IMG/VR virus record: IMGVR_UViG_3300009314_000007 | Coordinates: 43,337 to 107,336 of that record | From: a virus | Length of the DNA: 64,000 nucleotides | Reading direction: 5' to 3' (one strand) | Shown here: piece after piece, positions 1 to 64,000 of the stretch | Layout of the letters: every line of letters starts with the position of its first letter | Numbering within the stretch: the first letter of the stretch is position 1 | The notes under the pieces: generated by a model | What the model was told of the DNA's origin: nothing | The model's input: only the letters and a program-made list of their open reading frames with translations | The model's database searches: none | Made by a program: the position numbers and the translations under genes

Positions 1-627
1 GTGGCCCAGAAATCCGGATGCGTGTGTTCGGGTCACTGGGCACACAAGAAAGAACACTATGTCGTCACGCGGCGAGAAAAGGCCACGTCGCTGGACGGCA
101 AGGAGGTGACGAGTAAATACTCAGAGATCAAGTGCATGCACTGCTACAGGAAGTGGCGCAGCAACGCAGGGTACATAGCCAAGTTGCCGGATCACGTCGA
201 ACGGACGTGGGGGATGCTCACCGACGCGGATGTTCTCAAGCTGGTACGGGCAGGCCGTATCGAGGTGGACTTCGAGAAGGGCGTGATCTGGAAAGAAAGG
301 CGGGCGGGCAAGACGTGGATGGGCTATATGATCAAGCTCACCGCTCGGACGAACCGCGGTGGCGAGCGGTGGGAGAGCGACAGGCCACGGGGAGATCCCT
401 ATAAGTTCGTGGTCGTGGTGAATAACGAGTGCCGTAAGGAGATCTCGGTGTCTCGATTGGTGTGGATGGCTTACCACGACCAGTTGATACCGGAAGGCTT
501 TGACGTGGACCATTTCGATAGAAACAAGGAGAATAACGCCATCGACAATCTTCGCTTGCTGGAGGCGACTCACAACAGGAGTGATAATGGTGACGGCGAA
601 CGAGAGTGGGACGAAGACGACTTCTAA
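1..627 (+). CDS. HNH endonuclease (C-terminal HNH_3-type domain); may be 5'-truncated at window edge
   Basis: SRLVWMAYH...IPEGFDVDHFDRNKENNAIDNLRLLEATHN is a typical phage HNH motif; N-terminal CxC...CxxC. Confidence 0.85.
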   Translation: MAQKSGCVCSGHWAHKKEHYVVTRREKATSLDGKEVTSKYSEIKCMHCYRKWRSNAGYIAKLPDHVERTWGMLTDADVLKLVRAGRIEVDFEKGVIWKERRAGKTWMGYMIKLTARTNRGGERWESDRPRGDPYKFVVVVNNECRKEISVSRLVWMAYHDQLIPEGFDVDHFDRNKENNAIDNLRLLEATHNRSDNGDGEREWDEDDF

Positions 628-1330
628 GCGAACGGACCTGCCCCCGCCGAGGATTGAGAATCGCCAGCTCCAACTCTTCGAGACTCGCTTGTTGAACCAC
701 GGAGCCTGTCGCCACTTCGCTGGTGACTTCTATGAGCTGGCCACGGTGGCGCTGGTGGGTGGACAGCGGTTGCGGACAAACAGCCAGTATGCGACGTGCC
801 CCGACATTCAGTGGCGGGACGAGATCTGCTTCGAGTGCAAGAGTGTGGGTAATACCAACTCTGCTATCTTGTACGAGATTCGCGTTCAGCGGGACATTGA
901 GTTCGTGCAGCGCGGGTATCAGCTCTACTACTGGTTCTGGCACCATCGGCACCAGGTGGCACAGTCCCAGTTGATCTCCGAGTTGAATCGCGGCTTGGCG
1001 GAGAACATTCGCGAGGTGGTCGTGATTCCCTTCGACGCCATGGCTCGCTGGCTGCGAGGGCGGCCGGTTAAGGTGATGAACACCGGGCAGGTTTCGAGTA
1101 GGGGGAAGAAAGTTGGTTGGGGCAGCAGAGGCTACGGAATGGGCTGGGGAGTGCCCGTGAGCGCAATGAAAGAGCTGACCACAACGAAGTGGTCGGTGCG
1201 GGGATTGAAAGCGGAGGGAGAGAAGTTCCCGGACTTTTCTTTGTTTGGAGACTCTAACATGGAGTTTCTTGCTTGCCCGCTGAGTGGCGCAGGCACCCGT
1301 ACGTTTTCGAGAGATGAGACCACAGACTAA
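587..1330 (+). CDS. PD-(D/E)xK restriction-endonuclease-fold protein
   Basis: E...CPDIQWRDEICFECKSVG motif; AGGAG RBS before ATG 587. Confidence 0.6.
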   Translation: MVTANESGTKTTSKRTDLPPPRIENRQLQLFETRLLNHGACRHFAGDFYELATVALVGGQRLRTNSQYATCPDIQWRDEICFECKSVGNTNSAILYEIRVQRDIEFVQRGYQLYYWFWHHRHQVAQSQLISELNRGLAENIREVVVIPFDAMARWLRGRPVKVMNTGQVSSRGKKVGWGSRGYGMGWGVPVSAMKELTTTKWSVRGLKAEGEKFPDFSLFGDSNMEFLACPLSGAGTRTFSRDETTD

Positions 1331-1364
1331 TCTAAGCAATCGTTTTTCAAATGGAGACGCACAG

Positions 1365-1775
1365 ATGGAGAAACCTATTCAATTCGCACTGTCCTCACCC
1401 TTCAATCTTTTCCCGGATGGACCCACGGCGACTCTCGTGGTCGGGGTGGGGCTTGCGGAGTACGCGGATGGCAAGGGCCGCGCCGTGTTCCTGATCTTCA
1501 AGAAAGAGAAGCCCGAGGACCAGAGCGGCGGCAAGCAGTTGAGTGTCAGCCTGCCGCAGCACGCGGGGCAGCTCGACGCGACTGCGGACGAGTTCTTCCT
1601 GAAGGACTGGGCCGACAACGAGCAGGCCGCCCAGGTCTGCTTGCGAGAAGGACTAATCGTGGACATCGGCAAAGCACCCGTGCAAGCTGGTGATCGGCAG
1701 GTGAAGGCATGCCGGATCGACCGCAGCAAGCTGCGAGAGATGACGCCCGCGGAGCTGGAACTGTACAAGCCGTGA
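1365..1775 (+). CDS. hypothetical protein, DUF4313-like C-terminus
   Basis: GGAG RBS; EFFLKDWADNEQAAQVCLREGLIVDIG..VQAG pattern. Confidence 0.5.
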   Translation: MEKPIQFALSSPFNLFPDGPTATLVVGVGLAEYADGKGRAVFLIFKKEKPEDQSGGKQLSVSLPQHAGQLDATADEFFLKDWADNEQAAQVCLREGLIVDIGKAPVQAGDRQVKACRIDRSKLREMTPAELELYKP

Positions 1776-2506
1776 GTGAAGCGAACAAGCTCTACGCTCG
1801 GTGGTATCGCAAACAGTGGTCTGCGGTTGGCGCCTACTTGCGGGAGCAGGACCGGGTGATTTTCGCGGAGCAGTCGAGGTTGATTCGAGCCGCTCAGAAG
1901 CGGCGACAACCTCGACGCCGGAAAAACTTCGATAAGCTGCCGGAGGATCTTCAAGAGGAGATTCATCAGCAGCTACTGAAGCAGTTCGCCGATGTGATCC
2001 GGATTCGTGACGCGGTGAGAAAAGCACGGAGGGTTCGAGCGGCGAGGCTGCAAACACTGTGGCCGCGGGTGACCTTCGAGCCGCTTCCGAACATCTGGCA
2101 GCAGGTGGATTATTGCAGCTCAAACACCTACCGCTCGCAGGGATGGGGGAAGAACAAGTACGCCCGGGGTTCGCTGCTGATGTACGAGGAGCTGTTGAAG
2201 GAGCACGGGTACGACTGCGACGTGTATCGCGTGTTCGAGAGTCGCGTTGAAGGGCGGCACTATCCGGGGGCCGGGTACTTGCCGTCCGAGACGTATTATG
2301 GGTATGCGCTGTATGCCAACATTGAAGATTGGCGGTATCATGCTTTGATCCGCCGGGGGCTTTCGACGGAAGAAGAGATCGAGTTGCTGGAGAAACACGG
2401 CAGCTTGAACGTGATGGTGTACAACCCGTTTCTTAACCCCACCGAGGTCATGGAGTTGTGGGCGAAGATTCGCGAGAAGCGGCGGAAAGGAGTAGGACAG
2501 GCATGA
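1772..2506 (+). CDS. hypothetical protein
   Basis: GTGA start/stop overlap with previous gene; long ORF in co-directional run. Confidence 0.65.
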   Translation: MSEANKLYARWYRKQWSAVGAYLREQDRVIFAEQSRLIRAAQKRRQPRRRKNFDKLPEDLQEEIHQQLLKQFADVIRIRDAVRKARRVRAARLQTLWPRVTFEPLPNIWQQVDYCSSNTYRSQGWGKNKYARGSLLMYEELLKEHGYDCDVYRVFESRVEGRHYPGAGYLPSETYYGYALYANIEDWRYHALIRRGLSTEEEIELLEKHGSLNVMVYNPFLNPTEVMELWAKIREKRRKGVGQA

Positions 2507-2691
2507 AACCACTGCGACAGATCGTGAAGAGAGAGCGGTACTTCCCAATGTCAGCTCCCACCGGCACCGGGTCGGTGATGCTGACGTTGGAGTGCGGCCA
2601 CGAGGTGCATTGCAAACAGAGCAAGGAGCCCAAGTACCGGGCGAGGTGCTGGTACTGTCCAGACAGGGAGACGAATGATGGCGACGGTTAG
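2503..2691 (+). CDS. small Zn-binding hypothetical protein
   Basis: ATGA overlap; LECGH...RCWYC. Confidence 0.55.
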   Translation: MKPLRQIVKRERYFPMSAPTGTGSVMLTLECGHEVHCKQSKEPKYRARCWYCPDRETNDGDG

Positions 2692-3136
2692 TCTATACAC
2701 GTTTCAGGACCGCGAGGGCTGCGAGCAGACTTTCACCACTTTCAGCGCCAGGGAGGCGAAGGAAGTGGCGGAGAAGAACAACTGGCTCTGTTTCGACAAC
2801 GAGTACGAATACTCGGATCGGAACGTAGCTTGGGATTGCACGGGTAATCACATCTTGTGGGCGGCGTGCGAATTGGGGTATATGGTTCAAGTGTTCAAGG
2901 GCGGCGAGGAGGAGCCGGAGCACGAGTATCGAGCTGGAAATAGCCCGCGGTGCTCGCAGCCCTACGTGCCGCTGGAGGGTCGGCAGGTGTCCTTGGAACA
3001 GCTCCGCAGGTTTGCCGAGCAGACTGCGGTGGAGCTGGCACGGGAGTACCATGTGACTCCGTTGGAGAACATTCACGAGGACGCCGAGGTGCTTGAGCGA
3101 TTGAAAGAGGAGCTTGGCATAGCAAGCGAAACGTGA
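2675..3136 (+). CDS. hypothetical protein
   Basis: GGGAG RBS; ORF in operon-like run. Confidence 0.65.
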   Translation: MMATVSLYTFQDREGCEQTFTTFSAREAKEVAEKNNWLCFDNEYEYSDRNVAWDCTGNHILWAACELGYMVQVFKGGEEEPEHEYRAGNSPRCSQPYVPLEGRQVSLEQLRRFAEQTAVELAREYHVTPLENIHEDAEVLERLKEELGIASET

Positions 3137-3165
3137 TATAAGCCGACAGCAACAAGGAGGTTGCG

Positions 3166-3387
3166 ATGAAAGCGTCAGGACCCCGGGCGAAGCAGAAGTA
3201 TGCCGATCTTCCGGATCACATCAAGCAGGTGGCCAGCGTTCCGGGCGTTGTCTCCTGCTTGAAGTGCCGGAAGTTGTTCAAGTCTCCGGACCGTATTCGG
3301 ATTCGCCTTTGCGGGAAATGTGGCGACGAGAACCTGGACGAGTTTTGTAGCCGGTCAACACCTTTGACGGAGGGTACTCTTGAGTAA
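3166..3387 (+). CDS. small zinc-ribbon protein
   Basis: AAGGAGG RBS; CLKC...F.S....RLCGKC. Confidence 0.7.
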   Translation: MKASGPRAKQKYADLPDHIKQVASVPGVVSCLKCRKLFKSPDRIRIRLCGKCGDENLDEFCSRSTPLTEGTLE

Positions 3388-3390
3388 CCA

Positions 3391-3404
3391 CAATAACGTT
3401 ATTG
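3391..3404. repeat. dispersed 14-bp palindrome, copy 1 (CAATAACGTTATTG), intergenic
   Basis: Perfect palindrome; 7 related copies in window. Confidence 0.9.
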
Positions 3405-3425
3405 CTAACGAAGTGAGAGGAAAGC

Positions 3426-4598
3426 ATGGCGAACAATAAGCGGCTCGCGATGATCACGGCGGATCTTCACCTGGACGATTACGCTTGGGCTGATCGACCG
3501 ACACTGTCGGGAGATTCCCGGTGGTCGTTTCAGTGGATCTGCGATAAGGCGGAGAAGTTTGGCAATCCCAGCGCGGCGAGTCCCAGCTTCTGCGTCATCG
3601 CGGCGGGGGATCTGGTCGAGAAGAAACGAAACGAGTCGGGTCCGGTCCACTTCATTCGGCGCAGGATGGAGCAATTGGAAAACGGCGATCCCAAGTCCGT
3701 GGGCTTCTACTACATTCAGGGGCAGCATGACATGCAGGATGAGCCGTGGTTCGGTTCAGCACACCGCTGGCCGGAGCATATCCACGAGCCATCTGACGGT
3801 TATTGCTATGATCTGGGCGGGTACAAGCTGTGGGGAATCGACTGGACGCCCCCAGATCGCTTGCAGGAGGCCCTGGATAGGGTTCCCGAGGACACGGATA
3901 TTCTGGTCATGCACCAGGTGTGTCACGAGTTCATGGGTTCCGTCGCGGCGCCCGAGTTGAGTTTCGACCGCATTCCGCATGCGAGGTTGCTGATCGTTGG
4001 CGACTACCACAAGCGAGTGAAGCTCGAAACACGGGGAGCCCACGGACAAAAGTTGACGGTGCTTTCTCCGGGCAGTACGAATCTGCGGGAGATCAGCGAG
4101 CAGCGGGACAAGGCGGTCTTCATGCTGTACGAGGATCTGAGTGTGAAGGTCGCGAAGATTCCCACGAGGGCGGTGATCGAGACGCCGGACCTGCTCATGG
4201 AGGAGGCGGTCGAGGATCTCCTGGAGGAACTCGATACGTTAATCGACGCCGCGCAGGTTCGGGCGGTGAAAGCCGGTTTGCCCGTGGAATTGCACAGGCC
4301 GATCATCTACGTTCGGTATCATCGACGACTGGTCGGTACGGAGCCGCGGCTACTGAAGGCCATTGACCGGCGAGCCCACCTGTTCACCAAGGTGATCGGG
4401 GAGCTGGCGGAGGGTGAGGAGGGTGAGTCCGAGGAACTCGATCTGGGTGAGGAGGGTCTCACACTTCTCGGGTGCTTGCCGGAGGAGGTGGACGAAGACC
4501 AGGAGCCGGGGGTGTTTGAAGGTCTCCAGCGACTGCTCAGCACGGACGAGCCCGCTGTGGAGTTGTCCAAGATGCGGGCGGAGCACTTGGATGCTTAG
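3426..4598 (+). CDS. sbcD: Mre11/SbcD-like metallophosphoesterase exonuclease
   Basis: ADLHL, AGDL, GQHD, MHQ, GDYH, SPGS motifs; near SbcC gene. Confidence 0.9.
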   Translation: MANNKRLAMITADLHLDDYAWADRPTLSGDSRWSFQWICDKAEKFGNPSAASPSFCVIAAGDLVEKKRNESGPVHFIRRRMEQLENGDPKSVGFYYIQGQHDMQDEPWFGSAHRWPEHIHEPSDGYCYDLGGYKLWGIDWTPPDRLQEALDRVPEDTDILVMHQVCHEFMGSVAAPELSFDRIPHARLLIVGDYHKRVKLETRGAHGQKLTVLSPGSTNLREISEQRDKAVFMLYEDLSVKVAKIPTRAVIETPDLLMEEAVEDLLEELDTLIDAAQVRAVKAGLPVELHRPIIYVRYHRRLVGTEPRLLKAIDRRAHLFTKVIGELAEGEEGESEELDLGEEGLTLLGCLPEEVDEDQEPGVFEGLQRLLSTDEPAVELSKMRAEHLDA

Positions 4599-4821
4599 GT
4601 TCTATGCCGAGAGCGACGGCGACCCGGGGCGTATGTCTTACTACGTTGTGGACTCGTACGCCGATCCCCTGGGTGATCATCGTCGCACCGATTGTGCAAG
4701 TCGCGGGGAGGCTCGCAAGCTGGCTCGCGAGTTTAATGCAAACCCCCCGTGGCCCGCTTGGGACACAATTCAAGAGGCTCGGGACAAGGAGAAAGTGGAT
4801 GCCAAAGCAACCGATAAGTAG
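4591..4821 (+). CDS. hypothetical protein
   Basis: GGAG RBS; fills gap after sbcD. Confidence 0.5.
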   Translation: MLRFYAESDGDPGRMSYYVVDSYADPLGDHRRTDCASRGEARKLAREFNANPPWPAWDTIQEARDKEKVDAKATDK

Positions 4822-5149
4822 AGGGAAGTTCGAGGAGCATACTGGCTTGGTGTTAGAGGCAGTTGTGGACGGAGCCATCGTGTTTCACGATAGCGCAGCG
4901 ATGTTCGAGCAACTCGCTGAGGAGCAACGGAGTTGGTTCGTAGCGCATGCAAGTTTACGATTGCGGTACATGTATGCGAATAAGCCCCAGTTTCGCCAGC
5001 TACTAAGAGGTTCGGGAAATGGTGGGCGGGATAGGTGCTACACGTGGGTCGAGCACTGGCTCGAAGCGTACTTGCGGGACCCGCAGGTTTATCGGGAGAG
5101 ACACTCATCTACGATGTTTGATGGGGAGGAGACAATATGCGGCTGTTGA
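4799..5149 (+). CDS. hypothetical protein
   Basis: AAGGAG RBS; overlaps start of sbcC. Confidence 0.6.
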   Translation: MPKQPISRGKFEEHTGLVLEAVVDGAIVFHDSAAMFEQLAEEQRSWFVAHASLRLRYMYANKPQFRQLLRGSGNGGRDRCYTWVEHWLEAYLRDPQVYRERHSSTMFDGEETICGC

Positions 5150-7299
5150 GTTTGGAGTTGCGGCAGATATGCCAACACGAGTCGCTTAACTGGGATTTCC
5201 AGCCAGGACTGATCGGGATCTTTGGTCCCAACGGTTCCGGTAAGTCCACCGCGATCAATGCGGGGCCGTATTTGGCCCTGACGAACGATTACGCTCGGGT
5301 CGTGGGCGGCAAGGCGGGGGCGATCCGCCAGCAGGCGGAGGCTCACGAGCTGTCCTGGGTCAAGCTCTGCGCAGAGCACCAGGGCACTGAGTTCGAGGTA
5401 AGCCGGACGCTGCAACCCGGCAGCAAGCATCGACTGGTGTGTCCGGCGTTGGAGAAACCGCTCACCAAGGCCAACGAGATTCGGGATTGGCTTGAGCGGA
5501 CGCTTGGGATGGATCGCACGCTCACCGACGATTATCTGTTTGTCGGGCAGAGCGATCTCACCGCTCCATTCAACGAGTCTTCGACGGTGCGAGCTAAGAG
5601 TTTGGCCCGGCTGTGCCGGACCACGCACGGCGAGGCGTGTTGGGAGGCCCTGGGTAAGCAGATTGAAGCTGATCGGCCGCTTGCGGGCCAGGTGATCGAC
5701 ACCTCCGATGGGATTCGCAAGCGGGTCAGTGAGTACAAGGCCAAGCTGAAGCAGGCCAAGAAGGAGAAGTCCGCAGCCAGCAAGAGGCGGCTCAAGGCGC
5801 AGGACCGCAAGATTGCGCAGAATGCTTTGGATCGACGGGCGACTCGCGACCGCTTGCTCGAAGAGCGCGTCGGGGCAAAGTCAAAAGAGACTGGGCTGCT
5901 CGAAAAGACCAAGGCGGCTTTCAGGGCGGCCCGGGAGGCGGAGCACGCCGCGGCGGTGGCCCAGGAGAACCTGACGACTGCGGAGGGTTTGGAGCGGGAT
6001 GCCGCGGAGCAGCTCAGGACGTATCGAGCCGACAAGAAGAGGTGGGAGCGGCGGCTCGCGAGGGAGACCGAGTACAACGAGCTGTCGCAGAGAGTCATAC
6101 CGTCGCCGCAGAAGCCGGATCTCCCGGATGAGGACACTTTGAGAACCAACTGGTCCGAAGCGAAAGCGGATGTGACTCGGTGGTCCAAGTGGATCGAGAC
6201 CGCCGAGGCGGGCCTGGCTGAGTGCCACGAGTGTGGTTCGGATCTGCGCGGGGACGCCGCGGCGGAGAGGCTGGCGACTATCAAGCGGGAGCTTCCGGCT
6301 CGCAAAAAGGAGGAAGAGGCTCGCCACGAGCAGCTCGCCGTGTGGCGGAGGTATAACGCGGCTCTGACCAAGGCCGCCGCCGAGACCACGGCGCACAACA
6401 AGCTACTGACCGCTGCACGTGTTGCGGCGGAAGAGTACAGCGAGGTCGAGGAGCCGGAGGAGATCAACGAGGGTCACTTACAGGCCACCGTCAGCGCGGC
6501 GGTGGCTGCTCGCATACTGTTCAGCGGCGACCCGAACGACGAGGACGACGGGGGGCTCATTGGCGCGAGCCGAGAGGCTGACGAGAAGAAGAGCGAGTTG
6601 AAGGGCAAGCACCGTGCGGCCAAGGAGCGACTCGCCGAGATCGAGAAGCAGCTCCAGGAGAATGAGGTTGGTGACGAGGAGGTCGCCGAGGCTCAGCGTC
6701 TCCTCGACATTGATGCGGAAGCGAAGCAGCAGGTTGCTGTCGCGGAGAACTCGATTGCGGTTCATCAGAACTCGATTGCGGAGCAAGAGGAAGAACTGGG
6801 GCGGGTACAGGCTTTGCTCTCCAGGAGCGGGCGGGCCCAGACTTGGTTGCGAAAACAGGAGAGAATGCGAGAGGTATTGCACCGGGACAACTTGCCCCGA
6901 CGAGTGCATCGACGAGCGCTACGTCGCATGGAAAGCGGCATAAACGAGACTTTGGAGCAGTTCGATAGTCCCTTCTGGGTGCGAACAGATGAGGAGTTGC
7001 GCTTCATAGCGCATTTCCCAAATGGTACCGTGATGCCGGGAGAAGGCCTGTCGGGCGGGGAGCAATCCGTGCTGGCGTTGGCTTACCGGTGGACTCTGAA
7101 CTCCATGTTCGCGAGTCAAATTGGTATGCTGGTGTTGGACGAGCCTACGGCTTGGATCGACGCAAGAAACTTGGACTGTCTGGAAGCGGCTCTGACCAAC
7201 CTACGGGGACTGGTGCGAGCCCAGGGATACCAAGTGATCATCATTACACACCACCAACAACTCCAGAGGGTGTTTGACCAGGTGATCACACTCGAATAA
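5137..7299 (+). CDS. sbcC: Rad50/SbcC-like SMC ATPase
   Basis: Walker A GPNGSGKS, coiled coil with central CHEC zinc hook, signature LSGGE, Walker B LVLDEP, IITH. Confidence 0.93.
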   Translation: MRLLSLELRQICQHESLNWDFQPGLIGIFGPNGSGKSTAINAGPYLALTNDYARVVGGKAGAIRQQAEAHELSWVKLCAEHQGTEFEVSRTLQPGSKHRLVCPALEKPLTKANEIRDWLERTLGMDRTLTDDYLFVGQSDLTAPFNESSTVRAKSLARLCRTTHGEACWEALGKQIEADRPLAGQVIDTSDGIRKRVSEYKAKLKQAKKEKSAASKRRLKAQDRKIAQNALDRRATRDRLLEERVGAKSKETGLLEKTKAAFRAAREAEHAAAVAQENLTTAEGLERDAAEQLRTYRADKKRWERRLARETEYNELSQRVIPSPQKPDLPDEDTLRTNWSEAKADVTRWSKWIETAEAGLAECHECGSDLRGDAAAERLATIKRELPARKKEEEARHEQLAVWRRYNAALTKAAAETTAHNKLLTAARVAAEEYSEVEEPEEINEGHLQATVSAAVAARILFSGDPNDEDDGGLIGASREADEKKSELKGKHRAAKERLAEIEKQLQENEVGDEEVAEAQRLLDIDAEAKQQVAVAENSIAVHQNSIAEQEEELGRVQALLSRSGRAQTWLRKQERMREVLHRDNLPRRVHRRALRRMESGINETLEQFDSPFWVRTDEELRFIAHFPNGTVMPGEGLSGGEQSVLALAYRWTLNSMFASQIGMLVLDEPTAWIDARNLDCLEAALTNLRGLVRAQGYQVIIITHHQQLQRVFDQVITLE

Positions 7300-7308
7300 G
7301 GTAGCTTG

Positions 7309-8367
7309 ATGGATTCTGCTCAAAGAATCGACGAACTGCGATTGCACACCGCCGGTAAAGCGATTTGGTTTAGCGAGCCGGGGCGAGACTCGTTTACGTC
7401 TCCGCTGTCTCCGGCTGAGTTTGTTCGACAGAAGGTGATTGCGGAGGCAGACTCCGTGCGCCTGCTGGGTTGCAGAGAGAACGCTCAACTGATCGTAGAG
7501 TTGCACTCACGGCGATGCGCGACGCGGAGACCTGTGAACGTGTTACTCGGGAATCCAAACTGGAGGCCGGGTAACGAAGATCGGACTGAAGATGTCTTTC
7601 ACTGCATGATGGGACAAGAGGAGTCTCCGAGTGTTGGCGGATGGCATCAACTCACCGAGAAGGATTATGTAACCTTCGCGCTCATCGCGGAGTTCGAGCA
7701 AGCAGGCGGCCAATGCACATCGCTGGTGGAGCGGTTTCTGCGCGTTCACCCGGCGTGGCCCGCCTTGTCTTTTCTGCCGGACCTGAGCAAGGTTGCGGCG
7801 TGTCGGTTGTTGACGGCGATTGTCGATCCGCGCTGGCATGTGGACCCGCACAAACCAGATCGCGATGCGAGATTGCGGAGTTTCCTTGGGCTGGGTGGCA
7901 ATGGTTTGGAAGTTGTGCAGAGTCTTCTTATGGGCGAGCCTAGTCTCGATTGGCCCCGCCGCGTAGCCCGGGCGAAGGATGTGCTCGACACATGGACTGG
8001 TGGTGACTACACGCCACCACCACAAGATGTGGTGGGCCCTTCGGGTTTTCTGTGGAGAGTGTATTATGGCGTTGCGGAAGCCAAGGATGGCTATCGGGGG
8101 ATGCTTCGCGCATGCCACGTGTTTTTGAGGTTCCTTCGCAGCGTCTGGTTGGATAGTCTGACGGCAACTCGGGTGTACGAGTCGGTTGTTCGACGTGTTG
8201 TTGATCGGCCGAGAGGCAAGCCGGATTGCCGAGAGAAGAGGCGACGGCTGTTGCCTTGCCGCGCGGGCTCTTCGACTTTGTTCTTGCCGGAGCATTTCTT
8301 TCGGTTGACGGCCGAGGTTGAGGCGTGGAGACAGCACTTGACTAGATGTCGAGGGAATACGGCTTAA
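7309..8367 (+). CDS. IS110/Tas-like Nop-domain protein, apparently lacking catalytic residues
   Basis: HPAWPALSFLPDLSKVAACRLLTAIVDPRW...LRSFLGL resembles the IS110 Transposase_20/Nop helix-hairpin region; C-terminal LRACHVFLRFLRSVW resembles the R..K.FL..LW..W helix of phage IS110/Tas-like proteins. Confidence 0.6.
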   Translation: MDSAQRIDELRLHTAGKAIWFSEPGRDSFTSPLSPAEFVRQKVIAEADSVRLLGCRENAQLIVELHSRRCATRRPVNVLLGNPNWRPGNEDRTEDVFHCMMGQEESPSVGGWHQLTEKDYVTFALIAEFEQAGGQCTSLVERFLRVHPAWPALSFLPDLSKVAACRLLTAIVDPRWHVDPHKPDRDARLRSFLGLGGNGLEVVQSLLMGEPSLDWPRRVARAKDVLDTWTGGDYTPPPQDVVGPSGFLWRVYYGVAEAKDGYRGMLRACHVFLRFLRSVWLDSLTATRVYESVVRRVVDRPRGKPDCREKRRRLLPCRAGSSTLFLPEHFFRLTAEVEAWRQHLTRCRGNTA

Positions 8368-8393
8368 CCGTTTGGTTGGGAGGGATGGCAGGG

Positions 8394-8948
8394 ATGCGCG
8401 AGCTGGGAGTTAGAATCAAGTTCATTTCAGCCTGCTTGGGTAACGTCAAGCGGGAGTGTTACGTGCGAGGTAGGAAACGCTCGCACTACTTGCTTCCGCG
8501 AAGTCCCAATGGGCAGGTGACGTTTTTGAATACCTGGTGGCAGGCGATTTTGAAGCGAGCCGCCGAGCTTCTGTGCAAGCACCACACAGAGGTGAAGAAA
8601 ATCCGTTTCGCTTTGGAGGTGGAGGGATTGTCACACCCGCTGGAGGACGTGACCGAGGAGATTGACGGCAAGAAGGTGACGACGTTACGAGGGCACTTTC
8701 ATCGGTACTACAAGGCGGATCGCTTTGCCAAACACGAAGCGTTCTTTCCCGGTTCGGTGATTGAGCTTCGGTGTATCGTGCCGCAGAAGATCAGCGACGA
8801 TGATTTTCGGCGGTTGTTGGAACTGGCTGGGAAGTATTGCGGGATCAGTCCTGCGTGTCCCAATGAGTACGGGTTTTTCACCGTCGAGTCGATTCAGTCA
8901 ACGGGACGTGGCAAGGAAAACAAAGAAAAAGAGCCGACGATCTCCTGA
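8394..8948 (+). CDS. standalone RAMP superfamily (Cas7/Csm3-like RRM) protein
   Basis: N-terminal beta strand VRIKFISACLG, helix TFLNTWWQAILKRAA, HEAFFPGSVIELRC strand, terminal glycine loop AGKYCGISPACPNEYGFFTV. Confidence 0.65.
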   Translation: MRELGVRIKFISACLGNVKRECYVRGRKRSHYLLPRSPNGQVTFLNTWWQAILKRAAELLCKHHTEVKKIRFALEVEGLSHPLEDVTEEIDGKKVTTLRGHFHRYYKADRFAKHEAFFPGSVIELRCIVPQKISDDDFRRLLELAGKYCGISPACPNEYGFFTVESIQSTGRGKENKEKEPTIS

Positions 8949-9055
8949 GCAAAGGAATCGTCGGCTCCGTGCGGCAAGTGCCGGACCGTGGTGTTTTTCC
9001 CCACACACACGGAAATTTTACGGTTCTTCGCTGTGCATGCAACCCCTGGTAGGGG
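8931..9055. other. three-hairpin structured region over RAMP stop codon and spacer (candidate ncRNA, processing site or terminator)
   Basis: GAGCCGACGAT 8931-8941 pairs perfectly with ATCGTCGGCTC 8957-8967; CCGTGGTGT/ACACACACGG 8986-9012; CCCCT/AGGGG 9043-9055. Confidence 0.5.
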
Positions 9056-9072
9056 ATTTGGAGTATGCGAAT

Positions 9073-10593
9073 ATGGCGAAAGTCTCGGTGAGGATAAGGA
9101 AGGATGGCGGCCTTCTCGCGATTGATAGTCCGAGCGAGACCGTTTTCGGCATTTTGACCGAAGCTCTTTCCTACACAAGAGTTGTGCAGCTTCGTGGCAA
9201 GGAGGCGAAGATGCACGGGAGTAACGTGAAGACGGTTCCGATTGCCTGTTACACCTACACACCCTCACGAGAGGGGTTTCAGGCTCGGCTTATTACGAGC
9301 AGCGGTTTTCTCTGGACCGTGGCCCGCGTGCTTCGCGAGCACGGTTACCGTCCGGTGGTTAAGGACGAGCGGCCGGAGGACGCCAAGAAGTTCAAGCCCG
9401 CTTGGCAGCGCTTGCGGCGGGTGGACTGGCGATACAAGCAGCGATTCTGCATCGACCAGATGCTCAAGTATTCGTGCGGGCGGATTGACTGCCCGCCGGG
9501 GTACGGCAAGAGCTATTTGATGCGGCTGTTTTGCCAGTTACTGCCGGGTGCTACGACAGTGGTCTCCACCCACTCCACCGACGTGCTGGAGCAGATCCAC
9601 GACGAGCTGTCCAAAAGCATTCCCCGGGTGGGGCTGATCTACGGCAAGCGGAAGATCGAGGGAGATGGTATTCACGTGGTGTCGGGCAAGTCGCTGCATC
9701 GTGTGGATTGGCCGACAGATATTTTGTTGGTGGACGAGGTTCACGAGTGGGCCACGGACGATTATCTGCGTCGTGTTGGCGCGAAGTCATTTCAGAACGC
9801 TCGCAAGTACGGGTTCAGTGCCAGCCAGGCGCATCGGATGGACCTGGCTCATTTCGAGTTGGAAGGTCCGTTTGGCCCAGTGATCGCGAAGGTCTCGTAC
9901 CAGAAGGCCGTGGAGCACGGGTGTGTCGTGCCGATACAGATCTGGTGGCGAAGCGTGAACCTGCGCGGCAACCCGGCGGAGGGCGTGAAGAATCCGGTCG
10001 AGAGAGACCGGTGGGGCTTGTGGACTAATGGGGCCCGGAATCAGCTCATCGCGGAGGACGCTCGGCAGTTCGACGAGAACGATCAAGTGTTGATCGCCGT
10101 GGAGACTATCGAGCACGCGATGAATCTCAAACGATTCTTGCCGGAGTTTTCTGTTTGTCACAGTGAGCATGGGCTCTCGGACGAGGATCGTTTGTGGTAC
10201 GTCACCAACGGGTTTATCCAGCCAAATGAGCCGCGTATGACTGCGGAGCGCCGGTACAAGCTCAAGAAAGCCTTTGAGGATGGACGGTTGAAGAAGGTGA
10301 TTGCGAATAGCGTGTGGAAGCGCGGTGTGGACTTCAAGCAACTGGCGGTGCTGATTCGTGCTGACGGGAAGAACAGCGCTATTTCTGACACACAGATTCC
10401 GGGACGGACTTCCAGGATCTGCGATGCAACCGGAAAGGAGTTCAGCGTCGTTGTTGACTACCTCGACGAGTTCGACGACCGTTTGCACGGGCGAGCGCTC
10501 GACAGGGCGTCGAACTACTGTGCGAATGGCTGGAAGCAAGTTCAGCCGAGAACGAGAGAAGACAGCAGACAGGGGCGACTGTTCAATGAATGA
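9073..10593 (+). CDS. superfamily 2 DExH helicase (UvsW/XPB-like)
   Basis: CPPGYGKS, LVDEVH, GFSAS, RGVDF, QIPGRTSR motifs. Confidence 0.9.
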   Translation: MAKVSVRIRKDGGLLAIDSPSETVFGILTEALSYTRVVQLRGKEAKMHGSNVKTVPIACYTYTPSREGFQARLITSSGFLWTVARVLREHGYRPVVKDERPEDAKKFKPAWQRLRRVDWRYKQRFCIDQMLKYSCGRIDCPPGYGKSYLMRLFCQLLPGATTVVSTHSTDVLEQIHDELSKSIPRVGLIYGKRKIEGDGIHVVSGKSLHRVDWPTDILLVDEVHEWATDDYLRRVGAKSFQNARKYGFSASQAHRMDLAHFELEGPFGPVIAKVSYQKAVEHGCVVPIQIWWRSVNLRGNPAEGVKNPVERDRWGLWTNGARNQLIAEDARQFDENDQVLIAVETIEHAMNLKRFLPEFSVCHSEHGLSDEDRLWYVTNGFIQPNEPRMTAERRYKLKKAFEDGRLKKVIANSVWKRGVDFKQLAVLIRADGKNSAISDTQIPGRTSRICDATGKEFSVVVDYLDEFDDRLHGRALDRASNYCANGWKQVQPRTREDSRQGRLFNE

Positions 10594-11281
10594 GCCGCGG
10601 AGAAGAACTCGGAGGCCGCGTCAATCGCTGGTGGAGGATCTGGCCCAAGCGGTGCGGACTGAGTACATCAACCAGCGGAGGATGTGGCGGTGTTTGTCCG
10701 GCAGCCGTCCGGATTACTTGCCGGGCAGGCAATGGGACGAGGGCAGGCGGCTGGAGAGTGGCAGGTACTCACTACCGGTCTGGCCGAAGATTGCCCAGTT
10801 CTTGCTCGACAACGAGATTGTGGACTACCCGGAGTTCATACGGAAGATCTTCGAGAACAGGGGGCCGCACCGGCCGGTTCCTCAGCCGAATCACCTGCAT
10901 GGTCCGGCAGCCTTGAGAATTTGGAAGGAGGTAATACCCAAGAAAGAGTTGCGAGCCCGGGTGAGACAGGCCTGGGCGCAAGAGAAAAAGGCGTTTGCGA
11001 TAGCGGCGCTCGATCAGCAGGCCTATTTCCCCGATGCTTCCGAGCACGAGTGCCTGCGGTCGGTAATTGTGGACGACACAGTGAGCCTCTCGCCGCTGTA
11101 TCGTTATTGTGTGGCGATTGGTGAGGGCCTGCCCCGCCACGCATCGTTCTACAAGGAAATGGCCTTACGGCAATACTGTCTCGCACCGTCGCTCTACGAC
11201 GAAGTGTGGGGCGGTTGGATTCCTGAGCAACTGAAAACAGAAGCCGAAGCGATGCGACTGTCGCTTCCGGAGGATCACTGA
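10586..11281 (+). CDS. hypothetical protein between helicases (possible replication accessory factor)
   Basis: Translationally coupled on both sides; function inferred from position only. Confidence 0.65.
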   Translation: MNEPRRRTRRPRQSLVEDLAQAVRTEYINQRRMWRCLSGSRPDYLPGRQWDEGRRLESGRYSLPVWPKIAQFLLDNEIVDYPEFIRKIFENRGPHRPVPQPNHLHGPAALRIWKEVIPKKELRARVRQAWAQEKKAFAIAALDQQAYFPDASEHECLRSVIVDDTVSLSPLYRYCVAIGEGLPRHASFYKEMALRQYCLAPSLYDEVWGGWIPEQLKTEAEAMRLSLPEDH

Positions 11282-13005
11282 TGCCAAAGAAACGTGAGGT
11301 ACAGAAGACACGGGTTCCCCTCAAAGCCGGGGAGAAATCTGTTTTGTTTGCTACGCTCATTCGACAGCCGGAGGCGTTCGAGGCGGCGCAGTCGATACTG
11401 AGTTACGAGCAGATCGCCGAGGTTGATCGGATGTACGCCGTCGTGTGGCAGGTAGTCTGCGACTACTACGCTGAGAACGATAGGCTGCCGGAAGAGCACT
11501 ACGTGCAGACCGGGCTTTCGAGGTTCCTGGCGGAAGACCCGGACGTGCTGACTGACAAGGAGCAGACAAAGCTGGCCGCCTTCTTGGGGTTTGCTTTCGA
11601 TACTCCGGTGGAATCGCTTAGACCCAGGATGGGCGAGAGGTATCTGTCGAAGTACATGGAGGATCGGCTTGCGGACGAGATGCGGTCACGGCTGACGGGT
11701 TACACGCCTGTCAACATCTACGAGCTATTTCAGGACGCGGTGGCTCGAACGGAAGATCTGACCGTGGTGGGCTCCGCGACCCTTCCGGATGCGTTCGAGG
11801 ACGACTGGCTGGAGGAGAACGAGTTCCTTGATCTTCGGGACACCGGGATAGACTTCATCAACCGATTTCTGGGTGGGGATGATGAGGACGAGGCGGAGTT
11901 GGTGGGATTCGGGCATGGCTGCACAGAATCCTTTGGACTGCTCGGTCCGTATGGTGGTGGAAAGACGACCACTGGGGTAATGCTCAGCACTATGGGCGCC
12001 AAGCTGGCTTATAACGCCTGGGAGCAAAGCGGTGGGACAGGCCCGCTGCGGTTGTCGTACCACTTCACATGGGAAGAGCCTAAACCGTCCTTACGCTTGC
12101 GGGCGCTGGCGTTCCTGGCGGAGGTGCCGCACAAGCGGATCAAGCTGGCGGTCAAGCAGAAGGATCTCCAGGGCGTGCTTAGTAACAGCGACACCCTGCT
12201 GGACTACGAGCAGACGAGATACGCTCACAAGATCCGGGCGGGGGAGGCTGTGGGGGGCGAATACGAGAGGGTCCGGCGGGCTATTGAATTGCTGAATGCG
12301 TGTTGGAGGGTGGTCGATCTAACTGGCAGCGACAAGTCGTTGGGGCTTCGAGGGACGAACCTGGTTGACGAAGTGGCAGCCGTTATCCGTAAGGACCAGC
12401 GGAAAGTTCGTCATGCCCACAGTGATTTTCCGACTGGCGTGCAGATGGTGGTCGCAGATTACGTGGGCGCCGCGGCGGAAAAGCACCTCGATGCAAACGG
12501 GATGGACCACGGTTCAAACCTGCGGCACATTATCAACCGCTGGCCGCTGCACATGAAGACCAAAGTCGCCGTGCCGTTTTTCTGTCCTGTGTGGTCGCTA
12601 CACCAGTTGAGCACGCAGGCGAACACACTGATGGCGGGGAGCGTTCCCAAGTACACCGACTCGGCAGAGGGTAAAGCGTTTGCCGAGAACCTGGACTTTT
12701 GTGTGATGTACGGGATGAAGGACAGTGACGACCGGATGGTGTGTACTTGCAACAAGGCTCGGCGGGAAGCGGCCATGCCGCCGATCATTGTGCGGCTGCG
12801 GGGCGCCCAGCAGAGAGTTGTGGACGACTCGTCGAATTACACACTCAAGAGTCGTAGGATTACGTCTCGCACACTTGCGGAGACTGTGCAGGGAGGGGCC
12901 TCGCCTGCGGCGCCGACAGATGATGAGGGGCAATCGCCCAACGAGATTCAGCGGCAGAACCAGGATGTAAGGGGTCGCCGCGCAAGAGGAGCGCGTACTA
13001 TATGA
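11281..13005 (+). CDS. dnaB: DnaB-like (SF4) replicative helicase
   Basis: Walker A GPYGGGKTT, VVADY, LHQL, AENLD, KAR; directly upstream of primase. Confidence 0.85.
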   Translation: MPKKREVQKTRVPLKAGEKSVLFATLIRQPEAFEAAQSILSYEQIAEVDRMYAVVWQVVCDYYAENDRLPEEHYVQTGLSRFLAEDPDVLTDKEQTKLAAFLGFAFDTPVESLRPRMGERYLSKYMEDRLADEMRSRLTGYTPVNIYELFQDAVARTEDLTVVGSATLPDAFEDDWLEENEFLDLRDTGIDFINRFLGGDDEDEAELVGFGHGCTESFGLLGPYGGGKTTTGVMLSTMGAKLAYNAWEQSGGTGPLRLSYHFTWEEPKPSLRLRALAFLAEVPHKRIKLAVKQKDLQGVLSNSDTLLDYEQTRYAHKIRAGEAVGGEYERVRRAIELLNACWRVVDLTGSDKSLGLRGTNLVDEVAAVIRKDQRKVRHAHSDFPTGVQMVVADYVGAAAEKHLDANGMDHGSNLRHIINRWPLHMKTKVAVPFFCPVWSLHQLSTQANTLMAGSVPKYTDSAEGKAFAENLDFCVMYGMKDSDDRMVCTCNKARREAAMPPIIVRLRGAQQRVVDDSSNYTLKSRRITSRTLAETVQGGASPAAPTDDEGQSPNEIQRQNQDVRGRRARGARTI

Positions 13006-14132
13006 CAATTGAGGTGCTCAACCCGGCTCTTTACGGCGGGCTGGTCCGTCGTTATGGGCGGGAATCTATTGAGATCGTCGCACCTGGCGAGCGCATCGAA
13101 TGGTCGGTGCGTAAAACGCGGCCGGGCGAGGCGGGAGAGCTGAAGCGCGAGGTGGAGCATTCCGGTGAGGAGTATCGGATGCGGTGTCCGTTTTGTAAGG
13201 ATCACCGTCCGAGACTCTATGTCAATCACCGGTTTGGTGTGGAGGACCCGCGAACGGGCTTGCTCAACTTGTGGCTCGCGCAGTGCTTTAACGAGCGGTG
13301 CTTTGAGGATTACGAGAACTGCGAGCTGTTTTGGGATTCCGTTTACTCGATTTCACGGGACATGGCGGGGACCATACGGATTGGAGAGGGGAAGAAGGCG
13401 TCGAGCGAGGTTCGGGAGGTGGCGCCACCAGGTCCAATGTGGCGACTTGACGAGTTGGCAAGAAACCATCCAAACCACCACGCGGTGCAGTACCTGGCGG
13501 GCAGGCATTTCGATCCCGGTAAGATTGGGAGGCTTTGGGGTGCCGCGTACTGTCCGCGGGCCCATGTGTACAACATGGCGTCCGACAAGATCATCATCCC
13601 GATTTACTGGCGGGGCGAGATGGTTGGCTGGCAGGCTCGATACATCGGAGATGACGTGAAGGGCGTGCCGTTCAATAAGGCAGGCGTGGCCAAGTATTGG
13701 TCGTCCCCGGGCTTCAAGCGGAGTCGGGTGGCTTACAATTTTTGGAGAGCAGTGCAACACCCCACTGCGGTTATCGTGGAGGGCATGACCGATGTATGGA
13801 GCATGGGCATGCAGTCGATGGGTGTATTTGGAAAGACAATGAGTGCCCCGCTTCGGCGATTGTTGTTGCAGGAGATGTCGGATAGGCATCGGCCGGAGGA
13901 GGCGGTGATCGTCATCTTGCTGGACCCCAAGAAGGATAAGAAGGACAAGGTTCACCACATTGAGAGACTGTATGGACAGCTTGCGAATCAGGGAGCGGCT
14001 GTCCGCGTGCTGAAAGTGTATCTTCCCCCGGAAGTGGACCCGGGGAGTAGCGAGCGTGCGTGGTTGCGAGACTACATTCGCGAGAAAGCAGACGAGGTAG
14101 GTTACCCCGTCAGTTTTAGGAAACCGACATGA
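13002..14132 (+). CDS. dnaG: DNA primase (Zn finger + TOPRIM)
   Basis: CPFCKDH...CFNERC zinc finger, GWQAR, KY, IVEGMTD, LLD. Confidence 0.88.
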   Translation: MTIEVLNPALYGGLVRRYGRESIEIVAPGERIEWSVRKTRPGEAGELKREVEHSGEEYRMRCPFCKDHRPRLYVNHRFGVEDPRTGLLNLWLAQCFNERCFEDYENCELFWDSVYSISRDMAGTIRIGEGKKASSEVREVAPPGPMWRLDELARNHPNHHAVQYLAGRHFDPGKIGRLWGAAYCPRAHVYNMASDKIIIPIYWRGEMVGWQARYIGDDVKGVPFNKAGVAKYWSSPGFKRSRVAYNFWRAVQHPTAVIVEGMTDVWSMGMQSMGVFGKTMSAPLRRLLLQEMSDRHRPEEAVIVILLDPKKDKKDKVHHIERLYGQLANQGAAVRVLKVYLPPEVDPGSSERAWLRDYIREKADEVGYPVSFRKPT

Positions 14133-17100
14133 CAAAAGAACGCAGAAAGCTGATTCGCAAAGGAGGCCCCGGGCTTGCCGCGAAGACGAAAGAGCCGGTC
14201 ACCACTAACGTTATTGGAGAGGCTGACAAGAAGCCGAAGAAGAAAGCGGTGTTGGCGAAACGTAGGGACCAGCCAGCTCCGACGAGGTCCCGGCAACCCG
14301 CCGGAAATCTGTTTCCTTTGAACGCTCCGGGGATGCCGCTACCTGGCCCGGACTTGTTGGAGTACGCCGCGGCGCTTGGCGGAACTCACGAGATAGTCGG
14401 GAAGAGCCGAAGCGCTCGCCTGACGCAGGCGGGTCAGACGCTGCCAGCCCTATTCAGGAAGATCCTTTATTCGTTTGGCGACATAGCCGTCCCGTTTAAG
14501 CACAAAGGTAAGCGTCACGACTTGTCGGTGGTAAGTGGCCACGTGTGGGGAGATCCGTTTGGAGAGTGCCGCGGGCCTCGTCAGGCGGACGTGATGGTGA
14601 TCGCCAAGATGCTTGGTGACGAAGAGAACAATCAGGGAAGGAACATGATCGGCAACTCCGGGCAGTTATTTCTGGAGACCTGTCGAGAGCTGGGACTCCC
14701 TCGGATTTCTCGCTGGTACGTTACCAACCTGATGAAGACCCTGCATCCGGAGGCGGATTCCGGGGGCACGAGATTGACTGCGGCGATGATCAAGGAGTGG
14801 CTACCGTTTCTGCACCAGGAGATCCGTATCGTGCAGCCCAAGTACATTCTGTGCTTGGGGGCTGATGCGAGCGCGGGTCTGTTGGAGTACGAGGGCGGGT
14901 TCAAGAGAAAGGACAAGTTCCGAGCCTCGATCAGTAACATGCAGGGCCGCATTGTCGAGTGGGAGTACCCGATCAGTCGCAAGGATGAGGGCAAGATCCA
15001 GTACAAGCAGGCACTGGTCATGTCCATCACGCATCCCGCCGCCGTGCTGCACGCCCCTGAGCAGGAGGACGTGTACGTCAACGGCGTAGCCAGGTTCGGG
15101 CAGATGATCAAGGGAATGCGGTGGGACAAGGAGGAGGAGGGTCTTGATCACAGGACGATTACTTCGCTCGTCGAGTTGAAAGAGCTGTACCACGAGATCA
15201 GAGCGGACTGCGAGGATAACTTGCTCGGGATCGACGCCGAGTGGCACGGGGATCACCCGCAGAACAAGGGCAGCTACCTGCGCACTATACAGATTTCCTG
15301 GAAGCACAAGGCCGCGGTCTGCATCAGGCTACGTGCCCCAGGCGGTGCCTGGGCTTTCGCGGGGTGCGGCCGAAAGACTGTCGCGAAATGGGTTAAGAGG
15401 ATTTGTAAGGGAAGGAGGCTCGCAGGGCACTTCTTCTCTGCCGACCTCGAATGGCTGATCGACTTCGGTATTGATCTTCGCGAGGAGTTCATGGTCCCGG
15501 ACACTTGGACGGAGTACATGAAGCGGTGGCGGCGTAAGAAGGGTTGCGGGTTCGATACTGGTCTAGCCGCACACGGCATAGCAGAGACCGACGATTTCAG
15601 CCTAACATCACTCACGCTGCGACATACGACTGCTCCTCGTTACGATGTAGCGCTGGTGAAGTGGGTTGCGGATTACTGCAATGAGCACAAGCTGAAGAAG
15701 GAGGAGCTGGAGGGTTATGGGGAGTGTCCTGACGATGTGCTGATTCCCTACGGCATCTACGATGCCGACGTGACTCGGCGAATCGCGGTGAAGTTCGCTA
15801 GGAGGTTATTCAAGGATCGTTTCAACAACAACTGCTGGGAAGCGTTCTGGATGTCCATGCGGGCCCAACCGGCAGCTTTGGAGATGAATATGAGCGGCGT
15901 GCAGATCGACCGGGAGCGACTTGATCGTCTCACGGAGACCTACATGTCGGCCAAGGCCAAGCTGGAGAACACAGTGCGCACTTGGGCTCGGTGGCCCGAT
16001 ATGAATCTGAACTCGGTGTTTCATATTCGCGAGTTTCTCTACGGGGAGCGGTACAATGGGCACGAACACCCTGAGGGTACACCTCCCATTAGGAAGCGTC
16101 CGGCAGACGGCAGGTCCCTGAAGCTCAATCCGATCCTCACTACGGATAAGCGGCCCATGCGGTGGTCCGAGGTGGTGCAGAAGGGATTGGAAGACCAGAA
16201 GACGCCGAGCACGGACAAGATGTGCCTGGCCATCTTGGCGCAGGACAATCAGGCGGTCCGGAAATGGCACCCTACGAAGCTGGATTACCGTACGTACGAT
16301 TTCAGCAAGCAGGTCACCTGGGTTCGGGATTACCGGTTCATCAGTCAGGTGCTCAAGAGCATGCTGAGGACTCCGAAGATCGAGAAGCTGCCGGACAAGA
16401 CCGAGGCGTTCTTGAAGAAAGACGACTACTACGTCTACCCTGGCGGGCTCCCCGCCGCGGTTTGCGACGATAGCCGGGTGCGAACCCACTTCTATCAAAC
16501 CAAGGAGACCGGTCGATGGGCCTCGGCCCGTCCGCCGCTGCAAAACCTGACTAAGCGAAGGGAGGTGGATTACAAGCGGATTCTGGGTCCAGATTACAAG
16601 TGGGCACTTAGGACTATCATTACGGCTCGGCCGGGGCACTTGCTTCTGGAGGCGGATATTACCGGCGCCGAGCTGGCGGGCATGGCGATTATGTCTGGCG
16701 ACAAGAGGATGATCGAGCACGCGCAGAGAAACGTGCTGGCGGAAGACGATCCCAATTACTACGACATCCACAGCCACGTTGCCGTGCTGGCGTTCCGCTT
16801 GGACTGTGAGCCCACCAAGGGCGGTCTGGAATTGATTGGGATGAAGCACATGCGGCTCGTGGCCAAGAGTGTGATCTTCGGTATCGCTTACGGGCGGGGA
16901 GCCAAGGCCATCGCGTTGGCTGCGAAGGAGGAGGGAGTCAATATCACGGTCGAGGAAGCGCAGCGGGTGATCGACACGATCTTCCGGATGTACCCGAGAC
17001 TGGTGCCGTTCTTCGAGGCTTGTCGTGCTCGCTCCAGAGATCCTCGGTGGATCTGTGGTTGTCTTGGTCGTTTTCGTCGTTTCCCGGTTGCCCGAGAATG

Positions 17101-17578
17101 GGTAGTCCAGGGCGACTTCGAGCGACAGGCGATGAACTTCCCGATGCAGAACATGGTGGCAGATGTAATGAGCAGGGTTGTGGATCACCTGTATCATTAT
17201 CGAGAAGAATACCCGGACGTGACCTATCGCATGGTGGCGCAGATTCACGACGCGGTGTTGTTGGAGGTTCCGTACGCGCATGTGTCGCGTGTGATCGACG
17301 AAGTGATTCCCGAGTGCATGGTCAATCGCGTACCGATCTACCCGTGTACGCTGGACGGAATGCCGACAGGTAAGGGCCCCTACTATTTCGGTGCGGACAT
17401 CGACCCGTATCATCGGTGGGGGCAGGATATGGCTCCGGATGAGTGCATGAAAATTGGACTCGATCCGAAGTACGCGCACTGGACGCAGACCGCGAATGGT
17501 TATCTGCATCCAGAGAAGAAAGACAAGATTTGGGTTGGGGACATCCATGGAGGAGAACTTGTGTCTCTGGCGCCCTAA
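14129..17578 (+). CDS. polA: family A DNA polymerase with N-terminal uracil-DNA-glycosylase-like domain and 3'-5' exonuclease
   Basis: UDG-4-like G.SGQL...YVTNLMK...EIRIVQPKYILCLG...THPAAVL; exo IDAEW and YGIYDAD; TGRWAS.PPLQN, ADITGAEL, RLVAKSVIFGIAYG, NFPMQ, IHD. Confidence 0.93.
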   Translation: MTKERRKLIRKGGPGLAAKTKEPVTTNVIGEADKKPKKKAVLAKRRDQPAPTRSRQPAGNLFPLNAPGMPLPGPDLLEYAAALGGTHEIVGKSRSARLTQAGQTLPALFRKILYSFGDIAVPFKHKGKRHDLSVVSGHVWGDPFGECRGPRQADVMVIAKMLGDEENNQGRNMIGNSGQLFLETCRELGLPRISRWYVTNLMKTLHPEADSGGTRLTAAMIKEWLPFLHQEIRIVQPKYILCLGADASAGLLEYEGGFKRKDKFRASISNMQGRIVEWEYPISRKDEGKIQYKQALVMSITHPAAVLHAPEQEDVYVNGVARFGQMIKGMRWDKEEEGLDHRTITSLVELKELYHEIRADCEDNLLGIDAEWHGDHPQNKGSYLRTIQISWKHKAAVCIRLRAPGGAWAFAGCGRKTVAKWVKRICKGRRLAGHFFSADLEWLIDFGIDLREEFMVPDTWTEYMKRWRRKKGCGFDTGLAAHGIAETDDFSLTSLTLRHTTAPRYDVALVKWVADYCNEHKLKKEELEGYGECPDDVLIPYGIYDADVTRRIAVKFARRLFKDRFNNNCWEAFWMSMRAQPAALEMNMSGVQIDRERLDRLTETYMSAKAKLENTVRTWARWPDMNLNSVFHIREFLYGERYNGHEHPEGTPPIRKRPADGRSLKLNPILTTDKRPMRWSEVVQKGLEDQKTPSTDKMCLAILAQDNQAVRKWHPTKLDYRTYDFSKQVTWVRDYRFISQVLKSMLRTPKIEKLPDKTEAFLKKDDYYVYPGGLPAAVCDDSRVRTHFYQTKETGRWASARPPLQNLTKRREVDYKRILGPDYKWALRTIITARPGHLLLEADITGAELAGMAIMSGDKRMIEHAQRNVLAEDDPNYYDIHSHVAVLAFRLDCEPTKGGLELIGMKHMRLVAKSVIFGIAYGRGAKAIALAAKEEGVNITVEEAQRVIDTIFRMYPRLVPFFEACRARSRDPRWICGCLGRFRRFPVAREWVVQGDFERQAMNFPMQNMVADVMSRVVDHLYHYREEYPDVTYRMVAQIHDAVLLEVPYAHVSRVIDEVIPECMVNRVPIYPCTLDGMPTGKGPYYFGADIDPYHRWGQDMAPDECMKIGLDPKYAHWTQTANGYLHPEKKDKIWVGDIHGGELVSLAP
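14203..14216. repeat. dispersed palindrome copy 2 (CACTAACGTTATTG), inside polymerase CDS
   Basis: One mismatch to copy 1; flanked by C/G extension. Confidence 0.85.
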
Positions 17579-17598
17579 TCTCTCAACATCTTGTACCG

Positions 17599-17626
17599 TT
17601 GACTTCCCGGTGTGCAGTAGTACACT
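17599..17626 (+). promoter_or_regulatory. candidate sigma70-type promoter
   Basis: TTGACT-N16-TACACT in the intergenic gap upstream of the SSB-like gene. Confidence 0.45.
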
Positions 17627-17679
17627 GGGGATGGTCGGTAAACCTGATTTTGTTTCAACCCATTGGAGGTCTGTTTATT

Positions 17680-19668
17680 GTGAGTAAGAAGAAAACGACG
17701 AAGAAGAAAGTAGCCAAGGCAGCCGTGAAGACGCGAGTGCCCGGGGCTCCCAAGGCAAGGAAGCGGACCAGGGACGCGCAGAAGGGCATGACGGCGCCGA
17801 CGCTCGCCCCGCCGGACGACCGCACGCTGATGCGTGCAGGAGGGCGGTTGCCGCATGGTGGCACGGTGCCGGAGGTGCAACTGTTGCGGCCCTCCTGGAA
17901 GGATGGGCACATGATCGTGCGGCCCTTGCCGACGTGGAATCCCATGAAGCCCGGCGAGGAGCTGGACCCGATTCGGAAGAGCGCCGAGCCGAATGGTTTC
18001 CGCGATTGGATTCGGGAAGTCACGGCTGTGTCCTATTGGGGCTCGGACGACGATGCGGTCACCTTCCTGTTGTACGACAAGGAGAACAGCACGCCGGACG
18101 AGTGGAGGGTCAATCCGGCCGTCGTGTTGTTTAGGGCGGTCAACGCGATAGCGAATCCGCAGAAGCCCACTTCGCAGTCGAAGTACATCGCGAAGTGGGC
18201 GAAGCTGATTGTGGGCAGCAAGAGGCTCATCAGCCCGCCCACGTCGTTGCTGTTCATGGGTGGCCTGGTGTTCAAGCGGGGCAACGACGTGTACTTCGGC
18301 AAGGACGCCCTGCGCGTGCCGGTGGGTTTGGCAGACGACGACGCCCCGCCGATCATCCAGCTCAAGGGCTCGCCTCGTTTCAAGGGTTCCTTGGTGTATC
18401 GTGTCAAGGAGGCCCTCAACGCACTCAATCCCGAGTGGGAGGGGGACCTGAGCGACTGGGAGAACTCGATGCTCCATGGCGACGTGGTGGCTCCGGAGCA
18501 CGGGCGATTCCTGACCATTTACAACCCGAAGGCCGAGGGTTTTCTGGCGAAGTCCGACGGGGACGACGACGATGACGACGGCGAATTCGGTGTGGGTGGT
18601 CAGGGTGATGGTTCGCGAGGCAAGAAGGACGACGCCGAGGATATTCAGGGCTACCAGGTTCGTGTGGACAGGCACCTCCACCGCAACGGCAAGCTGCTGA
18701 AGAAGACGGCGACACTGGAGGACTCGTCCAAGGGTCCGTTCTTGACCACGGCGAAGCGGCAGATCGTTTTCCTGGACGATATTCTGTACTTCCCGAGTGT
18801 CGAGGAGCAGTGCTTGCTGATCGCCAGGGCCCTGCGGCATTATCGGGAGCTGGTCGAACTTGGTTGGCAGCGACACCCGGAGTTTCTCACCGACGAGGTG
18901 CGGGCGGTGTTGGCCGACGCTACGCAGGCTGCGGTTGGTGGGGACGTTCCGGAAGACGAGGAGGGCGACGACGAGGCGTTGGACGAAAGCCTGACTCCGG
19001 GTAGCCGCGAGCGCCGACGTTCTGCCGGGGTCCCCGCGGCTGAAGTCGAAGAGGCCGAAGCCGAGGAGGGCGACGACGAGTACGAGACGGTCGAAGAGAT
19101 CGACGCCGAGGGCGAAGACGAGGCCGAAGTCGCCGAGGGTGAGGAGGGCGACGAGCTTGAAGAGGACGAAGAGTACGAGGTGGTGGAAGTCGAGGAGGAG
19201 GTCGAAGTCGCCGAGGGTGAGGAGGGCGACGACGAGGAGGGCGAGGAGGCTGAAGCCGAAGACGAGGAGGTCGAAGCCGAGGCTGAGGAAGGCGACGACG
19301 AGTACGAGTTCGAGGAGGTCGAAGTCGATGAGGAGGACGAGGCTGCGGAGGAGGGAGAGGACGCTTCCGACGAATACGAGGACCCCTCTGATGTAGACGA
19401 CGAGGAGTACGAGGAGGTGTCGGAAGAGGAGCCCGAAGCGGAGGCTGAGGAGCCCGATCCGGACGAAGAGAACTTCCAGGAGCTTGCTGAGCAGGCGGAA
19501 GCGAGATCGGCTGCTCGTAAGGCCCCGGCGGCGAAGAAAAAGGGCGCGCCGAAGAAGAAGAAGGCCGCATCGAAGGCCACATCGGAGGCCGCACCGAAAA
19601 AGAAGGTGGTCAAGAAGAAGGTGGTCAAGAAGGCTCCTCCGAGCCGCAAGAAGAAGAAGAGCAGCTAG
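17680..19668 (+). CDS. putative ssDNA-binding/recombination mediator protein with long acidic disordered region and Lys-rich termini
   Basis: GGAGG RBS + GTG; lies between polymerase and RecA; globular core followed by >150-aa Glu/Asp tract and H1-like tail; SSB role inferred from position. Confidence 0.55.
   Translation: MSKKKTTKKKVAKAAVKTRVPGAPKARKRTRDAQKGMTAPTLAPPDDRTLMRAGGRLPHGGTVPEVQLLRPSWKDGHMIVRPLPTWNPMKPGEELDPIRKSAEPNGFRDWIREVTAVSYWGSDDDAVTFLLYDKENSTPDEWRVNPAVVLFRAVNAIANPQKPTSQSKYIAKWAKLIVGSKRLISPPTSLLFMGGLVFKRGNDVYFGKDALRVPVGLADDDAPPIIQLKGSPRFKGSLVYRVKEALNALNPEWEGDLSDWENSMLHGDVVAPEHGRFLTIYNPKAEGFLAKSDGDDDDDDGEFGVGGQGDGSRGKKDDAEDIQGYQVRVDRHLHRNGKLLKKTATLEDSSKGPFLTTAKRQIVFLDDILYFPSVEEQCLLIARALRHYRELVELGWQRHPEFLTDEVRAVLADATQAAVGGDVPEDEEGDDEALDESLTPGSRERRRSAGVPAAEVEEAEAEEGDDEYETVEEIDAEGEDEAEVAEGEEGDELEEDEEYEVVEVEEEVEVAEGEEGDDEEGEEAEAEDEEVEAEAEEGDDEYEFEEVEVDEEDEAAEEGEDASDEYEDPSDVDDEEYEEVSEEEPEAEAEEPDPDEENFQELAEQAEARSAARKAPAAKKKGAPKKKKAASKATSEAAPKKKVVKKKVVKKAPPSRKKKKSS
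19126..19231 (+). repeat. acidic-tract DNA segment shared with 38944-39043
   Basis: gaagtcgccgagg..gaggagggcgacgagcttgaagaggacgaagagtacgagg and gtcgaggaggaggtcgaagtcgccgagggtgaggagggcgacg occur in both places. Confidence 0.85.
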
Positions 19669-19714
19669 AGGAAGCGCAGCTAGAGTTACTATCCCGCTTG
19701 GTTGTCCGCTCCAC

Positions 19715-19751
19715 GCCCGCCCCGGTCACACGGGGCGGGCTGGGGTCTTTT
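19715..19751 (+). terminator. GC-rich hairpin, possible terminator/processing site
   Basis: GCCCGCCCCG/CGGGGCGGGC 10-bp stem; only a short, displaced T run. Confidence 0.5.
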
Positions 19752-19764
19752 CCAGGAGATGCAC

Positions 19765-21210
19765 ATGGCTAAAGCTAGAGAAGCGCCGAAGGCACGACCT
19801 CGACGCGAACCCGCGGCCGATTCCCCCGGGGAGGCACCACGGCCCCCGGCCGCTGTGAAGAAGAAGGTGGTGAAGAAGAAGGTGGTTCGTAAGGTTGCCA
19901 AGAAAAAGAAGAGAAAGACCAAGGCCCAGGTGTTCAAGGAGGCCTGGCAGCCCGAGCGGGTTGAGCAAAGCGCTGGCGCCTACGTCGATGCGATCATGGA
20001 TCGGCTACAGAAGGAGAAGGGCGACCCGGACATCGTGATGGTCGGTAGCGACGACACCGTGGACGTGGGCATTCCATTTCCCTCGTTCTGTCTGGAGTAT
20101 CTGTTTGGCATATCCGTGTATCCTTTGGGGCGCATAGTGATGGTGGTAGGTCCCGAGGCGTCCTTGAAGAGCGGGTTCGTGTTCGAGATCACGAGGTGGT
20201 TCAAGGAAAGTTCTGGGCACGCCTTTACACTGGAACACGAGTCCAAGTTCTCGAAGACGCACGCGCAGTCCATTATTGGGCACGAGTACAAGCGAGCTAC
20301 CGGTCTCGTGTGGTGCGACTCCATTGATGACTGGCAAGACAACATGCAGGCGATCTTTTCCGACATCAAGCTCAAGATGATCGGGACCAAGACCAATAGG
20401 GGTTCAGGTATGGTCTTCCCGGTTCACATGACCGTGGACTCGATCATGGGCAAGTCCCTGAGGGAGTCGCAGGATCGAATTGAGAAGAAAGGGCACGCTG
20501 GGCGGGATCACCCTGTTGAGGCTCAGAGCATCACCAAGTTCATGCGAAAGATCCCGCAAGATATTCGTCGGTGGCCTTTCGCGATCACCATGGTGAATCA
20601 TCTCAAGGCGAAAAAGACTGAGCAGGGTTTTCTGATTCGCGACAAGGCAGGTGGTAAGGGTCTGGATTTCCAGGAGACCTTCGAGATCGAGATGGCAAGG
20701 GTCACGCGGTCGAAGCTGAAGGACTACGAGGTGCTCCGTTTGCGGATGAGGTGTGCCAAGAGTAGCCTGGGTATCGACCAGCGGAGCATTCTTGCGGACG
20801 TGCTATTCTGGGACGAGCCGGAGGACGCGGAGAATCCGGAGGGATCTTGGCACCAGAAAACAGTGTTCAATTGGCATGGGGCCACTATTGACTTGTTGCT
20901 GGGGATGGAGGGCCCGGAGCGCAAGCGGTGGTCGGGAGACAGAGAAGTGGATGATCCAGGTGTGCTTGATTTGCACAGGCACGATCTAGGCAACAAGGGC
21001 AAGGGTGTCTGGTCCAGGACACTGGGGATTCCCGAGACAGACCCGGTTCCGTTCGCAGAAGCGGGGGCGATCCTGTCCGACAATGTTGAGGTGATGACGG
21101 CTCTTCGGCATCGCTTTGGCATCAAGATCTTCCGCGAGTTTGAGCCGGGCACGGACTATCGTGAAACGCGGGGTACCACCAAGAAGAAAATCCGGGAGAA
21201 GCTGCGATGA
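19765..21210 (+). CDS. recA: RecA/UvsX-like recombinase, divergent, with Lys-rich N-terminal extension
   Basis: YPLGRIVMVVGPEASLKS, EHE, TVDSI, VNHLK, AGGKGLDF. Confidence 0.85.
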   Translation: MAKAREAPKARPRREPAADSPGEAPRPPAAVKKKVVKKKVVRKVAKKKKRKTKAQVFKEAWQPERVEQSAGAYVDAIMDRLQKEKGDPDIVMVGSDDTVDVGIPFPSFCLEYLFGISVYPLGRIVMVVGPEASLKSGFVFEITRWFKESSGHAFTLEHESKFSKTHAQSIIGHEYKRATGLVWCDSIDDWQDNMQAIFSDIKLKMIGTKTNRGSGMVFPVHMTVDSIMGKSLRESQDRIEKKGHAGRDHPVEAQSITKFMRKIPQDIRRWPFAITMVNHLKAKKTEQGFLIRDKAGGKGLDFQETFEIEMARVTRSKLKDYEVLRLRMRCAKSSLGIDQRSILADVLFWDEPEDAENPEGSWHQKTVFNWHGATIDLLLGMEGPERKRWSGDREVDDPGVLDLHRHDLGNKGKGVWSRTLGIPETDPVPFAEAGAILSDNVEVMTALRHRFGIKIFREFEPGTDYRETRGTTKKKIREKLR

Positions 21211-21812
21211 CCACTCAACCTCCGTTTAGTGAGGATGACGTGCTGGGCTCCGTGGATTACACCGCGAAGGATGCCCAGAAGTACGAGGACACGGTAGTCG
21301 CACACCTGTGCAGCCGTTATGGGCTGGGGCCGGGTGTGCGGCAGAGATTGCGGCAGCGGGGCGACGGTGTCCTCAGGCTGCGGATGTTCCATGACGAGTT
21401 CCCCACGTTCCCGATGATCCTGGCCGCACATCGCTGGCGAAAGGTTCATCTGGGATGTCGAGTGGTAGACCTGTTTAGCAATTTCCCGACTCGTAAGTTC
21501 GTGGAGGAGTGGCGGCGGGCGTGCCTGGCGCATGGGGGCGGGATTGACGGCCACTTCGGATTAGTGTTTCATTGGCCTTATCTGCGGGGACAATTGTTAC
21601 CCAGTGAGGACGGGGGGAGGGCCAAGCGGGAGCCCGGTGGCGGTGTTGGGCTGGTTCTTCGCAAAGGGGCTCCCAACCGGCACGTTCCCGGGGTTCGTGT
21701 GGTTTGTATTTCGCCTGGTAACAGCAGCGAGCAGTTCGTGCTGGAGCCACTCTCCGTGCTGCTCAATGAAATCGACTTCGATTGTGGTGGGATGTGGTGC
21801 CCGAATGTCTGA
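21207..21812 (+). CDS. hypothetical protein
   Basis: ATGA-coupled to recA. Confidence 0.65.
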   Translation: MTTQPPFSEDDVLGSVDYTAKDAQKYEDTVVAHLCSRYGLGPGVRQRLRQRGDGVLRLRMFHDEFPTFPMILAAHRWRKVHLGCRVVDLFSNFPTRKFVEEWRRACLAHGGGIDGHFGLVFHWPYLRGQLLPSEDGGRAKREPGGGVGLVLRKGAPNRHVPGVRVVCISPGNSSEQFVLEPLSVLLNEIDFDCGGMWCPNV

Positions 21813-22254
21813 GAAGCGTAAATGGTTCAATTCTTCCCCTCCGAGTCACATGGAGGAGGTTGTCCTGCACAGCGCCGCGGGCGTCTCCGCTACTGGTTGT
21901 CGGGAGTTCCTGGTTCTCTGCGAGCACTTGTTCGAGCGGAAACGGATTTCCGACAAGACCCACCGGTTACTCACGTCGTTGGGGCGACAGCAGCCAGCTC
22001 GGAGGCTTGCTCGTAATCTCTCGACGGTGTTGCAGAGACTGGCGGACGGTGCTACAGGTTCCGTGATTCCAGAGGGGATCACAGATCGGGAACTCAAAGC
22101 ACTGGTGGAGCTTCAGCGGGTGAATGTGAGTTGGGAGATGCGGGCTGTCGCGCAGGGCCTGCTCAACTTGCACGAGCGGCAGCAGCTTTTGCAAAGTGCG
22201 TCCGTCATGTTTCGAGAGGAACGTGCAAGACCATGGGATCTGGAAGATGAGTGA
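21805..22254 (+). CDS. hypothetical protein
   Basis: Coupled ORF in operon. Confidence 0.6.
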   Translation: MSEKRKWFNSSPPSHMEEVVLHSAAGVSATGCREFLVLCEHLFERKRISDKTHRLLTSLGRQQPARRLARNLSTVLQRLADGATGSVIPEGITDRELKALVELQRVNVSWEMRAVAQGLLNLHERQQLLQSASVMFREERARPWDLEDE

Positions 22255-23437
22255 AGCCGACGCTATCATCGCCGTGCCGCCGAAGTGCTATCGTTTTTCC
22301 GAGCGAGAGGAGGGAAGGGACGCGGCCGAGTTGGAGCGTATCTTGCGAGCGCAGGACGCCACGGAGCCTGTGGAGATCAACAAGCCCAAGGATGCGATGC
22401 TAGACAGCACTGGGCGGGTGCAGCGGCGGTTTCGGTTCACCACGACGGGTCTTAGCCAGTTGTGCTCGGCGCTCGCGCCGGGGCTGGCTCAGCTTGCGAG
22501 TAACGTGGCGGGACTTCGCAGGAAGGACACCGAGACCGACGAGTGGAAGGTGTACGATCCAGCCCTGGCGATTCATCAGATTAACGATCTGATTCGGTTG
22601 CGATTCAAAGAGCGGCTAGAGGGTCATGGGCTCATAATGGATCGCAGAAGTCTCAGCGTCGAGGGGGTCGTGGGGCCTCGCTATAAGTTCCTGTCCAACC
22701 TGGAGCTGTTTGAGCAGGCCAGGGAATTCGCACGGGAGCAGGAATCCATGCCGCGGTTCTTCGAGGCGACCCTGGAGGGTCGCCGGGTGGTGATTCGGTA
22801 TCGAGACGCCGAGAGGCTGTTCTCGCTACCCGCGGCTCAGCAGAAACGCGAGCCGTTTTATCGGGGGTGGCATTTCTCCAATTCCGAGATTGGCGATTGC
22901 TCGATACGGACGGGGATGCTGATTGTCCGGCAGTGGCGGCGAACCTCGTCGCTGCTGGACATCGGCCGGTTGGTGCATTTGAAGGGCGGGGAGTTTGGTC
23001 CAAAGATTGGGGAGTTATTCCAGAAACTTCGGGTACAGGCCAACGCCGAGGCGCAGGAGAACGATTACGAGAGCCTGGCGGCGGATATGCAGGCAGAATC
23101 TCTGCAACTAGGCGGAGATCCTGTGGCACACGTGCGGCGAGCGCAGAGCCTGGTTGGGCGGCTGTCTCGGGGACGACTGTCGAAGATCGCAGCGAAGCGG
23201 GCGGTCAATCACGCTCTCGCAAACGGGAGTTATCGGGGCGACCGGGTTGAAGGGGGCCGCGTTCCGACGTACGATGCCCCTGATGAGGATCTCTTGGGTG
23301 TTTTTCGTCAGCGCAATGTGTACGATCTGTACAACGCGCTGACGACGATTGCTCGGGAGTCGCCTCCCGAGCAGCAAGAGGTGGCAGAAGAGCAAGCGTA
23401 TCGTATACTTGTCCAACGTTTTCGATTACACAATTAG
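22247..23437 (+). CDS. DUF932-like phage protein
   Basis: GVVGPRYKFLSN..., FSNSEIG.CSIR, NVYDLYNALT pattern. Confidence 0.6.
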   Translation: MSEADAIIAVPPKCYRFSEREEGRDAAELERILRAQDATEPVEINKPKDAMLDSTGRVQRRFRFTTTGLSQLCSALAPGLAQLASNVAGLRRKDTETDEWKVYDPALAIHQINDLIRLRFKERLEGHGLIMDRRSLSVEGVVGPRYKFLSNLELFEQAREFAREQESMPRFFEATLEGRRVVIRYRDAERLFSLPAAQQKREPFYRGWHFSNSEIGDCSIRTGMLIVRQWRRTSSLLDIGRLVHLKGGEFGPKIGELFQKLRVQANAEAQENDYESLAADMQAESLQLGGDPVAHVRRAQSLVGRLSRGRLSKIAAKRAVNHALANGSYRGDRVEGGRVPTYDAPDEDLLGVFRQRNVYDLYNALTTIARESPPEQQEVAEEQAYRILVQRFRLHN

Positions 23438-23453
23438 GAAGGAAGAAACCCCA

Positions 23454-24428
23454 ATGGCGAAGTCAACAATCGCTTTGACCACGGAACAGAAGAAGCTGTT
23501 CCAGATGATGCCGAAGCCACTTCAGGCTATGGCTGCGAAGATGAAGAGGGCTACTGACGAGATTGTCAGCCACGAGGTGCTCGGCAAGTACGGGCTCGGC
23601 GAAGAGGTCCGGCGCGTGACCAACAACGAGCGCAAATACGGCGAGGCCGCGGTGCCCACACTGGCCGCGTTTTTGGGCGAGCACCCCAACGTGCTTTGGG
23701 ATTGCCAGCGGTTCTGCAACGCTTACACTCGCACGGAAGTCGAGCGGATGATCAGGCGAGTGGGCGCAGGCGGCCAGCGGATCACTTTTGGGCACCTGAG
23801 AGTGCTTTCCGGGTTGGAGGGCACCGACGCCCTGAAAAAGCGGGTCAGGCTGGAAAAGGCCATTTTGGAGGAGGGGCTTTCGGTTCGCGCGTTGGAGAAG
23901 GCCGTCCAGGCGATACTCGGCTCGCGCACCACGAGTGCTACTCCAGGGCGCAACGTTCGCGTGGCCAAGGATGTGTTGTCGGGTCTTGCCGACATGACCA
24001 CCAACACCAAGAAGCTCGTCAACCGAGTGCCGTCCTGGGAGAAGGGCGTGTTCGTCCGCGTGGCTGCGGGCGACGGCGTGACTAAGAAGACGGTTACGCA
24101 GCTCGAAGCGTCGAAGAAGGTCATGGACGATTCCATCGCGAAGCTCGAAGGTGTGTCCTCGCAACTAGACAAGGCGATCTCCCAGGCAAAGAAGGAGCTT
24201 GCGAAGCCTAATCGACCCGCACCGGCCAAGAAGAAGACGGCTCCGAAGAAGAAGGTCGTGAAGAAGAAGGTCGTGAAGAAGGCGAAGAAGAAGACGACCA
24301 AGAAGAAGAAGGACCCGAAGAAGGCGGCCAAAAAGAAAGTCGTGAAGGCGAAGAAGAAGGTCAAGAAGAAGCGCACGAGCGCTACCGACCGGATTCAGGC
24401 CGCGAGGCGGAAGCGACGACCGGCGTGA
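23454..24428 (+). CDS. ParB/DUF1016-N-like helical DNA-binding protein with histone H1-like Lys-rich tail
   Basis: YGEAAVPTLAAFLG (HTH-like), ITFGHLRVL, EEGLSVRALEKAV (Spo0J DBD-like); coiled coil; about 70-aa K/A/V tail; AGGAAGG RBS. Confidence 0.65.
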   Translation: MAKSTIALTTEQKKLFQMMPKPLQAMAAKMKRATDEIVSHEVLGKYGLGEEVRRVTNNERKYGEAAVPTLAAFLGEHPNVLWDCQRFCNAYTRTEVERMIRRVGAGGQRITFGHLRVLSGLEGTDALKKRVRLEKAILEEGLSVRALEKAVQAILGSRTTSATPGRNVRVAKDVLSGLADMTTNTKKLVNRVPSWEKGVFVRVAAGDGVTKKTVTQLEASKKVMDDSIAKLEGVSSQLDKAISQAKKELAKPNRPAPAKKKTAPKKKVVKKKVVKKAKKKTTKKKKDPKKAAKKKVVKAKKKVKKKRTSATDRIQAARRKRRPA

Positions 24429-24439
24429 CGTGTTGCGTT

Positions 24440-24526
24440 GGCCCCACCACGTGAGATCGCCCTGATCGAAGTTGAGTGCTCTATTTGAGACTGCTTCGAT
24501 CCCGACCTGGCACTCCAGTGGGGACC
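24440..24526. other. structured intergenic element (candidate ncRNA)
   Basis: CCCCAC/GTGGGG encloses GATCGAAG(24464-71)/CTTCGATC(24494-501) and CTGG/CCAG stems. Confidence 0.35.
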
Positions 24527-24637
24527 CCTTTAGGCAGAAAGGCTCGCAGGGTTTGCGGCGGGTCTGGGTGTGGACGGAAAATGCCGAATCTACCAGGGAC
24601 GCTGGCCCGGCTAGGTGTATTAAGCCCGATCTTACCA

Positions 24638-25462
24638 ATGGCGAAATCCACACAACGCATCACGATTTCCGCTCTCTTCTACGGGGATTACCCGCAGCTT
24701 GCCGAACGCTGTCTTGGCACGCTTGCGGGTTCTCTCCTGGAGGGGGAGGACTACCTTCAGGACATTCGGCTGATTCTGAACGACTGTTGTCCCGAGACGT
24801 ACTGCTTCGCGACAGACTGGGCCACACGAGTGCAGGATCTGCATGGGGTGCCAGTTATTCGCTACGTTACGGAGGAAAACCAGTGTAAGTATCCGCTCAT
24901 GCGGAGAATCTGGTGGGACGATCCCCAGAAGCCCGCTTCCTTGCTGATGTGGTTCGACGACGATAGTTTCCTGGATCATCCCAAGCCGGGGTGGTACGCG
25001 GACATTGTCGATCAGATACAGGGTTGCGACATGCTGGGGCAGATCTGGCATCAGCCCATGCTGGGGAATCAATGGGCTTTCATTGTCCAGCAGCCGTGGT
25101 ACAATGCCCGGGCAGGTCAGCCGCCCAGGTACAAGGGCCGTCGTTGCTTTCGTTTTTGCCAGGGCTCATGGTGGGTGGCTCGTCGCGATGTTCTCCACCG
25201 GTACGATTGGCCCACCAAGGCCCTGAAGCACAATGGTGGGGATTCGCTATTTGGCGAGCTGTGTAGACAGCAGGGATTGCGACTGCGGCACTACGACCGG
25301 GGTGTGCGTCTCAACGCGGACGAGAAGGGGAGGCACTCCAAGTCACTGCGGCGAGGTCGCAGTGAACCTAATTTGGGGCGGCACTACAAACCGCAGGTGG
25401 CTCTGGATTTGAGTCACCATAACTTTAACTTGGCTAGGATGGCCGTTCCGGAAGGCTACTAG
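24638..25462 (+). CDS. GT-A fold (GT2-like) glycosyltransferase
   Basis: RLILND, KYPLMR, LMWFDDDS (DxD), GGDSLFGE. Confidence 0.75.
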   Translation: MAKSTQRITISALFYGDYPQLAERCLGTLAGSLLEGEDYLQDIRLILNDCCPETYCFATDWATRVQDLHGVPVIRYVTEENQCKYPLMRRIWWDDPQKPASLLMWFDDDSFLDHPKPGWYADIVDQIQGCDMLGQIWHQPMLGNQWAFIVQQPWYNARAGQPPRYKGRRCFRFCQGSWWVARRDVLHRYDWPTKALKHNGGDSLFGELCRQQGLRLRHYDRGVRLNADEKGRHSKSLRRGRSEPNLGRHYKPQVALDLSHHNFNLARMAVPEGY

Positions 25463-25464
25463 CC

Positions 25465-25950
25465 ATGCTCCGACCAGGTTTTCGTATTCAGGTAGAACGA
25501 TTCGATATTTCTGCGCAGTTCCGGCAGGTTGGCAGAGCGCCAGTAGCTGGGTCCGAGGAGCAGATTGGAGTCGTTGTCAAAAAAGATCTGGGCAATCCCA
25601 GTGGCCAGCGCGTGCGAGTTCGTCACGCGGCCCACACCACGGGCGATCACTGGCTGGTGTTGCAGGAGAAGCTGCCACCGGAGAATCCGGCCGACATGCG
25701 GTGGAGTCTAAGCAAGACCGACCCGCAGGTTTTTGTGCCGATGTTCGCCTATCTACTCCCGGACCCAGATCCACTGGTACTCGTTCACTTTGGAGCCCAG
25801 ACGGGGGCTCTCGCCGTGGCTTTGCTTCCAGGGAGTCAGCGGATCAAAAAGATGTTTCTTGCCATTGGTAATGTTTTGCAGCGTCCGGATGGCCAGCCCG
25901 GGTATCAGACCTGGGTTGGCTTTGCCGCGGTCGCCGAGAAAGGAGCCTAA
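25465..25950 (+). CDS. hypothetical protein
   Basis: Coupled ORF. Confidence 0.6.
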   Translation: MLRPGFRIQVERFDISAQFRQVGRAPVAGSEEQIGVVVKKDLGNPSGQRVRVRHAAHTTGDHWLVLQEKLPPENPADMRWSLSKTDPQVFVPMFAYLLPDPDPLVLVHFGAQTGALAVALLPGSQRIKKMFLAIGNVLQRPDGQPGYQTWVGFAAVAEKGA

Positions 25951-25951
25951 G

Positions 25952-26746
25952 ATGAGCAGTGCTGGTCTTATCCAGAATAGCGCTACAGCGCCACCAACCG
26001 CGCCGCCACAGCCGGTGCATCCGCATCACGAGGGGATTCCCGCGCAACCCGTGGTAGCGATGAGTCCCACACAGGCCGCCGAGCAGGCTTTCGCGCAGCC
26101 CTTGGCGCCGCAACCCGATCCGAGCAGACCCACGATAACTCCGCAGGAGGCATATCAGACGCCCGCGAATCCCGAGTCCGTGCCGCCGCATACGGAGCAG
26201 CAGCACGACACCGGGCTGGCCATGGACCAGGTGATTCGCGGGTTTGTGGACACCGTGAATCGTTGGGAGATCATCAATTCGGCCTATCGTGGTATCCAGG
26301 AATCCGTGACAGGCAAGCGGCAGCCACCTGTCGTGAGCTTCCCCACTGGGGTGCATAACGACGAAGGGGACCCGGAGATCTGCGAGATTGATCTGAACGC
26401 CGTGATCCCGACAGGCATCCCGGAAGAGCAGCGAGTGCAGAAGCTGCGGGAGATGCTCACACCTTGGAACAACTATCTGGTGAAGGAGTGGCAGCGGCTG
26501 TGGATGAAGCTCATGTTCTTCGCGATGCAAGGTGCCGCGAGTCTCGATCCTGAGCATCTCCTGCAAGAGGCGGCGAAGGTCATGCTCCGCAGTCCGGATC
26601 GGCTGCTCGACCTGGCTACGCGGTTGAGCGAGAACATGCGGGCGGTTGCCGAGCAGCCACCAGCACCTCCCGCGCAGCCGCCCGCACCTCCGACTGCGCC
26701 TCCAACGGCGGTTGGTTCCTCGCAGCTCCCCGCGGTGCCACAATGA
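25952..26746 (+). CDS. Pro/Gln-rich hypothetical protein
   Basis: AAGGAG RBS; low-complexity termini. Confidence 0.65.
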   Translation: MSSAGLIQNSATAPPTAPPQPVHPHHEGIPAQPVVAMSPTQAAEQAFAQPLAPQPDPSRPTITPQEAYQTPANPESVPPHTEQQHDTGLAMDQVIRGFVDTVNRWEIINSAYRGIQESVTGKRQPPVVSFPTGVHNDEGDPEICEIDLNAVIPTGIPEEQRVQKLREMLTPWNNYLVKEWQRLWMKLMFFAMQGAASLDPEHLLQEAAKVMLRSPDRLLDLATRLSENMRAVAEQPPAPPAQPPAPPTAPPTAVGSSQLPAVPQ

Positions 26747-27303
26747 GCGAGTCCAATAACGTTATTGCGAATCCCGAGGACACTAATCCTCGGGACGGAT
26801 GGAGGGTCAAGGAGTTCGAGGCGTCCATGGACGATTCGATCTCGTTGTGGCTGGAGTTCGTGCAGGACGGCGTTCCGCGGGAGGAGCATAGTTTCTGCTT
26901 GCGGAGATGGCTGCAAGACACCAGCATCAATTCCGGCCAGCGGGAGCGGTTGCGGGCCGTGGTGACGGCGATTGCTCGGTATGCGAATCTGGGCGGGCCA
27001 CTGTCGGCCCTGGATGACGTTGTCCGCAGGATGGAGGACACCGGCCTGGTGATTGACTGGGCGGGCTGGAGCGTGCTGGACACGCATCAAGAGCCGGATG
27101 ATGTGATTCACTACCTGGTCAACGGGGCTGGGGAGGTGTTGGTGTGGGCCGAAGACTCGTATTTCGAGCTGACGACGTTGGACGAGTTGAATCAGGATTT
27201 GTTGCATGAGAGCGAGGACGTACCCAATAGGGAAGATCCTCCACCTGAAGGGCCAGATCCTATCGGACCCGGAGGTGGAGTGCTTCCTGGACCAAGAGAT
27301 TAA
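26743..27303 (+). CDS. acidic hypothetical protein
   Basis: ATGA overlap. Confidence 0.65.
   Translation: MSESNNVIANPEDTNPRDGWRVKEFEASMDDSISLWLEFVQDGVPREEHSFCLRRWLQDTSINSGQRERLRAVVTAIARYANLGGPLSALDDVVRRMEDTGLVIDWAGWSVLDTHQEPDDVIHYLVNGAGEVLVWAEDSYFELTTLDELNQDLLHESEDVPNREDPPPEGPDPIGPGGGVLPGPRD
26754..26767. repeat. dispersed palindrome copy 3 (CAATAACGTTATTG), inside 5' end of CDS
   Basis: Perfect copy. Confidence 0.9.
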
Positions 27304-28090
27304 GGGTGGCGCACTGGACAGCCTCACGACCGCGATTCACCGGCAACTCCCCAAGAAGACGCCGTGGGGCACGGTGTTCGAGTCGCTGATGTCTCTGGCG
27401 GGAGTGAGGCTGACAGAGGACCTGCTGGAAAGCAGCGTGTGGCGGCTGGTTGGGAATCTGGAGCGGCTGTTTCTGCGCCATCCAGCGGTACCCTGGTGCC
27501 GTCAGGAGGTGGATGAGGTTGTTCCTGTGCAGGTGCTGGCCGTGCATTACGGCTACTCATCAAGATGGCGCTTCGGTGGCGACTTCGAGCTGCGCGTACT
27601 GGCGGGGACCCCGGCTTCCATGCTCCTTAGGAAGTTCTGGACGCTCGGTTATTGCCAGATGCTCAAGGGCATGTTTGGTTTCAGTTCCCCGCGGGGCCTC
27701 TACCCGTTCGAGGACATGCGTCAGTTTGTGAATCTGCGTTTTTCGATTCGGATTACCTTGGAGCTGTCTGGGGCCTCCCCGGACTTCGAGAAGATCTGGC
27801 AGGAAAACGACCGTATCAAACCGGCGAGTCTGTACGAGTGGAATCGACAGATGTTGCGGCACCGACGACGGGAGGACTTTCGTTGCCCGAGGGACTATGA
27901 CCGCGAGGAGGTCAAGTGCCACTTCTGCGCTGTTGGCCAGGACGAGTGTGAAGCAGCAACACATGACGAAACGTACGAGCAGCGGCACTGCCACGCCTGC
28001 GACAAGGTCACCTGGTTCGATCCGGCCGACTCCCAGCAGGAGTTGTGCCTTACCTGCCATCGAGAAAGTTTGAGGCAGCAGGATGAGTAA
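27206..28090 (+). CDS. hypothetical protein with C-terminal Cys/His zinc-binding motifs
   Basis: CP...CHFC...C...H...CHAC...CLTC. Confidence 0.65.
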   Translation: MRARTYPIGKILHLKGQILSDPEVECFLDQEIKGGALDSLTTAIHRQLPKKTPWGTVFESLMSLAGVRLTEDLLESSVWRLVGNLERLFLRHPAVPWCRQEVDEVVPVQVLAVHYGYSSRWRFGGDFELRVLAGTPASMLLRKFWTLGYCQMLKGMFGFSSPRGLYPFEDMRQFVNLRFSIRITLELSGASPDFEKIWQENDRIKPASLYEWNRQMLRHRRREDFRCPRDYDREEVKCHFCAVGQDECEAATHDETYEQRHCHACDKVTWFDPADSQQELCLTCHRESLRQQDE

Positions 28091-28976
28091 AAAGAAGCGA
28101 AAGAAGAGGGTCGAGGCGACTCCGCTGGTTGATATAGACGAGCAGAACCGGCAGCTCGAAGAGGCGGAGCGCAGTAAGGGCCGCAGGCGGACAAGTCGCT
28201 ACACTCGCGAGGACAAGGGGAGTGCCCAGCTACTGCCGGGCAAGAAGTTCGACGAGTGGCTCTGGCGGTCGCCACTTGGCGACGAGGTGAAGATCCCGGT
28301 GCGAGTGGTGAAGGAGCGCGGAGGCCGCTACGACGCGGCGAGAGGCAAGTACGTGAAGGGCGACACGAAGTTGACGTACTTCCAGGTGGTCATGCCGGAG
28401 TACGCGATCAACGAGTCGGACACCGACATCGAGTCGCTGCGAGAGAAAGTCTTCGAGGCTATCGAGATGCCGTTCGAGGTCGAGTGGAAGCCGCACCTGT
28501 TCATCGAGATCGAGGGCAGGGATCATCCGCTCAAGACCGCGATGTGGAAGGACTGGGGGTTGCGGGAGCCCGCCAAGGACCAGACGAAGCATGATGACGA
28601 CGACGGGCTGAATGGGAAGCTGGAGATCGAGATTGAGATCTCGGAGTGGGAGCTGGGCACAACCAGGCAGGGGCGAAAGGTCTCTCGGTCGTTACGGCAG
28701 GGTCATCGCCAGTACCGAGTCCAAAAGGGCTGGCCCGAGGAGGAAGTCGAAGGAACGTCTTACAGTGGCTACTGCAACAAGGTGTTGCTCCCGGACACGC
28801 ACGAGAACCGGGTAGCGCTTGAGTCGCTGATCCAAGGGATCTCCGCGTTTCGGGAGCAATTGGATAGCCTGTTGCACCCGGAAGTTGCCGCCAAGCTATT
28901 TCAGGCGGCGGCTAAGAGAGTTGTGAAAGCGTTACCTGCGCCGAAGACGAGGCGGAAGAGACCGAGGAGAGCGTAG
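28083..28976 (+). CDS. hypothetical protein with basic termini
   Basis: 297-aa ORF with genome-typical codon usage. Confidence 0.7.
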   Translation: MSKKKRKKRVEATPLVDIDEQNRQLEEAERSKGRRRTSRYTREDKGSAQLLPGKKFDEWLWRSPLGDEVKIPVRVVKERGGRYDAARGKYVKGDTKLTYFQVVMPEYAINESDTDIESLREKVFEAIEMPFEVEWKPHLFIEIEGRDHPLKTAMWKDWGLREPAKDQTKHDDDDGLNGKLEIEIEISEWELGTTRQGRKVSRSLRQGHRQYRVQKGWPEEEVEGTSYSGYCNKVLLPDTHENRVALESLIQGISAFREQLDSLLHPEVAAKLFQAAAKRVVKALPAPKTRRKRPRRA

Positions 28977-29034
28977 ATCTCGGGCTTGTAGGATGCTCTT
29001 TTTGTTGGTAAGATCGTCGGTGGAGGTATCAATA

Positions 29035-29661
29035 ATGGTGCTACGACGATACTCGAAAACGAGACCCGGGCAGCGACGGTGCGCTAGACGAGTCGCGAAG
29101 GCTTGCCAGGCTCGGAATGGTTGGTGGCCCATCTCGGTTTATGCCGCGAGCAGCACGAACAAGGATGGACTGCACTCGTATTGTCCCGAGTGTCGAAAAC
29201 ACTTGGTAAGGGCGTACAAGAAGAAAAACCGCGAGAAGCTCTCGCAGTATCAGCGAGAGTGGCGGGCAAGGAACCCGGAAAAATACCAGCAGCTTCAGGA
29301 TAAACATCACGCGGAGAACAGAGAGGCCCAGCGAGCGTATACGCGAGCATATAAAAAAGCGAACCCCGTGCGGAATCGTTCGTGGAATAGGGCTCGCAGA
29401 CTCCGCTTCGCGGTCGCAGGGCGGCTGACCGATAGCGACTGGGAGGAGGTGTTGCAGAGATATGGCCGTGATTGTCTTTGTTGCGGTGTTGGCGAGGGCA
29501 TCACTATTGATCACGTCGTACCAGTTCCCGCAGGTCCGAATGACAAGAGCAACGTGCAGCCGCTTTGTCGTGGTTGCAATAGTAGCAAGGGTCGCAAGGA
29601 GACAGACTATCGGTTCGATGGAGGACGGCATTTCGGAAATCAAGGTGACGAACCCGATTAG
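29035..29661 (+). CDS. HNH endonuclease (McrA-like zinc HNH)
   Basis: CLCC...TIDHVVP...NVQPLCRGCNSSKG; N-terminal CPEC; GGAGG RBS. Confidence 0.88.
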   Translation: MVLRRYSKTRPGQRRCARRVAKACQARNGWWPISVYAASSTNKDGLHSYCPECRKHLVRAYKKKNREKLSQYQREWRARNPEKYQQLQDKHHAENREAQRAYTRAYKKANPVRNRSWNRARRLRFAVAGRLTDSDWEEVLQRYGRDCLCCGVGEGITIDHVVPVPAGPNDKSNVQPLCRGCNSSKGRKETDYRFDGGRHFGNQGDEPD

Positions 29662-29669
29662 GAGGGCGA

Positions 29670-30149
29670 ATGTTCGTATTGAGTAACAGGAGCTGGACCA
29701 CGTCGAGTGGGCAGCACGCCACGGGATCATTCCTGTTGGTGTTTCAGCGAGGCTGGGATTTGGGGGTGGAGCCGCAGCCACGTGAGTTGCGGTGCCTGTT
29801 GCGTCACGTTCGTATGAATCAGTGCGGGCAGTTTATGATGGGGGAGGTGAAGTTTCGGCTTCCCGGGGAGGACGGTTCGGTACGTATCGGATTGTCGGGT
29901 TCGTTGGGCAATGACGATCTGCCTCTCACGGTGCCCAAATTTGAGCAGGCACCCACCGAGATTCCGGCGAGACTGTGGGAGTTGCTCACGGTTATGCCGG
30001 AAGAGCTTTCAGAGGCGTTTTGGCGGGGTAATCGTGAGGACGGTTCGCTTGACCGGTCGCTTAGACAGATTCGGTTGTGGGCGAGGAAGAACGTGTTACA
30101 GCTTCGGCGGCTGCACGTACCCGAGCAGAAGATGGGAGTGGTTCCGTGA
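29670..30149 (+). CDS. hypothetical protein
   Basis: AGGAGG RBS. Confidence 0.65.
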   Translation: MFVLSNRSWTTSSGQHATGSFLLVFQRGWDLGVEPQPRELRCLLRHVRMNQCGQFMMGEVKFRLPGEDGSVRIGLSGSLGNDDLPLTVPKFEQAPTEIPARLWELLTVMPEELSEAFWRGNREDGSLDRSLRQIRLWARKNVLQLRRLHVPEQKMGVVP

Positions 30150-30151
30150 TT

Positions 30152-30352
30152 ATGTTTGATCGACGATTCTGGGAGCCCATGGATACTGGTGGTTCTTTCG
30201 AGGCGGGCGAAGATGGTTTGTCTGGAAGTGGCCGGGATGTCGTCCGCGTCGGTGTGGTCATTGTGTTGATCGCACTTGGTACCGGTTTTGTGCTTGGCAC
30301 AGGGGCGGCCCTGGGCTGGATGTTAATCGAATGGCTTTTTGGTATGGAGTAA
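30152..30352 (+). CDS. small membrane protein
   Basis: Hydrophobic C-terminal segment. Confidence 0.5.
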   Translation: MFDRRFWEPMDTGGSFEAGEDGLSGSGRDVVRVGVVIVLIALGTGFVLGTGAALGWMLIEWLFGME

Positions 30353-30354
30353 CT

Positions 30355-31053
30355 ATGTCGAAATACGACGAACGAGTTATGTGTATCCGGACGGAGGACT
30401 TCGAGGAGGTTGGAGCCTTTCAGGGTTTCCAACCGGAGTGGTCCAAGTATCTGGTTAGTCTGCTTTCGGCTAATCGTGTGGTGTGGCTCCCGCGCGGCGA
30501 GTGTGAGACCAACCCAGCGTACAAGCAGATTATCCCGTACGTGGCGATGGCTTGCCGAACGGCGATGGGCGTGCTGCTTGGAATGTACCAACGGACCAAG
30601 GATGGTGGCGAGTCTCGCTTGCATGGCAAGTGGGCCTGCGGTGTTGGTGGGCACATCAACACGGGGGATCGCGAGAGTGAGGACGAGTCCGCGATGAACG
30701 TGTTCTCACGAGCATGGCAGCGGGAGTTGTCCGAGGAGGTGAAGATCGACTGTCGCTACGACGCGGCGGTGCAGGGGCTGCTCTACGATGGCACCGACGC
30801 GGTGGGTCAGGTGCATCTCGGAGTGTTCATGCTTGCGAATCTTCAGTTCGGCGCGGCTTACCCGAACAATGAGGAGATCTCGCAGTTGCACTTTGCGCCA
30901 CTGCGGACCTGGCTCCACGCGGCGAAGCGGAATGATGGCGAGGGCCATGTCGCGATGGAGGGCTGGACAAAGCTCGTGCTTCAGAGCAAACTCATGCAAG
31001 ACCTGGGCGACGAGCCGGGACCATCACCTACGAATTTGGAGTTGGCGACTTGA
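30355..31053 (+). CDS. NUDIX-family hydrolase (MutT-type predicted phosphoesterase)
   Basis: E.NPAYKQIIPY, ESRLHGKW..GVGGHIN, RELSEEV, VGQVHLG. Confidence 0.85.
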   Translation: MSKYDERVMCIRTEDFEEVGAFQGFQPEWSKYLVSLLSANRVVWLPRGECETNPAYKQIIPYVAMACRTAMGVLLGMYQRTKDGGESRLHGKWACGVGGHINTGDRESEDESAMNVFSRAWQRELSEEVKIDCRYDAAVQGLLYDGTDAVGQVHLGVFMLANLQFGAAYPNNEEISQLHFAPLRTWLHAAKRNDGEGHVAMEGWTKLVLQSKLMQDLGDEPGPSPTNLELAT

Positions 31054-31316
31054 CGGACTTCATTGCCGACAACTTGGATCTGTACCGAAGGCACGCTCGG
31101 GAGTTTGAGAGGATCTTTGGCTGCAAGCTGAAGCCTTACTTCGACAACCTTACCGGGTTTGACCTGGTCAAGTTCGATCACGAGGTGCTGAAACCTCGGG
31201 AGAGCGAGAGCGGCCACGCCGCCGCGCACAGGCAGTGGGGCGACGAAGGGTTAGCCCTGATTAAGAAGCTGATTAAAATGGAGGAGACCGATGACACTTC
31301 AGCTAGTAGTGGGTGA
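31050..31316 (+). CDS. hypothetical protein
   Basis: TTGA overlap; ORF in run. Confidence 0.55.
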   Translation: MTDFIADNLDLYRRHAREFERIFGCKLKPYFDNLTGFDLVKFDHEVLKPRESESGHAAAHRQWGDEGLALIKKLIKMEETDDTSASSG

Positions 31317-31809
31317 GGTGCGCTATGCACCTTCCCGAGACATCGCCTACCTGTGGCCCAGCTTGCTGGCCACAGTGGCAGATAGACTCGAAGACGCGCC
31401 TATGGAGGGCCTGCACAAGATCCTCAAGGAGCGCGGTGTAACGCTCGACGACTTAGGTGAAGCGGCCGGAGCGTATTGCCGCTTCATCAATTTCTGCCAC
31501 AGGGAACTGGACTGGAATATGCAGCAGTGCCTTGACGAGAGCGGCTGGGAGAAGGTGAAACCCGAGGCTCAGATTGCCTACCTGTTCTATGCAGGCGCCC
31601 TGCTTACCGGCACGTTCTTCCAGGGTATTCGGGACGCACTCCCGGCCAACGACGAGCGTAGATTGCCGGTCATGGACGACCTGAACCAGGCGGCCAGGCA
31701 GTTCGAGGCCTACGTCTCAATGCCTAGATGGAAGCGCAAGCTATGCCGCATCTCCAAGTGGTTTCACAGGATGTTCTTACGAGCGAAAGCAGTGAGACGC
31801 CCTGTGTAG
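31291..31809 (+). CDS. hypothetical protein
   Basis: GGAGGAG RBS. Confidence 0.65.
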   Translation: MTLQLVVGEVRYAPSRDIAYLWPSLLATVADRLEDAPMEGLHKILKERGVTLDDLGEAAGAYCRFINFCHRELDWNMQQCLDESGWEKVKPEAQIAYLFYAGALLTGTFFQGIRDALPANDERRLPVMDDLNQAARQFEAYVSMPRWKRKLCRISKWFHRMFLRAKAVRRPV

Positions 31810-31820
31810 GAGAGAATCTG

Positions 31821-32591
31821 ATGAGCTATTGGACGCAGCAGCTTCGCCGGTGGTTTGGAAACCAGATCCCCGATGACTACCTGACTTTCGACTTCGAGAC
31901 AACCGGGCTCAAGCGGGACTACGATCTTCCTATCGACTTCGGCTACACGCTGGTGCGAGACAGGAAGATGGTGACCCGTAAGAGCTTTCTTCTGGACTGG
32001 GAGAGCCGGGAGGAGCTGATGGAGCCAGGCTGGTTGGCGTCGAGGCTGGGGAAAATCAGGAAGGCGTACGCTGCTAGAGGCGATCCATATCACTACTCGA
32101 CGCAGCGCCTTGCCAAGGAGGGCAAAGATCCTGTGCGCGTGCTTCAGTTCATCCACCAGTTGTTCACGTCGAACCGCAAGGCCGGTGCGGGGTTTGCCGG
32201 ACACAACGCGGCGTTCTTCGATTGTGAGATGGCCCGGTCTTGCTTCTGGGAGTACCTGGGCGAGCACTGGATCTGGCGGGGCGACGAGGTGTTCGATACC
32301 GGAGCCATGGAGAAGGCTCTGGAGTGTGCTCGCAAGCTCGAACCACACCGCTGCGCCGTGCCCACGAGCGGGGAGTCGATGTACGACTTCTTCGTGCGAA
32401 CGTCTCGGGGTCGCCGTGCGGGTATCTTCTGGAACATCAAGAAGTGCGTGGAGCGGTATCAGCTCGACAAGAGGTTCGGGGTTGATCTGAATGCCCTGCA
32501 CGGGGCGAAGGCTGATTCGTACGTGTGTCATTTGCTCATAGAGGAGTACAGGAATGGGAGGCTCGATCCAACTGGCAATGGACCCGGGTAA
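31821..32591 (+). CDS. DEDDh 3'-5' exonuclease (DnaQ-like)
   Basis: FDFETTG, GHNAAFFD, FDT, LHGAKADS. Confidence 0.88.
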   Translation: MSYWTQQLRRWFGNQIPDDYLTFDFETTGLKRDYDLPIDFGYTLVRDRKMVTRKSFLLDWESREELMEPGWLASRLGKIRKAYAARGDPYHYSTQRLAKEGKDPVRVLQFIHQLFTSNRKAGAGFAGHNAAFFDCEMARSCFWEYLGEHWIWRGDEVFDTGAMEKALECARKLEPHRCAVPTSGESMYDFFVRTSRGRRAGIFWNIKKCVERYQLDKRFGVDLNALHGAKADSYVCHLLIEEYRNGRLDPTGNGPG

Positions 32592-33345
32592 CGAGAAAAC
32601 CGGGTGGGTGTCTTACCGTGTAGCACCGGACTTGCCGGGTGGATTGGACATTCTGGAGTCCGGTGTTACCGCTAACTTTCAGATCCGGGAGATGCTCAGA
32701 AGTATCCCCAGGAAGAAGCGAGGCTTGCTTTCGATAGAGACCCCGAAGCCCACGGGGCAGCTTGCTTCGTCCGAGTTGTTCGAGACGTGCATTATGATCG
32801 GGCGATTTCTTCAGGTGTGGGCGGTGAGTCGGTGGAGCTACATCCATCGCGACGACGTGAAGTTCCACCTGACAAACGACGCCAGGGCGAAGGACAAAAA
32901 CGTCACGCAGGCGCTCAAGGATCGTTTCGGTGGCGAGCGACACGCGGTTGGCGGCATTCGCTGCAAGACCTGCGGTGGCAAGGGCTGGCACGGGAGAGGC
33001 TGGGTGGATTGTCCGCACTGCAAGAAAGGCTGTGCCAAGTGTAAGAAGAAGGGGCAGATCTTCACTCGGCTGCTTTGCGGGGAGTGCGAGGGCGACAAGT
33101 GGGAGGTGCCGCCAGGGCCGCTTTATGGCATCAAGTCGCACGCCTGGCAGGCTCTAGCCGTGAGCTGTTACCACGTTGATCAACCGCGGCTGATCCAGGC
33201 GATCATGCTCAAGCCGGATCGCAAGGCTCTGACTAAGAAGCTGGCGGAGGGGCAGCCGCTAACACAAGCGCTGCGGAGACAGTTTGGGTACGCAGGCAAG
33301 AATCGAAAGAAGAAAAAGAGGGGATCGAAAAAGAATGGATCGTAG
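32554..33345 (+). CDS. RuvC-like Holliday junction resolvase with DnaJ-type zinc-finger insertion
   Basis: LAMDPG.EKTGWV, SIE, VKFHLT, HAWQALAV; inserted CKTCGGKG/CPHC/CAKC/CGECEG. Confidence 0.75.
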   Translation: MGGSIQLAMDPGNEKTGWVSYRVAPDLPGGLDILESGVTANFQIREMLRSIPRKKRGLLSIETPKPTGQLASSELFETCIMIGRFLQVWAVSRWSYIHRDDVKFHLTNDARAKDKNVTQALKDRFGGERHAVGGIRCKTCGGKGWHGRGWVDCPHCKKGCAKCKKKGQIFTRLLCGECEGDKWEVPPGPLYGIKSHAWQALAVSCYHVDQPRLIQAIMLKPDRKALTKKLAEGQPLTQALRRQFGYAGKNRKKKKRGSKKNGS

Positions 33346-33838
33346 TGTTTATCCTTCTCGCGATTGCGATATAAACGCCAATGAGAGGCGAGAGGAACGG
33401 AAGAAGCAGAAGCAGAAGAAGCAGAAGAAGCGCGAGAAGCTGGTCAAGTCAATCAAGCCCCGTCGGGAGTTGAGCGAGGCGGAGCGGGAGCGCTGCGAGG
33501 AGCGCGCGAAAAGCTGTGGATGCGCGGTGGTGATCGTTGGGGGGATTATCGTGGCCTGCGGCCTGCTATGGTTTGCTGGTGATGACTCGTATCGGCAACG
33601 CGAGCGAGAGATAGAGATCGCGGACAAGACAGTGTGGTCCATTGTTTTGTTTAACGAGAAAGGCGAAGAGGAGCAGAGCTGGGTGGCGAAGAGCATAAAA
33701 CGGCCGTCGATAAGGCCTGTGGGTGATTCGGGGACGATCAGTCGGGTCTCGTGGTATCACCCCAAGAGCCGAGGGCACGCGGTCGATGTCGCTGTTCCCG
33801 TGGGTTGGTTTTTGAAGATCGAGAGGAGGTACGATTGA
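33335..33838 (+). CDS. membrane-anchored hypothetical protein
   Basis: Basic N-terminus then one hydrophobic segment. Confidence 0.6.
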   Translation: MDRSVYPSRDCDINANERREERKKQKQKKQKKREKLVKSIKPRRELSEAERERCEERAKSCGCAVVIVGGIIVACGLLWFAGDDSYRQREREIEIADKTVWSIVLFNEKGEEEQSWVAKSIKRPSIRPVGDSGTISRVSWYHPKSRGHAVDVAVPVGWFLKIERRYD

Positions 33839-34398
33839 CACGGATCATAACTAATTTCCGAGAGAGGTTTCCTCGGACCGCGTGTGCGTGCGATGGTTGT
33901 AAAGCCTGCTGCCGATTTATGCCCGGCATGCTTTTGCCGGAGGACTTAGATAAGATCGTCGTGGAGGAAGAGAAACAGGCGCTGACTGCGGAGGACACGC
34001 ACAAGTGGGCTGCTTGGCAGCTCCACCGAACGGATGCCATACTTGACTTTATCGTGGGTCACTTCCAGGCGTCGGACGGGGCGTTGGTGATGCGGCAGGG
34101 GAAGATGATGCGGATTCCCACAATCACTCCAATGTTGACGGAGAGTGGTTGTGTGTTTCTGGACGACGGCGGGCGGTGCAAGATCTGGGCGCATGCCCCG
34201 GCGGGGTGTTCGCATTTCGACGTGCATCAGACCAAGGTGGAGGGGGACAGAAGGTCCAGGCAGATCCTGGGAGCCTGCATGATGGCGTTCGAGTCCGGGG
34301 ATCGCTACGTGCAGGTGTGGCAGTGGCTGCGGGATCGGGGGAACGTGCCGCCGCCCGTGCAGGAGCGGCGAGAGAAGCTACAAGCGGCTCTCAGGTGA
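33835..34398 (+). CDS. YkgJ/UPF0153-like CxxCxxCC cluster protein
   Basis: CDGCKACC...GCVFL...CKIWAHAPAGCSHF. Confidence 0.75.
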   Translation: MTRIITNFRERFPRTACACDGCKACCRFMPGMLLPEDLDKIVVEEEKQALTAEDTHKWAAWQLHRTDAILDFIVGHFQASDGALVMRQGKMMRIPTITPMLTESGCVFLDDGGRCKIWAHAPAGCSHFDVHQTKVEGDRRSRQILGACMMAFESGDRYVQVWQWLRDRGNVPPPVQERREKLQAALR

Positions 34399-34411
34399 TT
34401 GGAGACCGGCG

Positions 34412-34618
34412 ATGCCCAGGAAATACGAGATCCGCGTACTGATGATGCCCTGTGGGGGTGTGAATCCGCGGACAGGGTTGCGAGTAGGCAGTAGGCACCG
34501 GTGGCTTGACGGCTGGGGTGAGGGCTGTTGCGAGTGGTGTGGGAGAACTCTCGACAGTCTGCGAGGACGGTATCGTGTTTACGAGGATGGCAGAATTGCT
34601 AGGGAGGAAGATTCGTGA
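34412..34618 (+). CDS. small Cys-containing hypothetical protein
   Basis: GGAG RBS; coupled to next gene. Confidence 0.5.
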   Translation: MPRKYEIRVLMMPCGGVNPRTGLRVGSRHRWLDGWGEGCCEWCGRTLDSLRGRYRVYEDGRIAREEDS

Positions 34619-35370
34619 AGATAGTAGCGGAGATGCGCTTGAAACACGGAGTGCTTCGGGAGCTAAGGGAAAAGTACGGGACGCTGAAACGAGTTGCCGA
34701 GCTTATCGGGGCTCCGTATCAGACTTTGTGTAATTGGGCCGCTTTGCGCGCCGCGCCTACTGCGGGGCAGTACAAGGGCGCATACACCGAGGAGATCGAG
34801 CAGAATCTAGTGTTGCTGAGTGGGGTGCCCGCGGGGGAGATTTTCCCGCCAGCTCTGCGAGAGGCAATACCGGCGCTGCGAGAAGGACCGGAGCTTGTTC
34901 GCGAGGTAGAGCTGGCTCCCGAGGCTTTGTTAGAGCTGGCGCGAAGGGCGCAGGAGAGACTGGAGGCTCCCGATCCGGCGAGGGGGGCGATGGTGGGAGA
35001 GCTTCGCGAGCGCATGTTGGTTGTGCTTAGCGAGTTGCCAGTCCGGTCGCAGCATATTCTTTGTATGCGGTACGGCTTGGCGCCGTACACTCGCGAACAC
35101 ACGCAGAGGGAAGTTGGAAAGAAATTCGGGGTGGAGCCTACGAGGATCTCGCAACTAGAGCAACGAGCGATAAGGGAGTTGCAGCAGCCTTCTCGAAGCC
35201 AGTTGCTTGTGGGATTTGTTCCGGAGGGTCGGCCGAGTCTCTCCTCCGTACAACGGTTGCAGGACGAGGCTGCGAACAAGTCAATACACGATATTGCTCA
35301 GGAAAGAGAGCAACGAAGACACAGGGAAAGGAGAAAAGATGGGGACGCAAGCGGTTGTGTCGGTGATTGA
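34615..35370 (+). CDS. transcription regulator: N-terminal HTH plus sigma70 region 4 domain
   Basis: TLKRVAELIG..YQTLCNW; LPVRSQHILCMRYGL...HTQREVGKKFGVEPTRISQLEQRAIRELQ. Confidence 0.85.
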   Translation: MKIVAEMRLKHGVLRELREKYGTLKRVAELIGAPYQTLCNWAALRAAPTAGQYKGAYTEEIEQNLVLLSGVPAGEIFPPALREAIPALREGPELVREVELAPEALLELARRAQERLEAPDPARGAMVGELRERMLVVLSELPVRSQHILCMRYGLAPYTREHTQREVGKKFGVEPTRISQLEQRAIRELQQPSRSQLLVGFVPEGRPSLSSVQRLQDEAANKSIHDIAQEREQRRHRERRKDGDASGCVGD

Positions 35371-35923
35371 TCCCGACGACGTGCTGTTACTGAAAGTGGT
35401 GTCGGGTACTGGCGGTGGCGATAGTGGCCGTAAGCTCGCGGACTACTTGGCGGACACGGGGGATATTGACCCCATGAGCGTGCATGCCGTTGCGACGGAC
35501 ATGGGCATGGGTTGCGTCGTGGTGCTGGCCAGGGACGAGCAATACCATACCTTGGATGAAGATCTCCCTTTGCGATACGCAGCTACATTCGCGCTGTGGC
35601 AGTTCAATCCGCGATGCAGGGATGGCGCGTGCGACGAGGTGTGGCTTGTGCGCCAGGCACATTTGGGCTCCGATAAGGGGGCTTCTGTACAGCGGGGCCA
35701 CGGGCATGCTCGTGTGCCCGCGCTTCAGTACCCGACCGAGATTGCCGACATGGTCGAAGGTCTCAAGTTGTTCCGGGCGGGCGAGATGATCGGTGTGATA
35801 CCTTGCGACCCGAAGTATTACGAGTTGCTTGGCCGCCTGTACGACGCGAAGTGCCTGGCTGTCGCCGGAGAAGCAGACTGGCTCGGGTCGAAGACGTTTC
35901 AACAGATTGCAGAGGGCACTTGA
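35339..35923 (+). CDS. hypothetical protein
   Basis: AAGGAG RBS. Confidence 0.6.
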   Translation: MGTQAVVSVIDPDDVLLLKVVSGTGGGDSGRKLADYLADTGDIDPMSVHAVATDMGMGCVVVLARDEQYHTLDEDLPLRYAATFALWQFNPRCRDGACDEVWLVRQAHLGSDKGASVQRGHGHARVPALQYPTEIADMVEGLKLFRAGEMIGVIPCDPKYYELLGRLYDAKCLAVAGEADWLGSKTFQQIAEGT

Positions 35924-36177
35924 TGGCCTGGGTCATATCTATCCTGACGATCATCAGCGTGGAGTTGACAATCCGCAAGAGCTGGCTGGGTTGGCTGATC
36001 GCCTCGCTCAACCAGGTGCTGTGGTTCATTCTCATTGTTGGCATGAAGGAGTGGGGACTGCTTCCGCTCAATGCTTACATGTGCGTGCAAAGCTGCCGTG
36101 GTGCCCGCCGGTGGTACAAAGAAAGGGAGATTGCGAATGTCGAAAAAGAAGCTGACGTGGGAAGTCCAGACGGGTGA
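35923..36177 (+). CDS. small PnuC-like membrane protein
   Basis: Three hydrophobic segments; RKSWLGWLIASLNQVLW...W pattern. Confidence 0.55.
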   Translation: MAWVISILTIISVELTIRKSWLGWLIASLNQVLWFILIVGMKEWGLLPLNAYMCVQSCRGARRWYKEREIANVEKEADVGSPDG

Positions 36178-37000
36178 CTGTCTGAAGCTGATGCGGGCAA
36201 TGCCGGACAAGTCGGTTGATTTGGTCTTTGCCGATCCGCCGTTCAATATCGGGTACGAGTACGACAAGTACGACGACAAGCGAGATGGGGAGTCGTACTT
36301 GTACTGGTGTGCCGAATGGATGAACGAGGTTCACCGCGTGCTCAAGCCACATGGCACCTTCTGGCTGGCTATCGGTGATGAGTACGCTGCGGAAATGTCC
36401 GTGATGGCGACGACGCAGGTGGGTGGTCGCAAGCCGTTCAACAGACGGTCGTGGGTGATTTGGTACTACACTTTCGGTGTGGCTTGCCAAAAGAACTTCT
36501 CTCGGTCGCACACGCACTTGTTCTACTTCACGAAGACGAAGAGCAAGTTCACCTTCAATCACGACGACAAGAAGGTGCGCGTCCCCTCGGCCAGGCAGCT
36601 CAAGTACGGAGACAAGCGCGCGAACGCCAAGGGGAAGATGCCGGACAACACCTGGGTGCTGCACCCGGACAGGCTGAAGGAGTGTTTCGCAATGGATAGC
36701 GAGAAGAACTTTGACACCTGGCTCGCATCTCGGGTTTGTGGTACATTCGGCGAACGAGAAGAACGCGGGACGTATCAGGAGTCGAAGGCTATCCCGCAGA
36801 TGCCAGTGGAGATCCTGGACCGAATCGTGTTGTCGTGCAGCAAACCCGGCGACGTGGTCTTGGACCCATTCAGCGGGACGGGGACGACAGGCGTGGCGGC
36901 AGTTACGAATCGTCGCAGCTATATCGGTTACGACATCAGCGCTGCGTACGTCAAGCGAAGTCGGCGTCGGATTAAATTGGCTCTAACACGCGGAAAGTAG
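36137..37000 (+). CDS. N4-C/N6-A DNA methyltransferase (beta class)
   Basis: GDCL, FADPPFN, RVLKPHG, VLDPFSGTGTT. Confidence 0.92.
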   Translation: MSKKKLTWEVQTGDCLKLMRAMPDKSVDLVFADPPFNIGYEYDKYDDKRDGESYLYWCAEWMNEVHRVLKPHGTFWLAIGDEYAAEMSVMATTQVGGRKPFNRRSWVIWYYTFGVACQKNFSRSHTHLFYFTKTKSKFTFNHDDKKVRVPSARQLKYGDKRANAKGKMPDNTWVLHPDRLKECFAMDSEKNFDTWLASRVCGTFGEREERGTYQESKAIPQMPVEILDRIVLSCSKPGDVVLDPFSGTGTTGVAAVTNRRSYIGYDISAAYVKRSRRRIKLALTRGK

Positions 37001-37001
37001 A

Positions 37002-38309
37002 ATGCCCGATTTCAAAGACACTCAGCGGCAGCTCCCTCCCCTTGAGTATTATCGGGAGATGGACAAGGAGGCGGTTCAGAAGATCGCCGACGAGACGACC
37101 AAGCTCATCTCCGGGGAGAAGGGCGGGGATCGTTTCCTCAACAACGTTTCCGGGGTTATCTTGGGCTCGCTTCAGGCGTACCAGGTCGCTCGCACGGCAT
37201 TGAGTCGTCGATGCCAGGAGTTGGGGGTTAGCACGGACGTGGAGGGCTGGCTTGTCCAGTCGATGCACGGCCACGTAGGCACCGAGGAGGTGACCCGACA
37301 GCAGGTGCTCAGCAAGCTGAAGGACCTGGTGCTCCCGTTTCTGATGGCGGAGTTCCAGGCCGAGGGTGAGCGGGAACAGTCCGCGGTGGTCCAGGCCGAC
37401 AAGGCCGAGGATACATCCAGACGACAGCAGGATGTGCCCATCGGTTACCCCGCGGCGCCTTTGTGGCCCAAGGAAGACGCGGGAGAGGCCATGATGTCCC
37501 GGGAGCGTCCACTAACGTTAGTGGGAGATCCGGGCGTGATCGACGTGTGTCTGAACCACATTCAGACGAGGTGCCTCACGAGCAGCTCAGGCGGTTTTCG
37601 TCCCAACGTGTTGAGACTGACCACACGGCTGAAAGAGCACAACGTGCTGCACAAGAAGGGCGACGAGAAGCAATACTTCGAGGTGGGAGCCAATCGCTGG
37701 GCCAACTGTGGTGCCAGTGGGAGTCGTCTCAAGCGAGAACTGACGCCTTGGCTGCGGTTGCTCCGCAAGCGCCGAGTGGACCTCCTGATTATCGAGGATC
37801 TGCCGTTGTTTGTGGGCGGTTCGGATCGGCTACCTCCCCAGCAGCGTGCCGGGCAGGGGCTACGAGCACTGACCCGCTGGGCCGAAGAGACGGGATGTGC
37901 TGTGGTGGCCGCCGTCCCGCTGGAGCGAGAGAAAGACAAGAAAGCCTCCGAGCTGGTGCATCCTTCGCTGGACGGCACCTGGTCGAATCTGGAAGTGTAT
38001 TCCAATCTGGTGCAGCTTGATGTGGCGGGGAATACTAGCGATGAGGAGACATACGTACTGTTTGCTCAGCAACATGGCGACGACAGGACCTGCGAGGTTT
38101 TGGAGTCCGCGGTGAGCAAGAAACTTATTGACGACTGGAGGAAACGTGATAACGCAGATTCCGGAGATGATAGTGATCGGGTACACGGTGAGAAACCGGC
38201 CAGGCCTGTGGCAGGTCCTGGGAGACCCGCAACCCCCGCAAAATTACGGGGCGGACGCGGCCGAAAAGTGGCGAAGAGAAAAGCTGCCAGACATAAAGGC
38301 AAAGGTTGA
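37002..38309 (+). CDS. hypothetical protein with degenerate RecA/DnaB-like C-terminal fold
   Basis: RRVDLLIIEDL and LTRWAEETGCAVVAAV resemble DnaB Walker B/H3 regions; no intact Walker A. Confidence 0.5.
   Translation: MPDFKDTQRQLPPLEYYREMDKEAVQKIADETTKLISGEKGGDRFLNNVSGVILGSLQAYQVARTALSRRCQELGVSTDVEGWLVQSMHGHVGTEEVTRQQVLSKLKDLVLPFLMAEFQAEGEREQSAVVQADKAEDTSRRQQDVPIGYPAAPLWPKEDAGEAMMSRERPLTLVGDPGVIDVCLNHIQTRCLTSSSGGFRPNVLRLTTRLKEHNVLHKKGDEKQYFEVGANRWANCGASGSRLKRELTPWLRLLRKRRVDLLIIEDLPLFVGGSDRLPPQQRAGQGLRALTRWAEETGCAVVAAVPLEREKDKKASELVHPSLDGTWSNLEVYSNLVQLDVAGNTSDEETYVLFAQQHGDDRTCEVLESAVSKKLIDDWRKRDNADSGDDSDRVHGEKPARPVAGPGRPATPAKLRGGRGRKVAKRKAARHKGKG
37510..37523. repeat. dispersed palindrome copy 4 (CACTAACGTTAGTG), mid-CDS
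   Basis: Perfect palindrome with symmetric A>C and T>G changes. Confidence 0.88.
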
Positions 38310-39150
38310 GCGAGCGGGCCTGTTCGGCAAACTCACTGGGTCCATCCAGGACGTTGTGGCGGTGAACGTATCGCGAGGAGCGGGTCAGCCGCTGTTGGAC
38401 ACGCGGGGTCTTCCGTCCAACAAGAACCGTTCTGCGCTGTTCATGCGGTGGTTGAGTCAGCAGGGCTTCCAGTTCCCGGATTATCCTCGGGACACGGACA
38501 TGCGGCCCTGCGCGTTCTACGGGTTCGATACCAAGCCGTTTGTGCGGATTGTTGGGATCGAGGCGATGCTGGGCGGAGTCAATGTGCCTACGGGGTTCTG
38601 GTACATGAACGAGGAGTGCTTCTCGCCTTACGAGATGCTCGTGGAGGCGGAGAGGCGAAAAGTCTTTTCCCTTTCCGCCGTGTGCAAGTTCGCCGCGGTG
38701 AGCTGTGCCCCGGATTACGAGACGCATGTTGGTCCGGTGGAGGACGCGAGGATCGCCGCCGAGTTGTCGATTCGGTTCGGATTGTACCCGTTCGATTCGG
38801 CCACGACCAATTTGCTTGTCAGCGTGATCGAGGATCACCTCCAACAGCCGGTTGAAGCCGCGGAGTCCGAGCCCGGTCCCGAGTCCGAGCCCGGGGTATC
38901 CGCCGAGGAGGAGGATGAGTACGAGGAGGTCGAGGAGGAAGTCGAAGTCGCCGAGGACGAGGAGGGCGACGAGCTTGAAGAGGACGAAGAGTACGAGGAG
39001 GTCGAGGAGGAGGTCGAAGTCGCCGAGGGTGAGGAGGGCGACGGCGAGTACGAGTACGACGAGGAGGAGGTCGAGGTCACCGAGGAATCCGCAGCTCCGG
39101 AAAGTCCGGGGAAACGGCTTGTGCCTCGAACTCGCCGAGGAGAGGAGTAA
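38146..39150 (+). CDS. degenerate 3'-5' exonuclease-like protein with acidic tail
   Basis: GGAGG RBS + GTG; GKLTGSI and FYGFDTKPF resemble PolB-related exonucleases; Glu-rich tail. Confidence 0.5.
   Translation: MITQIPEMIVIGYTVRNRPGLWQVLGDPQPPQNYGADAAEKWRREKLPDIKAKVERAGLFGKLTGSIQDVVAVNVSRGAGQPLLDTRGLPSNKNRSALFMRWLSQQGFQFPDYPRDTDMRPCAFYGFDTKPFVRIVGIEAMLGGVNVPTGFWYMNEECFSPYEMLVEAERRKVFSLSAVCKFAAVSCAPDYETHVGPVEDARIAAELSIRFGLYPFDSATTNLLVSVIEDHLQQPVEAAESEPGPESEPGVSAEEEDEYEEVEEEVEVAEDEEGDELEEDEEYEEVEEEVEVAEGEEGDGEYEYDEEEVEVTEESAAPESPGKRLVPRTRRGEE
38944..39043 (+). repeat. acidic-tract DNA segment shared with 19126-19231
   Basis: Near-identical DNA. Confidence 0.85.
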
Positions 39151-39156
39151 CACCAA

Positions 39157-39189
39157 GGGCCCGTCACCATTGTGGCGGCCCGCTTTTTT
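39157..39189 (+). terminator. intrinsic terminator
   Basis: GGGCCCGTCAC/GTGGCGGCCC stem followed by TTTTTT. Confidence 0.75.
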
Positions 39190-39203
39190 ACTGGTCAAGG
39201 ACG

Positions 39204-39911
39204 ATGCCTACAAAGCCCTGGAAGGTCGGATGGACGGAAAGCTCCCACAAGTTCGGGAAGGAGACGGTGTGTAGGCATCAGCTTCGACTCAGCGAAGCGA
39301 CGGTGTTGAAGGACCTGGCAGACGAGTACGCTTTCTACACGCCAGCACTGCTGCATGTTGCTGTACCGCTAGAGGGCTGCGATCCGTTCACGGTTTTTCT
39401 TCAGGAGTACAATAAGGAGGTACTGCCGCTTTCCGTACGGTTGAATAGGCCCATTTTCAAGGGGCTTGATCTTGGACCGATCAAGGACTGGAACTACTTG
39501 TTGTTCGCTATGGAGCGAGAGCACTTCAAGCACTACTTGTCTTGGATGCAGTCGCTCACTTTTGCTGATCGGCCGCGGAATAGGATCTTCCGGTTGGGGG
39601 AGAAGCAGATACGGATTGCCGATCCGATCTTCTTCGAGCGGGCCGTGGTTCTGCCGCAAAACATACCGTGTATCGACGTGACCGTGTTTTGCATCGACGG
39701 GTCCGAGCGGTGCTATTACATGGAAGAGGGAGAGCACCCTTTGCTCGATCTGCCCGCAGTGCGGTCTGCGGAGCCGTTCGAGAACACGCAGGCACTGGCC
39801 AAGGCGCTGTTGTTGGGCAAGGAGAAGCCTTTCGAGGCGGTTGAAAGGGAGACGGCGGAAGACGTGGAGCGGAGAGTTCGCGAAGCACGAGAAAAACTGG
39901 AGAACGACTAA
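39204..39911 (+). CDS. hypothetical protein
   Basis: AAGGA RBS; 235-aa ORF. Confidence 0.65.
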   Translation: MPTKPWKVGWTESSHKFGKETVCRHQLRLSEATVLKDLADEYAFYTPALLHVAVPLEGCDPFTVFLQEYNKEVLPLSVRLNRPIFKGLDLGPIKDWNYLLFAMEREHFKHYLSWMQSLTFADRPRNRIFRLGEKQIRIADPIFFERAVVLPQNIPCIDVTVFCIDGSERCYYMEEGEHPLLDLPAVRSAEPFENTQALAKALLLGKEKPFEAVERETAEDVERRVREAREKLEND

Positions 39912-40297
39912 TGTCCAAAATCTTTCCAAGACAGACCCGCGTGGCGACGTTCACGGCCTTCGAGCACTATTACGGCAAGCCGAGCAGGCGGGGGGAAGGG
40001 CCGTTGGTGTGGTCGAAGAGCACGGACGAGAACTCGGTCCACGAAATCATCAACGAGTGGTTGGAAAGCACGCATGCGGAGATCGTACAGGTCTCCTGCC
40101 CCAGTGTGTCCATGTACAACGTAGACGATGAGACGAGATTTATCGTCACCAGCGTCACAGTGCTGTACCTAGCATCAGTGGAAGGGATAGAGGATGAATG
40201 CCGACAACCAGATGAAGCAGTGGGACCAGTGGCTGGACCTGCTCGGCCCGAGGGCTCGGGCAGTTCTGCTGTCTACGGCGCGCCAAAAGCAGATTGA
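39911..40297 (+). CDS. hypothetical protein
   Basis: TAATG coupling. Confidence 0.6.
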   Translation: MSKIFPRQTRVATFTAFEHYYGKPSRRGEGPLVWSKSTDENSVHEIINEWLESTHAEIVQVSCPSVSMYNVDDETRFIVTSVTVLYLASVEGIEDECRQPDEAVGPVAGPARPEGSGSSAVYGAPKAD

Positions 40298-40742
40298 GAT
40301 TCCGCAGTGGCACCTGGTGCTGATCCCGGATGAGGCTGAGCCTGAGTGTCTCCATTTCGATTCGTTCCAGGAGATGCTCGAAGCGATCCGCGGCATCGAG
40401 TCGCTGGAGTCCTATGCTATCTTTCCTTTTTTCGGCATGCAGTGTCATCTCAATCGAGCGCAGGGGGACTCGCCGCTGTACTACTTGCGGCATCCGGCTG
40501 GGGAGCTGCATCCACTGTTTGACTGCCAGCCGGGAGTGGTGCGAGTCGAGGATGGGCATTTTGGCGAGGCCGAATTGGACGTTGAAGATCGGCCAACCGG
40601 GGCTCGGCCTTACCAGGGCGACGTGGCCGAGGAGGAGGTCACTCTTTATGAGGAGGCGGACGCGGAGCCGGACCCAGATCCGGAGGAACCAAATGGGGAT
40701 GCCCTGGAACCTGGCACCGCGGAGCCCCGTAACTTCCCTTAA
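40194..40742 (+). CDS. acidic hypothetical protein
   Basis: ORF closing the operon. Confidence 0.6.
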   Translation: MNADNQMKQWDQWLDLLGPRARAVLLSTARQKQIEIPQWHLVLIPDEAEPECLHFDSFQEMLEAIRGIESLESYAIFPFFGMQCHLNRAQGDSPLYYLRHPAGELHPLFDCQPGVVRVEDGHFGEAELDVEDRPTGARPYQGDVAEEEVTLYEEADAEPDPDPEEPNGDALEPGTAEPRNFP

Positions 40743-40744
40743 AT

Positions 40745-40890
40745 CTTGGCGCATGCTGCGTCATAAATACATGGGAGATCCCTAGCTCTTCACTGGGGAA
40801 CAGGGTATCGGTATGCGCCGTGGCGGACGCGCACCGAAGGAACTGTCAGTTACTTATTCACAAGGAGACTAAGCCATGAAGACATAACGC
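40745..40890 (+). promoter_or_regulatory. putative promoter and structured leader with MKT minigene
   Basis: AT-rich GTCATAAATAC, two hairpins, AAGGAG RBS then ATG AAG ACA TAA (40876-40887). Confidence 0.4.
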
Positions 40891-40891
40891 T

Positions 40892-41080
40892 ATGCCCAAG
40901 ATGGAAATCCGGGGTGCCGCCGTGTTGCAGCGGAAACGACACCCGAATGGAGGTTTGCTGGTCAAGCTACGGAAGCCGGGCCGCAGACCTTATTGGAGGC
41001 GCATGAGTTGGGAAAGTTACCAAGCCCAACTTGTCGCCAGCTCCCACAGGCTCAAGGATGGGGTGACAGCAAGGACTTGA
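40892..41080 (+). CDS. small basic protein
   Basis: 62-aa ORF after leader. Confidence 0.5.
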   Translation: MPKMEIRGAAVLQRKRHPNGGLLVKLRKPGRRPYWRRMSWESYQAQLVASSHRLKDGVTART

Positions 41081-41097
41081 TCTGGAAGGAGTTTAGG

Positions 41098-42720
41098 ATG
41101 AAGCAACAGCCGATCTTTAGGAACGAAAACTACCCCGAGGGGGCCAACTTGACGCCCGAGCAGCAGTCTTATGACGTGTTGTGGAAGGCGTCGAGGACCA
41201 TGCAGCGAGGCGGAGAGAGGCCGACACAGATCGCTGTCGGCTTCAAGCCGCTGCCCTGCGCGAGGTCGGTGTCCCCGTTGAGGCCCTCGAAACCGATTCG
41301 CGATCTCGATTCCGTGGTCGCGGTGCTGATGATCCCGATACCCTCCGAGCACTGGAGGGGCGCGTCGGGGGATCGTCGTTATCGGTTTCACACGGTGGAA
41401 CTCGCTGCCGAGTTCTATCAGGGTGAGGTGCAGTTTCGTACGGCTGGGTTGCGGTTTGACTTTGCCAAGTCGCCGCTTCAGGATCACCAGGTGTTCTCTC
41501 TCGCTAGGTTCGATCCCGGCAGTGTTGGTGCCATGATCGAACAGGCGATGGACGGAAAAGAGGCGAAGGAGGTCGTGGAATCCCACGAGCTTTGCACGCC
41601 TCTGGGCGGAGACCTGGTCACGGTACGCGACGATTTGTTTCTCAACGTCGTCGTGGGGAAGACCATCATTTATCGGTTCAATCTCGACGCGGAGGTCGAG
41701 ATCGTTGCCGACAAGTCGGTGAGGAAGGGCGACCAAGTGGCCAGGCTGATTGGCAAGCAGCGTTATCAGGTCGCCGAGTTGAAGAGGAACGGGTGTGACC
41801 CGAAGATGGACCTTATCGGTCCAGATGTGTTGTCCGCCACGCGATTCCGGCCCATGTTCAGGCTGGCTAACCAGCTCAAGTTCGGTATCGTGGACGGTGA
41901 GGGTGTCCCAGTGCGGCAAGCAAGTAAGTTGCTGCCAAAGCTGCTCGCGGTGTTTCCGTTGGAAGAGACCGGCGAGCATGGCGATTGGGTAGAAGCGATA
42001 CGGGCGGCGGGCAGTTTCGAGCCCAGTGGCGAGCTGAAGAAGCAGATCTTGGCTGCGGTGCAGCCGTCTGGCAGCTTCGGTATTCGAGCGCCTGTGGATG
42101 GGCGGTTTGTTGGTGTCTCGGATTTTGGCCCGTACAAGCAGGCCGATTTCCAGCGAGAGAGCGGGCAGGTCGAGACACTGGTTCTTCCCAAGTGCGCGGT
42201 TCTGCACGGACCGTTTCGGGAGGACCAGCAGATCGAGGTCACTAAGGGGGATGTGATCGGCGATTGGGTGGAGCGGAATTACTATCAGGATTACATTGAT
42301 CTTGGTGGTATGGCAGAATCCGGGCTTGTTGCCATCGAGTCGGCGTACCTTCGCAGCCAGGTCATTACGACTGGCGAGAAAGGGTTCGACGAGGATGGTG
42401 TAGCCGTGGATGCGAGACTGGTGGAGTCCGTTCTCGGGGAGTCGGATGGTTTCAAGCTCGACTTCACGAACTTGCTGACTGCCGAGGGCGGATACTTTTA
42501 CCGGAAGAAGGATGGCAGCGCGGCGCCGGTCTTGATCAAGACCGATCACGCCCAGATTTACGGGGTGGGATTCACATCGAACGGCATCCGGTACGCGCCG
42601 CCATTGGCGGGCTACACAGAGAAAGCCGAGCGACGGCAGACCACGAAAACAAGCGGATCGCGAGGCAAGCGACCTGGCGGGCCCAAGGGTCGCCAGAGCC
42701 AGCGAGTCTCCGCGAAGTAG
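41098..42720 (+). CDS. protein with two sandwich-barrel hybrid motifs resembling RNA polymerase beta' SBHM
   Basis: LCTPLGG...VEIVADKSVRKGDQVARL and IRAPVDGRFV...LPKCAVL...IEVTKGDVIGDW; AAGGAG RBS. Confidence 0.55.
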   Translation: MKQQPIFRNENYPEGANLTPEQQSYDVLWKASRTMQRGGERPTQIAVGFKPLPCARSVSPLRPSKPIRDLDSVVAVLMIPIPSEHWRGASGDRRYRFHTVELAAEFYQGEVQFRTAGLRFDFAKSPLQDHQVFSLARFDPGSVGAMIEQAMDGKEAKEVVESHELCTPLGGDLVTVRDDLFLNVVVGKTIIYRFNLDAEVEIVADKSVRKGDQVARLIGKQRYQVAELKRNGCDPKMDLIGPDVLSATRFRPMFRLANQLKFGIVDGEGVPVRQASKLLPKLLAVFPLEETGEHGDWVEAIRAAGSFEPSGELKKQILAAVQPSGSFGIRAPVDGRFVGVSDFGPYKQADFQRESGQVETLVLPKCAVLHGPFREDQQIEVTKGDVIGDWVERNYYQDYIDLGGMAESGLVAIESAYLRSQVITTGEKGFDEDGVAVDARLVESVLGESDGFKLDFTNLLTAEGGYFYRKKDGSAAPVLIKTDHAQIYGVGFTSNGIRYAPPLAGYTEKAERRQTTKTSGSRGKRPGGPKGRQSQRVSAK

Positions 42721-42754
42721 CGGAAGATGGGAAGTGAGGTGGAAGAAACCGAGG

Positions 42755-42798
42755 TTGAGTGTGGGGCGGGAGACCGCCCCACACTCGGTCTTTTTCTT
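42755..42798 (+). terminator. intrinsic terminator
   Basis: 13-bp stem GAGTGTGGGGCGG/CCGCCCCACACTC, GAGA loop, then GGTCTTTTTCTT. Confidence 0.85.
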
Positions 42799-42845
42799 AT
42801 CCATCAGATGGTGTAAGCTATTTCGGACCCGACAAGGACAATCTT

Positions 42846-44462
42846 ATGACCCAGGTGATTACACTTCAGGCCGGTGGCAGCGGTTCCGATGTTCGCCGAG
42901 ACTGGTCCCCGATTGCGCAGCCCCCCGACCGCAATGGCATTATCGCCCATACGCCTAATCCGGGGGGCTATCACGATATGGGTGGCCGTACGATGCTGCC
43001 GAGACACACGCAGTTCGGGGGCTCCAAAGGCTTCGATACTCGCCCGGGGATTGTAAATGTTGACCCGGCGGACCCTGTTCGAGGAGAGGGCGGCGTTACC
43101 GTGGACCTGGAGTTAGTATCCAAGGAGGCGTTTATTCGAGCCGCCGAGTTTAGTGGCGGCGACCCGATTGCGGCGTGGGACTTGGCGGCACAGGCTCAGA
43201 TAGGCGGCCCGGGCGTGGTACAATTGGCGCCGGGGCAGCCGCAAGCGGCGGCGCCGATCAGCCCCGCCCCCTTGCAGCAACCTACGATAGGCGCGGCCGC
43301 AGTTCCCGTTACGAACATGTACGAGGCACTGCAACAGCCCACACAGTCGGACGCTGGCGGTACCTACGTGCAGATGGCGCCGGGAGCTGCGGCTCCGGGT
43401 TACGTTGTTCCTCACACCAATCCAAGTGGCGGAGTGATTCCGCGGGAGAATGCGAACATGTCAAATCCGATAGGGCCCGGGGGCGGCCTGATGCCCGCGG
43501 CCGGAATGGCCACACTTACCAACCCGAACGTTAAGCAGAAGGAGGCCGGTGTGAACACGCATGCTGAACAATCTCCTTGGGAAGGCGCCGCAGCAAGCCC
43601 GCCCGCGGGGGCACCGGTTCTGCAACCACCCGGGCAGCCCGGAGCGCAGATGCCGGTGGCGACACCACCCGGGCATCCCGTAGTGCCGGGTCCAGTGCAG
43701 TACGCCGCTCCGCCCGGCTGGACGCCGCCCGCGCAACACGCTCCCATGCCGACGCAAGTGCCAGCGCCAGCCCCGGCGCCGGTAACGATGGTGCCCGTGC
43801 CGATGGCGGTGGGACCTCCGACTCCTCTCGCGACGGGCGAGCCCGCTCCGCAGGTGGGCGTTGACGCCGTGCAGCACGCGATGCTGGAGGCGCTCAAGGA
43901 GCTTGGGGACCAGGTGAAGAGCCTGCAAAATGGTCGCGGTGCCGCTCCGAGCGACTGGGAGTTGACCAAGCAAGGTGCGCCTGGGCAGGCCGAGAGTCAG
44001 GAAGAGACACTGCCTGAGGGCGTCGAGTACGCCGACACTCATTCCTGCGGATTAGGCTTTCTTACCAACCCACCGTCTCGACCCAGAATTGAAGTCATCT
44101 TCGATCTGGGAGTCGGTGGTCTGCACACCAAACGATTCCACTGGGCGGCGTTCCGCAATGGCTGCCTGTCGCTGTTCTTCGATACTCGTAGCGATTACGA
44201 TCAGTTTGTGCCGCCCGAGACGCTTGAGGATTCTCACACCATTGGCGTGCGTATCCCGTCGCGACAGCTTGACGTACGGGTGAAGTGTTTCCACAATAAC
44301 CACCAGAGGTTTGGTTGCGTGGATCAGTTGAATTTCACGGTCTGGACCACTCCCGTCGAAGTGGACCATGGGCCGCCAATCGCCACACACGATACTCTCC
44401 AGGAGCTGCATACTCTCGGCGGAATGGCTGAGGAGCTTAGCGAAGGGGGAGGTTGGGGCTGA
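42846..44462 (+). CDS. Pro/Ala/Gln-rich protein with C-terminal beta domain
   Basis: AAGGA RBS; long ORF upstream of portal. Confidence 0.7.
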   Translation: MTQVITLQAGGSGSDVRRDWSPIAQPPDRNGIIAHTPNPGGYHDMGGRTMLPRHTQFGGSKGFDTRPGIVNVDPADPVRGEGGVTVDLELVSKEAFIRAAEFSGGDPIAAWDLAAQAQIGGPGVVQLAPGQPQAAAPISPAPLQQPTIGAAAVPVTNMYEALQQPTQSDAGGTYVQMAPGAAAPGYVVPHTNPSGGVIPRENANMSNPIGPGGGLMPAAGMATLTNPNVKQKEAGVNTHAEQSPWEGAAASPPAGAPVLQPPGQPGAQMPVATPPGHPVVPGPVQYAAPPGWTPPAQHAPMPTQVPAPAPAPVTMVPVPMAVGPPTPLATGEPAPQVGVDAVQHAMLEALKELGDQVKSLQNGRGAAPSDWELTKQGAPGQAESQEETLPEGVEYADTHSCGLGFLTNPPSRPRIEVIFDLGVGGLHTKRFHWAAFRNGCLSLFFDTRSDYDQFVPPETLEDSHTIGVRIPSRQLDVRVKCFHNNHQRFGCVDQLNFTVWTTPVEVDHGPPIATHDTLQELHTLGGMAEELSEGGGWG

Positions 44463-44465
44463 CAA

Positions 44466-44630
44466 ATGCACGAGAAAAGAGGTATCATCGAAGCTGGTAG
44501 GACAAACCCGGAACGCGCGAGTGATCCGAAGAACGAGGAAAAGCAGGCATCCGTCGAGCAGCTTGACGACGACGTGACCAAGCGCGCGGCGGACGCAGTG
44601 GCCAGCGAGTTCCAAGAGGAAGTCCAATAA
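44466..44630 (+). CDS. 54-aa hypothetical protein (absent from ORF track)
   Basis: Manual translation MHEKRGIIEAG...EEKQAS...TKRAA...EEVQ*; fills gap exactly. Confidence 0.55.
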   Translation: MHEKRGIIEAGRTNPERASDPKNEEKQASVEQLDDDVTKRAADAVASEFQEEVQ

Positions 44631-44638
44631 CGTTAATG
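44625..44638. repeat. dispersed palindrome copy 5 (CAATAACGTTAATG), contains the TAA stop of the upstream ORF
   Basis: One mismatch; extended TC...GA flanks. Confidence 0.85.
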
Positions 44639-44649
44639 GAGTTGGCGAC

Positions 44650-45141
44650 ATGGAAGTCATCTGTCACAAGAAGTGTCGCGACTGGCTTGGCTTCTTAATC
44701 AAGTTGTTCACGTGGGGGCCGTACAGTCACACAGAGCTGCGATTTTCGGACGACGTGTGTTTTTCCGCTTCCTGGGTAAAGGAGCGGCGGGGCTTTTTGG
44801 GTCTCTTTGGAGTTCGAGCTGGCACGAGGTTCAAAAAGATCGAGCTGAAGCCCGAACGATGGGACCGCTGGAAGATCACTCTTAGTCCGGAGGAGGAGGC
44901 CAAGATTCGAGCTTGGTGCAAGCAGCGGGCGGGGCGTCCGTACGACATACTGGGTATCCTTGGCTTTGTTCTCTTCAAGGACATCGACGCTCCATTCGCT
45001 TGGTATTGCTCGGAGATCAGTTCCCGAGCACTTACCGTCTTCGGGATCTTCAGGTTTCCAAGCCAGATTTCTCCTAACGGCATGGCTCGCATCATGCGAG
45101 CGCACCCGAACATTTTCCAGCCAGTCACAGAGAGCGAGTAA
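44650..45141 (+). CDS. permuted papain-like NlpC/P60 (YiiX/YebB-like) amidase
   Basis: YSHTEL...PYDILG...WYCSEI (His before Cys). Confidence 0.8.
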   Translation: MEVICHKKCRDWLGFLIKLFTWGPYSHTELRFSDDVCFSASWVKERRGFLGLFGVRAGTRFKKIELKPERWDRWKITLSPEEEAKIRAWCKQRAGRPYDILGILGFVLFKDIDAPFAWYCSEISSRALTVFGIFRFPSQISPNGMARIMRAHPNIFQPVTESE

Positions 45142-45146
45142 CACGG

Positions 45147-47099
45147 ATGGTCGCTTCCTCAGTTTCCAATAGCAGTTTCTTCTCGCCGTACGGCGCCATG
45201 GGCACAGGACGCACGGGGGACTTCTTCCCGTCACCTTGGTTCGATATGGCAACGGCAAGTATGCCCGACACCAATCGCAACGCGCTGGAGTGGTGCGAGT
45301 TCATCTGGCAATCACACGGCACTTTCCGGATGGGGCATGAGAGGATCATCTCCTACTTCCTCACGGACATCGAGCTGGGTGCTCCGGACCCGGACAAGTC
45401 ACTTGGCGAGGACGAAAAAGAGAAGTGGGAAAGCGTGTTGCGAGACACGCTGGGCGGCCTGGAGGCTGTGCAGGCAATGGACAGGGACAGGGCTTGTTAC
45501 GGCAACTCGTTTGCATCCCTGGTTGTGCCGTTCGTACGCTTCCTGCGGTGCCCGAAGTGCAAGAAGGCGATGTTCAAGTTGGAGGAGATGGAGCGGTCCT
45601 CGGTCTTCAATCTTGAGTGGGATGGCAGCAACTTCCAGTTTGTCGCCGACTGCCCCATCTGCAAGCACCACGGACCATGGCAGATCGACGATCAACCGGA
45701 CGATCTGGAGAAGAAGCTCAAGGTCAAGATCTGGTCGCCGCACGAAATGGAGATCAAGTGCGACATCTACTCCGGGGACTGCACTTACTACTGGCGAATC
45801 CCGGAGGAGTACCGGAAGGCCATTCGGGGCGGCGACATGTACCAGATCGCTCGCTGCCCGACGAAGGTGTTGAAGGCGATCAAGCATAACCTGAACTTCC
45901 GCTTCGCCCCGGATGCGTTGTTCCACATGAAGGAACCAACCCTGGGCGGTATCCGCTCCCGTGGCTGGGGGCTATCCCGTACGCTGACCAACTTCCGCAA
46001 CGTTTTCTACGTCCAGGTGCTTCGACGATACAACGAGGCCATTGCGCTGGACTACATCATCCCGTTTCGGGTGATTACTCCGGATGTGCGGCCCACCGCG
46101 GGCGGCATTGGCGGCGCCGAGATCGCAGAGCCACTCCGCATGAACGACATGGGGGACTTCACGGCCCAGGTGCGGCAGATGCTTCGCCGTCGTCGTCGCA
46201 ACCCGGCGACCTGGAACGTCATTCCTTACCCGCTCAAGTACCAGGCGCTGGGTGGGGAGGCGAGTCAGCTCGTGCCGAAGGACATGATGGACCAGGGCAA
46301 CGAGGAGTTGCTCAATGCCATTGGCACGCCCATGGAGCTGTATCGAGGTACGATGCAGTTGCAGGCGGCGCCCGTCTCGCTGCGGCTGTTCGAGGCCACG
46401 CATCACAGCCTGGTTTACGACAACAATCGCTTCTTGCGATGGCTGGCAACGCAAGTTGGGCAGATTCTGTCGTTGGCGCCTATCTTGGCCACGATGAAGC
46501 GCGTGACGCATGCGGACGACTTCAACAAGATGATGGCCTCGCTCCAGTTGATGATGGGTCAGACGATCAGTCAGACCACAGGCCTCAAGGGAATGGGCAT
46601 CGACTTCAAGGACGAGCAGCGTCTGATCGGGGAGGAGGCCCGCTACCAGCAGGAGCTTCAGGCCAGAATCCAAGAGGAGATGGCCCAATCGGCCTTCGGC
46701 GAGCAGATCGCCCGAGGCCAGATGGCTCCCGGACAGGCAGCAATGGGTGGCGGTATGCCTCCGGGCGGCGATCCCGCGATGGGTGGAGCGGGTGGAATGC
46801 CTCCGGGCGGCGATCCTGCCGCAATGGGCGGGGCTGGCGGTGCGGGCCCGGTTACTGGTATGTTGATGGGGCCAAATACGCCGGTGACTCCGGAAGACAT
46901 GCTGGCTCAAGCTCAGTCTCTAGCTCAGTCTTTGCTTGGACTTCCAGAAACGCAAAAGGACAGCGAGCTTCGCGCTTTGAAGCAGAAGAATGAGGTTTTG
47001 CATGCACTTGTTACCGCGCAAATCAAACAAATACGACAATCGGCGCAGAGCGCAGGGCAATCCCTGCTTCTGGGGCAACAACCAGCAATGGCGCAATAA
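45147..47099 (+). CDS. probable portal protein with zinc-ribbon insertion and Gly/Met/Pro-rich tail
   Basis: DRACYGNSFAS, WSPHEMEI, FHMKEP, GWGLS, NEAIALDYIIPFRVI, AIGTPMEL fit portal architecture; CPKC...CPIC insert. Confidence 0.7.
   Translation: MVASSVSNSSFFSPYGAMGTGRTGDFFPSPWFDMATASMPDTNRNALEWCEFIWQSHGTFRMGHERIISYFLTDIELGAPDPDKSLGEDEKEKWESVLRDTLGGLEAVQAMDRDRACYGNSFASLVVPFVRFLRCPKCKKAMFKLEEMERSSVFNLEWDGSNFQFVADCPICKHHGPWQIDDQPDDLEKKLKVKIWSPHEMEIKCDIYSGDCTYYWRIPEEYRKAIRGGDMYQIARCPTKVLKAIKHNLNFRFAPDALFHMKEPTLGGIRSRGWGLSRTLTNFRNVFYVQVLRRYNEAIALDYIIPFRVITPDVRPTAGGIGGAEIAEPLRMNDMGDFTAQVRQMLRRRRRNPATWNVIPYPLKYQALGGEASQLVPKDMMDQGNEELLNAIGTPMELYRGTMQLQAAPVSLRLFEATHHSLVYDNNRFLRWLATQVGQILSLAPILATMKRVTHADDFNKMMASLQLMMGQTISQTTGLKGMGIDFKDEQRLIGEEARYQQELQARIQEEMAQSAFGEQIARGQMAPGQAAMGGGMPPGGDPAMGGAGGMPPGGDPAAMGGAGGAGPVTGMLMGPNTPVTPEDMLAQAQSLAQSLLGLPETQKDSELRALKQKNEVLHALVTAQIKQIRQSAQSAGQSLLLGQQPAMAQ
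46755..46838 (+). repeat. tandem about 42-bp coding repeat (MPPGGDPAMGGAGG x2)
   Basis: atgcctccgggcggcgatcc at 46755 and 46797. Confidence 0.8.
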
Positions 47100-47101
47100 A
47101 T

Positions 47102-47159
47102 GAGCCAGCGAAGTCGATAGCTTCGCTGGCTCGGACAATCCAATCTGAGAAGGAGATTG
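47102..47159 (+). promoter_or_regulatory. two-hairpin leader of homing endonuclease; second hairpin covers the RBS
   Basis: 12-bp stem 47102-13/47121-32, then GGACA, then CAATCT/AGATTG around AAGGAG. Confidence 0.7.
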
Positions 47160-47161
47160 AA

Positions 47162-48076
47162 ATGCCAAAAAGCTATTCTAAGCCAACTGCTCGTAATTTC
47201 ATAGATCTTGAAGGCCAGAGATCCGGTCGCCTGCTGGTCTTAGCTTTCCGCGGTATGCGAGACGAGAAGAGCTGGTGGCTTTGCCGCTGTGATTGCGGGA
47301 CTCGCAAGGTGGTTGAAGGCTACTTGTTACGTTCCAAAAGGACGAAGTCTTGCGGCTGCTTGCAGCGAGAGCGGGCCGCGGATACTGGCAGAGCTTCGGC
47401 ACGCCCGAATAGTTTGCGGAGGCAGTATCCGAAAGAGTATCGAGCCTGGGTGTCCGCTCGGCAGCGTTGTCGAGACCCCCAGCATCATTCCTATTCGGAG
47501 TATGGGGGGCGAGGCATCACGTTTTCAGAGGAGTGGGATGCTTTCAGCGACTTCCTTGCCGATGTAGGGCTAGCGCCTCTTCGAGCGACTCTGGATCGCA
47601 AAGACAATAACGAGGGCTACCGTCCCGGGAATTGCCGGTGGACTTCCATGCGGACGCAGATTCGGAATCGTCGGAACACGCTATGGCTGGAATACGACGG
47701 CGAGAGGAGACCGCTAGCTGAGTGGGCCGAAATTGTCGGGATAAGCTACATGACCTTGCGGGGGAGGCTGCGTGCGGGCTGGGCCGCTTGGGCTATTCTG
47801 GCAATTCCGGTGGGGGAGGCCCGATACCGGCTAACTTCGCGAGAGCGCAGGAAGAGGCTTCTAGCCCGGCGGAGGCTACAGTACGCCATGAAGACTGGCA
47901 AAGTTGTTCGACCAGACCGTTGCGAAGACTGCAATAGCAGCGACGGGGTACAAGGGCATCATCATCTCGGTTATGATGGCGACAATGTGTATCGGGTGCG
48001 CTGGCTGTGCTCGGGATGTCATACTGAAGCAGAACAAGGGCAAGGAGGCCGTAGAGAAGGGTGTTTCCGTGTCTAA
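47162..48076 (+). CDS. free-standing homing endonuclease with two HNH-like domains
   Basis: WLCRCDCG...KSCGC; YGGRGI...LDRKDNNEGYRPGNCRW; C-terminal CEDC...GHH..Y...WLCSGCH. Confidence 0.88.
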   Translation: MPKSYSKPTARNFIDLEGQRSGRLLVLAFRGMRDEKSWWLCRCDCGTRKVVEGYLLRSKRTKSCGCLQRERAADTGRASARPNSLRRQYPKEYRAWVSARQRCRDPQHHSYSEYGGRGITFSEEWDAFSDFLADVGLAPLRATLDRKDNNEGYRPGNCRWTSMRTQIRNRRNTLWLEYDGERRPLAEWAEIVGISYMTLRGRLRAGWAAWAILAIPVGEARYRLTSRERRKRLLARRRLQYAMKTGKVVRPDRCEDCNSSDGVQGHHHLGYDGDNVYRVRWLCSGCHTEAEQGQGGRREGCFRV

Positions 48077-48923
48077 GTTTGAGTTCGGTAGTTATGAGTC
48101 TCTTTGCGAGATCACGGTCCCCACTAAGAATGCGCTCGTTCTCGTCTGCCCGGTCTGGCAAGCCTACGTATATTTCCGGAAGACCGTGGAAAGTTTTTTC
48201 CGCTATACTCCTCTTGAGTTGAACCCGATCTGTATTGCCCTGGATGACGCAACTTCCTCTCCGCAATTTCGGGAGCAGAACTGGGACTATTTCTACGCGG
48301 GGCCGTCATTGGATCGTGCCTTACCTCGTGAGCGGATTTGCCACCGATACTTCCACGAAAACGCAGGGCTTACGCGGTCTTGGAATGCGGGGCTGTCAAT
48401 TGCGAGAGAGCTTGGAGCCCAGTACGCCATCGCCGGGAATGCCGATATTCTTTTCACACCGGGCTGGGAAAGAGCCCTTATCCATTTTCTGAATCAGGGT
48501 GTGCGACTGGTTGGTCCTGTGACCAATGCGCCGGGCCGGACCAATCGACAGCGGCAGAGTGTTCGCAACTACTTCCCGAACTATAAGGTCAACGACGACC
48601 GAGAGTACCTGCACAAAGTGGCTGGCTACCTCTGGCGCAACCACGGGGTCGAAACGATTCGGTACATGATGATCAATGGCTTCTTCACCATGTCCACTCT
48701 GGCTCACTGGTTCGAGGGCGCCTTCGACCCGCACCACGTATTCGATCCTAGCAAAAAGATGCAGGGGAACGAGGACGAGTTGGAGGTTCGGTGGCAGCGC
48801 AAGCACTGGAAGATCGGCTTCGTGCCCGGGTCTTTTGTGTTTCATTTTCGGGCGGCGTCTCGGGGCCAGAAGTTCTGTCACACGGGATGGATGCGCACCA
48901 ACGATCCCCACAAACCAGTTTAG
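48069..48923 (+). CDS. GT2-family glycosyltransferase
   Basis: ALDDA, NAGLTRSWNAG, GNADILFTPGW, LVGPVTN, FVFH. Confidence 0.82.
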   Translation: MSKFEFGSYESLCEITVPTKNALVLVCPVWQAYVYFRKTVESFFRYTPLELNPICIALDDATSSPQFREQNWDYFYAGPSLDRALPRERICHRYFHENAGLTRSWNAGLSIARELGAQYAIAGNADILFTPGWERALIHFLNQGVRLVGPVTNAPGRTNRQRQSVRNYFPNYKVNDDREYLHKVAGYLWRNHGVETIRYMMINGFFTMSTLAHWFEGAFDPHHVFDPSKKMQGNEDELEVRWQRKHWKIGFVPGSFVFHFRAASRGQKFCHTGWMRTNDPHKPV

Positions 48924-48932
48924 GAGTCGGGC

Positions 48933-49586
48933 ATGATAACGTACACCGCGATCCTGGGTGGGTTTCCGGATAGGCTCCATCAACCCGCGGAGGGTTTCGG
49001 CCAGCAGAACTCCGTCGCTTTCGTAGATGGCAGTCCCGATTTCTTGGCGCCCGATTTTAAGGACGGCTGGGAGCTGATTCCAACAAACGCCAGAGCGAAC
49101 CCTCGGAGAACGGCAAGACTGCTCAAGGTCTTGGCCCACAAGACGTTCCCCGGCGCCGAGTACACTTTATGGGTCGATGGCTGCCTCACCCCGCTGACTC
49201 CGATGTGGCAGCTCGTCGATCAGTTCCTGTGCAACCACGACATTTGCGTCTTCGAGCATCTGGAGCGGGGCTGTGTGTATCGGGAGCTGGAGGCCTGCAT
49301 CCGGCTGAAGAAGGACGACCCGGCGGTCATGCGGCAGCAGGTGAATGGCTATCGCGAGGAGGGCTACCCGTACAACCATGGACTAGGCGAGACCACGGCG
49401 GTGCTTCGCAGACACAATGAAGTCACCGAGGCGCTTAACGAGGCGTGGTGGGCTGAGATCGAGAAGGGGAGTTTGAGAGACCAGCTCAGTTTCAACTACG
49501 TGTGCTGGAAGCTCGGCGCGGATTACGCCACTTTCGAGGGAAACAGAACGAAGAGTCCGCATTTCAAACACCGGCCCCACCGATGA
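48933..49586 (+). CDS. DUF616 (TOD1/MUCI70-like) glycosyltransferase domain protein
   Basis: YTAILGG, KVLAHKTFP.AEYTLWVDG, H.ERGCVY.E, RDQLSFNYV. Confidence 0.82.
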   Translation: MITYTAILGGFPDRLHQPAEGFGQQNSVAFVDGSPDFLAPDFKDGWELIPTNARANPRRTARLLKVLAHKTFPGAEYTLWVDGCLTPLTPMWQLVDQFLCNHDICVFEHLERGCVYRELEACIRLKKDDPAVMRQQVNGYREEGYPYNHGLGETTAVLRRHNEVTEALNEAWWAEIEKGSLRDQLSFNYVCWKLGADYATFEGNRTKSPHFKHRPHR

Positions 49587-50620
49587 CTCCAACGACAATA
49601 GGAATTCACGCTCCGTACACTTGGGGCGAGACGACGTACATGGCGTTGACCCTGGCGGACCTGGCGGTTCGGTTCGGGCTCCGCACTTCTTTGCTGCCTA
49701 CGAATGTCCATGCAGGGCCGGTTCACTTGCGGTGGGACCCGCATGTGTTGAGCAAGCACACAGATTTTCGTCTTTGGGCTCGCGATTGTTCCCATGTGGT
49801 CTGGTTCGACGTGCAGCAAAACAAGCTGCTCGACGTGAAGGACAAGCCCACCAAGCACGTCCTCGTGTTGCTTTGGCATCGGCTTCGACTCAAAGACTTG
49901 GAGATCCTGCCACTCTACGACTATGTGGTGTGCCCGCACGCACGGGCCATGGAGGTGCTTTCCGGCAAGGTGGAGGCGAACTACGTGGCAGCGCCCTGGG
50001 ACCCGGGCGGCTCGATAGTCGATAGTCCCCAGCGGTACGGCGGGGATCGGTTGCTTGTGGTTCTCGACCCGCACACCACCGAGACGATAGGCCATTTCCT
50101 GCTTCACTCCCTGCATGCTCTCCTGGATGCTTTGCCACGGTTGCAGCTCACTGTCTGGCATGACAAACGATGGACCACGGCGGCGCACAGGGCGTACGGG
50201 GAGCTGATGGCGAAGCACGGGCAGAGGATTCACACCATCCGCAAGCCAACGGACGTGCAGAGGTCCCAGGCTTACGCCACGCACGACTGGGTCTTCTACC
50301 CGTCGATCAGGGACAACGCAAGCCTTCCGCTGCTGGAGGGCCTGTATGCGTCTCGGCCTGGAATCGCCTTCAGTAGCCTGCCGCAGGTGGAGGTGCTCAC
50401 GCAAGGACATGACGGTATGCTGATTCCGTGTGGTAGCCAGGAGACTGCTCTGGGCTCGCACGAAGTCCAGGTGGACCGGCACTTATTGGCCGACGAGTTG
50501 CATAAGATCTTGGCGGATGAGGCGATCTACACTAGACTGAGTCAAACTGACTGGTGGGAATTGTTGCCCCGGAGATACAAGTTTCAGCGTGTTTGGAAGC
50601 AAGTATGGGATTGTCCGTAG
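49583..50620 (+). CDS. GT-B (GT4-like) glycosyltransferase, divergent
   Basis: DWVFYPSIRDNASLPLLEGLYASRPGI...EVL..GHDGMLI. Confidence 0.72.
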   Translation: MTPTTIGIHAPYTWGETTYMALTLADLAVRFGLRTSLLPTNVHAGPVHLRWDPHVLSKHTDFRLWARDCSHVVWFDVQQNKLLDVKDKPTKHVLVLLWHRLRLKDLEILPLYDYVVCPHARAMEVLSGKVEANYVAAPWDPGGSIVDSPQRYGGDRLLVVLDPHTTETIGHFLLHSLHALLDALPRLQLTVWHDKRWTTAAHRAYGELMAKHGQRIHTIRKPTDVQRSQAYATHDWVFYPSIRDNASLPLLEGLYASRPGIAFSSLPQVEVLTQGHDGMLIPCGSQETALGSHEVQVDRHLLADELHKILADEAIYTRLSQTDWWELLPRRYKFQRVWKQVWDCP

Positions 50621-50630
50621 GAGAATAGCG

Positions 50631-50930
50631 ATGGACCCTGGATTACGTGCTCGCTCGGGTAATGTGGACTCTGACGACCAACTTGTCGGGTTCCTATATG
50701 AGCTGATGCGGGATCATCTTCCGTGCGGTGTGGTCGAAAGGCTGGTGAGTAACAGCAACCCGGCCAACACGTCAAATGGTGGCAACTGCCGCTTTACCAA
50801 TGGCTTCCTGGCCAACTACGCGAAGGATTTGAGCCAGAGACTTAGAGGAGACAGAGATGGATGCTGTTCAACTCGGGAAGGAAGCGGCTCGTCGGACGAC
50901 AGCGAAGAGCCGCCAGGTGAAAGTGAATAA
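50631..50930 (+). CDS. hypothetical protein
   Basis: AGGAG RBS. Confidence 0.6.
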   Translation: MDPGLRARSGNVDSDDQLVGFLYELMRDHLPCGVVERLVSNSNPANTSNGGNCRFTNGFLANYAKDLSQRLRGDRDGCCSTREGSGSSDDSEEPPGESE

Positions 50931-51023
50931 GCCGGGTGGCCTCGCGGAGGCTATCCGGGCAACCAAGGCAGATCCCAAGGACGGGCGGCAGTTGCCGTGG
51001 TCTTATGGAGAAAAGAGGCGGAG

Positions 51024-51548
51024 ATGAACCAGGGATTGGTTTTGATGCCGGTGAGTCCAGGAGAGTTATTGGACCGGTTGACTATTCTGAATGTCAAGCA
51101 GGACAAGCTCGATGGTGATAAGCAGATCGCAGCTTTGGAGTTGTCGATGGAGCTGCACGAGGTGGCTGACCCGCTCCTCGACAAGCCGGGTGTTTCCCTC
51201 GTTGCCGATCAACTGTACGAGATCAACACGCAGTTGTGGGAGGTGGAGGACCATTTGCGGGCTGCTGACGGGCAGGTGTTCCCGATCACTGTCGGGCGGA
51301 CGATTACCGAGGAGACCGTGAGGTATTGCTCGCTGGCTCGGCTCGTTTACAACCTCAACGATCAGCGATGTGGTTTGAAGCGAGAGCTTGATGAGATGCT
51401 TGGCGGTGTCGTCGAGCCGAAACAATACGCCGAATACGAGAGATCCCATGACAGAGGACGCCCCGCGGAAGAAAGTGATCAAGAAGAAGGTCATCAGGAA
51501 AGTGGCGAAGAAGCCCCAGGAAGCCCCCGCGGCGAGCCCCGTGGATGA
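51024..51548 (+). CDS. DUF6165-like protein
   Basis: VSPGELLDRLTIL..K, INTQLWEVED, ARLVY.LND.R..LK, EPKQY. Confidence 0.75.
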   Translation: MNQGLVLMPVSPGELLDRLTILNVKQDKLDGDKQIAALELSMELHEVADPLLDKPGVSLVADQLYEINTQLWEVEDHLRAADGQVFPITVGRTITEETVRYCSLARLVYNLNDQRCGLKRELDEMLGGVVEPKQYAEYERSHDRGRPAEESDQEEGHQESGEEAPGSPRGEPRG

Positions 51549-52671
51549 CATCGACATCCCGACCGTCGGACCGGTGATGAAGGACTACGATGTCCAGGAC
51601 GCCTTCGAGTACGACACGGCCTTCAACATGGCCTTTATTGGAGCCGGTGAGGCGGGCGGCCGGATCGTGGAAACATTCTACGGCCTCGGCTACCGGCGAT
51701 TGGCTGCTATCAATGGCGGCGACGAGATCAACCAGTTGCCCGGGGAGATCGCGGCGCTGGATCTGCGTACCGGCGGGGCGGGCAAAGATCCCCAACTCGG
51801 CGCCGCGCAGATTCGAGACCGCGAGGAGGAGATCTTCGAGCTGATGACTCGGGGTTTCGGGAAGAACCCTGACTTCATCCTGGTGTGTGCCGGTTTTGGC
51901 GGCGGTACTGGCGGCGGTGCGGCGCCCAAGCTGATCGACGTGGCTCGCAAGTACATGACGGAGCGGGGGAAAGACCCCGGCAGAGTCGGAGCCATCGTGA
52001 CGCTGCCACATCACGCCGAGGGCTACACACCTTGCCGTAACGCGGTGACGTGTTTCAAGCAGGTTTTTGAGAAGAGACCCTCACCACTTCTGATTATCGA
52101 CAACCTTCGGATTGGGGAGCTAGCACCAGATGCCGAAAAAGGCTGGAGAAAAATCTACCGTTACGCCAACGCGCAAGTTGCCAAGCTCTTCCATCTCTTT
52201 AATCGCTTTGCTGCGACAAGAAGTGAAATCCTTACCTTCGACCGAGCGGACTTCGCTTCTCTCCTTGATTCAGGAATTTGTGTCTTCGGGGCCTCTGCTA
52301 TCGGGACTTACGACAGCCCAGCAGACATTTCTGAAGCAATCCGCGAGCAGTTGGCGGCTACCGTCCTGGCCCAAGTCAGTCTCAAAGAAGGACAGAAAGC
52401 GGGCTGTCTCTTTGTTGGAAGCCCGGAAATTCTTGACTCAGTGCCAGTGGAGTTTTTTGATGGTGGGTTCACGATGCTCACCAGACTACTCCAAGAAAAC
52501 AGCGTTGTGCATCGGGGTGTGTACGAAGGATCTCAGGCCGATTTGCGATGCTACACCATGCTCGCCGGTCTCCCTGCCCCATCCGAGCGTCTCAAAAAAC
52601 TTGCCAGTTCAGGAGGATTAGCGGGCCAAGGAACGGCGGGTTTTCTCGGTGTTGATGACGGAGAACCGTAA
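51448..52671 (+). CDS. tubulin/FtsZ-family GTPase (TubZ/PhuZ/CetZ-like) with Lys-rich N-terminal tag
   Basis: IGAGEAGGRI (T1), GAGKDP (T3), AGFGGGTGGG (T4 signature), IIDN, FDRADF (T7). Confidence 0.92.
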   Translation: MTEDAPRKKVIKKKVIRKVAKKPQEAPAASPVDDIDIPTVGPVMKDYDVQDAFEYDTAFNMAFIGAGEAGGRIVETFYGLGYRRLAAINGGDEINQLPGEIAALDLRTGGAGKDPQLGAAQIRDREEEIFELMTRGFGKNPDFILVCAGFGGGTGGGAAPKLIDVARKYMTERGKDPGRVGAIVTLPHHAEGYTPCRNAVTCFKQVFEKRPSPLLIIDNLRIGELAPDAEKGWRKIYRYANAQVAKLFHLFNRFAATRSEILTFDRADFASLLDSGICVFGASAIGTYDSPADISEAIREQLAATVLAQVSLKEGQKAGCLFVGSPEILDSVPVEFFDGGFTMLTRLLQENSVVHRGVYEGSQADLRCYTMLAGLPAPSERLKKLASSGGLAGQGTAGFLGVDDGEP

Positions 52672-53252
52672 TGGACTATCTATCCGACGTGCTCGTGGTG
52701 TTCCTGGTGCTGGTTGTCCTGGTGGCAGTGGTTGATGGCGCCTGGCGAGTCATTCGCGGGCTCGCGAGGTTTACCTGGCGCCGGGTCACTACTCGCCGAG
52801 CCGCGCAGGAGTCGGAGCGACTGCTCGTTCGCCCTGCCTTGCGCAGTCTGAGCGAGGCGGAGATCCGGAACGCGAGGCGGGCACTCGATTCTCCTGCGCG
52901 TAGCCCGTGGCGGTTTCCCTACGCGACCATCGAAGTGGAGGGCTGGGATACGGGGTTGCTGGCTCAGCATGTGCATGTGGATCGCGACGAGCGCACCGCG
53001 GCAATTGGGGAGTTGATCGCACCTCTTGCCGTCTGCAATAATTTCATCGCGGCCTTCCAGAACGTCGAGGACCGTTGGCGAGCCCCGTTGGTGACTATCA
53101 CTTGTAGTGGTGAGCGGTTACAGCTCAATCGTTTCCAACTGACTGCGCATGGCGGCTCCGTGCTTTCCGAGGAGATGCAGGTGGTGTTTGCACTGATGGC
53201 TGTTTTCCAGGACGCGGTTGAGTTGGCCGCTGTCGGCAGCGAGGACGAGTAA
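52671..53252 (+). CDS. N-terminally membrane-anchored protein
   Basis: TAATG coupling to tubulin gene; VLVVFLVLVVLVAVV segment. Confidence 0.65.
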   Translation: MDYLSDVLVVFLVLVVLVAVVDGAWRVIRGLARFTWRRVTTRRAAQESERLLVRPALRSLSEAEIRNARRALDSPARSPWRFPYATIEVEGWDTGLLAQHVHVDRDERTAAIGELIAPLAVCNNFIAAFQNVEDRWRAPLVTITCSGERLQLNRFQLTAHGGSVLSEEMQVVFALMAVFQDAVELAAVGSEDE

Positions 53253-53280
53253 CAAAAACTCGCAATTGGGAGGAATTGAC

Positions 53281-53781
53281 ATGTCGAACGATCTTTTGAA
53301 TCCGGAAGCGCCCACACCCGCGGGGTTGATGGCGTTCTTTCAGGTGAAGTACCGCACGGCCATGGAGGCCCAGAATAAGGAGTTGCGGGACGAGTGTCCG
53401 CCGGACGAGACTCCTCTTCAGATCGAGGTGGAGTTCGAGATGAACAAACTTCGCATCTTCAGCAACTTCGTTGACGACTATCTGGAAAAGAATCCCCCCT
53501 CGACGGTCCAGGCGATGGATCGAGCTTACGGGATCAAGCTGGTCACCGGGGAGGCCTTTGTGATTGGCGGTGCCACCCCGCAGCCCCGGGGCTCTATGCA
53601 GCCCTCTCGCTCTATGCACGTCACGGGCTCGGTTGCCGAACTCGCTGAGGCTTACGGACAGGGTCAAGGCGGGGATCGGAACCCGATGACCCCCTCGGGA
53701 GCCCCGAAAGGGACCGTGGCTGCTGGTGAGCAGGGTTCGCAAAACCTTGCAGAGCAGCAGGGTTCCACAGCTCTCGATTAG
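53281..53781 (+). CDS. hypothetical protein
   Basis: GGAGG RBS. Confidence 0.65.
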   Translation: MSNDLLNPEAPTPAGLMAFFQVKYRTAMEAQNKELRDECPPDETPLQIEVEFEMNKLRIFSNFVDDYLEKNPPSTVQAMDRAYGIKLVTGEAFVIGGATPQPRGSMQPSRSMHVTGSVAELAEAYGQGQGGDRNPMTPSGAPKGTVAAGEQGSQNLAEQQGSTALD

Positions 53782-53789
53782 TGGGTATC

Positions 53790-53960
53790 ATGGAAACAGA
53801 GACGGATTACCGCGAGTTGATTGAGGAGGCAAAACAACTCGAAGAGATGCTTCGCGAGCAGCTTGTACAACTTGATCGCCTGGAATCGCTTGTAAAGCGA
53901 GTAGAGGCTCAGCAGAAACACAGTGGGAGAGTTCAGCCGAGTGGAGTTACTCAAGCGTAG
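53790..53960 (+). CDS. 56-aa coiled-coil protein (absent from ORF track)
   Basis: Manual translation METETDYRELIEEAKQLEEMLREQL... Confidence 0.5.
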   Translation: METETDYRELIEEAKQLEEMLREQLVQLDRLESLVKRVEAQQKHSGRVQPSGVTQA

Positions 53961-53965
53961 AAGAT

Positions 53966-54026
53966 GAGTCGAGGGTGTGCAACCACCCTCGACTCGGACA
54001 CATCGAAACCTGAACAGGAGGTTCGA
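53966..54026 (+). promoter_or_regulatory. two-hairpin leader of homing endonuclease; second hairpin covers the RBS
   Basis: 12-bp stem 53966-77/53984-95, then GGACA, then TCGAAACCT/AGGTTCGA over AGGAGG. Confidence 0.7.
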
Positions 54027-54027
54027 C

Positions 54028-54918
54028 ATGAGCACGTATTCTAAGCCAACTCATCCCAGCTTCATAGACTTAACCGGCCGGAAATTTGGTCGGTGGCTTG
54101 TTATTGCTTACGCGGGTACGCAGTGCGGGTGTAGTCGTTGGTTCTGTTGTTGTGATTGCGGGACCAAAAAAGAACTTTACGGGGCCAGCCTGGTTCGAGG
54201 TCAAACAAAGTCCTGCGGGTGCCTGTATCGCGACGCGCTGCGAGATCGGTACACCACACATGGGCTATCTAGCACCCGAGAATATCGAATCTGGTCTCAC
54301 ATGCGGGATCGGTGCAACAACGTACGGAACCACGCTTATTCGAGGTACGGCGGTCGAGGGATCGGCGTTTGCGCTCGCTGGGACTCAGATTTTAGGGATT
54401 TCCTGGCGGACATGGGCAAGGCTCCTACACGTTTTCATACGCTTGATCGTATCGACGGACAGAAAGGTTACGAAAAGCAGAACTGCCGATGGGCTACTCG
54501 CAAAGAGCAGGCCAGGAACCGGGAAAGCAATCGGCTGGTGACCATCGAAGGAGTTACTAGGTGTGTCGCCGAGTGGTTAGAGATTTCGTCAATTGCCCCG
54601 GGGACTGTTCGCAAGAGACTTGCAAGGGGCTGGGAACCTCGACTTGCTTTTACGTTACCTCCTCTACCCCGCGGGAAGAAACACCTTCTGACCGATACAG
54701 ATCGCAAGGAGCGAAAAAACGCTAGGAACCGGCTTTACCGCGCGGTTGCGGCCGGGAGGGTCGAGAAGCCAGCGCATTGTGAGCAGTGCGGCGCGAAAAG
54801 CGGGGTTGAAGCGCATCACCATCGCGGCTATATTGGTCTCGCAGCCTTGGATGTGCAGTGGCTCTGCACTTCTTGCCACGGAACGGCAGATCTGGCGGTT
54901 CCTCTAATCTCCCAATAA
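54028..54918 (+). CDS. free-standing homing endonuclease with two HNH-like domains (paralog of 47162-48076)
   Basis: Same domain order; YSKPT...FIDL start; LDRIDGQKGYEKQNCRW; CEQC...AHH..Y...WLCTSCH. Confidence 0.88.
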   Translation: MSTYSKPTHPSFIDLTGRKFGRWLVIAYAGTQCGCSRWFCCCDCGTKKELYGASLVRGQTKSCGCLYRDALRDRYTTHGLSSTREYRIWSHMRDRCNNVRNHAYSRYGGRGIGVCARWDSDFRDFLADMGKAPTRFHTLDRIDGQKGYEKQNCRWATRKEQARNRESNRLVTIEGVTRCVAEWLEISSIAPGTVRKRLARGWEPRLAFTLPPLPRGKKHLLTDTDRKERKNARNRLYRAVAAGRVEKPAHCEQCGAKSGVEAHHHRGYIGLAALDVQWLCTSCHGTADLAVPLISQ

Positions 54919-54926
54919 CGTTATTG
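54913..54926. repeat. dispersed palindrome copy 6 (CAATAACGTTATTG), contains the HNH gene TAA stop
   Basis: Perfect copy with C/G extension. Confidence 0.9.
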
Positions 54927-54944
54927 GTTTCATCTTGGAGGTGA

Positions 54945-55745
54945 ATGATGCGATTCTTCAAATGGATTCTAGGTTTGCTCCCGGCACTTTGGCACGCGAT
55001 GTTCTGGCCCGAATATGCGGACGACGGTTTGGGGAGCAGCGGCGGGGATTCGGCTGCCGCTTCCCAGCAGTTCGATCTCGCTCGCGACATTGCGGAGCGG
55101 CTGTTACGGGCGGATTACTGTGCTCGCCGAAAAGAGCTATCGGAACTCCGGAGCCGCGACGAGGTGTTGTACGCACTGGTGAAGCACCACATCCAGCAGC
55201 TGCAAGACCGGGGTGGCGGTCGAGGCGGGCAGGAGCAACCGGGGGATGCCGAGCAGTGCAAGGAGCTTCACCGCGTAATGCAGCAGGCCATCAACGGCGA
55301 TTCACCAGTCCCGGACGGCGGTGCTCTCACTATCCCGCTCGATATTCTTCCAGCCTCCCACGTGGTTGGAGGCGGGGCGATGTACAAGGACGAGGAGGGC
55401 AAGCCGTTGCCCTTAGAACCACGTGTTGTGGTCATGCCGGGACAGCCGGTGCCCGCGGTGGCGGTTCGACAGATCGCTCCCGATATGAAGATTGTCTCGG
55501 CGACTGCCTCGGCCCGCAGGAAAGACAACAGCAAGTTCCCCGAGTTCCTGCGAAAGGTCCATTCCGAGGTGATGGTCACTCCTGAAGGGCAACGAGCCAA
55601 AGCCCGTGAGCAGGTCGAACTCGACTTCCAAGTGGCGAAAGCTGAGCAGGGCGAAGCAGTTGAAGTGCCCGACCGGCATCGCCGCGCAATACCCATAGAC
55701 AGTCACCCGGTCGCTCCAGACAAATCCAAATCGGAGAACCCATGA
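54945..55745 (+). CDS. hypothetical protein with hydrophobic N-terminus
   Basis: GGAGG RBS. Confidence 0.65.
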   Translation: MMRFFKWILGLLPALWHAMFWPEYADDGLGSSGGDSAAASQQFDLARDIAERLLRADYCARRKELSELRSRDEVLYALVKHHIQQLQDRGGGRGGQEQPGDAEQCKELHRVMQQAINGDSPVPDGGALTIPLDILPASHVVGGGAMYKDEEGKPLPLEPRVVVMPGQPVPAVAVRQIAPDMKIVSATASARRKDNSKFPEFLRKVHSEVMVTPEGQRAKAREQVELDFQVAKAEQGEAVEVPDRHRRAIPIDSHPVAPDKSKSENP

Positions 55746-56401
55746 ACGCATTCGACGAAGCAGATCCGGTCGACCCGCAAACAGACCCGGATGGTTCCAG
55801 TGTCCAGCAACGCCTCGTTACACTCCAAAAGCACCTCTTCCGCCTCATGGCGGAGGACAAGGGACTGGACACGGAGGAGATGGCGAAGTGTCGCATCCGC
55901 GACTACATTATCTGGTGCAACGAGCACAAGGACCAATGGTGCGAGGGGCAGATCAAGTACGAGACCGCTGCGGGCTTGAAGCTGCATATCACCGATGTCG
56001 AGGGGTTGGAGGAGATCTTCAGCGACCCGTACGACGCCGTGGGACTGTGCATGGCCAACTGGTACATGCTCAGCTTGTCCGGCCGTACGCCGCCGGAACA
56101 CGTTCCCAGCTTCACTCACCTCGCCGTTACCATGGGCTTCAACGCCGGGGACGGGGGCAAGGAGAAGGCTTTCCAGATCTCGATCCCGTGCAAGTTCCAG
56201 CCGGGGGCAGCCATGACGGACGGCTTCATCGCCTCGCTGCTGCTCGACCAGATGCGATCTGCGGCGCAGACCATTGCCACCATGGGCATCGACGTGATCT
56301 ACGAGAAGTATGCTCAGGACGTAAGTGACAAGCAGGGCAAGGTGCTTCGGCAGTCCGTTGATCCCGCGGACCGAAACCCGGAGATACGTGACGGACTATG
56401 A
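55742..56401 (+). CDS. hypothetical protein
   Basis: ATGA overlap. Confidence 0.65.
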   Translation: MNAFDEADPVDPQTDPDGSSVQQRLVTLQKHLFRLMAEDKGLDTEEMAKCRIRDYIIWCNEHKDQWCEGQIKYETAAGLKLHITDVEGLEEIFSDPYDAVGLCMANWYMLSLSGRTPPEHVPSFTHLAVTMGFNAGDGGKEKAFQISIPCKFQPGAAMTDGFIASLLLDQMRSAAQTIATMGIDVIYEKYAQDVSDKQGKVLRQSVDPADRNPEIRDGL

Positions 56402-56742
56402 GTCGAATACCTCCGAGAAGTATCCCCTGCACGAAGTGCGGGGAGTGTTGTCGTCATGGCGGCGAGTGCATCTTTCGCAACTGGGCGGAGGGCAACGAAG
56501 GTGTGCCCATCAAGTTCAAGGGCAAGTGCCAGTTCCTCCAGGAAGACAGCTTGTGTTCGCAGCTCAGTAAGGCTTTCGCGGAGCACCCGAAGAGCCTGAA
56601 GAGGTTCGTTGACGGTCGTTGTGACTGGCCAGCGCAGTTCGTGCATCACTATGCTCTCAACGTGTTCGAGAAGATCATACTGCCCAACAAGGAAGAGGGC
56701 GAGGACGACATATTCCTATCCCCGGAGAATACAGATGACTGA
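56398..56742 (+). CDS. CxxCxxCC cysteine-cluster protein
   Basis: CTKCGECC...C...CQFL...C. Confidence 0.7.
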   Translation: MSRIPPRSIPCTKCGECCRHGGECIFRNWAEGNEGVPIKFKGKCQFLQEDSLCSQLSKAFAEHPKSLKRFVDGRCDWPAQFVHHYALNVFEKIILPNKEEGEDDIFLSPENTDD

Positions 56743-57493
56743 AGACCAAGCCAGGCGAGAAGAACGAGCCCGGCAGTGCGAGGAGGGGAAGCAGAAGTTC
56801 CTTGCCATGGTGAAGCAGCGCCCCGATACCGAGTACGGCGTTCGCAACTTGCCGCCGTGTCCGCACTGCGGAGTTGATTGGTCAGACGAACAGAAGATGG
56901 ATCTGTGCGAGACGCTGCTCGGCTCGATAAGCATCGACACCGAGAAGCACCCCGAGCAGGACCCCAACCACAAGTGGCGATACGTGGAGTGCAGGGAGTG
57001 TCACGAACACTACACTATCGAGAGCAAGTACGCCAACGTCTGGGTCACCATAGGCCTGGAAACCCCGATCAGGGCTCATTTGGATAATGAGCCACCGAAG
57101 GAGCGCCTTGTGGTGCGGGGCCTGCCGTCCTGCTACGAAAGCTACGTTTACGACTGCGCTTTGTGCCACGGTGGGCACGTTCGACGGGAGTATTACAAGC
57201 TGCATGAGGACGTGCCCCTGCACGCCCCGAATGACAAGTACCGGATGCTGACCACTATACCCGCCAAGGGCGGCAAGCAGTATCGAGCGACCTGGGTCTG
57301 CGACAAGTGCAACGCCCGGATCATCACGCCCGAGTTCGATCATTATTTTACCTGTCCGCCGCCCCCGGACCTGTCCCCGGAGGAGAAAGAGTACGCTCGC
57401 AAGGTGGCCGAGGCATTTCGGCAAGGAACCATCTTCACAACCACGGGCCCAGCGATTGGGGACCTGAAAGGGTTGGCGAGGGCAAAATTCTAA
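56735..57493 (+). CDS. multi-zinc-ribbon protein
   Basis: CPHC, CREC, CALC, CDKC. Confidence 0.7.
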   Translation: MTEDQARREERARQCEEGKQKFLAMVKQRPDTEYGVRNLPPCPHCGVDWSDEQKMDLCETLLGSISIDTEKHPEQDPNHKWRYVECRECHEHYTIESKYANVWVTIGLETPIRAHLDNEPPKERLVVRGLPSCYESYVYDCALCHGGHVRREYYKLHEDVPLHAPNDKYRMLTTIPAKGGKQYRATWVCDKCNARIITPEFDHYFTCPPPPDLSPEEKEYARKVAEAFRQGTIFTTTGPAIGDLKGLARAKF

Positions 57494-57507
57494 CAAGGAG
57501 GGTAGCC

Positions 57508-58137
57508 ATGATCGTCGTAAGGATTATCACGATTCTGTGTGTGCTGCTGGCCGGTCAGGTCTACGGGCAGCGGTGGTGTTCCAGTCCCAATTGTTCCATG
57601 TGCAACCGACTGGAGGTCGAATACAACGCTCGTGTCGCGGAGGCTCGGGCCGCCGAGCCGTCGAGGGTCGCACCGGTCGTCGAGTCCCCGGAGTTCGATC
57701 CGACTCCGCAGAGAGTGGTCGAGGCCATGCTCGGCGTGGCCGCCCCGGCCAAGGGCGAGGTGTTGTACGACCTGGGCTGCGGGGACGGGCGAGTCCTGAC
57801 CGCTGCCGTGCAGGAGTTCGGTTGCAAAGCTGTGGGTATCGAGATCGACCCGCGTATTGCCGAAATTGCCCGAGAGAACGTCGAAAAGCTGGAATTGAAG
57901 GGCATTCGGATCGTGGAGGGCGACGTTCGCAAGTTCAAGTTGACCGAGGCCGATGTGATCTTCATCTACCAGTTGCCCGAGCTGGTAGCGGAGCTGACGG
58001 ACGCGATGGTCGAGTCCCCGAGAGTGGTCGTATCGTACAACCACCCACTCCCCGGCGTGTCCAACGAGGAGTACGAAGTGGACGGGGAGCACAAGTTCTA
58101 TGTCTGGCGTCGGCCACTGTCAGCCGCTTGGTGGTGA
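57508..58137 (+). CDS. class I SAM-dependent methyltransferase with signal peptide and small Cys motif
   Basis: AAGGAGG RBS; hydrophobic N-terminus, CSSPNCSMC, PTPQRVVEAML, YDLGCGDGR, GIEIDP. Confidence 0.85.
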   Translation: MIVVRIITILCVLLAGQVYGQRWCSSPNCSMCNRLEVEYNARVAEARAAEPSRVAPVVESPEFDPTPQRVVEAMLGVAAPAKGEVLYDLGCGDGRVLTAAVQEFGCKAVGIEIDPRIAEIARENVEKLELKGIRIVEGDVRKFKLTEADVIFIYQLPELVAELTDAMVESPRVVVSYNHPLPGVSNEEYEVDGEHKFYVWRRPLSAAWW

Positions 58138-58143
58138 CCTCTC

Positions 58144-58602
58144 ATGCAGATCTTCCGGCCGAAAAAAATATCCAAAATAGGCGTGTTGAGGGCTTTCCTT
58201 TTGCCTGTTTTTTGTGAACAATGCAGGTGGAAGGGGCGTAGGACCGCTAAGTTCGGAGTGAACCTTCGACGGGAATTCACGGTCAAACACGCACTTAGCT
58301 ACGCAGCGGGCAAGCGGGATCGGTTCCCTTGTCGCCACTGCGGTGGACCCATTATCTACACTTGGCCGAAGATGAGAGATCCCAAACAACATCCCGAATG
58401 TGGCGATGCACTCCTCCGGAACGTACCCGGCAAGCAGGAGACGCGCCACGTCCTCGACCACACCCTGGGTGGCGATGTCATCTACAGTGTCGGACGCCCG
58501 CCGACGTATCACTCCAACCGCTTCCACTGCACCCGGGAGGAGTGGATCGAGTGGGCGGAGGACGCCGTGGTGGTCAAATTAGCCGAAGGAGTCCCTGCGT
58601 GA
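58144..58602 (+). CDS. zinc-ribbon hypothetical protein
   Basis: CEQC...CRHC. Confidence 0.6.
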   Translation: MQIFRPKKISKIGVLRAFLLPVFCEQCRWKGRRTAKFGVNLRREFTVKHALSYAAGKRDRFPCRHCGGPIIYTWPKMRDPKQHPECGDALLRNVPGKQETRHVLDHTLGGDVIYSVGRPPTYHSNRFHCTREEWIEWAEDAVVVKLAEGVPA

Positions 58603-59132
58603 GCGAGTCCCAGTCTGTCACACCCAATGGCATGGACGCCGCCCCGCAGCAATCCCCCGGAGCTGATAGTGCCCCGGGTACGCTTCGACCCGACTTATCC
58701 CAGGACCGCGTTGTGGCCCTTGTGGGTCTAACCATTCTCAGTTGTAAGCACGATGCGAGCAGGCTGCTTCGGCCGGAGCCGCAAGTGGTGCGAGTGCTGC
58801 CCGAGCCCCCCGATCCCTCTGATCCCAACCCGCGGCCCGAGCCTTGCGAAACGTTCGAGCTTACCGTGCCCGTTCCGACCTTTGGCACCGCGGATCAGAT
58901 TGTCGAGGCGTTCCGTGCCGGACTCCAGCATGCCTTGAAGACCCATTTCGGGCTTGCTGAGGACCTGCATCCGCTCGCCGCCGATCCCACATCCACCCGG
59001 GAGTGGGAGGGACTGGCGGACATCTGTGATGCCGGAGACTACCTCGTTGACGGCGAGATGTCCGCCGAGCAGCCGGGAGGGGCTCACGTGCTTAGTTGGG
59101 AGATCGACCCCAACAAGCCGCCGCGGCCTTGA
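58599..59132 (+). CDS. hypothetical protein
   Basis: AAGGAG RBS; GTGA overlap. Confidence 0.6.
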   Translation: MSESQSVTPNGMDAAPQQSPGADSAPGTLRPDLSQDRVVALVGLTILSCKHDASRLLRPEPQVVRVLPEPPDPSDPNPRPEPCETFELTVPVPTFGTADQIVEAFRAGLQHALKTHFGLAEDLHPLAADPTSTREWEGLADICDAGDYLVDGEMSAEQPGGAHVLSWEIDPNKPPRP

Positions 59133-59157
59133 CACATCAAGGGGAGTGGGAGAAGAC

Positions 59158-59349
59158 ATGCTGAAGATCTGGTGCCACAACCACAAAGAGATCACCGAGG
59201 CCGGGAAGCCGGTGCTGGTCTGCCTGGGCCACATGGCCGAGGCCCGAGTGCTGAACTGTCCCCACGATAGCTACAAGGCCTCCCAGAGCTGCCGGTACCC
59301 GTGCATGGACGCTGCCGAGATCGCCCCCAACAAGCGGGGGCGGACTTGA
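59158..59349 (+). CDS. small Cys-rich protein
   Basis: GGGAG RBS. Confidence 0.55.
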   Translation: MLKIWCHNHKEITEAGKPVLVCLGHMAEARVLNCPHDSYKASQSCRYPCMDAAEIAPNKRGRT

Positions 59350-59559
59350 CCGCCGCCCCGACATTTATTGCGCCTTGTCGCTCTTGACACATCCCCGCTT
59401 CATCTGCCACCCTGGATATTAGCCTTGAGGAGCACCTGGGTTCCACAAGGATCTCAGTTCCAGGAGCATCAGGGATGAAACCTTTCTCGCCATTTCCGGC
59501 TTGCCCGGCAGCTCGCTGCTGCCGCTCCCCCCGCTCCCCACTGACGTGGAGGTGTACTC

Positions 59560-60963
59560 ATGCCCGCTAAATCCAAGAAGCAGCAAAGGTTCATGGGGAT
59601 GGTCCATGCGACCCAGAAAGGCGAGATCGAGGCGCCGTCGAAAGAGGTGGCCGAGGTCGCTAAAAGCATCTCACCCACTGCCGCAACCGAGTTTGCGGAG
59701 ACCAAACACAAGGGATTACCAGAAAAGAAGGAGAAGGAAGCCATGCGTAAGAACGCACTGGGCATCTTCGGTTCGATGCAGGCAAAGAGACTGGCCAACC
59801 CGGCCAATGCCACCAAGGCGAGGGGCGCCCTCCCCGGGAACTCCGGACAATTGTCCAATGTTCAGGGGAGAACCGAGTTGGGGCAGGAGTCGCAGATGAC
59901 TCAGCGGGGCAGAACGATGTCCCCCATGGCCGCCAGGGGTAAGTTCGCTTGCTACGTCCGTTTCTTGGCCGATAAGGCCGAGAAGGCGGAGAAAAAGGCG
60001 GCGAGCGAGTGCGGTGCTCCCAAGGGCAAGGCAAAGAAGAAGCACAAGACGGCCGGTGCTCCCGCCAGCTACTACAGGGCGTCGGACAAGACCCTGTCGT
60101 CACCCGGGGCGAACAGGCTGGTGAAGCTGGCCGAGCAGCTCGAAGGCGGAGCCACATTCCAGCATGCGATCACCGAGGTGTACGGTGACAAACCCCTGGC
60201 CTACCGCACCAAGATCGCCAAGGGCCTGTTCAAGGGATTCCACAAGCGGCTGAAGCAGGCCTACGGCGAGGCGTCTGTGTTGGGAGCGACCCGCCATCCC
60301 TCCGGTGCGCTCAGTTCCGGCACTGGCACGACATCCGTGACGATGCCGGTGGGTTCGGGCATGGCCCAGGCTCCGCCGATGACTGGTACGAAGGCGGCAG
60401 AGCAGGAAAAGGAGGCCGGACCGGCGGGAGCACTGGGCGGGCTCGCTTCAGGTGCGAAGTCGATGATGGGGCTGCCCGCAGCGCCGTCCGTGGGAGCAGC
60501 CCCGGCCCCCGAGCGGGCTCTGCGTGGGCAGAGTTTGGGCCGCATGGCGGCGAGGATGGGAAACATGCCGTCGATGCCGGGCAGTGTCTTGGGTGCCGTG
60601 CCGCCGAAGCCGGTACCGTTTTCCGCTCCGCCGTCGCCTCCCCCGGGCACCGGGCAGCCCCCGGGCCAGACGAGCGCCGTGCCGGGCTACCAACCGCCGA
60701 CCGGCCCGCCCAATCGAGAACCCGGGATGGGACTGGGTACGCCTCCGTGGCAACAGCCCACACCGGCACCGCCACAGCCCGGGCCAGGGCCCGGAGCCGT
60801 TGCGCCCCAGCCGCCCATGCGGAGTGTGCTGAGCAAGGTCACCACGCCGGGACCGGCAGCCCTGGCTCAGCAACCCGTTCCCGACCCGTCAATGAACGCT
60901 GCCGGACCGCCCATGTCACCGATGCAGGCCGATCCCAGTCAAATGGAAATGCAGGAGCAGTAG
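59560..60963 (+). CDS. DUF3008-like N-terminal domain protein with Pro-rich tail, probable virion-associated protein
   Basis: GGAGG RBS; MPAKSKKQQRFMG...EFAETKHKGLPEKK; many KxA motifs. Confidence 0.7.
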   Translation: MPAKSKKQQRFMGMVHATQKGEIEAPSKEVAEVAKSISPTAATEFAETKHKGLPEKKEKEAMRKNALGIFGSMQAKRLANPANATKARGALPGNSGQLSNVQGRTELGQESQMTQRGRTMSPMAARGKFACYVRFLADKAEKAEKKAASECGAPKGKAKKKHKTAGAPASYYRASDKTLSSPGANRLVKLAEQLEGGATFQHAITEVYGDKPLAYRTKIAKGLFKGFHKRLKQAYGEASVLGATRHPSGALSSGTGTTSVTMPVGSGMAQAPPMTGTKAAEQEKEAGPAGALGGLASGAKSMMGLPAAPSVGAAPAPERALRGQSLGRMAARMGNMPSMPGSVLGAVPPKPVPFSAPPSPPPGTGQPPGQTSAVPGYQPPTGPPNREPGMGLGTPPWQQPTPAPPQPGPGPGAVAPQPPMRSVLSKVTTPGPAALAQQPVPDPSMNAAGPPMSPMQADPSQMEMQEQ

Positions 60964-60969
60964 AAAACC

Positions 60970-63900
60970 ATGTCGAGACTATTAGGAGGAATGGGCTCTC
61001 CCCTCGGAACACCCGGGATGGGGTCAGCGGCCGTCACAGGGCAGGCGGCGGGCTCACCCGCTGCTGGCGTCAATGGCCAACAGGCTGCGGGGCCGGGACA
61101 GGGCGGAGCAGCCACCGCCGAGAACGTGCAGGCTGAGTTGCCGCAGGCTCAGCAGGCCGCCGGGATGGCTGCTCCACCCGCAGCCCCGCTTCCGCCCCCG
61201 GCGCCGGGTGCGGCGAACCAGATGGACCCCAGTCAGTTGGCACCGCCAGCCCAGGGAGGGACGCCGGGGTTCACGGCCAACAGTCAGGGCATGCAGGTCT
61301 ACCCTCCTGGCCAGGGACCCGTGACCGAGCAGGTGCTTCCACAGCACATGATGGGGCCGATTACGCCCCAATCGCCTCTGAAAATGGGGTCTGGATTGGT
61401 GTCCGAGGGGTCTGTGGAGTCCGGGAGGGCCTCGAAACGCTCCGCGGGTCGTCCGGGACGGTTTGGGTCTCGGAAGGCCGCTCACGGGCTTGTCCGGGAT
61501 CGTCAGACCCTATTGCGGCTTGAAGATGGTCTGTTTGTGACCGCCATGGAGGATAAAATGGCCAAAACGTGTCAAGATAGGCAAGATGGGCCTCGAATAA
61601 GCTCGAAATTCGCTTTTTCCGGGGCCACTCGACCCCCTGCCCTACCCGATGTAACCGATTCGCCAGCTTTCGAGATGAGCCTCCTCCCGTATGGCCGAGA
61701 AAAGGCCGCAGTGATCGTCCCCCTGGCCCTCGGAGGAGCCGCAGGAGGCACGTTGGGAGCCGCCACAGCTCCATCTGGCTCCAGGTTCGAGGGAGCGGGC
61801 AGGGGCATGACGGTGGGCGCAGGAACCGTGGGCGGGATGTACGGCGGGAGCGCTCTGGGCAAGGTCCTGGGCCGGATGGCTGCGCAGGGTCTGCGCATGG
61901 ACCCGGCCACCGCGGCTCGGCTTGGTGAGCTGATCGGAGCGACCGGCGGCGGCATCGCCGGGTTCAAGGGGACACGGGCTCTGACCAAGGACAAGGATGA
62001 CGAGAAGCGGGCCTGGGTTGCTGGTGTGTTGGGACTGCTGGCGGCACATCCCGTGACGTTCGAGAAGGAGGCCAAGGAAGCGGCTATCGGCAGCCACGGC
62101 GTGCCCCTGGTGTCCACCAGCCCAGCGATGCAGAGGTCCACGGCCGGTGAGGGAGACATCAGCGGATTGAAGGTCGCTCCGTGGTCGGTCAACGGCGCCG
62201 ATGCCTGGAAGGGCATTGCTCAGCATCAGCCGAGCGGCGGCGGGAAGGGCCAGACCGCATTCGGCGGTGTCATGGCTCCGCAGGTCGAAAGAGACAATCC
62301 CCCCGTGAAGGGGTATAAGTCAGCCGCGCAGCTTCGTGCAGTGGCAGTCACTCTGCCCGAGGGCAAGTATCGGCAGGACATGGTCAAGATCGCCGCCCTG
62401 GTCGAGAGCGGAGAAGACCTGGCGATGGCTTTGCACGATGTGAAGGGCATCGACCACAAGCACGCCGCCTACCAGGCTCATATCTGGAGGGAGCGTCTTA
62501 GCAACTTGAGGGCTCGGCGAGATCCGGACGGGATCAGCGAGCAGCCGTTCGACAAGCAGGCCAAGGTGCATCCGTTCCGTCCGCTCAACGAAGATCCCGA
62601 GTTCCAGGCCGATCCGGACTACCGGGCGTACGCCGAGTACGTGTTGAGCCGGAAGAAGAAGGCCGAACTGGGAGATCGAGCCAGCGACTTCGCCACCAAG
62701 GTGATCGAGGGCGGCAAGGGCCTGGTCCAGAAAGCCGTAAAGCATCCGGCAGCCAAGTACGGACTTCCCGTAGCAGGCGCCGCGGCGGGTCTGGGCATCA
62801 ACGAGCTACTCCGGACGCTGGCGGAGAAGAAGACCCGGCGGGAGACCGACCCGGACCAGGTCACTGGCGACCGCTGGCTCTGGGGTGGAGCTGGTGCTGC
62901 GCTGGGTGCGGCGCCGTTGGTTGCTCCGTATGTCACGCAGGGCTTAGATAAGCTCAAGACGGCCGAAAGCAATAACGTTAGTGTCATCCCGGACGCCGAG
63001 TTCGACAAAATGTCCAGTTTCTGTCTGGCGTTTGTCAAGCGGGCCGAGCAAGAGGGCTGGGACGACGAGACCATCGTCAAGGCAGCCGTCGTAGCGTCGG
63101 AGTTCGACGAGATCGTGGCCGAGGAACTGGAGCCGCTCACCAAGTTCGCGAGGGGCGGGCTGTTGAGAGGTATCGGAAGTGGCGTCCAGAAGTTCTTGTT
63201 CCGCGGTGGTGGCGGTCGAGCGGTGACTGGAGCCACGAGCAGTCGAGGCGCCAAGCCGTTGGCCAGCATGCTGAGTCGGCAGACGGCACAGCAGGGCACG
63301 TCGATGACGAAGCTCCCCTCGATCCTCAAGGGCACGGCGCCGGGTGCGGCCACGATGGGCGGCAAAGCAAAGCAGACCGCCAACGTGTTGTGGAACAACC
63401 CGGTCACCTCCGCAGTGGCTCGACCAGCGGCCGGATACGTCGGCGGGCAGACCGCGGCGAGAGGGGCCAACGTGCTGGGTGCCGATATTGATCCCCACCG
63501 TGCGGGCTTGGTTGGCGCGGCGGGCATGGGTGCGACCACGCCGCTGGCCCGAGCGAGCTTCCGAAGGGGAGCACATATCGCTCGACCGGTAACGCAAGCG
63601 TACGGGAATCTTCGCACACCGTTCCAGGGTGCCGCCGAAGGCTATGCTCTCGGTCACGGGCTGCGAGCGGCGACGGGCGACGAGAGTATCGACCCCACGC
63701 GGTGGGCAATGGGTGGTGCGATGGCGAGACCCGCAATGAGCTGGGCCGGGCCGAGAATGAAGGGCCTGATACCCACTCGGCTTCGAGAACGCATGGCCAC
63801 GTCGCAGTCCGGTCGATACTTGCAAGGCAAGCTGAGACCGAATGCTCCGTTCGCTAGTATCCGCAATCTCATTGGCAAGCGAGTTGGACAAGTGGGCGGC

Positions 63901-64000
63901 GTTGCAGCGCCACTTGTCGGGGGTGCTGCCGTGTACGGCGGAGCGGATGCGGCGGTCGGTGCCGGGATGGATGCTGGGAACCAAGTGATAGATCGCACCG
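60970..64000 (+). CDS. large (>1000 aa) Gly/Ala-rich protein, 3'-truncated; probable internal virion/ejection protein (absent from ORF track)
   Basis: Frame from ATG 60970 appears open to window end by manual reading; glycine-zipper hydrophobic segments; recurrent KxA. Confidence 0.75.
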   Translation, partial: MSRLLGGMGSPLGTPGMGSAAVTGQAAGSPAAGVNGQQAAGPGQGGAATAENVQAELPQAQQAAGMAAPPAAPLPPPAPGAANQMDPSQLAPPAQGGTPGFTANSQGMQVYPPGQGPVTEQVLPQHMMGPITPQSPLKMGSGLVSEGSVESGRASKRSAGRPGRFGSRKAAHGLVRDRQTLLRLEDGLFVTAMEDKMAKTCQDRQDGPRISSKFAFSGATRPPALPDVTDSPAFEMSLLPYGREKAAVIVPLALGGAAGGTLGAATAPSGSRFEGAGRGMTVGAGTVGGMYGGSALGKVLGRMAAQGLRMDPATAARLGELIGATGGGIAGFKGTRALTKDKDDEKRAWVAGVLGLLAAHPVTFEKEAKEAAIGSHGVPLVSTSPAMQRSTAGEGDISGLKVAPWSVNGADAWKGIAQHQPSGGGKGQTAFGGVMAPQVERDNPPVKGYKSAAQLRAVAVTLPEGKYRQDMVKIAALVESGEDLAMALHDVKGIDHKHAAYQAHIWRERLSNLRARRDPDGISEQPFDKQAKVHPFRPLNEDPEFQADPDYRAYAEYVLSRKKKAELGDRASDFATKVIEGGKGLVQKAVKHPAAKYGLPVAGAAAGLGINELLRTLAEKKTRRETDPDQVTGDRWLWGGAGAALGAAPLVAPYVTQGLDKLKTAESNNVSVIPDAEFDKMSSFCLAFVKRAEQEGWDDETIVKAAVVASEFDEIVAEELEPLTKFARGGLLRGIGSGVQKFLFRGGGGRAVTGATSSRGAKPLASMLSRQTAQQGTSMTKLPSILKGTAPGAATMGGKAKQTANVLWNNPVTSAVARPAAGYVGGQTAARGANVLGADIDPHRAGLVGAAGMGATTPLARASFRRGAHIARPVTQAYGNLRTPFQGAAEGYALGHGLRAATGDESIDPTRWAMGGAMARPAMSWAGPRMKGLIPTRLRERMATSQSGRYLQGKLRPNAPFASIRNLIGKRVGQVGGVAAPLVGGAAVYGGADAAVGAGMDAGNQVIDRT
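62970..62983. repeat. dispersed palindrome copy 7 (CAATAACGTTAGTG), mid-CDS
   Basis: Exact reverse complement of copy 2. Confidence 0.85.

Follow-up and report, generated by a model that had tools for sequence, protein, structure and literature searches.

A regularly spaced palindrome lattice and its candidate ParB-fold reader in a clade of jumbo phages

Introduction

The chromosome systems ParB-parS, Noc-NBS and MatP-matS are built on AT-flanked palindromes of 13-16 bp that are read by dimers, as the phage sites described here, for which we propose a candidate reader, appear to be. In those with a ParB-type reader the resemblance is incomplete. parS sites cluster near the origin, whereas the phage sites tile the genome evenly, and both ParB and Noc need a CTPase domain to spread, ParB also requiring ParA; neither component was found here.

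Another related system is KorB of the IncP plasmid RK2, a global regulator whose palindromic O_B operators lie across the replicon, often near promoters (PMC11790492, PMC13768133). It has in common with the phage system a DNA-binding domain of the ParB family and a palindrome that is repeated replicon-wide, with many copies near gene starts; moreover, the half-site TTAGC/GCTAA of one phage genome (G003) resembles the O_B core in an oligonucleotide of PMC11790492. An N-terminal CTPase domain, a sliding clamp, the KorA partner and partition with IncC belong to KorB only (PMC11790492, PMC13768133), and a KorB-type clamp, which is CTP-dependent and locked by KorA or TrbA, is not indicated in the phages, where no ParB_N domain was found. 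The phage lattice further differs from O_B in its even spacing on a genome of ~200 kb and in a sequence that varies by lineage.

Stoperators, the sites of the L5 repressor in Cluster A mycobacteriophages, are found in large numbers in promoters and short intergenic spaces and have been proposed to stop both the initiation and the elongation of transcription (PMC9283540). The repressor binds them as a monomer; each is a 13-mer without symmetry, whose orientation has to match the direction of transcription (PMC9283540). Stoperators and lattice sites both occupy many short intergenic spaces genome-wide, and in both cases related phages differ in specificity. In contrast to stoperators, the lattice sites are palindromic, have a predicted ParB-fold dimer as their reader, act irrespective of orientation as far as their arrangement indicates, and are regularly spaced. 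Corndog has a genome of about 70 kb. It belongs to the Cluster O mycobacteriophages, which carry a 17-bp dyad repeat, TGTTCGG-N3-CCGAACA, with 34 copies in Corndog (PMC4351075). That repeat differs from the lattice in sequence, phage group and density, and we found no mention of even spacing in its description (PMC4351075). The ParB proteins associated with phage 5mYOX (PMC13229309) were considered as a model and set aside, as their architecture is the reverse of the one seen here: they retain the CTPase and have lost the DNA-binding domain. We found no published description of an evenly spaced palindrome grid with a ParB-fold reader.

Results

A 14-base palindrome recurs about every 10 kb

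The window is the whole stretch of DNA that was analysed, 64,000 nucleotides corresponding to positions 43337-107336 of a contig of 107,336 bp (IMGVR_UViG_3300009314_000007, hereafter G000) that represents roughly half a jumbo-phage genome. The clade of G000 has at least 143 relatives in IMG/VR. A megablast search with 6 kb of G000 gave no match among INPHARED phage records; the lineage is uncultured. PHROGs HMMs recognised 3 of 20 proteins, two of these as families of unknown function, and Pfam HMMs likewise recognised few. The palindrome CA(A/C)TAACGTTA(T/G/A)TG is present in seven copies in the window, as follows.

3391..3404, lattice palindrome CAATAACGTTATTG; intergenic, upstream stop codon 3 nt before, ATG of the first SbcC-module gene 21 nt after
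14203..14216, lattice palindrome CACTAACGTTATTG; 74 nt into the polA open reading frame as called
26754..26767, lattice palindrome CAATAACGTTATTG; upstream stop codon 7 nt before, itself 11 nt past the ATG of a 186-aa open reading frame
37510..37523, lattice palindrome CACTAACGTTAGTG; within a 435-aa open reading frame, 16 nt past an in-frame internal ATGATG
44625..44638, lattice palindrome CAATAACGTTAATG; its TAA is the stop codon of a 54-aa open reading frame, next ATG 11 nt on
54913..54926, lattice palindrome CAATAACGTTATTG; its TAA is the stop codon of the upstream 313-aa open reading frame, next ATG 18 nt on
62970..62983, lattice palindrome CAATAACGTTAGTG; truly intragenic, ~2 kb into an open reading frame of at least 1010 aa

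These coordinates and gaps are those given in the original prediction, and its statement that only positions 3 and 12 vary holds for the window copies. The 8-bp core TAACGTTA was observed seven times in the window against ~0.15 expected from shuffles, always within the 14-mer. No other word of the contig comes close to the 14-mer in over-representation. The lattice continues beyond the window, with 10 full-context copies in the whole 107-kb contig, or 12 when degenerate copies at contig positions 6173 (one mismatch) and 1924 (two mismatches) are counted.

The nine gaps of the contig range from 7.1 to 12.6 kb, with a mean of about 10 kb and a coefficient of variation of 0.20. This is far too even for chance, in keeping with the regular intervals originally proposed, whether the sites are compared with uniform placement (P = 5e-6) or with a random draw among gene starts (P = 1e-5 to 2e-5). 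In six genomes, spacing was significantly more regular than that of gene starts drawn at random, and sites are found along the full length of the genome, at one per 6-13 kb.

Related phages carry lattices of their own

Thirteen genomes of the clade, G000 included, were examined for a lattice, and ten have one (G000, G001, G002, G003, G005, G007, G008, G018, G021 and G022). Each lineage has its own AT-flanked palindrome, and at least nine different ones occur in the clade, among them AAAACCGGTTTT, present 35 times in a complete 224-kb genome. The palindromes AAATCCGGATTT of G007 and G008 and TTTTCCGGAAAA of G001 resemble the Noc site ATTTCCCGGGAAAT. The G000 core TAACGTTA was not enriched in 24 relatives, with a weak hint in G023 only, and a scan of IMG/VR for the exact 14-mer returned scattered single matches and no multi-copy contig. 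Perfect-palindrome, general-word and spacer-dyad searches found no lattice in G014 or G023, the dyad matches in G023 being collagen-like coding repeats, and G004 yielded a weak candidate alone, TAGAA-N6-TTCTA.

Conservation of the sites, a predicted outcome, was seen in two comparisons. Each of the 18 G007 sites has its positional orthologue in G008; identity is 97.2% in the 20-bp windows around the sites and 87.0% in the flanks (P = 4e-11). In a relative of 88% identity (L130), the site at 44625 is kept exactly, and homology to G000 starts at the motif, marking a mosaic breakpoint. Conservation spans a unit of 14-24 bp. Judged from these alignments, the lattice sites are under purifying selection.

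The sites behave as double-stranded DNA targets

Variable positions of the two arms show no covariation in G000, G018 or G003, half-sites varying independently, and in G018 variable arm positions pair less often than chance. The absence of covariation indicates recognition of double-stranded DNA by a dimer, and no hairpin, in line with the dimeric-protein target originally envisaged. Sites in G018 show a small asymmetry that is unrelated to gene direction. RNA hairpins acting as terminators, processing or stability elements, or DNA cruciforms, might be expected of palindromic sequences between genes, but besides lacking compensatory pairing their stems would be weak and AT-rich, and stable hairpins or terminators near the sites are not in excess; we regard this explanation as highly improbable. 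An early impression that terminator-like hairpins trail the sites found no statistical support.

Sites prefer intergenic positions and the 5' ends of genes

The original description of one intergenic copy (3391), two copies supplying TAA stops (44625 and 54913) and the rest inside open reading frames as called was correct. Its conclusion that the motif is not tied to promoters or gene starts did not survive, as five of the seven window copies are no more than 75 nt from a gene start, and sites are strongly enriched in intergenic DNA and at 5' ends. Intergenic sites account for 25 of 35 in G018 (P = 5e-14), 11 of 14 in G003 (P = 4e-9) and 9 of 12 in G000 (P = 6e-5). Most copies lie 3-40 nt 5' of a ribosome-binding site and start codon, and the typical layout in short co-directional spacers is stop codon, palindrome, ribosome-binding site, start codon. 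The true start of polA may be further downstream than called; the first ~62 residues of the G000 product have no match in a relative.

Some positions recur across lineages. In four of seven genomes, the palindrome of the lineage in question is found at the 5' end of the orthologue of the first SbcC-module gene, and a site lies directly 5' of the polA orthologue of G018. A few copies are deep within genes, and convergent gene junctions also hold sites (G001 and G018), which cannot serve adjacent genes as promoters. A sigma-70 promoter and terminator scan of window positions 1-20000 found nothing at the sites.

A conserved ParB-fold protein is the candidate reader

The protein that we propose as the reader is encoded in the window.

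23454..24428, + strand, candidate reader of 324 aa; ParB/Noc-type helix-turn-helix DNA-binding domain at residues ~44-158

It has an invariant G-R-K motif, a predicted helical-hairpin dimerisation region and a Lys-rich tail, and each of the 13 genomes has one orthologue. The ParB-HTH protein was not found in G001 by single-sequence phmmer; a family profile found the ParB-fold orthologue. Residues 44-158 of the structural model matched the DNA-binding domains of Noc, Spo0J and ParB over ~100 residues with Z 8.7-11.5 and rmsd 2.5-3.8 A, clearly above unrelated entries, but the domain is all-helical. Identity to these domains is 19-24%, and the KorB DNA-binding domain matched with Z ~7. The modeled domain has the DNA-binding fold common to ParB and Noc. 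Sequence matches to Pfam HTH_ParB and DUF1016_N were below threshold, and a PDB sequence search with the reader matched nothing.

The homodimer prediction gave an ipSAE of 0.82 against 0.01 for the best control, with at least 92% contact agreement between runs and a pLDDT of 84. Of solved homodimers, 20 of 30 pass at this ipSAE mark, compared with 1 of 23 solved monomers; the prediction for the reader used our own alignment, so these counts apply to it roughly. The candidate reader is accordingly predicted to homodimerise. The original proposal of a dimeric protein at parS-like sites is supported by the conserved ParB/Noc/KorB-type domain and the predicted homodimer; a parS-type partition system is not supported. 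The N terminus of the model is a single helix, and alignments with ParB chains span their DNA-binding domain only. PF02195 (ParB_N, with the GxxRxxA box) had no match in G000 at E<=1 and none over the cut-off in G018, G003, G014, G001 or G007, and PF13614 (AAA_31), representing ParA-type ATPases, had none in G000, G018, G003, G001 or G007. Neither the CTPase domain nor a ParA-type ATPase is therefore seen in the contig or in complete relatives, and the sites are spread genome-wide rather than clustered in a centromere region. The reader family comprises about 5,000 cluster representatives, proteins of ~300 aa with a ParB DNA-binding domain and no CTPase switch.

Two observations connect this protein to the lattice. 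Among 67 shared orthogroups, the reader gene most often carries a site at the 5' end, doing so in five of eight genomes against a per-gene background of 2.5-15%; upstream of the G000 gene we found an AACGTT core only and no convincing site. The recognition helix differs across lineages with different palindromes, is near-identical in G007 and G008, which have the same palindrome, and is remodelled in two genomes without a detectable lattice.

Discussion

We propose that the palindromes would be sites on double-stranded DNA that are bound specifically by a homodimer of the phage's own 324-aa protein (23454-24428), which probably is the binder of the lattice sites. Gating of transcription by the bound dimer at unit boundaries, possibly with an architectural role, is a more tentative suggestion, which we hold at slightly under an even chance; the account as a whole, with sites read by the homodimer and transcription gated at these boundaries, we consider evenly balanced. 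Gating could take the form of an operator or a two-way roadblock, like promoter-proximal KorB operators or mycobacteriophage stoperators, and the dimer would also control the gene that encodes it. On this view, the evenness of the lattice would imply that the DNA served by any one site is bounded. Operator and stoperator networks are not known to be evenly spaced, and the spacing may instead reflect an architectural role. The system would be ancestral to this clade of ~200-kb phages, with site spelling and recognition helix having changed together, lineage by lineage, while positions 5' of the reader gene, the first SbcC-module gene and polA would have been held.

The same or another dimer could instead organise the chromosome, as first proposed, bridging the sites or anchoring the DNA so that the genome is folded into about equal loops or positioned, possibly with the help of the phage tubulin and with secondary effects on transcription. 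The excess regularity in six genomes suggests such a distance-limited physical role, copies within genes and at convergent junctions are consistent with it, and features of the candidate reader also fit, namely a long helical hairpin and, in G000, a Lys-rich tail of the kind that non-specific DNA binders typically have. This charged tail is, however, not conserved among orthologues and is acidic in G003, and tubulin is encoded by G000, G018 and G007 but undetectable in G001, G003 and G014. As neither a CTPase domain to mediate spreading nor ParA was found, and a purely architectural role does not need the strong preference for intergenic DNA and 5' ends, we consider this possible but rather unlikely. 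It is doubtful, too, that the lattice is a physical ruler, in which neighbouring segments are bridged or insulated by clamp-less ParB-fold dimers, giving uniform domains through which transcription would be coordinated with replication or packaging.

The position of most copies just 5' of translation signals would also suit promoter or activator sites, each heading an operon, at which another phage protein or a host regulator recruits host RNA polymerase. G000 encodes two RNA polymerase alpha-CTD-like proteins and one sigma-70 region-4 protein, and DNA 3' of the sites has below-average structure, as is also the case at translation starts. Transcription is one-directional, whereas the sites are two-fold symmetric and the slight asymmetry in G018 ignores gene direction; the spacers are too short for a separate sigma-70-type promoter, the promoter scan was empty at the sites, and some copies lie at convergent gene ends. 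Single-sequence phmmer in G001, the one relative searched, found no homologue of the alpha-CTD or sigma proteins, nor of the methylase and tubulin. A promoter function appears improbable. Dispersed replication origins, priming or loading sites, or hot spots of module exchange would agree with regular spacing, with the RecA-like, SbcC, helicase and polA genes carried by G000 and with homology to L130 that begins exactly at a site. Mosaic breakpoints are nevertheless an expected by-product of conserved intergenic repeats; the surroundings of the sites show neither DnaA-box-like or iteron structure nor strand asymmetry, GC skew in the window is monotonic, and no initiator protein is linked to them, which makes such elements very improbable. 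Least credible are restriction-modification or methylation targets. The cores AACGTT, TCCGGA, ACCGGT, AGCGCT and AGTACT are classic 6-bp palindromes and an N6/N4 DNA methylase gene lies at window positions 36071-37000, but in each of the six genomes tested the frequency of these 6-mers outside the lattice is close to expectation, with no sign of genome-wide depletion or other selection on the word, and the conserved unit exceeds 6 bp.

Gene regulation and DNA organisation in jumbo phages are largely unknown. If our proposal is true, the site grid of one small dimer would provide these phages with a simple genome-wide layer of control or organisation. With its at least nine palindromes, matched reader variants and several constant positions, the clade offers natural specificity swaps and could be used to study the joint change of a DNA-binding protein and all its sites. 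A defined function for the reader would annotate a large block of mobile-element dark matter, and, were the physical ruler to prove correct, the reader family would represent widespread, undescribed viral chromatin organisers whose specificity co-evolves with the sites of the genome.

Evenly spaced palindromes in the G000 contig

The window is the 64 kb at the right end of one IMG/VR virus contig, G000 (107,336 bp, 58.9% GC, + strand genes, CheckV completeness 51%). All seven copies of CA(A/C)TAACGTTA(T/G/A)TG listed in the original prediction were recovered at their exact window positions. The TAACGTTA octamer, expected 0.15 times from shuffles, occurred seven times in the window, always inside the longer pattern. 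Across the whole contig there are 10 copies of the full pattern and two degenerate ones (contig 6173 and 1924), and no other word is as over-represented at any length of 8 to 12. The 10 copies are separated by nine gaps of 7.1-12.6 kb (CV 0.20), and equal evenness arose in just 5 per million random placements, in agreement with the regular spacing originally proposed. This evenness also holds against a null that draws sites from gene starts.

The same prediction saw no tie between the motif and gene starts. Our gene-level placement did not support this view: only two of the window copies are clearly internal to genes.

Palindrome copies in the window and their placement
3391: 21 nt before an ATG
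14203: 74 nt inside the polA ORF as called
26754: 11 nt past an ATG and 7 nt past the preceding stop
37510: clearly internal to a gene
44625: 11 nt before an ATG
54913: 18 nt before an ATG
62970: clearly internal to a gene

Using gene calls based on codon usage, 9 of 12 G000 copies were intergenic (P = 6e-5). The polA product (window 14129-17578) is a family A DNA polymerase with a fused N-terminal uracil-DNA-glycosylase-like domain, and an N6/N4 DNA methylase (E = 4e-50; window 36071-37000) lies directly upstream of the ORF holding copy 37510.

Related phages carry lattices with their own spelling

The related phage genome G001 (193 kb) was reached through polA (37% identity) and has 16 collinear genes in common with G000. 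The G000 motif is absent from G001, where a different palindrome, TTTTCCGGAAAA, occurs in 13 perfect copies versus 0.003 expected (16 with one mismatch), at even spacing and mainly between genes. Closer metagenome contigs and IMG/VR relatives were then retrieved with a conserved marker protein of 650 aa (window 45147-47099); the IMG/VR relatives numbered at least 143, many of 180-230 kb. Twelve relative records were assembled out of 20-kb pieces and, of the 13 genomes thus compared, 10 (G000 counted) contain their own massively over-represented, AT-flanked palindrome.

Lattice palindromes of related genomes
G018 (complete, 224 kb, terminal repeats): GATCYN-AAAACCGGTTTT-NRGATC, 35 copies
G003: GATGTA-ATTAGCGCTAAT-TACATC, 14 copies
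G007 and G008: AAATCCGGATTT, 18 and 19 copies
G002: AAAAGTACTTTT, 15 copies
G005: TAAGTACTTA, 8 copies
G021: TCAAAA-(GCGG/CCGC)-TTTTGA, 8 copies
G022: TAAATTCYRGAATTTA, 5 copies

No lattice palindrome was found in G014 or G023, and G004 yielded only a weak candidate. Dyad hits in G023 (TGTAA-N6-TTACA; L243-L244, ~37.6-38.5 kb and 53.9-54.0 kb) were rejected as products of collagen-like Gly-X-Y coding repeats. In each of the six genomes tested, spacing was more even than expected under the gene-start null (P from <2e-5 to 0.018).

The G018 copies are likewise mostly intergenic (25/35, P = 5e-14), typically occupying a 30-50-bp spacer in which the left arm holds the stop codon and the right arm the ribosome-binding site. 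Copies also sit where two genes converge in G001 (37809, 56959, and 73417) and G018 (47593 and 130152), where they cannot be promoters of the adjacent genes.

Conservation of the sites

G007 and G008 are 85% identical overall, and each of the 18 sites in G007 has a counterpart at the orthologous position in G008. Identity reaches 97.2% in 20-bp site windows versus 87.0% in the flanking DNA (P = 4e-11), a comparison that also covers the intragenic copies. In L130, DNA from an 88%-identity relative, the counterpart of copy 44625 is exactly conserved and the DNA upstream is unrelated. Homology between G000 and L130 starts almost exactly at this palindrome (window 44300-44640 versus L130:3575-3910), the upstream genes being unrelated, and the conserved repeat may be a module-exchange junction.

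Lineages with different palindrome spellings share site positions at polA, the gene that opens the SbcC module, and the gene for the candidate site-binding protein (the "reader"). As these positions are kept despite the different spellings, the grid is old, the sites and the reader having changed together.

The element is probably read as duplex DNA

No arm covariation was detected at variable positions in G000, G018, or G003. The G018 24-mer exists as two mirror-image forms, GATC-CA-core-GA-GATC and its complement, and for this reason positions 5-6 and 19-20 pair below chance frequency across the 35 sites. The lack of covariation and the below-chance pairing point to two half-sites on duplex DNA recognized by a dimer rather than a hairpin; stable hairpins were not enriched beside the sites. 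Orientation of the 24-mer showed no relation to gene direction, and its mirror-image forms may exist because a long, perfect palindrome is avoided. Restriction-modification was ruled out as the cause, since the 6-bp cores show no depletion outside the lattice.

A candidate reader protein

Window 23454-24428, + strand: 324-aa candidate reader with a ParB/Noc-type DNA-binding domain

A proteome-wide Pfam pass of G000 gave no ParB_N match and a weak HTH_ParB match to a protein called at window 23349-24428; its true start codon is that of the Met at 23454. A profile of reader homologues identified a single orthologue per genome in all 13, nearly all with sub-threshold DUF1016_N or HTH_ParB matches. 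The family has about 5,150 cluster representatives, which with few exceptions are ~300 aa long. For the AlphaFold model (pLDDT 78), the top matches of two structure comparisons were ParB-family DNA-binding domains only (Z of 8.7-11.5 for Noc, Spo0J, and ParB; ~7 for KorB; 5-6 for SopB, P1 ParB, and VirB), with an alignment spanning residues 44-158 only. Neither a CTPase domain nor a ParA-type ATPase was found in G000 or the relatives searched, complete genomes among them. The predicted homodimer scored an ipSAE of 0.82 versus 0.01 for the best control (contact agreement at least 92%, pLDDT 84). This mark is passed by 20/30 solved homodimers and 1/23 solved monomers, figures that apply only roughly to the reader prediction, which used our own alignment. 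The C terminus (window 24200-24420) is a long Lys-rich KKKVVKKK tail, which is not conserved, the G003 orthologue having a long acidic one.

Among the 67 orthogroups present in five or more of eight lattice genomes, the reader gene ranks first for a palindrome at its 5' end (five of eight: G018, G007, G022, G002, and G021), and 48 orthogroups have none. The G007 and G008 sites at the reader gene stop 12 nt short of its ATG. The recognition helix is almost identical in these two genomes, differs among lineages with different palindromes, and is remodeled in both genomes without a lattice.

Other genes of these phages

Upstream of the window, G000 encodes two small proteins with an RNA polymerase alpha C-terminal domain (PF03118, best E = 2e-16), an unusual phage cargo.

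Contig 23847-24302 (L137:5847-6302): alpha-CTD protein
Contig 40904-41335 (L138:4904-5335): alpha-CTD protein
Window 34615-35370: 251-aa protein, sigma-70 region 4 (E = 1e-12)
Window 47904-50620: three clustered glycosyltransferase-like genes (GT2, TOD1/MUCI70-like, GT1)
Window 51388-52671: tubulin/FtsZ-family protein (E = 1e-10)

The 251-aa protein may act as a sigma factor of the phage; the genome showed no conspicuous strand-specific promoter word to go with it. Searches for the tubulin gave orthologues in G018 and G007 and none in G001, G003, or G014. The G018 match falls within a 423-aa ORF (204869-206140) that has a palindrome 22 nt ahead of it.

Possible function of the lattice

Together, these data support reading the lattice as a set of putative sites bound by a ParB-fold dimer that lacks the clamp and would control its own gene. 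Among known systems, the closest are the operators of KorB (PMC11790492), the stoperators of Cluster A phages (PMC9283540), and the unexplained dyad repeat of Cluster O phages (PMC4351075). Even spacing is no known feature of any of them, whereas the phage lattice displays it, and an architectural role is for this reason a serious rival. We favor a transcriptional function, in which the bound dimer would act as a gate or roadblock at unit boundaries.

Follow-up and report, generated by a model that had tools for sequence, protein, structure and literature searches.

The window analysed here is a stretch of 64,000 nucleotides from a 107-kb viral record that is about 51% complete. It carries two genes, called A and B, between an SbcC/Rad50-type ATPase gene and an SF2 helicase gene, with a structured spacer behind gene B and a DnaB-like gene beyond the helicase. 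The features are as follows:

3426 to 4598, plus strand: SbcD/Mre11-like gene (context)
5137 to 7299, plus strand: SbcC/Rad50-type ATPase gene (context)
7309 to 8367, plus strand: gene A, by AF2 model and structure matches an arrayless protein of TasR/IS110 fold, with a RuvC-like N-domain and a Nop-like C-domain
8394 to 8948, plus strand: gene B, by AF2 model, structure and profile matches a minimal single-RRM RAMP, Cas7/Csm3-like and Vipr-like
8922 to 9008, minus strand: predicted antisense small RNA of about 84 nt
9015 to 9042, minus strand: sigma70-like promoter of the predicted small RNA
9073 to 10593, plus strand: SF2 DExH helicase gene
11221 to 11230, plus strand: tentative pairing site of the small RNA
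11281 to 13005: DnaB-like gene, with the tentative pairing site 60 nt upstream

Genes A and B and the helicase gene were all found on the plus strand, at the positions given in the initial annotation, which had described them as co-directional and lying between Mre11/Rad50 and the replisome. The Rad50 part of that flank was borne out by matches of the ATPase gene to Pfam SMC_N and AAA_23 and to phrog_77 (SbcC-like), whereas the Mre11 part is drawn from phosphoesterase-like motifs read by eye (DLH, GDL, GQHD and GDYH) in a gene that is kept upstream of Rad50 in relatives and had no Pfam or PHROG match. The DExH helicase was correctly called, with Pfam Helicase_C and ResIII, phrog_16 and a DEVH box, and it lies directly downstream in relatives too. 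The order of eight genes (SbcD-like, SbcC/Rad50, A, B, helicase, DnaB-like, primase and PolA) is fixed across a clade of uncultured phages of 180-235 kb. The A-B-helicase order was identical at 23 of 23 viral loci and at nearly all metagenome loci with context, in agreement with the proposed linkage, and the position of A and B in the operon is held across deep divergence (33-91% identity). Searches against GenBank phages, by DNA and by tblastn, returned no match. Gaps listed from crude ORF calls over the whole record proved unreliable at its G+C content.

The start of gene A (MDSAQR...) is supported by homology, the same start being present in a relative of 66% identity. Its AF2 model (pLDDT 90; longest helix 24 residues, 261-284) was best matched by TIGR-TasR (9mty_B), with a VIA Z of 11.1 over 238 aligned residues (model 8..341). 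The only other full-length structural matches were IS621 (Z 7.9, 241 residues aligned) and ISCro4 (Z 7.4); TasH matched the C-terminal domain only (Z 8.9, model 120..344), and the RuvC/RNase H-like fold also matched junction resolvases (Z 6-7). These comparisons upheld the earlier likening of gene A to the IS110/Nop region, and the family alignment upheld the claim that neither a RuvC DEDD nor a catalytic Ser is recognisable: residues 1-112 hold no conserved D/E, no alignment column there exceeds 63% D/E, and no Ser is invariant across the family. The RuvC-like domain was found to be the least conserved part of the protein, and the conserved motifs HPAWPALSF and IVDPRW both lie in the Nop-like C-domain. 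No element ends were seen, in line with the earlier description, and the gene has fixed synteny and a single copy in the record. The family comprises 1,057 clusters at 50% identity. Gene A had no Pfam or PHROG match and no useful neighbour in the ESM Atlas; its family profile matched no PDB chain at E <=10, except for one chance match, and revealed no sequence-level similarity to any Tas protein. Judged from its model, gene A is a dead-RuvC protein of the Nop/IS110/Tas type.

Gene B begins with MRE, which is invariant in 19 sequences. The best 19 VIA matches of its AF2 model (pLDDT 84) were all CRISPR RAMPs, with Z from 11.0 to 7.8, among them 9g9a_G (Z 11.0), 6s6b_I (Z 10.6) and the Csm3 chain 6ae2_B (Z 10.2). 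Foldseek matched the model to Csm3/Cmr4/Cas7 (E 3e-5), and viral RAMPs in BFVD matched at E 4e-7. The Gly-rich loop is invariant (G146, G150, S152, P153 and G160), and helix 1 carries the conserved residues W48, W49, A56 and A57; the main RNA surfaces of Vipr are the same two elements, helix 1 and the G-loop (VIPR structure paper, 10.64898/2026.04.26.720927). The single Cas7/Csm3-like RAMP with a terminal Gly loop that had been proposed from motif order was thus confirmed at the level of the fold (Z 8-11, G-loop invariant), and gene B is, on its modelled structure, a Cas7-like RAMP. Alignment of its family with the SUSP1-Vipr family by hhalign (Prob 84.4%, a value below the usual 90-95% bar, E 7e-6, 113 columns) is suggestive of homology to the Vipr family. 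In that alignment Vipr D177 and W178 fall on the invariant P153 and on A154, a small residue, and the residues with which Vipr reads GGY (SUSP1 H17, R138, D177, W178 and R179) were not found in gene B, the N-terminal ones lying outside the alignment. Against Pfam and PHROGs only a weak match to phrog_4652 was obtained, with none to Pfam RAMPs, and a profile search against the PDB gave no match. Neither gene showed sequence-detected similarity to any cellular cas gene. Prediction of an A+B complex scored 0.00 against a mark of 0.32.

The spacer behind gene B (8949-9072) is hairpin-rich and exactly 124 nt long, as had been described. Its promoter, terminator and fold suit a gene for an antisense small RNA with transcription of its own better than they suit a coding-strand scaffold. 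The minus strand folds at -41.5 kcal/mol (z -4.8) and carries a sigma70-like promoter (TTGCAT, 16 nt, TAAAAT), kept in the close relatives L025-L027, which together with a terminator brackets a structured RNA of about 84 nt. The predicted RNA consists of a 5' hairpin, a small second hairpin and an intrinsic terminator with an 11-bp GC stem (8931-8967) and a TTTTTCTTT tail. The terminator overlaps the stop codon of gene B, and because the small-RNA gene lies tail-to-tail with the RAMP gene, the terminator stem encodes the last codons of gene B. Among 32 distinct spacers, a promoter-like site was found on the minus strand in 27 and on the plus strand in one (shuffles averaged 1.7 and reached 6 at most), and promoter and terminator occurred together in 27. 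Five pairs stay paired through double, compensatory changes among four relatives. Global alignment of all spacers gave only 32% identity. The predicted RNA varies from 63 to 118 nt (median about 80) and had no Rfam match. Exact 11-mers of the spacer recurred in the rest of the genome only at chance level (eight seen, about eight expected).

The predicted small RNA matches the SF2 helicase leader perfectly in antisense. Complementarity to the DnaB-like leader was also seen, in 14 of 25 distinct relatives at a background of <=0.05, with a matching sequence that varies between lineages. In the window itself, the tentative site 60 nt upstream of the DnaB-like gene is a 10-nt match, TCCTGAGCAA, with a background frequency of 0.02, which is weak alone; it is short, it has its RNA side in the terminator loop, and it lies inside a coding region, all of which count against the explanation preferred below. 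A DNA site that binds a protein and is common to the two leaders would account for the repeated motif equally well. Sliding RNAduplex energies in the window were too noisy to name a target.

The genes and the RNA do not always occur together. Distinct helicase-anchored loci were found with A and B (30), A only (14), B only (one) and neither (six), so that the view of A and B as a linked pair holds for their fixed order and fails if the pair is taken as obligate. The RNA signature was present at 23 of 31 loci with B and at 5 of 20 without it (Fisher p 0.0012). Counts across relatives are not phylogenetically independent. Since A occurs without B and B without A in some relatives, an obligate three-part RNP is not supported; since some relatives with the same replication genes have neither A nor B, neither is a core part of the replisome. 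Room for the small RNA is absent at 10 of the 14 A-only loci and at least four A+B loci, and at one locus the RNA signature stands without A or B; these observations, and the occurrence of A and B each without the other, count against the explanation preferred below.

That explanation, put at somewhat less than an even chance, is that A and B are fixed accessory genes which, with a separate antisense small RNA, provide an RNA-holding, non-cutting means of tuning replication genes. Gene A would be a nuclease-dead, arrayless relative of TasR and IS110, and gene B a minimal relative of the Vipr and Cas7 RAMPs. Both would be fixed as accessories of the replication and recombination operon of a large phage, and the spacer would be a gene of its own, encoding the antisense small RNA. 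The two proteins may still hold RNA and, whether in contact with each other or separately, would work on a fixed RNA encoded by the phage, with no cutting and no programmable array. The adjacent small RNA would be the best candidate for that RNA, its presumed targets being the leaders of helicase genes, SF2 and, in many relatives, DnaB-like, and the module would tune the phage's own replication genes in their expression or timing. Such tuning would parallel the gene silencing by RNA-guided binding of dead TasR/TasA and VIPR complexes. The folds argue for this explanation (A to TasR at Z 11.1 and IS621 at 7.9; B to Csm3/Cas7 at Z 8-11 and to Vipr at 84%), as does the conservation of the parts that bind RNA in relatives, namely helix 1 and the G-loop of B and the Nop-like domain of A. 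It is also favoured by the fact that those dead TasR/TasA and Vipr complexes that have been characterised repress genes under RNA guidance, and by the small-RNA signature, which is commoner with B, together with its complementarity to the DnaB-like leader. The lack of sequence-level similarity between gene A and any Tas protein argues against it. A bolder proposal, in which A, B and the antisense small RNA form a fixed-guide RNP assembled from two lineages (TIGR-Tas and VIPR/CRISPR) that would recognise DNA or mRNA of the phage itself, either at the helicase genes or at an origin, and so tie replication, in its start or timing, to RNA-guided recognition, is considered improbable.

The two proteins might instead work without a guide, as accessory factors that bind DNA structures (ends, branches, single strands or primers) during recombination-dependent replication with SbcCD, the UvsW-like SF2 helicase and UvsX, the small RNA being an unrelated regulator. 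This explanation is rather unlikely, but it accommodates the fixed place of the two genes, with SbcC on one side and the helicase on the other, within a T4-like recombination and replication set, the RuvC/RNase H-like fold that gene A keeps and shares with junction resolvases, the lack of an array, and the occurrence of A and B each alone and without the small RNA. It does not readily explain why conservation in A is weakest in the RuvC-like domain and the invariant motifs lie in the Nop-like one, why gene B conserves the RNA-binding surfaces of RAMPs, or why some relatives have the same replication genes but neither A nor B. The T4 origins oriF and oriG are described by an R-loop model, and UvsW acts at T4 origins. 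In a similar way, the small-RNA promoter might mark a replication origin whose transcript forms an R-loop, with A and B holding the RNA-DNA hybrid until the SF2 helicase removes it. A short divergent transcript unit within the replication module, adjoining the SF2 helicase gene, would suit such a role, and proteins related to A and B form RNA-DNA hybrids on double-stranded DNA. However, cumulative GC skew climbs steadily and does not turn near 9 kb, neither iterons nor an AT-rich unwinding element came to light, and the predicted transcript stops at a strong terminator after about 84 nt; the chance of an origin here is put as slim.

A true programmable system, TIGR-like or VIPR-like, would place its array in the unsampled half of the genome or have one too degenerate for the scans. 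The incompleteness of the record leaves room for this, as do the flexible positions and lack of sequence conservation of TIGR arrays and the degeneracy of VIPR guides, which goes down to NNNNG repeats. The initial annotation saw no guide array in the window and no cas1, and both observations now extend to the 107-kb record, in which neither a CRISPR array nor a TIGR-like or VIPR-type (YNNGG) one was found, and likewise no Cas1 or RAMP match in Pfam and no other cas genes; the window has no non-coding tandem or interspaced repeats. A VIPR-type scan that recovers all four SUSP1 vrRNA tracts found no GGY/NN (YNNGG) tandem repeats on either strand of the record, and lag-5 G periodicity was 0.009 in 32 spacers against 0.26 in SUSP1, so a VIPR-type guide was rejected for both. 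An intragenic tigRNA in the variable insertion of gene A (8150-8300) was likewise rejected, its fold (z -1.8) being insignificant. No non-coding array was found in five near-complete relatives, and relatives that are 89-100% complete gave only sparse, short matches in the array scan, the sole one inspected lying inside a long coding ORF. Gene B, moreover, lacks the GGY-reading D177 and W178 of Vipr, and the module consists of vertically fixed operon genes, not defence-island cargo. A programmable system is given little chance. Least of all is expected of the proposal that A and B are anti-defence decoys, mimics of host RAMP and Tas subunits that would soak up crRNAs or tigRNAs or poison host effector complexes. 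Catalytically dead copies of defence-system folds encoded by phages are a familiar counter-defence theme, and gene B is a lone subunit of the backbone type; yet both genes sit in a replication operon, in fixed order over 33-91% identity, rather than in variable early or accessory regions, and no similarity to cellular cas genes was detected by sequence.

The TIGR-Tas preprint leaves open the role of arrayless TasR in dense viral genomes and asks about another source of RNA (10.64898/2026.09.09.750476); the present locus offers a concrete, testable case. Dead TasR-fold proteins form a very large family (>1,000 clusters at 50% identity) with a fixed place in the replication operons of phages; a Vipr/Cas7-like RAMP often accompanies them, and a conserved predicted small-RNA gene adjoins. 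If A and B use a fixed RNA, RNA-guided machinery would have been re-used for control of the virus's own genome and not for conflict; if they use no RNA, the locus would show the domestication of guide-binding folds into DNA metabolism.

Among known systems, TIGR-TasR (TaTasR, PDB 9MTY; Faure et al. 2025, PMC12045711) has the same two-domain plan as gene A, a RuvC-like N-domain and a Nop-like C-domain in about 300-350 aa, a likeness seen by structure only. Gene A is phage-encoded and lacks RuvC catalytic residues, as do PateTasR and CsTasR; since dead TasRs are known, the missing acidic residues leave membership of the TasR family possible. Besides catalytically dead TasRs, a 'divergent tas clade' without array or coiled coil has been described from dense viral genomes (Xu et al., bioRxiv 10.64898/2026.09.09.750476), and gene A likewise has no array and lies in a densely packed genome. 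It differs from TasR in having no sequence-level similarity and no TIGR array or box C/D-type unit that could be found, and in being fixed in a replication/recombination operon beside a RAMP gene, a setting that neither TIGR-Tas paper mentions ('RAMP', 'Cas7' and 'helicase' have 0 occurrences in PMC12045711). The IS110 proteins IS621 and ISCro4, which use a bridge RNA, share the full-length fold (Z 7.4-7.9, about 240 residues), whereas gene A has no conserved DEDD or Ser, is single-copy with fixed synteny, and has no element ends.

Gene B resembles the Cas7-group RAMPs (Csm3, Cmr4, Csf2 and type VII Cas7), its best matches among solved structures (Z 8-11), in its RRM core, beta-hairpin insertion and Gly-rich loop before the last strand. 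It is smaller than most Cas7 proteins and lacks a Pfam RAMPs match, and its record has no cas1, other cas genes or CRISPR array. Vipr, the RAMP of VIPR systems (phage SUSP1; bioRxiv 10.64898/2026.04.26.720920, 10.64898/2026.04.26.720927), is likewise a minimal RAMP with one RRM and a G-loop, about 190 aa long and encoded by a phage, and the profile match runs from helix 1 to strand 4. Like Vipr, gene B adjoins a predicted non-coding RNA gene and DNA-acting genes with no CRISPR array; unlike it, gene B lies in a replication operon and not in a two-gene conflict locus, lacks the GGY-reading residues, and is found in a record without GGY/NN (YNNGG) tandem-repeat RNA, beside an RNA on the opposite strand with a hairpin-linker-terminator layout. 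The vap accessory genes of VIPR systems are listed by class in the VIPR literature, as DNA binders, nucleases and helicases; gene A and the SF2 helicase gene adjoin gene B. The predicted RNA differs from known base-pairing small RNAs in being absent from Rfam and in lying tail-to-tail with a RAMP gene. With its sigma70-like promoter, 5' hairpin with an exposed loop, single-stranded linker and strong terminator with a U tract, it resembles small RNAs that end at Rho-independent terminators, and in its complementarity to mRNA leaders it resembles the trans- and cis-antisense small RNAs of bacteria and phages.

The IMG/VR virus record that carries the module comprises 107,336 bases (CheckV completeness ~51%), of which the window covers 43337-107336, and the relatives carrying it are uncultured phages of 180-235 kb. 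Neither a DNA search nor tblastn recovered anything similar from GenBank phages. Genes A and B and the genes surrounding them all lie on the + strand, in the following arrangement:

3426-4598, +, SbcD/Mre11-like gene, with phosphoesterase motifs recognised by eye only
5137-7299, +, SbcC/Rad50 ATPase
7309-8367, +, gene A
8394-8948, +, gene B
124 nt, spacer between B and the SF2 helicase
9042-9015, -, promoter-like site (TTGCAT, 16 nt, TAAAAT) upstream of the terminator, conserved in the relatives L025-L027
9073-10593, +, DExH SF2 helicase
between the SF2 and DnaB-like helicases, +, small ORFs
11281-13005, +, DnaB-like helicase
13002-14132, +, primase
14129-17578, +, family A polymerase with a fused UDG domain
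19702-21210, +, UvsX-like recombinase

Pfam and PHROG searches with the SbcD/Mre11-like gene gave no match. In the polymerase, Pfam places the UDG (uracil-DNA-glycosylase superfamily) domain at residues 149-312, N-terminal to the exonuclease and polymerase domains. The small ORFs (10590-11283) are two in number and unannotated; the end of the second, TGATG, overlaps with the start of the DnaB-like gene, an arrangement suggestive of translational coupling. Long Glu/Asp-rich tracts derived from one 72-nt repeat family (26 copies) occur in two distant genes, at 18931-19464, within the 741-aa gene directly after the polymerase, and at 38905-39140. Lys-rich coding repeats with a 15-nt period (AAGAAGAAG) form histone-H1-like tails in two genes (24209-24367 and 19836-19907).

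Gene A had no sequence match in Pfam, PHROG or PDB, and its assignment was obtained from a confident model (pLDDT 90.3, 27-member alignment). Foldseek returned weak rows only, with IS621, ISCro4 and TasR among them. In VIA, a structure search independent of Foldseek, the best match was TIGR-TasR (9mty_B; Z 11.1, 238 residues aligned, model 8..341), followed by TasH (Z 8.9), which matched the C-terminal domain only (model 120..344); in the rows below, the match was confined to the N-terminal RNase H/RuvC-like fold. In a second VIA look, full-length matches other than TasR were limited to IS621 (Z 7.9, with 241 residues aligned) and ISCro4 (Z 7.4). Within the N-domain (residues 1-112), Asp or Glu reaches at most 63% in every alignment column. 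These matches, together with the lack of conserved acidic residues, indicate that A is no transposase or nuclease and has the TasR architecture, the catalytic acids of its RuvC-like domain being lost. Invariant residues are W112 at the domain boundary, and H147, D173-P-R-W176, G194, W229, W280 and F325 in the Nop-like domain. A is present once in the record, and its family comprises 1,057 clusters at 50% identity (E <=1e-3). The public gene call starts late (253 aa); homologues support a 352-aa form.

Gene B begins with MRE in 19/19 homologues; its public gene call also starts late (143 aa), the 184-aa form being supported by homologues. Foldseek on the B model (pLDDT 84) gave 53 matches at E <=1e-3, and among the matches listed all were CRISPR RAMPs (Csm3, type VII Cas7, Cmr, Csf2, Cas7-11). 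The best 19 VIA rows were likewise RAMPs (Z 11.0 to 7.8), and in BFVD viral RAMPs ranked best (E 4e-7).

The spacer carries the signature of a predicted small-RNA gene on the minus strand. An 11-bp GC stem (8931-8967) spans the stop codon of B and is preceded on the + strand by AAAGAAAAA, so that, read on the minus strand, it forms a standard intrinsic terminator, with TTTTTCTTT after the hairpin. The TTGCAT/TAAAAT promoter is kept in the 72-91% relatives L025-L027, and between it and the terminator lie two small hairpins whose sequence varies among them with the pairing retained. The predicted RNA (~9008 to 8925, minus strand) folds at -41.5 kcal/mol (z -4.8) and has no match in Rfam. Among distinct spacers, the promoter-like site was found on the minus strand in 27/32 and on the plus strand in 1/32, with shuffles giving 1.7 on average and 6 at most, and random stretches of the same loci scoring 8%; promoter and terminator occur together in 27/32, predicting RNAs of 63-118 nt. 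The last residues of B (E-P-T-I/T-S, 8931-8948) are conserved among close relatives though disordered (pLDDT <50); their codons form one arm of the terminator stem, and the RNA gene may thus impose this conservation.

The order SbcD-like, SbcC, A, B, helicase, DnaB-like, primase, PolA was found in 22/23 viral loci, in the 23rd, which is cut upstream, from SbcC on, and in nearly all metagenome loci with context. Among distinct loci anchored on the helicase, the RNA signature is present in 23 of the 30 with both A and B, in 4 of 14 with A only, and in 1 of 6 with neither; one locus has B only. The signature is commoner with B (23/31 vs 5/20, Fisher p 0.0012, for loci that are not independent). 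In a few divergent loci (L049, L051, L055) B is present with no A detectable upstream, and in L113 an unrelated small helical ORF (3687-4199) takes the place of B, with the minus-strand promoter and terminator retained. A, B and the RNA signature are thus associated yet separable. The signature was also seen in L111 (4265-4366), between Rad50 and the helicase, without A or B.

By construction, the predicted RNA is antisense to the SF2 helicase leader. The DnaB-like leader (-120..+20) was scored by its longest complementary stretch against same-size windows. Complementarity rarer than 5% of such windows was found in 9/24 loci of a first set and 14/25 distinct loci of the helicase-anchored set, two sets that overlap partly, with some loci sharing a contig. 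Different lineages have different matching words (GTGTAGCGG, CGGTGTGTT, AATTGGCTT, and a 14-mer in L019 and L073), and the sites cluster at ~-9 to -34 or -46 to -88. The window's own match, weaker than in some relatives, is the 10-nt TCCTGAGCAA at 11221 (-60, background 0.02); it joins the terminator loop of the RNA to a site inside a coding region, and this putative pairing is tentative. Alternatively, a shared DNA site recognised by a protein would yield the same pattern of matches.

The fold assignments, dead nuclease, synteny, absence of an array and small-RNA signature are well supported; the function of the module we infer. The reading we favour, with some hesitation, is a non-cutting module in which A and B would act on a fixed RNA and would regulate the phage's own replication genes. 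It is suggested by the characterised relatives of both proteins, all of which are RNA-guided DNA binders or repressors (TIGR-Tas, PMC12045711; VIPR, 10.64898/2026.04.26.720920), by the conserved surfaces of A and B, which are those that bind RNA in relatives, and by the adjoining conserved predicted RNA, complementary to helicase leaders. The main rival, somewhat less probable, is guide-free domestication into recombination-dependent replication. Both an origin R-loop role and the reading of A and B as anti-defence decoys have a lower probability.

A hidden array is also less likely. Every repeat found in the window, tandem or interspaced, is a coding low-complexity tract, and a YNNGG scan of both strands of the entire 107-kb record was empty. 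The same scan (5-nt units ending in GG) recovered four tracts on the minus strand of phage SUSP1 (KT454805), at 27619-27969 and 29165-29234 around the two-gene locus 28031-29061: one upstream and three downstream of the 195-aa gene at 28474-29061. This agrees with the published vrRNA layout, one upstream and three downstream (10.64898/2026.04.26.720920 /.720927), and is a useful positive control. Periodicity of G at 5 nt is absent from the 32 distinct spacers (lag 5, 0.009 vs 0.26 in SUSP1). Five relatives, 89-100% complete, gave only sparse, short YNNGG-type matches, the sole one inspected lying inside a long ORF. Pfam RAMPs and Cas1 had no match in the record, and the fold of the variable insertion within A is unremarkable (z -1.8).

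A literature search found no paper mentioning TasR, RAMP and phage together. The VIPR preprint does not mention Nop, TIGR, IS110, RuvC or replication (10.64898/2026.04.26.720920 /.720927), and Xu et al. count the arrayless compact TasRs found in dense viral genomes among the questions still to be answered (10.64898/2026.09.09.750476). The SUSP1 Vipr family profile gives a suggestive alignment to the B family (Prob 84%, E 7e-6, 113 columns) that starts at helix 1 and runs through the last strand, and B is a Vipr-like or Cas7-like minimal RAMP. The two differ in the G-loop, where the GGY-reading D177 and W178 of Vipr align to the invariant P153 and a small residue of B, so that B should not read GGY repeats.

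Follow-up and report, generated by a model that had tools for sequence, protein, structure and literature searches.

The window analysed here, a 64,000-nucleotide stretch of a viral contig (positions 43,337 to 107,336 of IMG/VR record IMGVR_UViG_3300009314_000007), carries a gene for a ParB/Noc-type protein (P0001), a gene for a tubulin/FtsZ-family GTPase (P0002) and repeated copies of a 14-letter palindrome, CAMTAACGTTAKTG (Table 1). The source phage is an uncultured giant (jumbo) phage with a replicon of roughly 200 kb. Its 107-kb contig, referred to below as G000, represents only about half a genome.

Table 1. Genes and lattice palindromes of the window (positions count from its first letter)
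Feature	Position	Strand	Remark
Lattice palindrome CAATAACGTTATTG	3391..3404	.	intergenic, 24 nt ahead of next gene start
Lattice palindrome CACTAACGTTATTG	14203..14216	.	at PolA-UDG gene start
741-aa ORF, no known family	17443..19668	+	two basic-tag copies and an acidic repeat region
RecA-like protein	19702..21210	+	KKKVVKKKVVRK tag at N-terminus
P0001, ParB/Noc-type (DUF1016_N-like) DNA-binding protein	23454..24428	+	candidate lattice reader
Lattice palindrome	26754..26767	.	11 nt past stop codon of ORF 25733-26746
P0004, sigma-70 region 4 protein	34615..35370	+	rival binder named by the earlier note
Lattice palindrome	37510..37523	.	within ORF 37002-38309, at about codon 170
Lattice palindrome, 1 mismatch	44625..44638	.	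14 nt ahead of ORF 44650-45141
P0002, tubulin/FtsZ-family GTPase	51448..52671	+	N-terminal polybasic tag, conserved C-terminal FLGVxD peptide
P0003, hydrophobic N-terminal helix protein (putative membrane anchor)	52671..53252	+	start overlaps tubulin stop (TAATG)
P0142	53281..53781	+	homologue of the ~100-aa protein after tubulin in most close (group-A) relatives
Lattice palindrome	54913..54926	.	overlaps stop of ORF 53977-54918; next start 21 nt on
Lattice palindrome	62970..62983	.	within long open-ended ORF 60970-63999

A ParB-type DNA-binding domain without the CTP switch

P0001 is a protein of 324 aa whose ATG start is preceded by a AGGAAGGAAG ribosome-binding site. It is laid out as a DNA-binding domain (residues ~17-156), a helical coiled-coil hairpin (164-250), a Lys-rich tail (252-308) and a short conserved basic peptide at the C-terminus. 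In an AF2 model of moderate confidence (pLDDT 69.5) the hairpin consists of long helices at 164-204 and 211-250 and the tail is disordered, in agreement with the coiled coil and H1-like tail that an earlier note had read from the letters; this tail makes up about one quarter of the protein. The ten top Foldseek matches of the model are all ParB/Noc proteins. Furthermore, VIA-align matches residues 17-156 to the DNA-binding domains of Spo0J, Noc and ParB (Z 9.0-10.6 over 99-121 residues, rmsd 2.6-3.7), with 4umk, 1vz0, 7nfu, 6y93 and 6t1f giving Z 9.2-10.6 over 114-121 residues, and the alignment with the solved chains begins at their DNA-binding domain. By sequence, the Pfam HTH_ParB match falls below threshold (E 1.4e-3, residues 108-154), and a PDB search returned only histone H2B tails at chance level. 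Because chance Z scores this high occur for helical folds, the central HTH domain of ParB type is best described as predicted, being recognised by fold and only weakly by sequence. A Pfam profile search found no ParB_N/CTPase domain (PF02195, GxxR box) in P0001 or in the whole contig, so that the Spo0J/Noc-like HTH protein lacking a CTPase domain stands as first proposed.

P0001 belongs to a large, uncharacterised family of ~300-aa proteins in which a ParB/Noc-type HTH lacking the CTP-binding N-domain is joined to a coiled-coil hairpin and a basic tail. The family comprises 385, 1750 or 3253 cluster representatives at E<=1e-30, 1e-10 or 1e-3, respectively; almost all of the top 150 are 250-350 aa long, and the alignment covers nearly the whole profile. 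DUF1016_N is matched over nearly its full length by 9 of 10 sampled members, one of them above the cut-off (46.7 bits), and P0001 itself gives no Pfam match to it at E<=1. Unlike DUF1016/YhcG proteins (PF17761 + PF06250), neither P0001 nor the sampled members have a Pfam match to the C-terminal PDDEXK nuclease; where YhcG has this domain, the C-terminal half of P0001 is modelled as two long helices and a disordered tail. ParB_N is likewise absent from the relatives G001, G003 and G007 (PF02195 search). A ParA-type ATPase (PF13614) was not found in G001, G003, G004, G007 or the roughly half genome of G000, and all 14 control genomes were positive. The family is present in 18/18 group-A type tubulin phage records and in 0/11 group-B records.

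The palindrome lattice and its candidate reader

The 107-kb contig contains 12 copies of the palindrome and the window 7, where 0.18 would be expected. Gaps between copies average 9.5 kb with a CV of 0.25, which is more even than a gene-boundary null (p about 5e-5) and bears out the spacing of about 10 kb noticed earlier. The sites nearest to the P0001 gene in G000 lie 9 kb upstream and 2.3 kb downstream, with none directly upstream. The orthologue of ORF 37002-38309 in G003 aligns across the palindrome within it; for ORF 60970-63999 a homologue search found none to confirm the gene.

Most relatives read have an evenly spaced AT-rich inverted-repeat word of their own, and the word turns over between lineages. 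It is AAAAGTACTTTT in G003, ATAAGTACTTAT in G010, CTAGAA-N6-TTCTAG in G001, and AAATCCGGATTT in common to G002, G007, G008, G016 and G019. Spacing CVs are 0.25-0.58 compared with ~0.9-1.0 under the null (p<=1e-3, relaxed site sets); under stricter site sets the evenness is not significant for G007 (p 0.16). In 9 of the 14 genomes read, the P0001-family gene has a lattice site immediately upstream. Moreover, recognition-helix classes match word classes across the family. The tracking of word by helix mostly follows phylogeny, yet G003 and G010, which do not form a sister pair in the family tree (21% identity), both have a AAGTACTT core and, in the recognition helix, a Tyr-Arg.

The upstream sites and the match of helix and word classes make P0001 the best candidate reader of the lattice, on circumstantial grounds. 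The earlier proposal that a ParB-like protein without a CTPase binds the palindromes therefore holds as a candidate assignment, to which the clade distribution and the fold, one that recognises 14-16 bp palindromes as a dimer, also point, and P0001 is probably the reader of the 14-letter word spaced by about 10,000 letters. We infer that a P0001 dimer would sit on each 14-bp site, each HTH contacting one half-site. Its coiled coil and polybasic tail could then link or cover adjacent DNA, or stop transcription at the borders of operons, so that any architectural or regulatory role would be KorB- or Noc-like, minus the sliding clamp.

Alternatively, the words could be signals that mark the boundaries of transcription units, such as operators, phage-specific promoter elements or termination-linked sites, and be recognised by the transcription machinery or a factor other than P0001, which would then be an ordinary DNA-binding regulator or unrelated to them. 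This is an unlikely explanation but one to be taken seriously. Sites fall in very short gaps between a stop codon and the next gene, and they are retained at the boundaries of orthologous genes (4/6 vs 7/69, hypergeometric p 5.6e-4) though the spelling changes, a pattern that would also suit a transcription signal recognised by a different factor. Hairpins with T-runs, judged by eye, follow some sites, and the unrelated phage G005 has a dispersed palindrome, TGTATACA, that is clearly an extended -10 promoter element accompanied by a TTGAC -35. In addition, 68 G003 core genes have the same presence/absence pattern as the P0001 family. Co-occurrence of lattice and P0001 is not specific, because lattice-free phages share only the tubulin with the clade. 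However, the lattice is spaced far more evenly than the G005 promoter word (CV 0.97), and at least one site is intragenic. None of six sites coincides with a sigma-70-type promoter or intrinsic terminator in the 60 kb of window scanned, where neither class exceeds shuffled controls, and no homologue of the sigma-like P0004 was detected in five relatives. The asymmetric G001 word occurs in mixed orientation although each of the 13 sites examined is flanked by genes of one and the same strand; together with the full dyad symmetry, this favours a dimeric DNA binder over a directional signal. The intragenic G000 site and the mixed orientation of the G001 word are pointers to a role at the level of DNA.

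It is improbable that P0001 is a non-specific, histone-like nucleoid-coating protein acting through its Lys-rich tail, with the palindromes unrelated to it. The size of the H1-like tail, the chance-level histone matches and the basic tag that P0001 has in common with other DNA enzymes would suit such a role. The Lys-rich tail, however, is not family-wide, the homologues in G002, G007 and G008 ending in acidic or short basic peptides, whereas the ParB-type domain is conserved in every family member and, in all relatives with solved structures, this fold reads DNA in a sequence-specific way.

Parallels in plasmids, chromosomes and phages

Plasmid RK2 carries 12 OB sites. On this IncP plasmid KorB, an HTH protein of the ParB superfamily, recognises OB as dispersed palindromic operators; it works as a CTP-dependent sliding clamp, has a ParB_N domain and is accompanied by its partner KorA and the ParA protein IncC (PMC11790492). 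In both cases one palindromic, AT-rich dyad word (TTTAGCSGCTAAA for OB) is scattered replicon-wide, at or away from promoters, and the role of KorB is both regulatory and organisational. The phage differs in that neither a CTPase domain nor a ParA was found, its sites are evenly spaced and its replicon is a phage genome of roughly 200 kb. Similarly, Noc with its NBS sites and ParB/Spo0J with parS provide the best structural matches to the P0001 DNA-binding domain (Z 9-10.6). Their dispersed chromosomal targets are 14-16 bp palindromes, and the GH.R.L and EGLSVR..E segments of P0001 resemble Spo0J. In contrast, P0001 lacks the N-terminal CTPase domain, the Noc membrane helix and the ParA/SMC partners, and has a C-terminal coiled coil and basic tail.

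A phage parallel comes from the Cluster O mycobacteriophages, which are much smaller than a jumbo phage. These have more than 30 copies of a 17-bp dyad repeat, mostly intergenic and partly in genes, which become denser toward one genome end and show no promoter association; a dimeric protein was predicted to bind them, with function unknown and no reader proposed (Cresawn et al., 2015, PMC4351075). Functionally unexplained dispersed dyads have thus been on record in phages since Cluster O, with the reader unassigned there. Both cases have an inverted repeat dispersed throughout a phage genome, but here the spacing is even, the word changes between lineages and a concrete candidate reader family can be named, which is widespread and has thousands of metagenomic members. 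In this family the ParB DNA-binding domain has been retained and the CTP switch lost, and the recognition helix varies in step with the lattice word. Should binding be confirmed, it would show how a 200-kb phage chromosome gets marked at regular intervals, offer a natural set of orthogonal protein-site pairs and reveal the role of the ParB domain without its clamp.

The tubulin module

The assignment of P0002 as a tubulin/FtsZ GTPase was confirmed by a Pfam Tubulin match above cut-off (E 6.9e-10) and by its best PDB sequence matches, which are FtsZ and TubZ/RepX, including the TubZ of phage c-st; PhuZ structures are absent from the PDB matches at E<=0.01. The downstream overlapping gene, P0003, has a hydrophobic N-terminus (a stretch of ~20 residues, with a weak HemY_N match). 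No P0003 homologue stands beside the tubulin in 80 related loci, and P0003 is a lineage-specific insertion. The conserved neighbour is instead P0142, with the motifs LPDLL..YR / F..WA..YL / NYG..L.N; a model of this neighbour type (pLDDT 64.7) gives no clear fold match and none to an HTH-like fold. None of the tubulin-flanking ORFs (50589-50930, 52671-53252, 53218-53781) has a DNA-binding Pfam domain.

The basic tag common to P0001 (KKKVVKKKVVKK) and tubulin (RKKVIKKKVIRK) is real, although not specific to the two, since the RecA-like protein and others are also tagged. At least five proteins bear it in all, including one encoded outside the window, and among tubulin relatives it is restricted to the closest.

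These parts could be combined into a single system, an extension of the earlier proposal, in which the evenly spaced sites with their clamp-less ParB-like protein are attachment points of a distributed centromere, gripped by a tubulin filament through the tag or an adaptor, anchored to the membrane by P0003 and moved or positioned by the filament, the KKKVVKKKVV tag serving to gather tubulin, the RecA-like protein and the other tagged proteins on one DNA scaffold. Every part exists, and the tag marks DNA-handling proteins as well as tubulin, so that the latter may be located on DNA too. Tubulin-based partitioning has precedents in phages (TubZRC of phage c-st, PhuZ). In G003 and G007 the tubulin gene has a lattice site a short way upstream, and in G000, G001, G003 and G004 the ParB-like gene precedes tubulin by 15-28 kb. 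Nevertheless, with the tag unspecific, the putative anchor without homologues beside tubulin in the related loci, the conserved neighbour a different protein, no lattice site near or upstream of the tubulin gene in G000 and no ParA found, such a system is very improbable. TubZRC, known from plasmids and Clostridium phage c-st, likewise has a tubulin-family GTPase; at the locus studied here, however, Pfam and fold comparison revealed no adjoining TubR-like gene, and there is no clustered iteron centromere, the only tandem array near 50-54 kb being the coding Lys-tag repeat. The proposed co-occurrence of the parts holds for lattice and ParB-like family, which are core to one clade, and fails for tubulin, whose family is also found in unrelated phages without the ParB-like gene and without the lattice.

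The region is better read, with a probability of about one half, as a pair of distinct core modules in a clade of uncultured jumbo phages than as one demonstrated system. A tie between P0001 and tubulin is not supported by any result here, which removes an appealing connection with the phage cytoskeleton. The tubulin gene forms a separate conserved module, which would consist of a filament-type GTPase and its conserved neighbour, with P0003 inserted between them. P0002 is a core gene in a large group of uncultured jumbo phages, and the GGGTGG box and TFDRAD T7-like loop are invariant in its family.

Spaced palindromes in this phage and its relatives

The window forms the final 64 kb of a contig that is 107,336 bp long and 51% complete according to CheckV, so the genome (G000) is probably that of a jumbo phage of ~200 kb. 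Its GC content is ~58% and nearly every gene lies on the + strand. The window contains 7 copies of the palindrome CAMTAACGTTAKTG where 0.18 would be expected, and the whole contig has 12 if as many as 2 mismatches are tolerated. These are separated by 4.2-12.6 kb (mean 9.5 kb, CV 0.25), which bears out the dispersed, ~10-kb-spaced palindromes described in the earlier note, and when sets of 12 gene boundaries were drawn at random, only 0.005% matched this evenness. Most sites occupy very short gaps, directly 3' of one gene's stop codon and ahead of the following gene. Site 37510 falls within a real gene, since the orthologue in the related phage G003 aligns across it.

For comparison, 16 related IMG/VR records were read, wholly or as complete contigs. 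A scan for perfect arms was too insensitive and gave way to a palindrome test that tolerates 1 mismatch, against a Markov-3 background. Most members of the clade have an AT-rich inverted-repeat word of their own. G003 carries 15 sites of cTAAAAAGTACTTTTTAg (mean gap 14 kb, CV 0.44) and G001 24 sites of CTAGAWKCCAGTTTCTAG (mean gap 8.6 kb, CV 0.38), while TTAAAWTCCGGAWTTTAA is the word of G002, G007, G008, G016 and G019, of which the three with full-length records (G002, G007 and G008) carry 27 sites apiece (CV ~0.56). G025 has the variant AATTCCGGAATT, G010 has TATAAGTACTTATA, and G004 and G009 have variants of CTAAAA-N4-5-TTTTTAG; the words of G004, G009, G017, G024 and G025 are only roughly delimited, or escaped detection in these short contigs. 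With relaxed site sets, even spacing was significant in every genome tested (p ≤ 1e-3), and for G007 this significance was lost with a stricter set (p 0.16). Site positions are kept at orthologous gene boundaries while their spelling differs: where genes with a site in G003 have an orthologue in G001, a site is present there too in 4/6 cases vs 7/69 orthologue pairs overall (p 5.6e-4).

Other repeats were also seen in these records. The unrelated phage G005 (loci L130-L140) has 40 copies of a promoter word, TGTATACA, many with GTCAAC ~15 nt away on the same strand, and their spacing is random (CV 0.97); on the opposite strand, TTGAC, a spacer and TGTATACA resemble an extended -10 promoter. G003 (loci L085-L095) holds ~11-15 copies of a ~36-nt repeat containing AAACCGATGAGCAGGTATTACGAT and TAGAAGATGAGAC.

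A ParB-like protein family as candidate reader

P0001, the ParB/Noc-type helix-turn-helix (HTH) protein of this phage, has 324 aa, an ATG start and a good ribosome-binding site in front. Pfam returned HTH_ParB below threshold only (E 1.4e-3, residues 108-154) and a PHROGs search gave no match. The AF2 model (pLDDT 69.5) has a domain, residues 17-156, that can be superposed on the DNA-binding domains of Spo0J, Noc and ParB. The best 10 Foldseek rows are ParB/Noc throughout, and VIA-align gave Z 9.0-10.6 over 99-121 residues for this domain, with KorB, SopB and VirB ranking lower. On the solved chains, these structural alignments start with the DNA-binding domain, and ParB_N was found neither in P0001 nor anywhere in the G000 contig; among five genomes searched, only G004 has an ORF with this domain. 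The C-terminal half is modelled as two long helices (164-204 and 211-250) followed by a disordered Lys-rich tail, with a short conserved basic peptide at the C-terminus. The earlier note's account of this protein, with an HTH-like segment reminiscent of Spo0J/Noc and DUF1016, a coiled coil and an H1-like tail but no ParB CTPase domain, was right throughout.

A 5-sequence profile of the family missed homologues in G002 and G006-G008 that were recovered with 10 sequences. The larger profile matched 385 cluster representatives at E ≤ 1e-30 and 3253 at E ≤ 1e-3, the best 150 matches being nearly all 250-350 aa long and aligned over almost the whole profile. Nine of 10 sampled members match DUF1016_N over almost the full domain, one of them above the cut-off. 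YhcG proteins carry a PDDEXK nuclease after DUF1016_N, and this nuclease is absent from the 10 sampled members.

This family is a candidate reader of the lattice, with a probability of about 0.5, and CCAATAACGTTATTGG is the candidate DNA word for the P0001 dimer. P0001 shares its fold with solved relatives that, without exception, recognise 14-16 bp palindromes as dimers. Furthermore, recognition-helix classes match word classes. Proteins only 37-51% identical, from genomes of 40-56% GC, combine the helix T[IL]YDLRNV..AF with the word AAATCCGGATTT, whereas TTLY[NK]LRNFAQEF goes with the G004/G009 word and NVLWDCQRF with the G000 word. G003 and G010, which do not pair as sisters in the family tree (21% identity), nevertheless have a AAGTACTT core and a Tyr-Arg helix pair in common. 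A lattice site also lies 13-95 nt upstream of the family gene in G002, G003, G007, G008, G016, G017, G019 and G025, as does a variant site, within the same range, in G004. On the other hand, none precedes the family gene in G001, G009, G010 or G024, nor P0001 itself in G000.

The presence of the family in 18/18 records searched from the group close to G000 (group A) also favours this reading. Both the family and the lattice are absent from three tubulin phages (G005, G011 and G014), but these have nothing besides tubulin in common with the clade. Co-occurrence does not single out P0001, because 68 other G003 core genes have an identical presence/absence pattern, and it was rejected as specific evidence. 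Of the joint occurrence of motif, HTH gene and tubulin, which the earlier note had put forward as a check, the pairing of a spaced word with the HTH family holds for most phages of the clade; tubulin also occurs without both, and the pattern is unspecific.

The conservation of site positions is also compatible with a transcription signal that another factor recognises. In the 60 kb of the window scanned, sigma-70-type promoters and intrinsic terminators showed no enrichment, and 0/6 lattice sites there coincide with one. The rival binder named in the earlier note, the sigma-70 region 4 protein P0004, was rejected, having no homologue in five relatives by a single-sequence search of limited sensitivity. 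An RNA-hairpin reading was also rejected, for two reasons: the stems would be short, with hardly any pairs other than A-U, and the G001 word is found in either orientation even though all genes flanking the 13 exact-core sites examined share one strand. Restriction-site avoidance was dismissed, as the core hexamers AACGTT, AGTACT and TCCGGA show no overall depletion. Overall, the observation of the earlier note is confirmed and its interpretation partly supported.

The nearest functional match is KorB, whose OB operators are dispersed on RK2 (PMC11790492). By fold, Noc/NBS and ParB/parS come nearest, although P0001 lacks the CTP switch by which such clamps are defined. Dispersed dyad repeats without a known reader have been described in Cluster O mycobacteriophages (PMC4351075). 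Phage ParB proteins that activate thymine dioxygenases keep the CTPase and dimerisation domains and lack the DNA-binding domain (PMC13229309); P0001, with the opposite domain make-up, was rejected as a member of this class. The novelty lies in the candidate CTPase-less reader family and its tracking of the words, and not in the lattice as such.

Tubulin, its neighbours and the basic tag

The tubulin/FtsZ GTPase predicted in the earlier note was recovered by Pfam (E 6.9e-10), with FtsZ, RepX/TubZ, CetZ and c-st TubZ as PDB matches, and its stop codon overlaps the start of the following gene (TAATG), whose product, called membrane-anchored in that note, has a hydrophobic N-terminal helix. The tubulin family, with a conserved GGGTGG box, TFDRAD loop and C-terminal FLGVxD peptide, is large; its members are encoded on metagenomic contigs 200-230 kb in length, and it has 262 loci in IMG/VR. 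When viral contigs were scanned with a single protein query nothing was found, and an alignment query was required.

Features of the window and of related records (window coordinates unless stated)
Coordinates	Feature	Remarks
Contig 4211-5194	ORF	Basic tag
14129-17578	1149-aa ORF	Uracil-DNA-glycosylase-superfamily domain (residues 149-312), weak 3'-5' exonuclease match, family A DNA polymerase; lattice palindrome at 5' end
17443-19668	741-aa ORF	Basic tag, 2 copies
19038-19443; 38904-39043	Asp/Glu-rich acidic coding repeats	Similar units in 2 unrelated genes 20 kb apart
19702-21210	RecA-like protein	Basic tag
23454-24428	P0001	Basic tag in tail
28993-29661	HNH endonuclease	Between P0001 and tubulin genes
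34615-35370	P0004	
36071-37000	N6/N4 DNA methyltransferase	E 1.4e-48; between P0001 and tubulin genes
42751-42792	Strongest terminator-like hairpin of window	19-bp stem, 11 GC pairs, then T-run; between ORFs 40993-42720 and 42759-44462; does not coincide with a lattice site
47904-50620	GT2, TOD1/MUCI70-like, GT1	Three consecutive glycosyltransferase-like genes directly upstream of tubulin gene
51448-52671	Tubulin	Basic tag at N-terminus
52671-53252	Membrane protein	
53281-53781	Conserved tubulin neighbour	Just downstream of membrane protein
G004, 215718-215963	Separate ORF with ParB_N (CTPase-type)	~5 kb downstream of P0001-family gene
G009, 51.6-53.2 kb (L143)	60- and 309-nt tandem repeats	Each with CTGTCA-N6-TGACAG; probably a repetitive coding region
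G025, 2348-2492 (L224)	5 exact 36-bp tandem repeats	Iteron-like; near one contig end

The link that the earlier note hypothesised from P0001 and a distributed centromere to a tubulin filament and membrane anchor was not borne out and finds no support, because the tag is unspecific, the membrane protein is unconserved and tubulin has a conserved neighbour of its own. The tag, [AT]P-KKKVVKKKVV[KR]K, is genuine, and the peptide is preserved although its copies differ at synonymous DNA positions. The PolA-UDG gene opens with a weaker Lys-rich stretch. The likeness of the tag on the HTH protein and tubulin had been noted earlier, but it is specific to neither: it occurs on several other proteins, including the RecA-like protein and the 741-aa ORF, and only the closest relatives among the tubulins carry it. 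The tag is thus a mark of several, mostly DNA-handling, proteins and does not single out P0001 and tubulin as partners.

The membrane protein has no homologue in 80 related loci, and the gene after tubulin in most close relatives encodes a soluble protein of ~100 aa whose homologue here lies behind the membrane protein; the latter is therefore an insertion specific to the G000 lineage. Fold and protein-atlas searches with the conserved neighbour gave no usable match. Neither a tandem iteron array nor a palindrome adjoins the tubulin gene, neither a TubR-like adaptor nor a clustered centromere was found, and no ParA was found in G000, G001, G003, G004 or G007. The tubulin family is also present in unrelated phages with no ParB-like gene or lattice. 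Hints of a link are limited to two: in G003 and G007 the tubulin gene is preceded by a lattice site, and the ParB-like gene keeps a loosely syntenic position 15-28 kb upstream of tubulin.

In a distant tubulin subgroup (36-39% identity; loci L032-L081), the gene behind tubulin often encodes a small protein with a single hydrophobic helix, of which there are at least two unrelated forms. A membrane protein behind tubulin thus recurs in distant phages, with no homology to the one encoded here.
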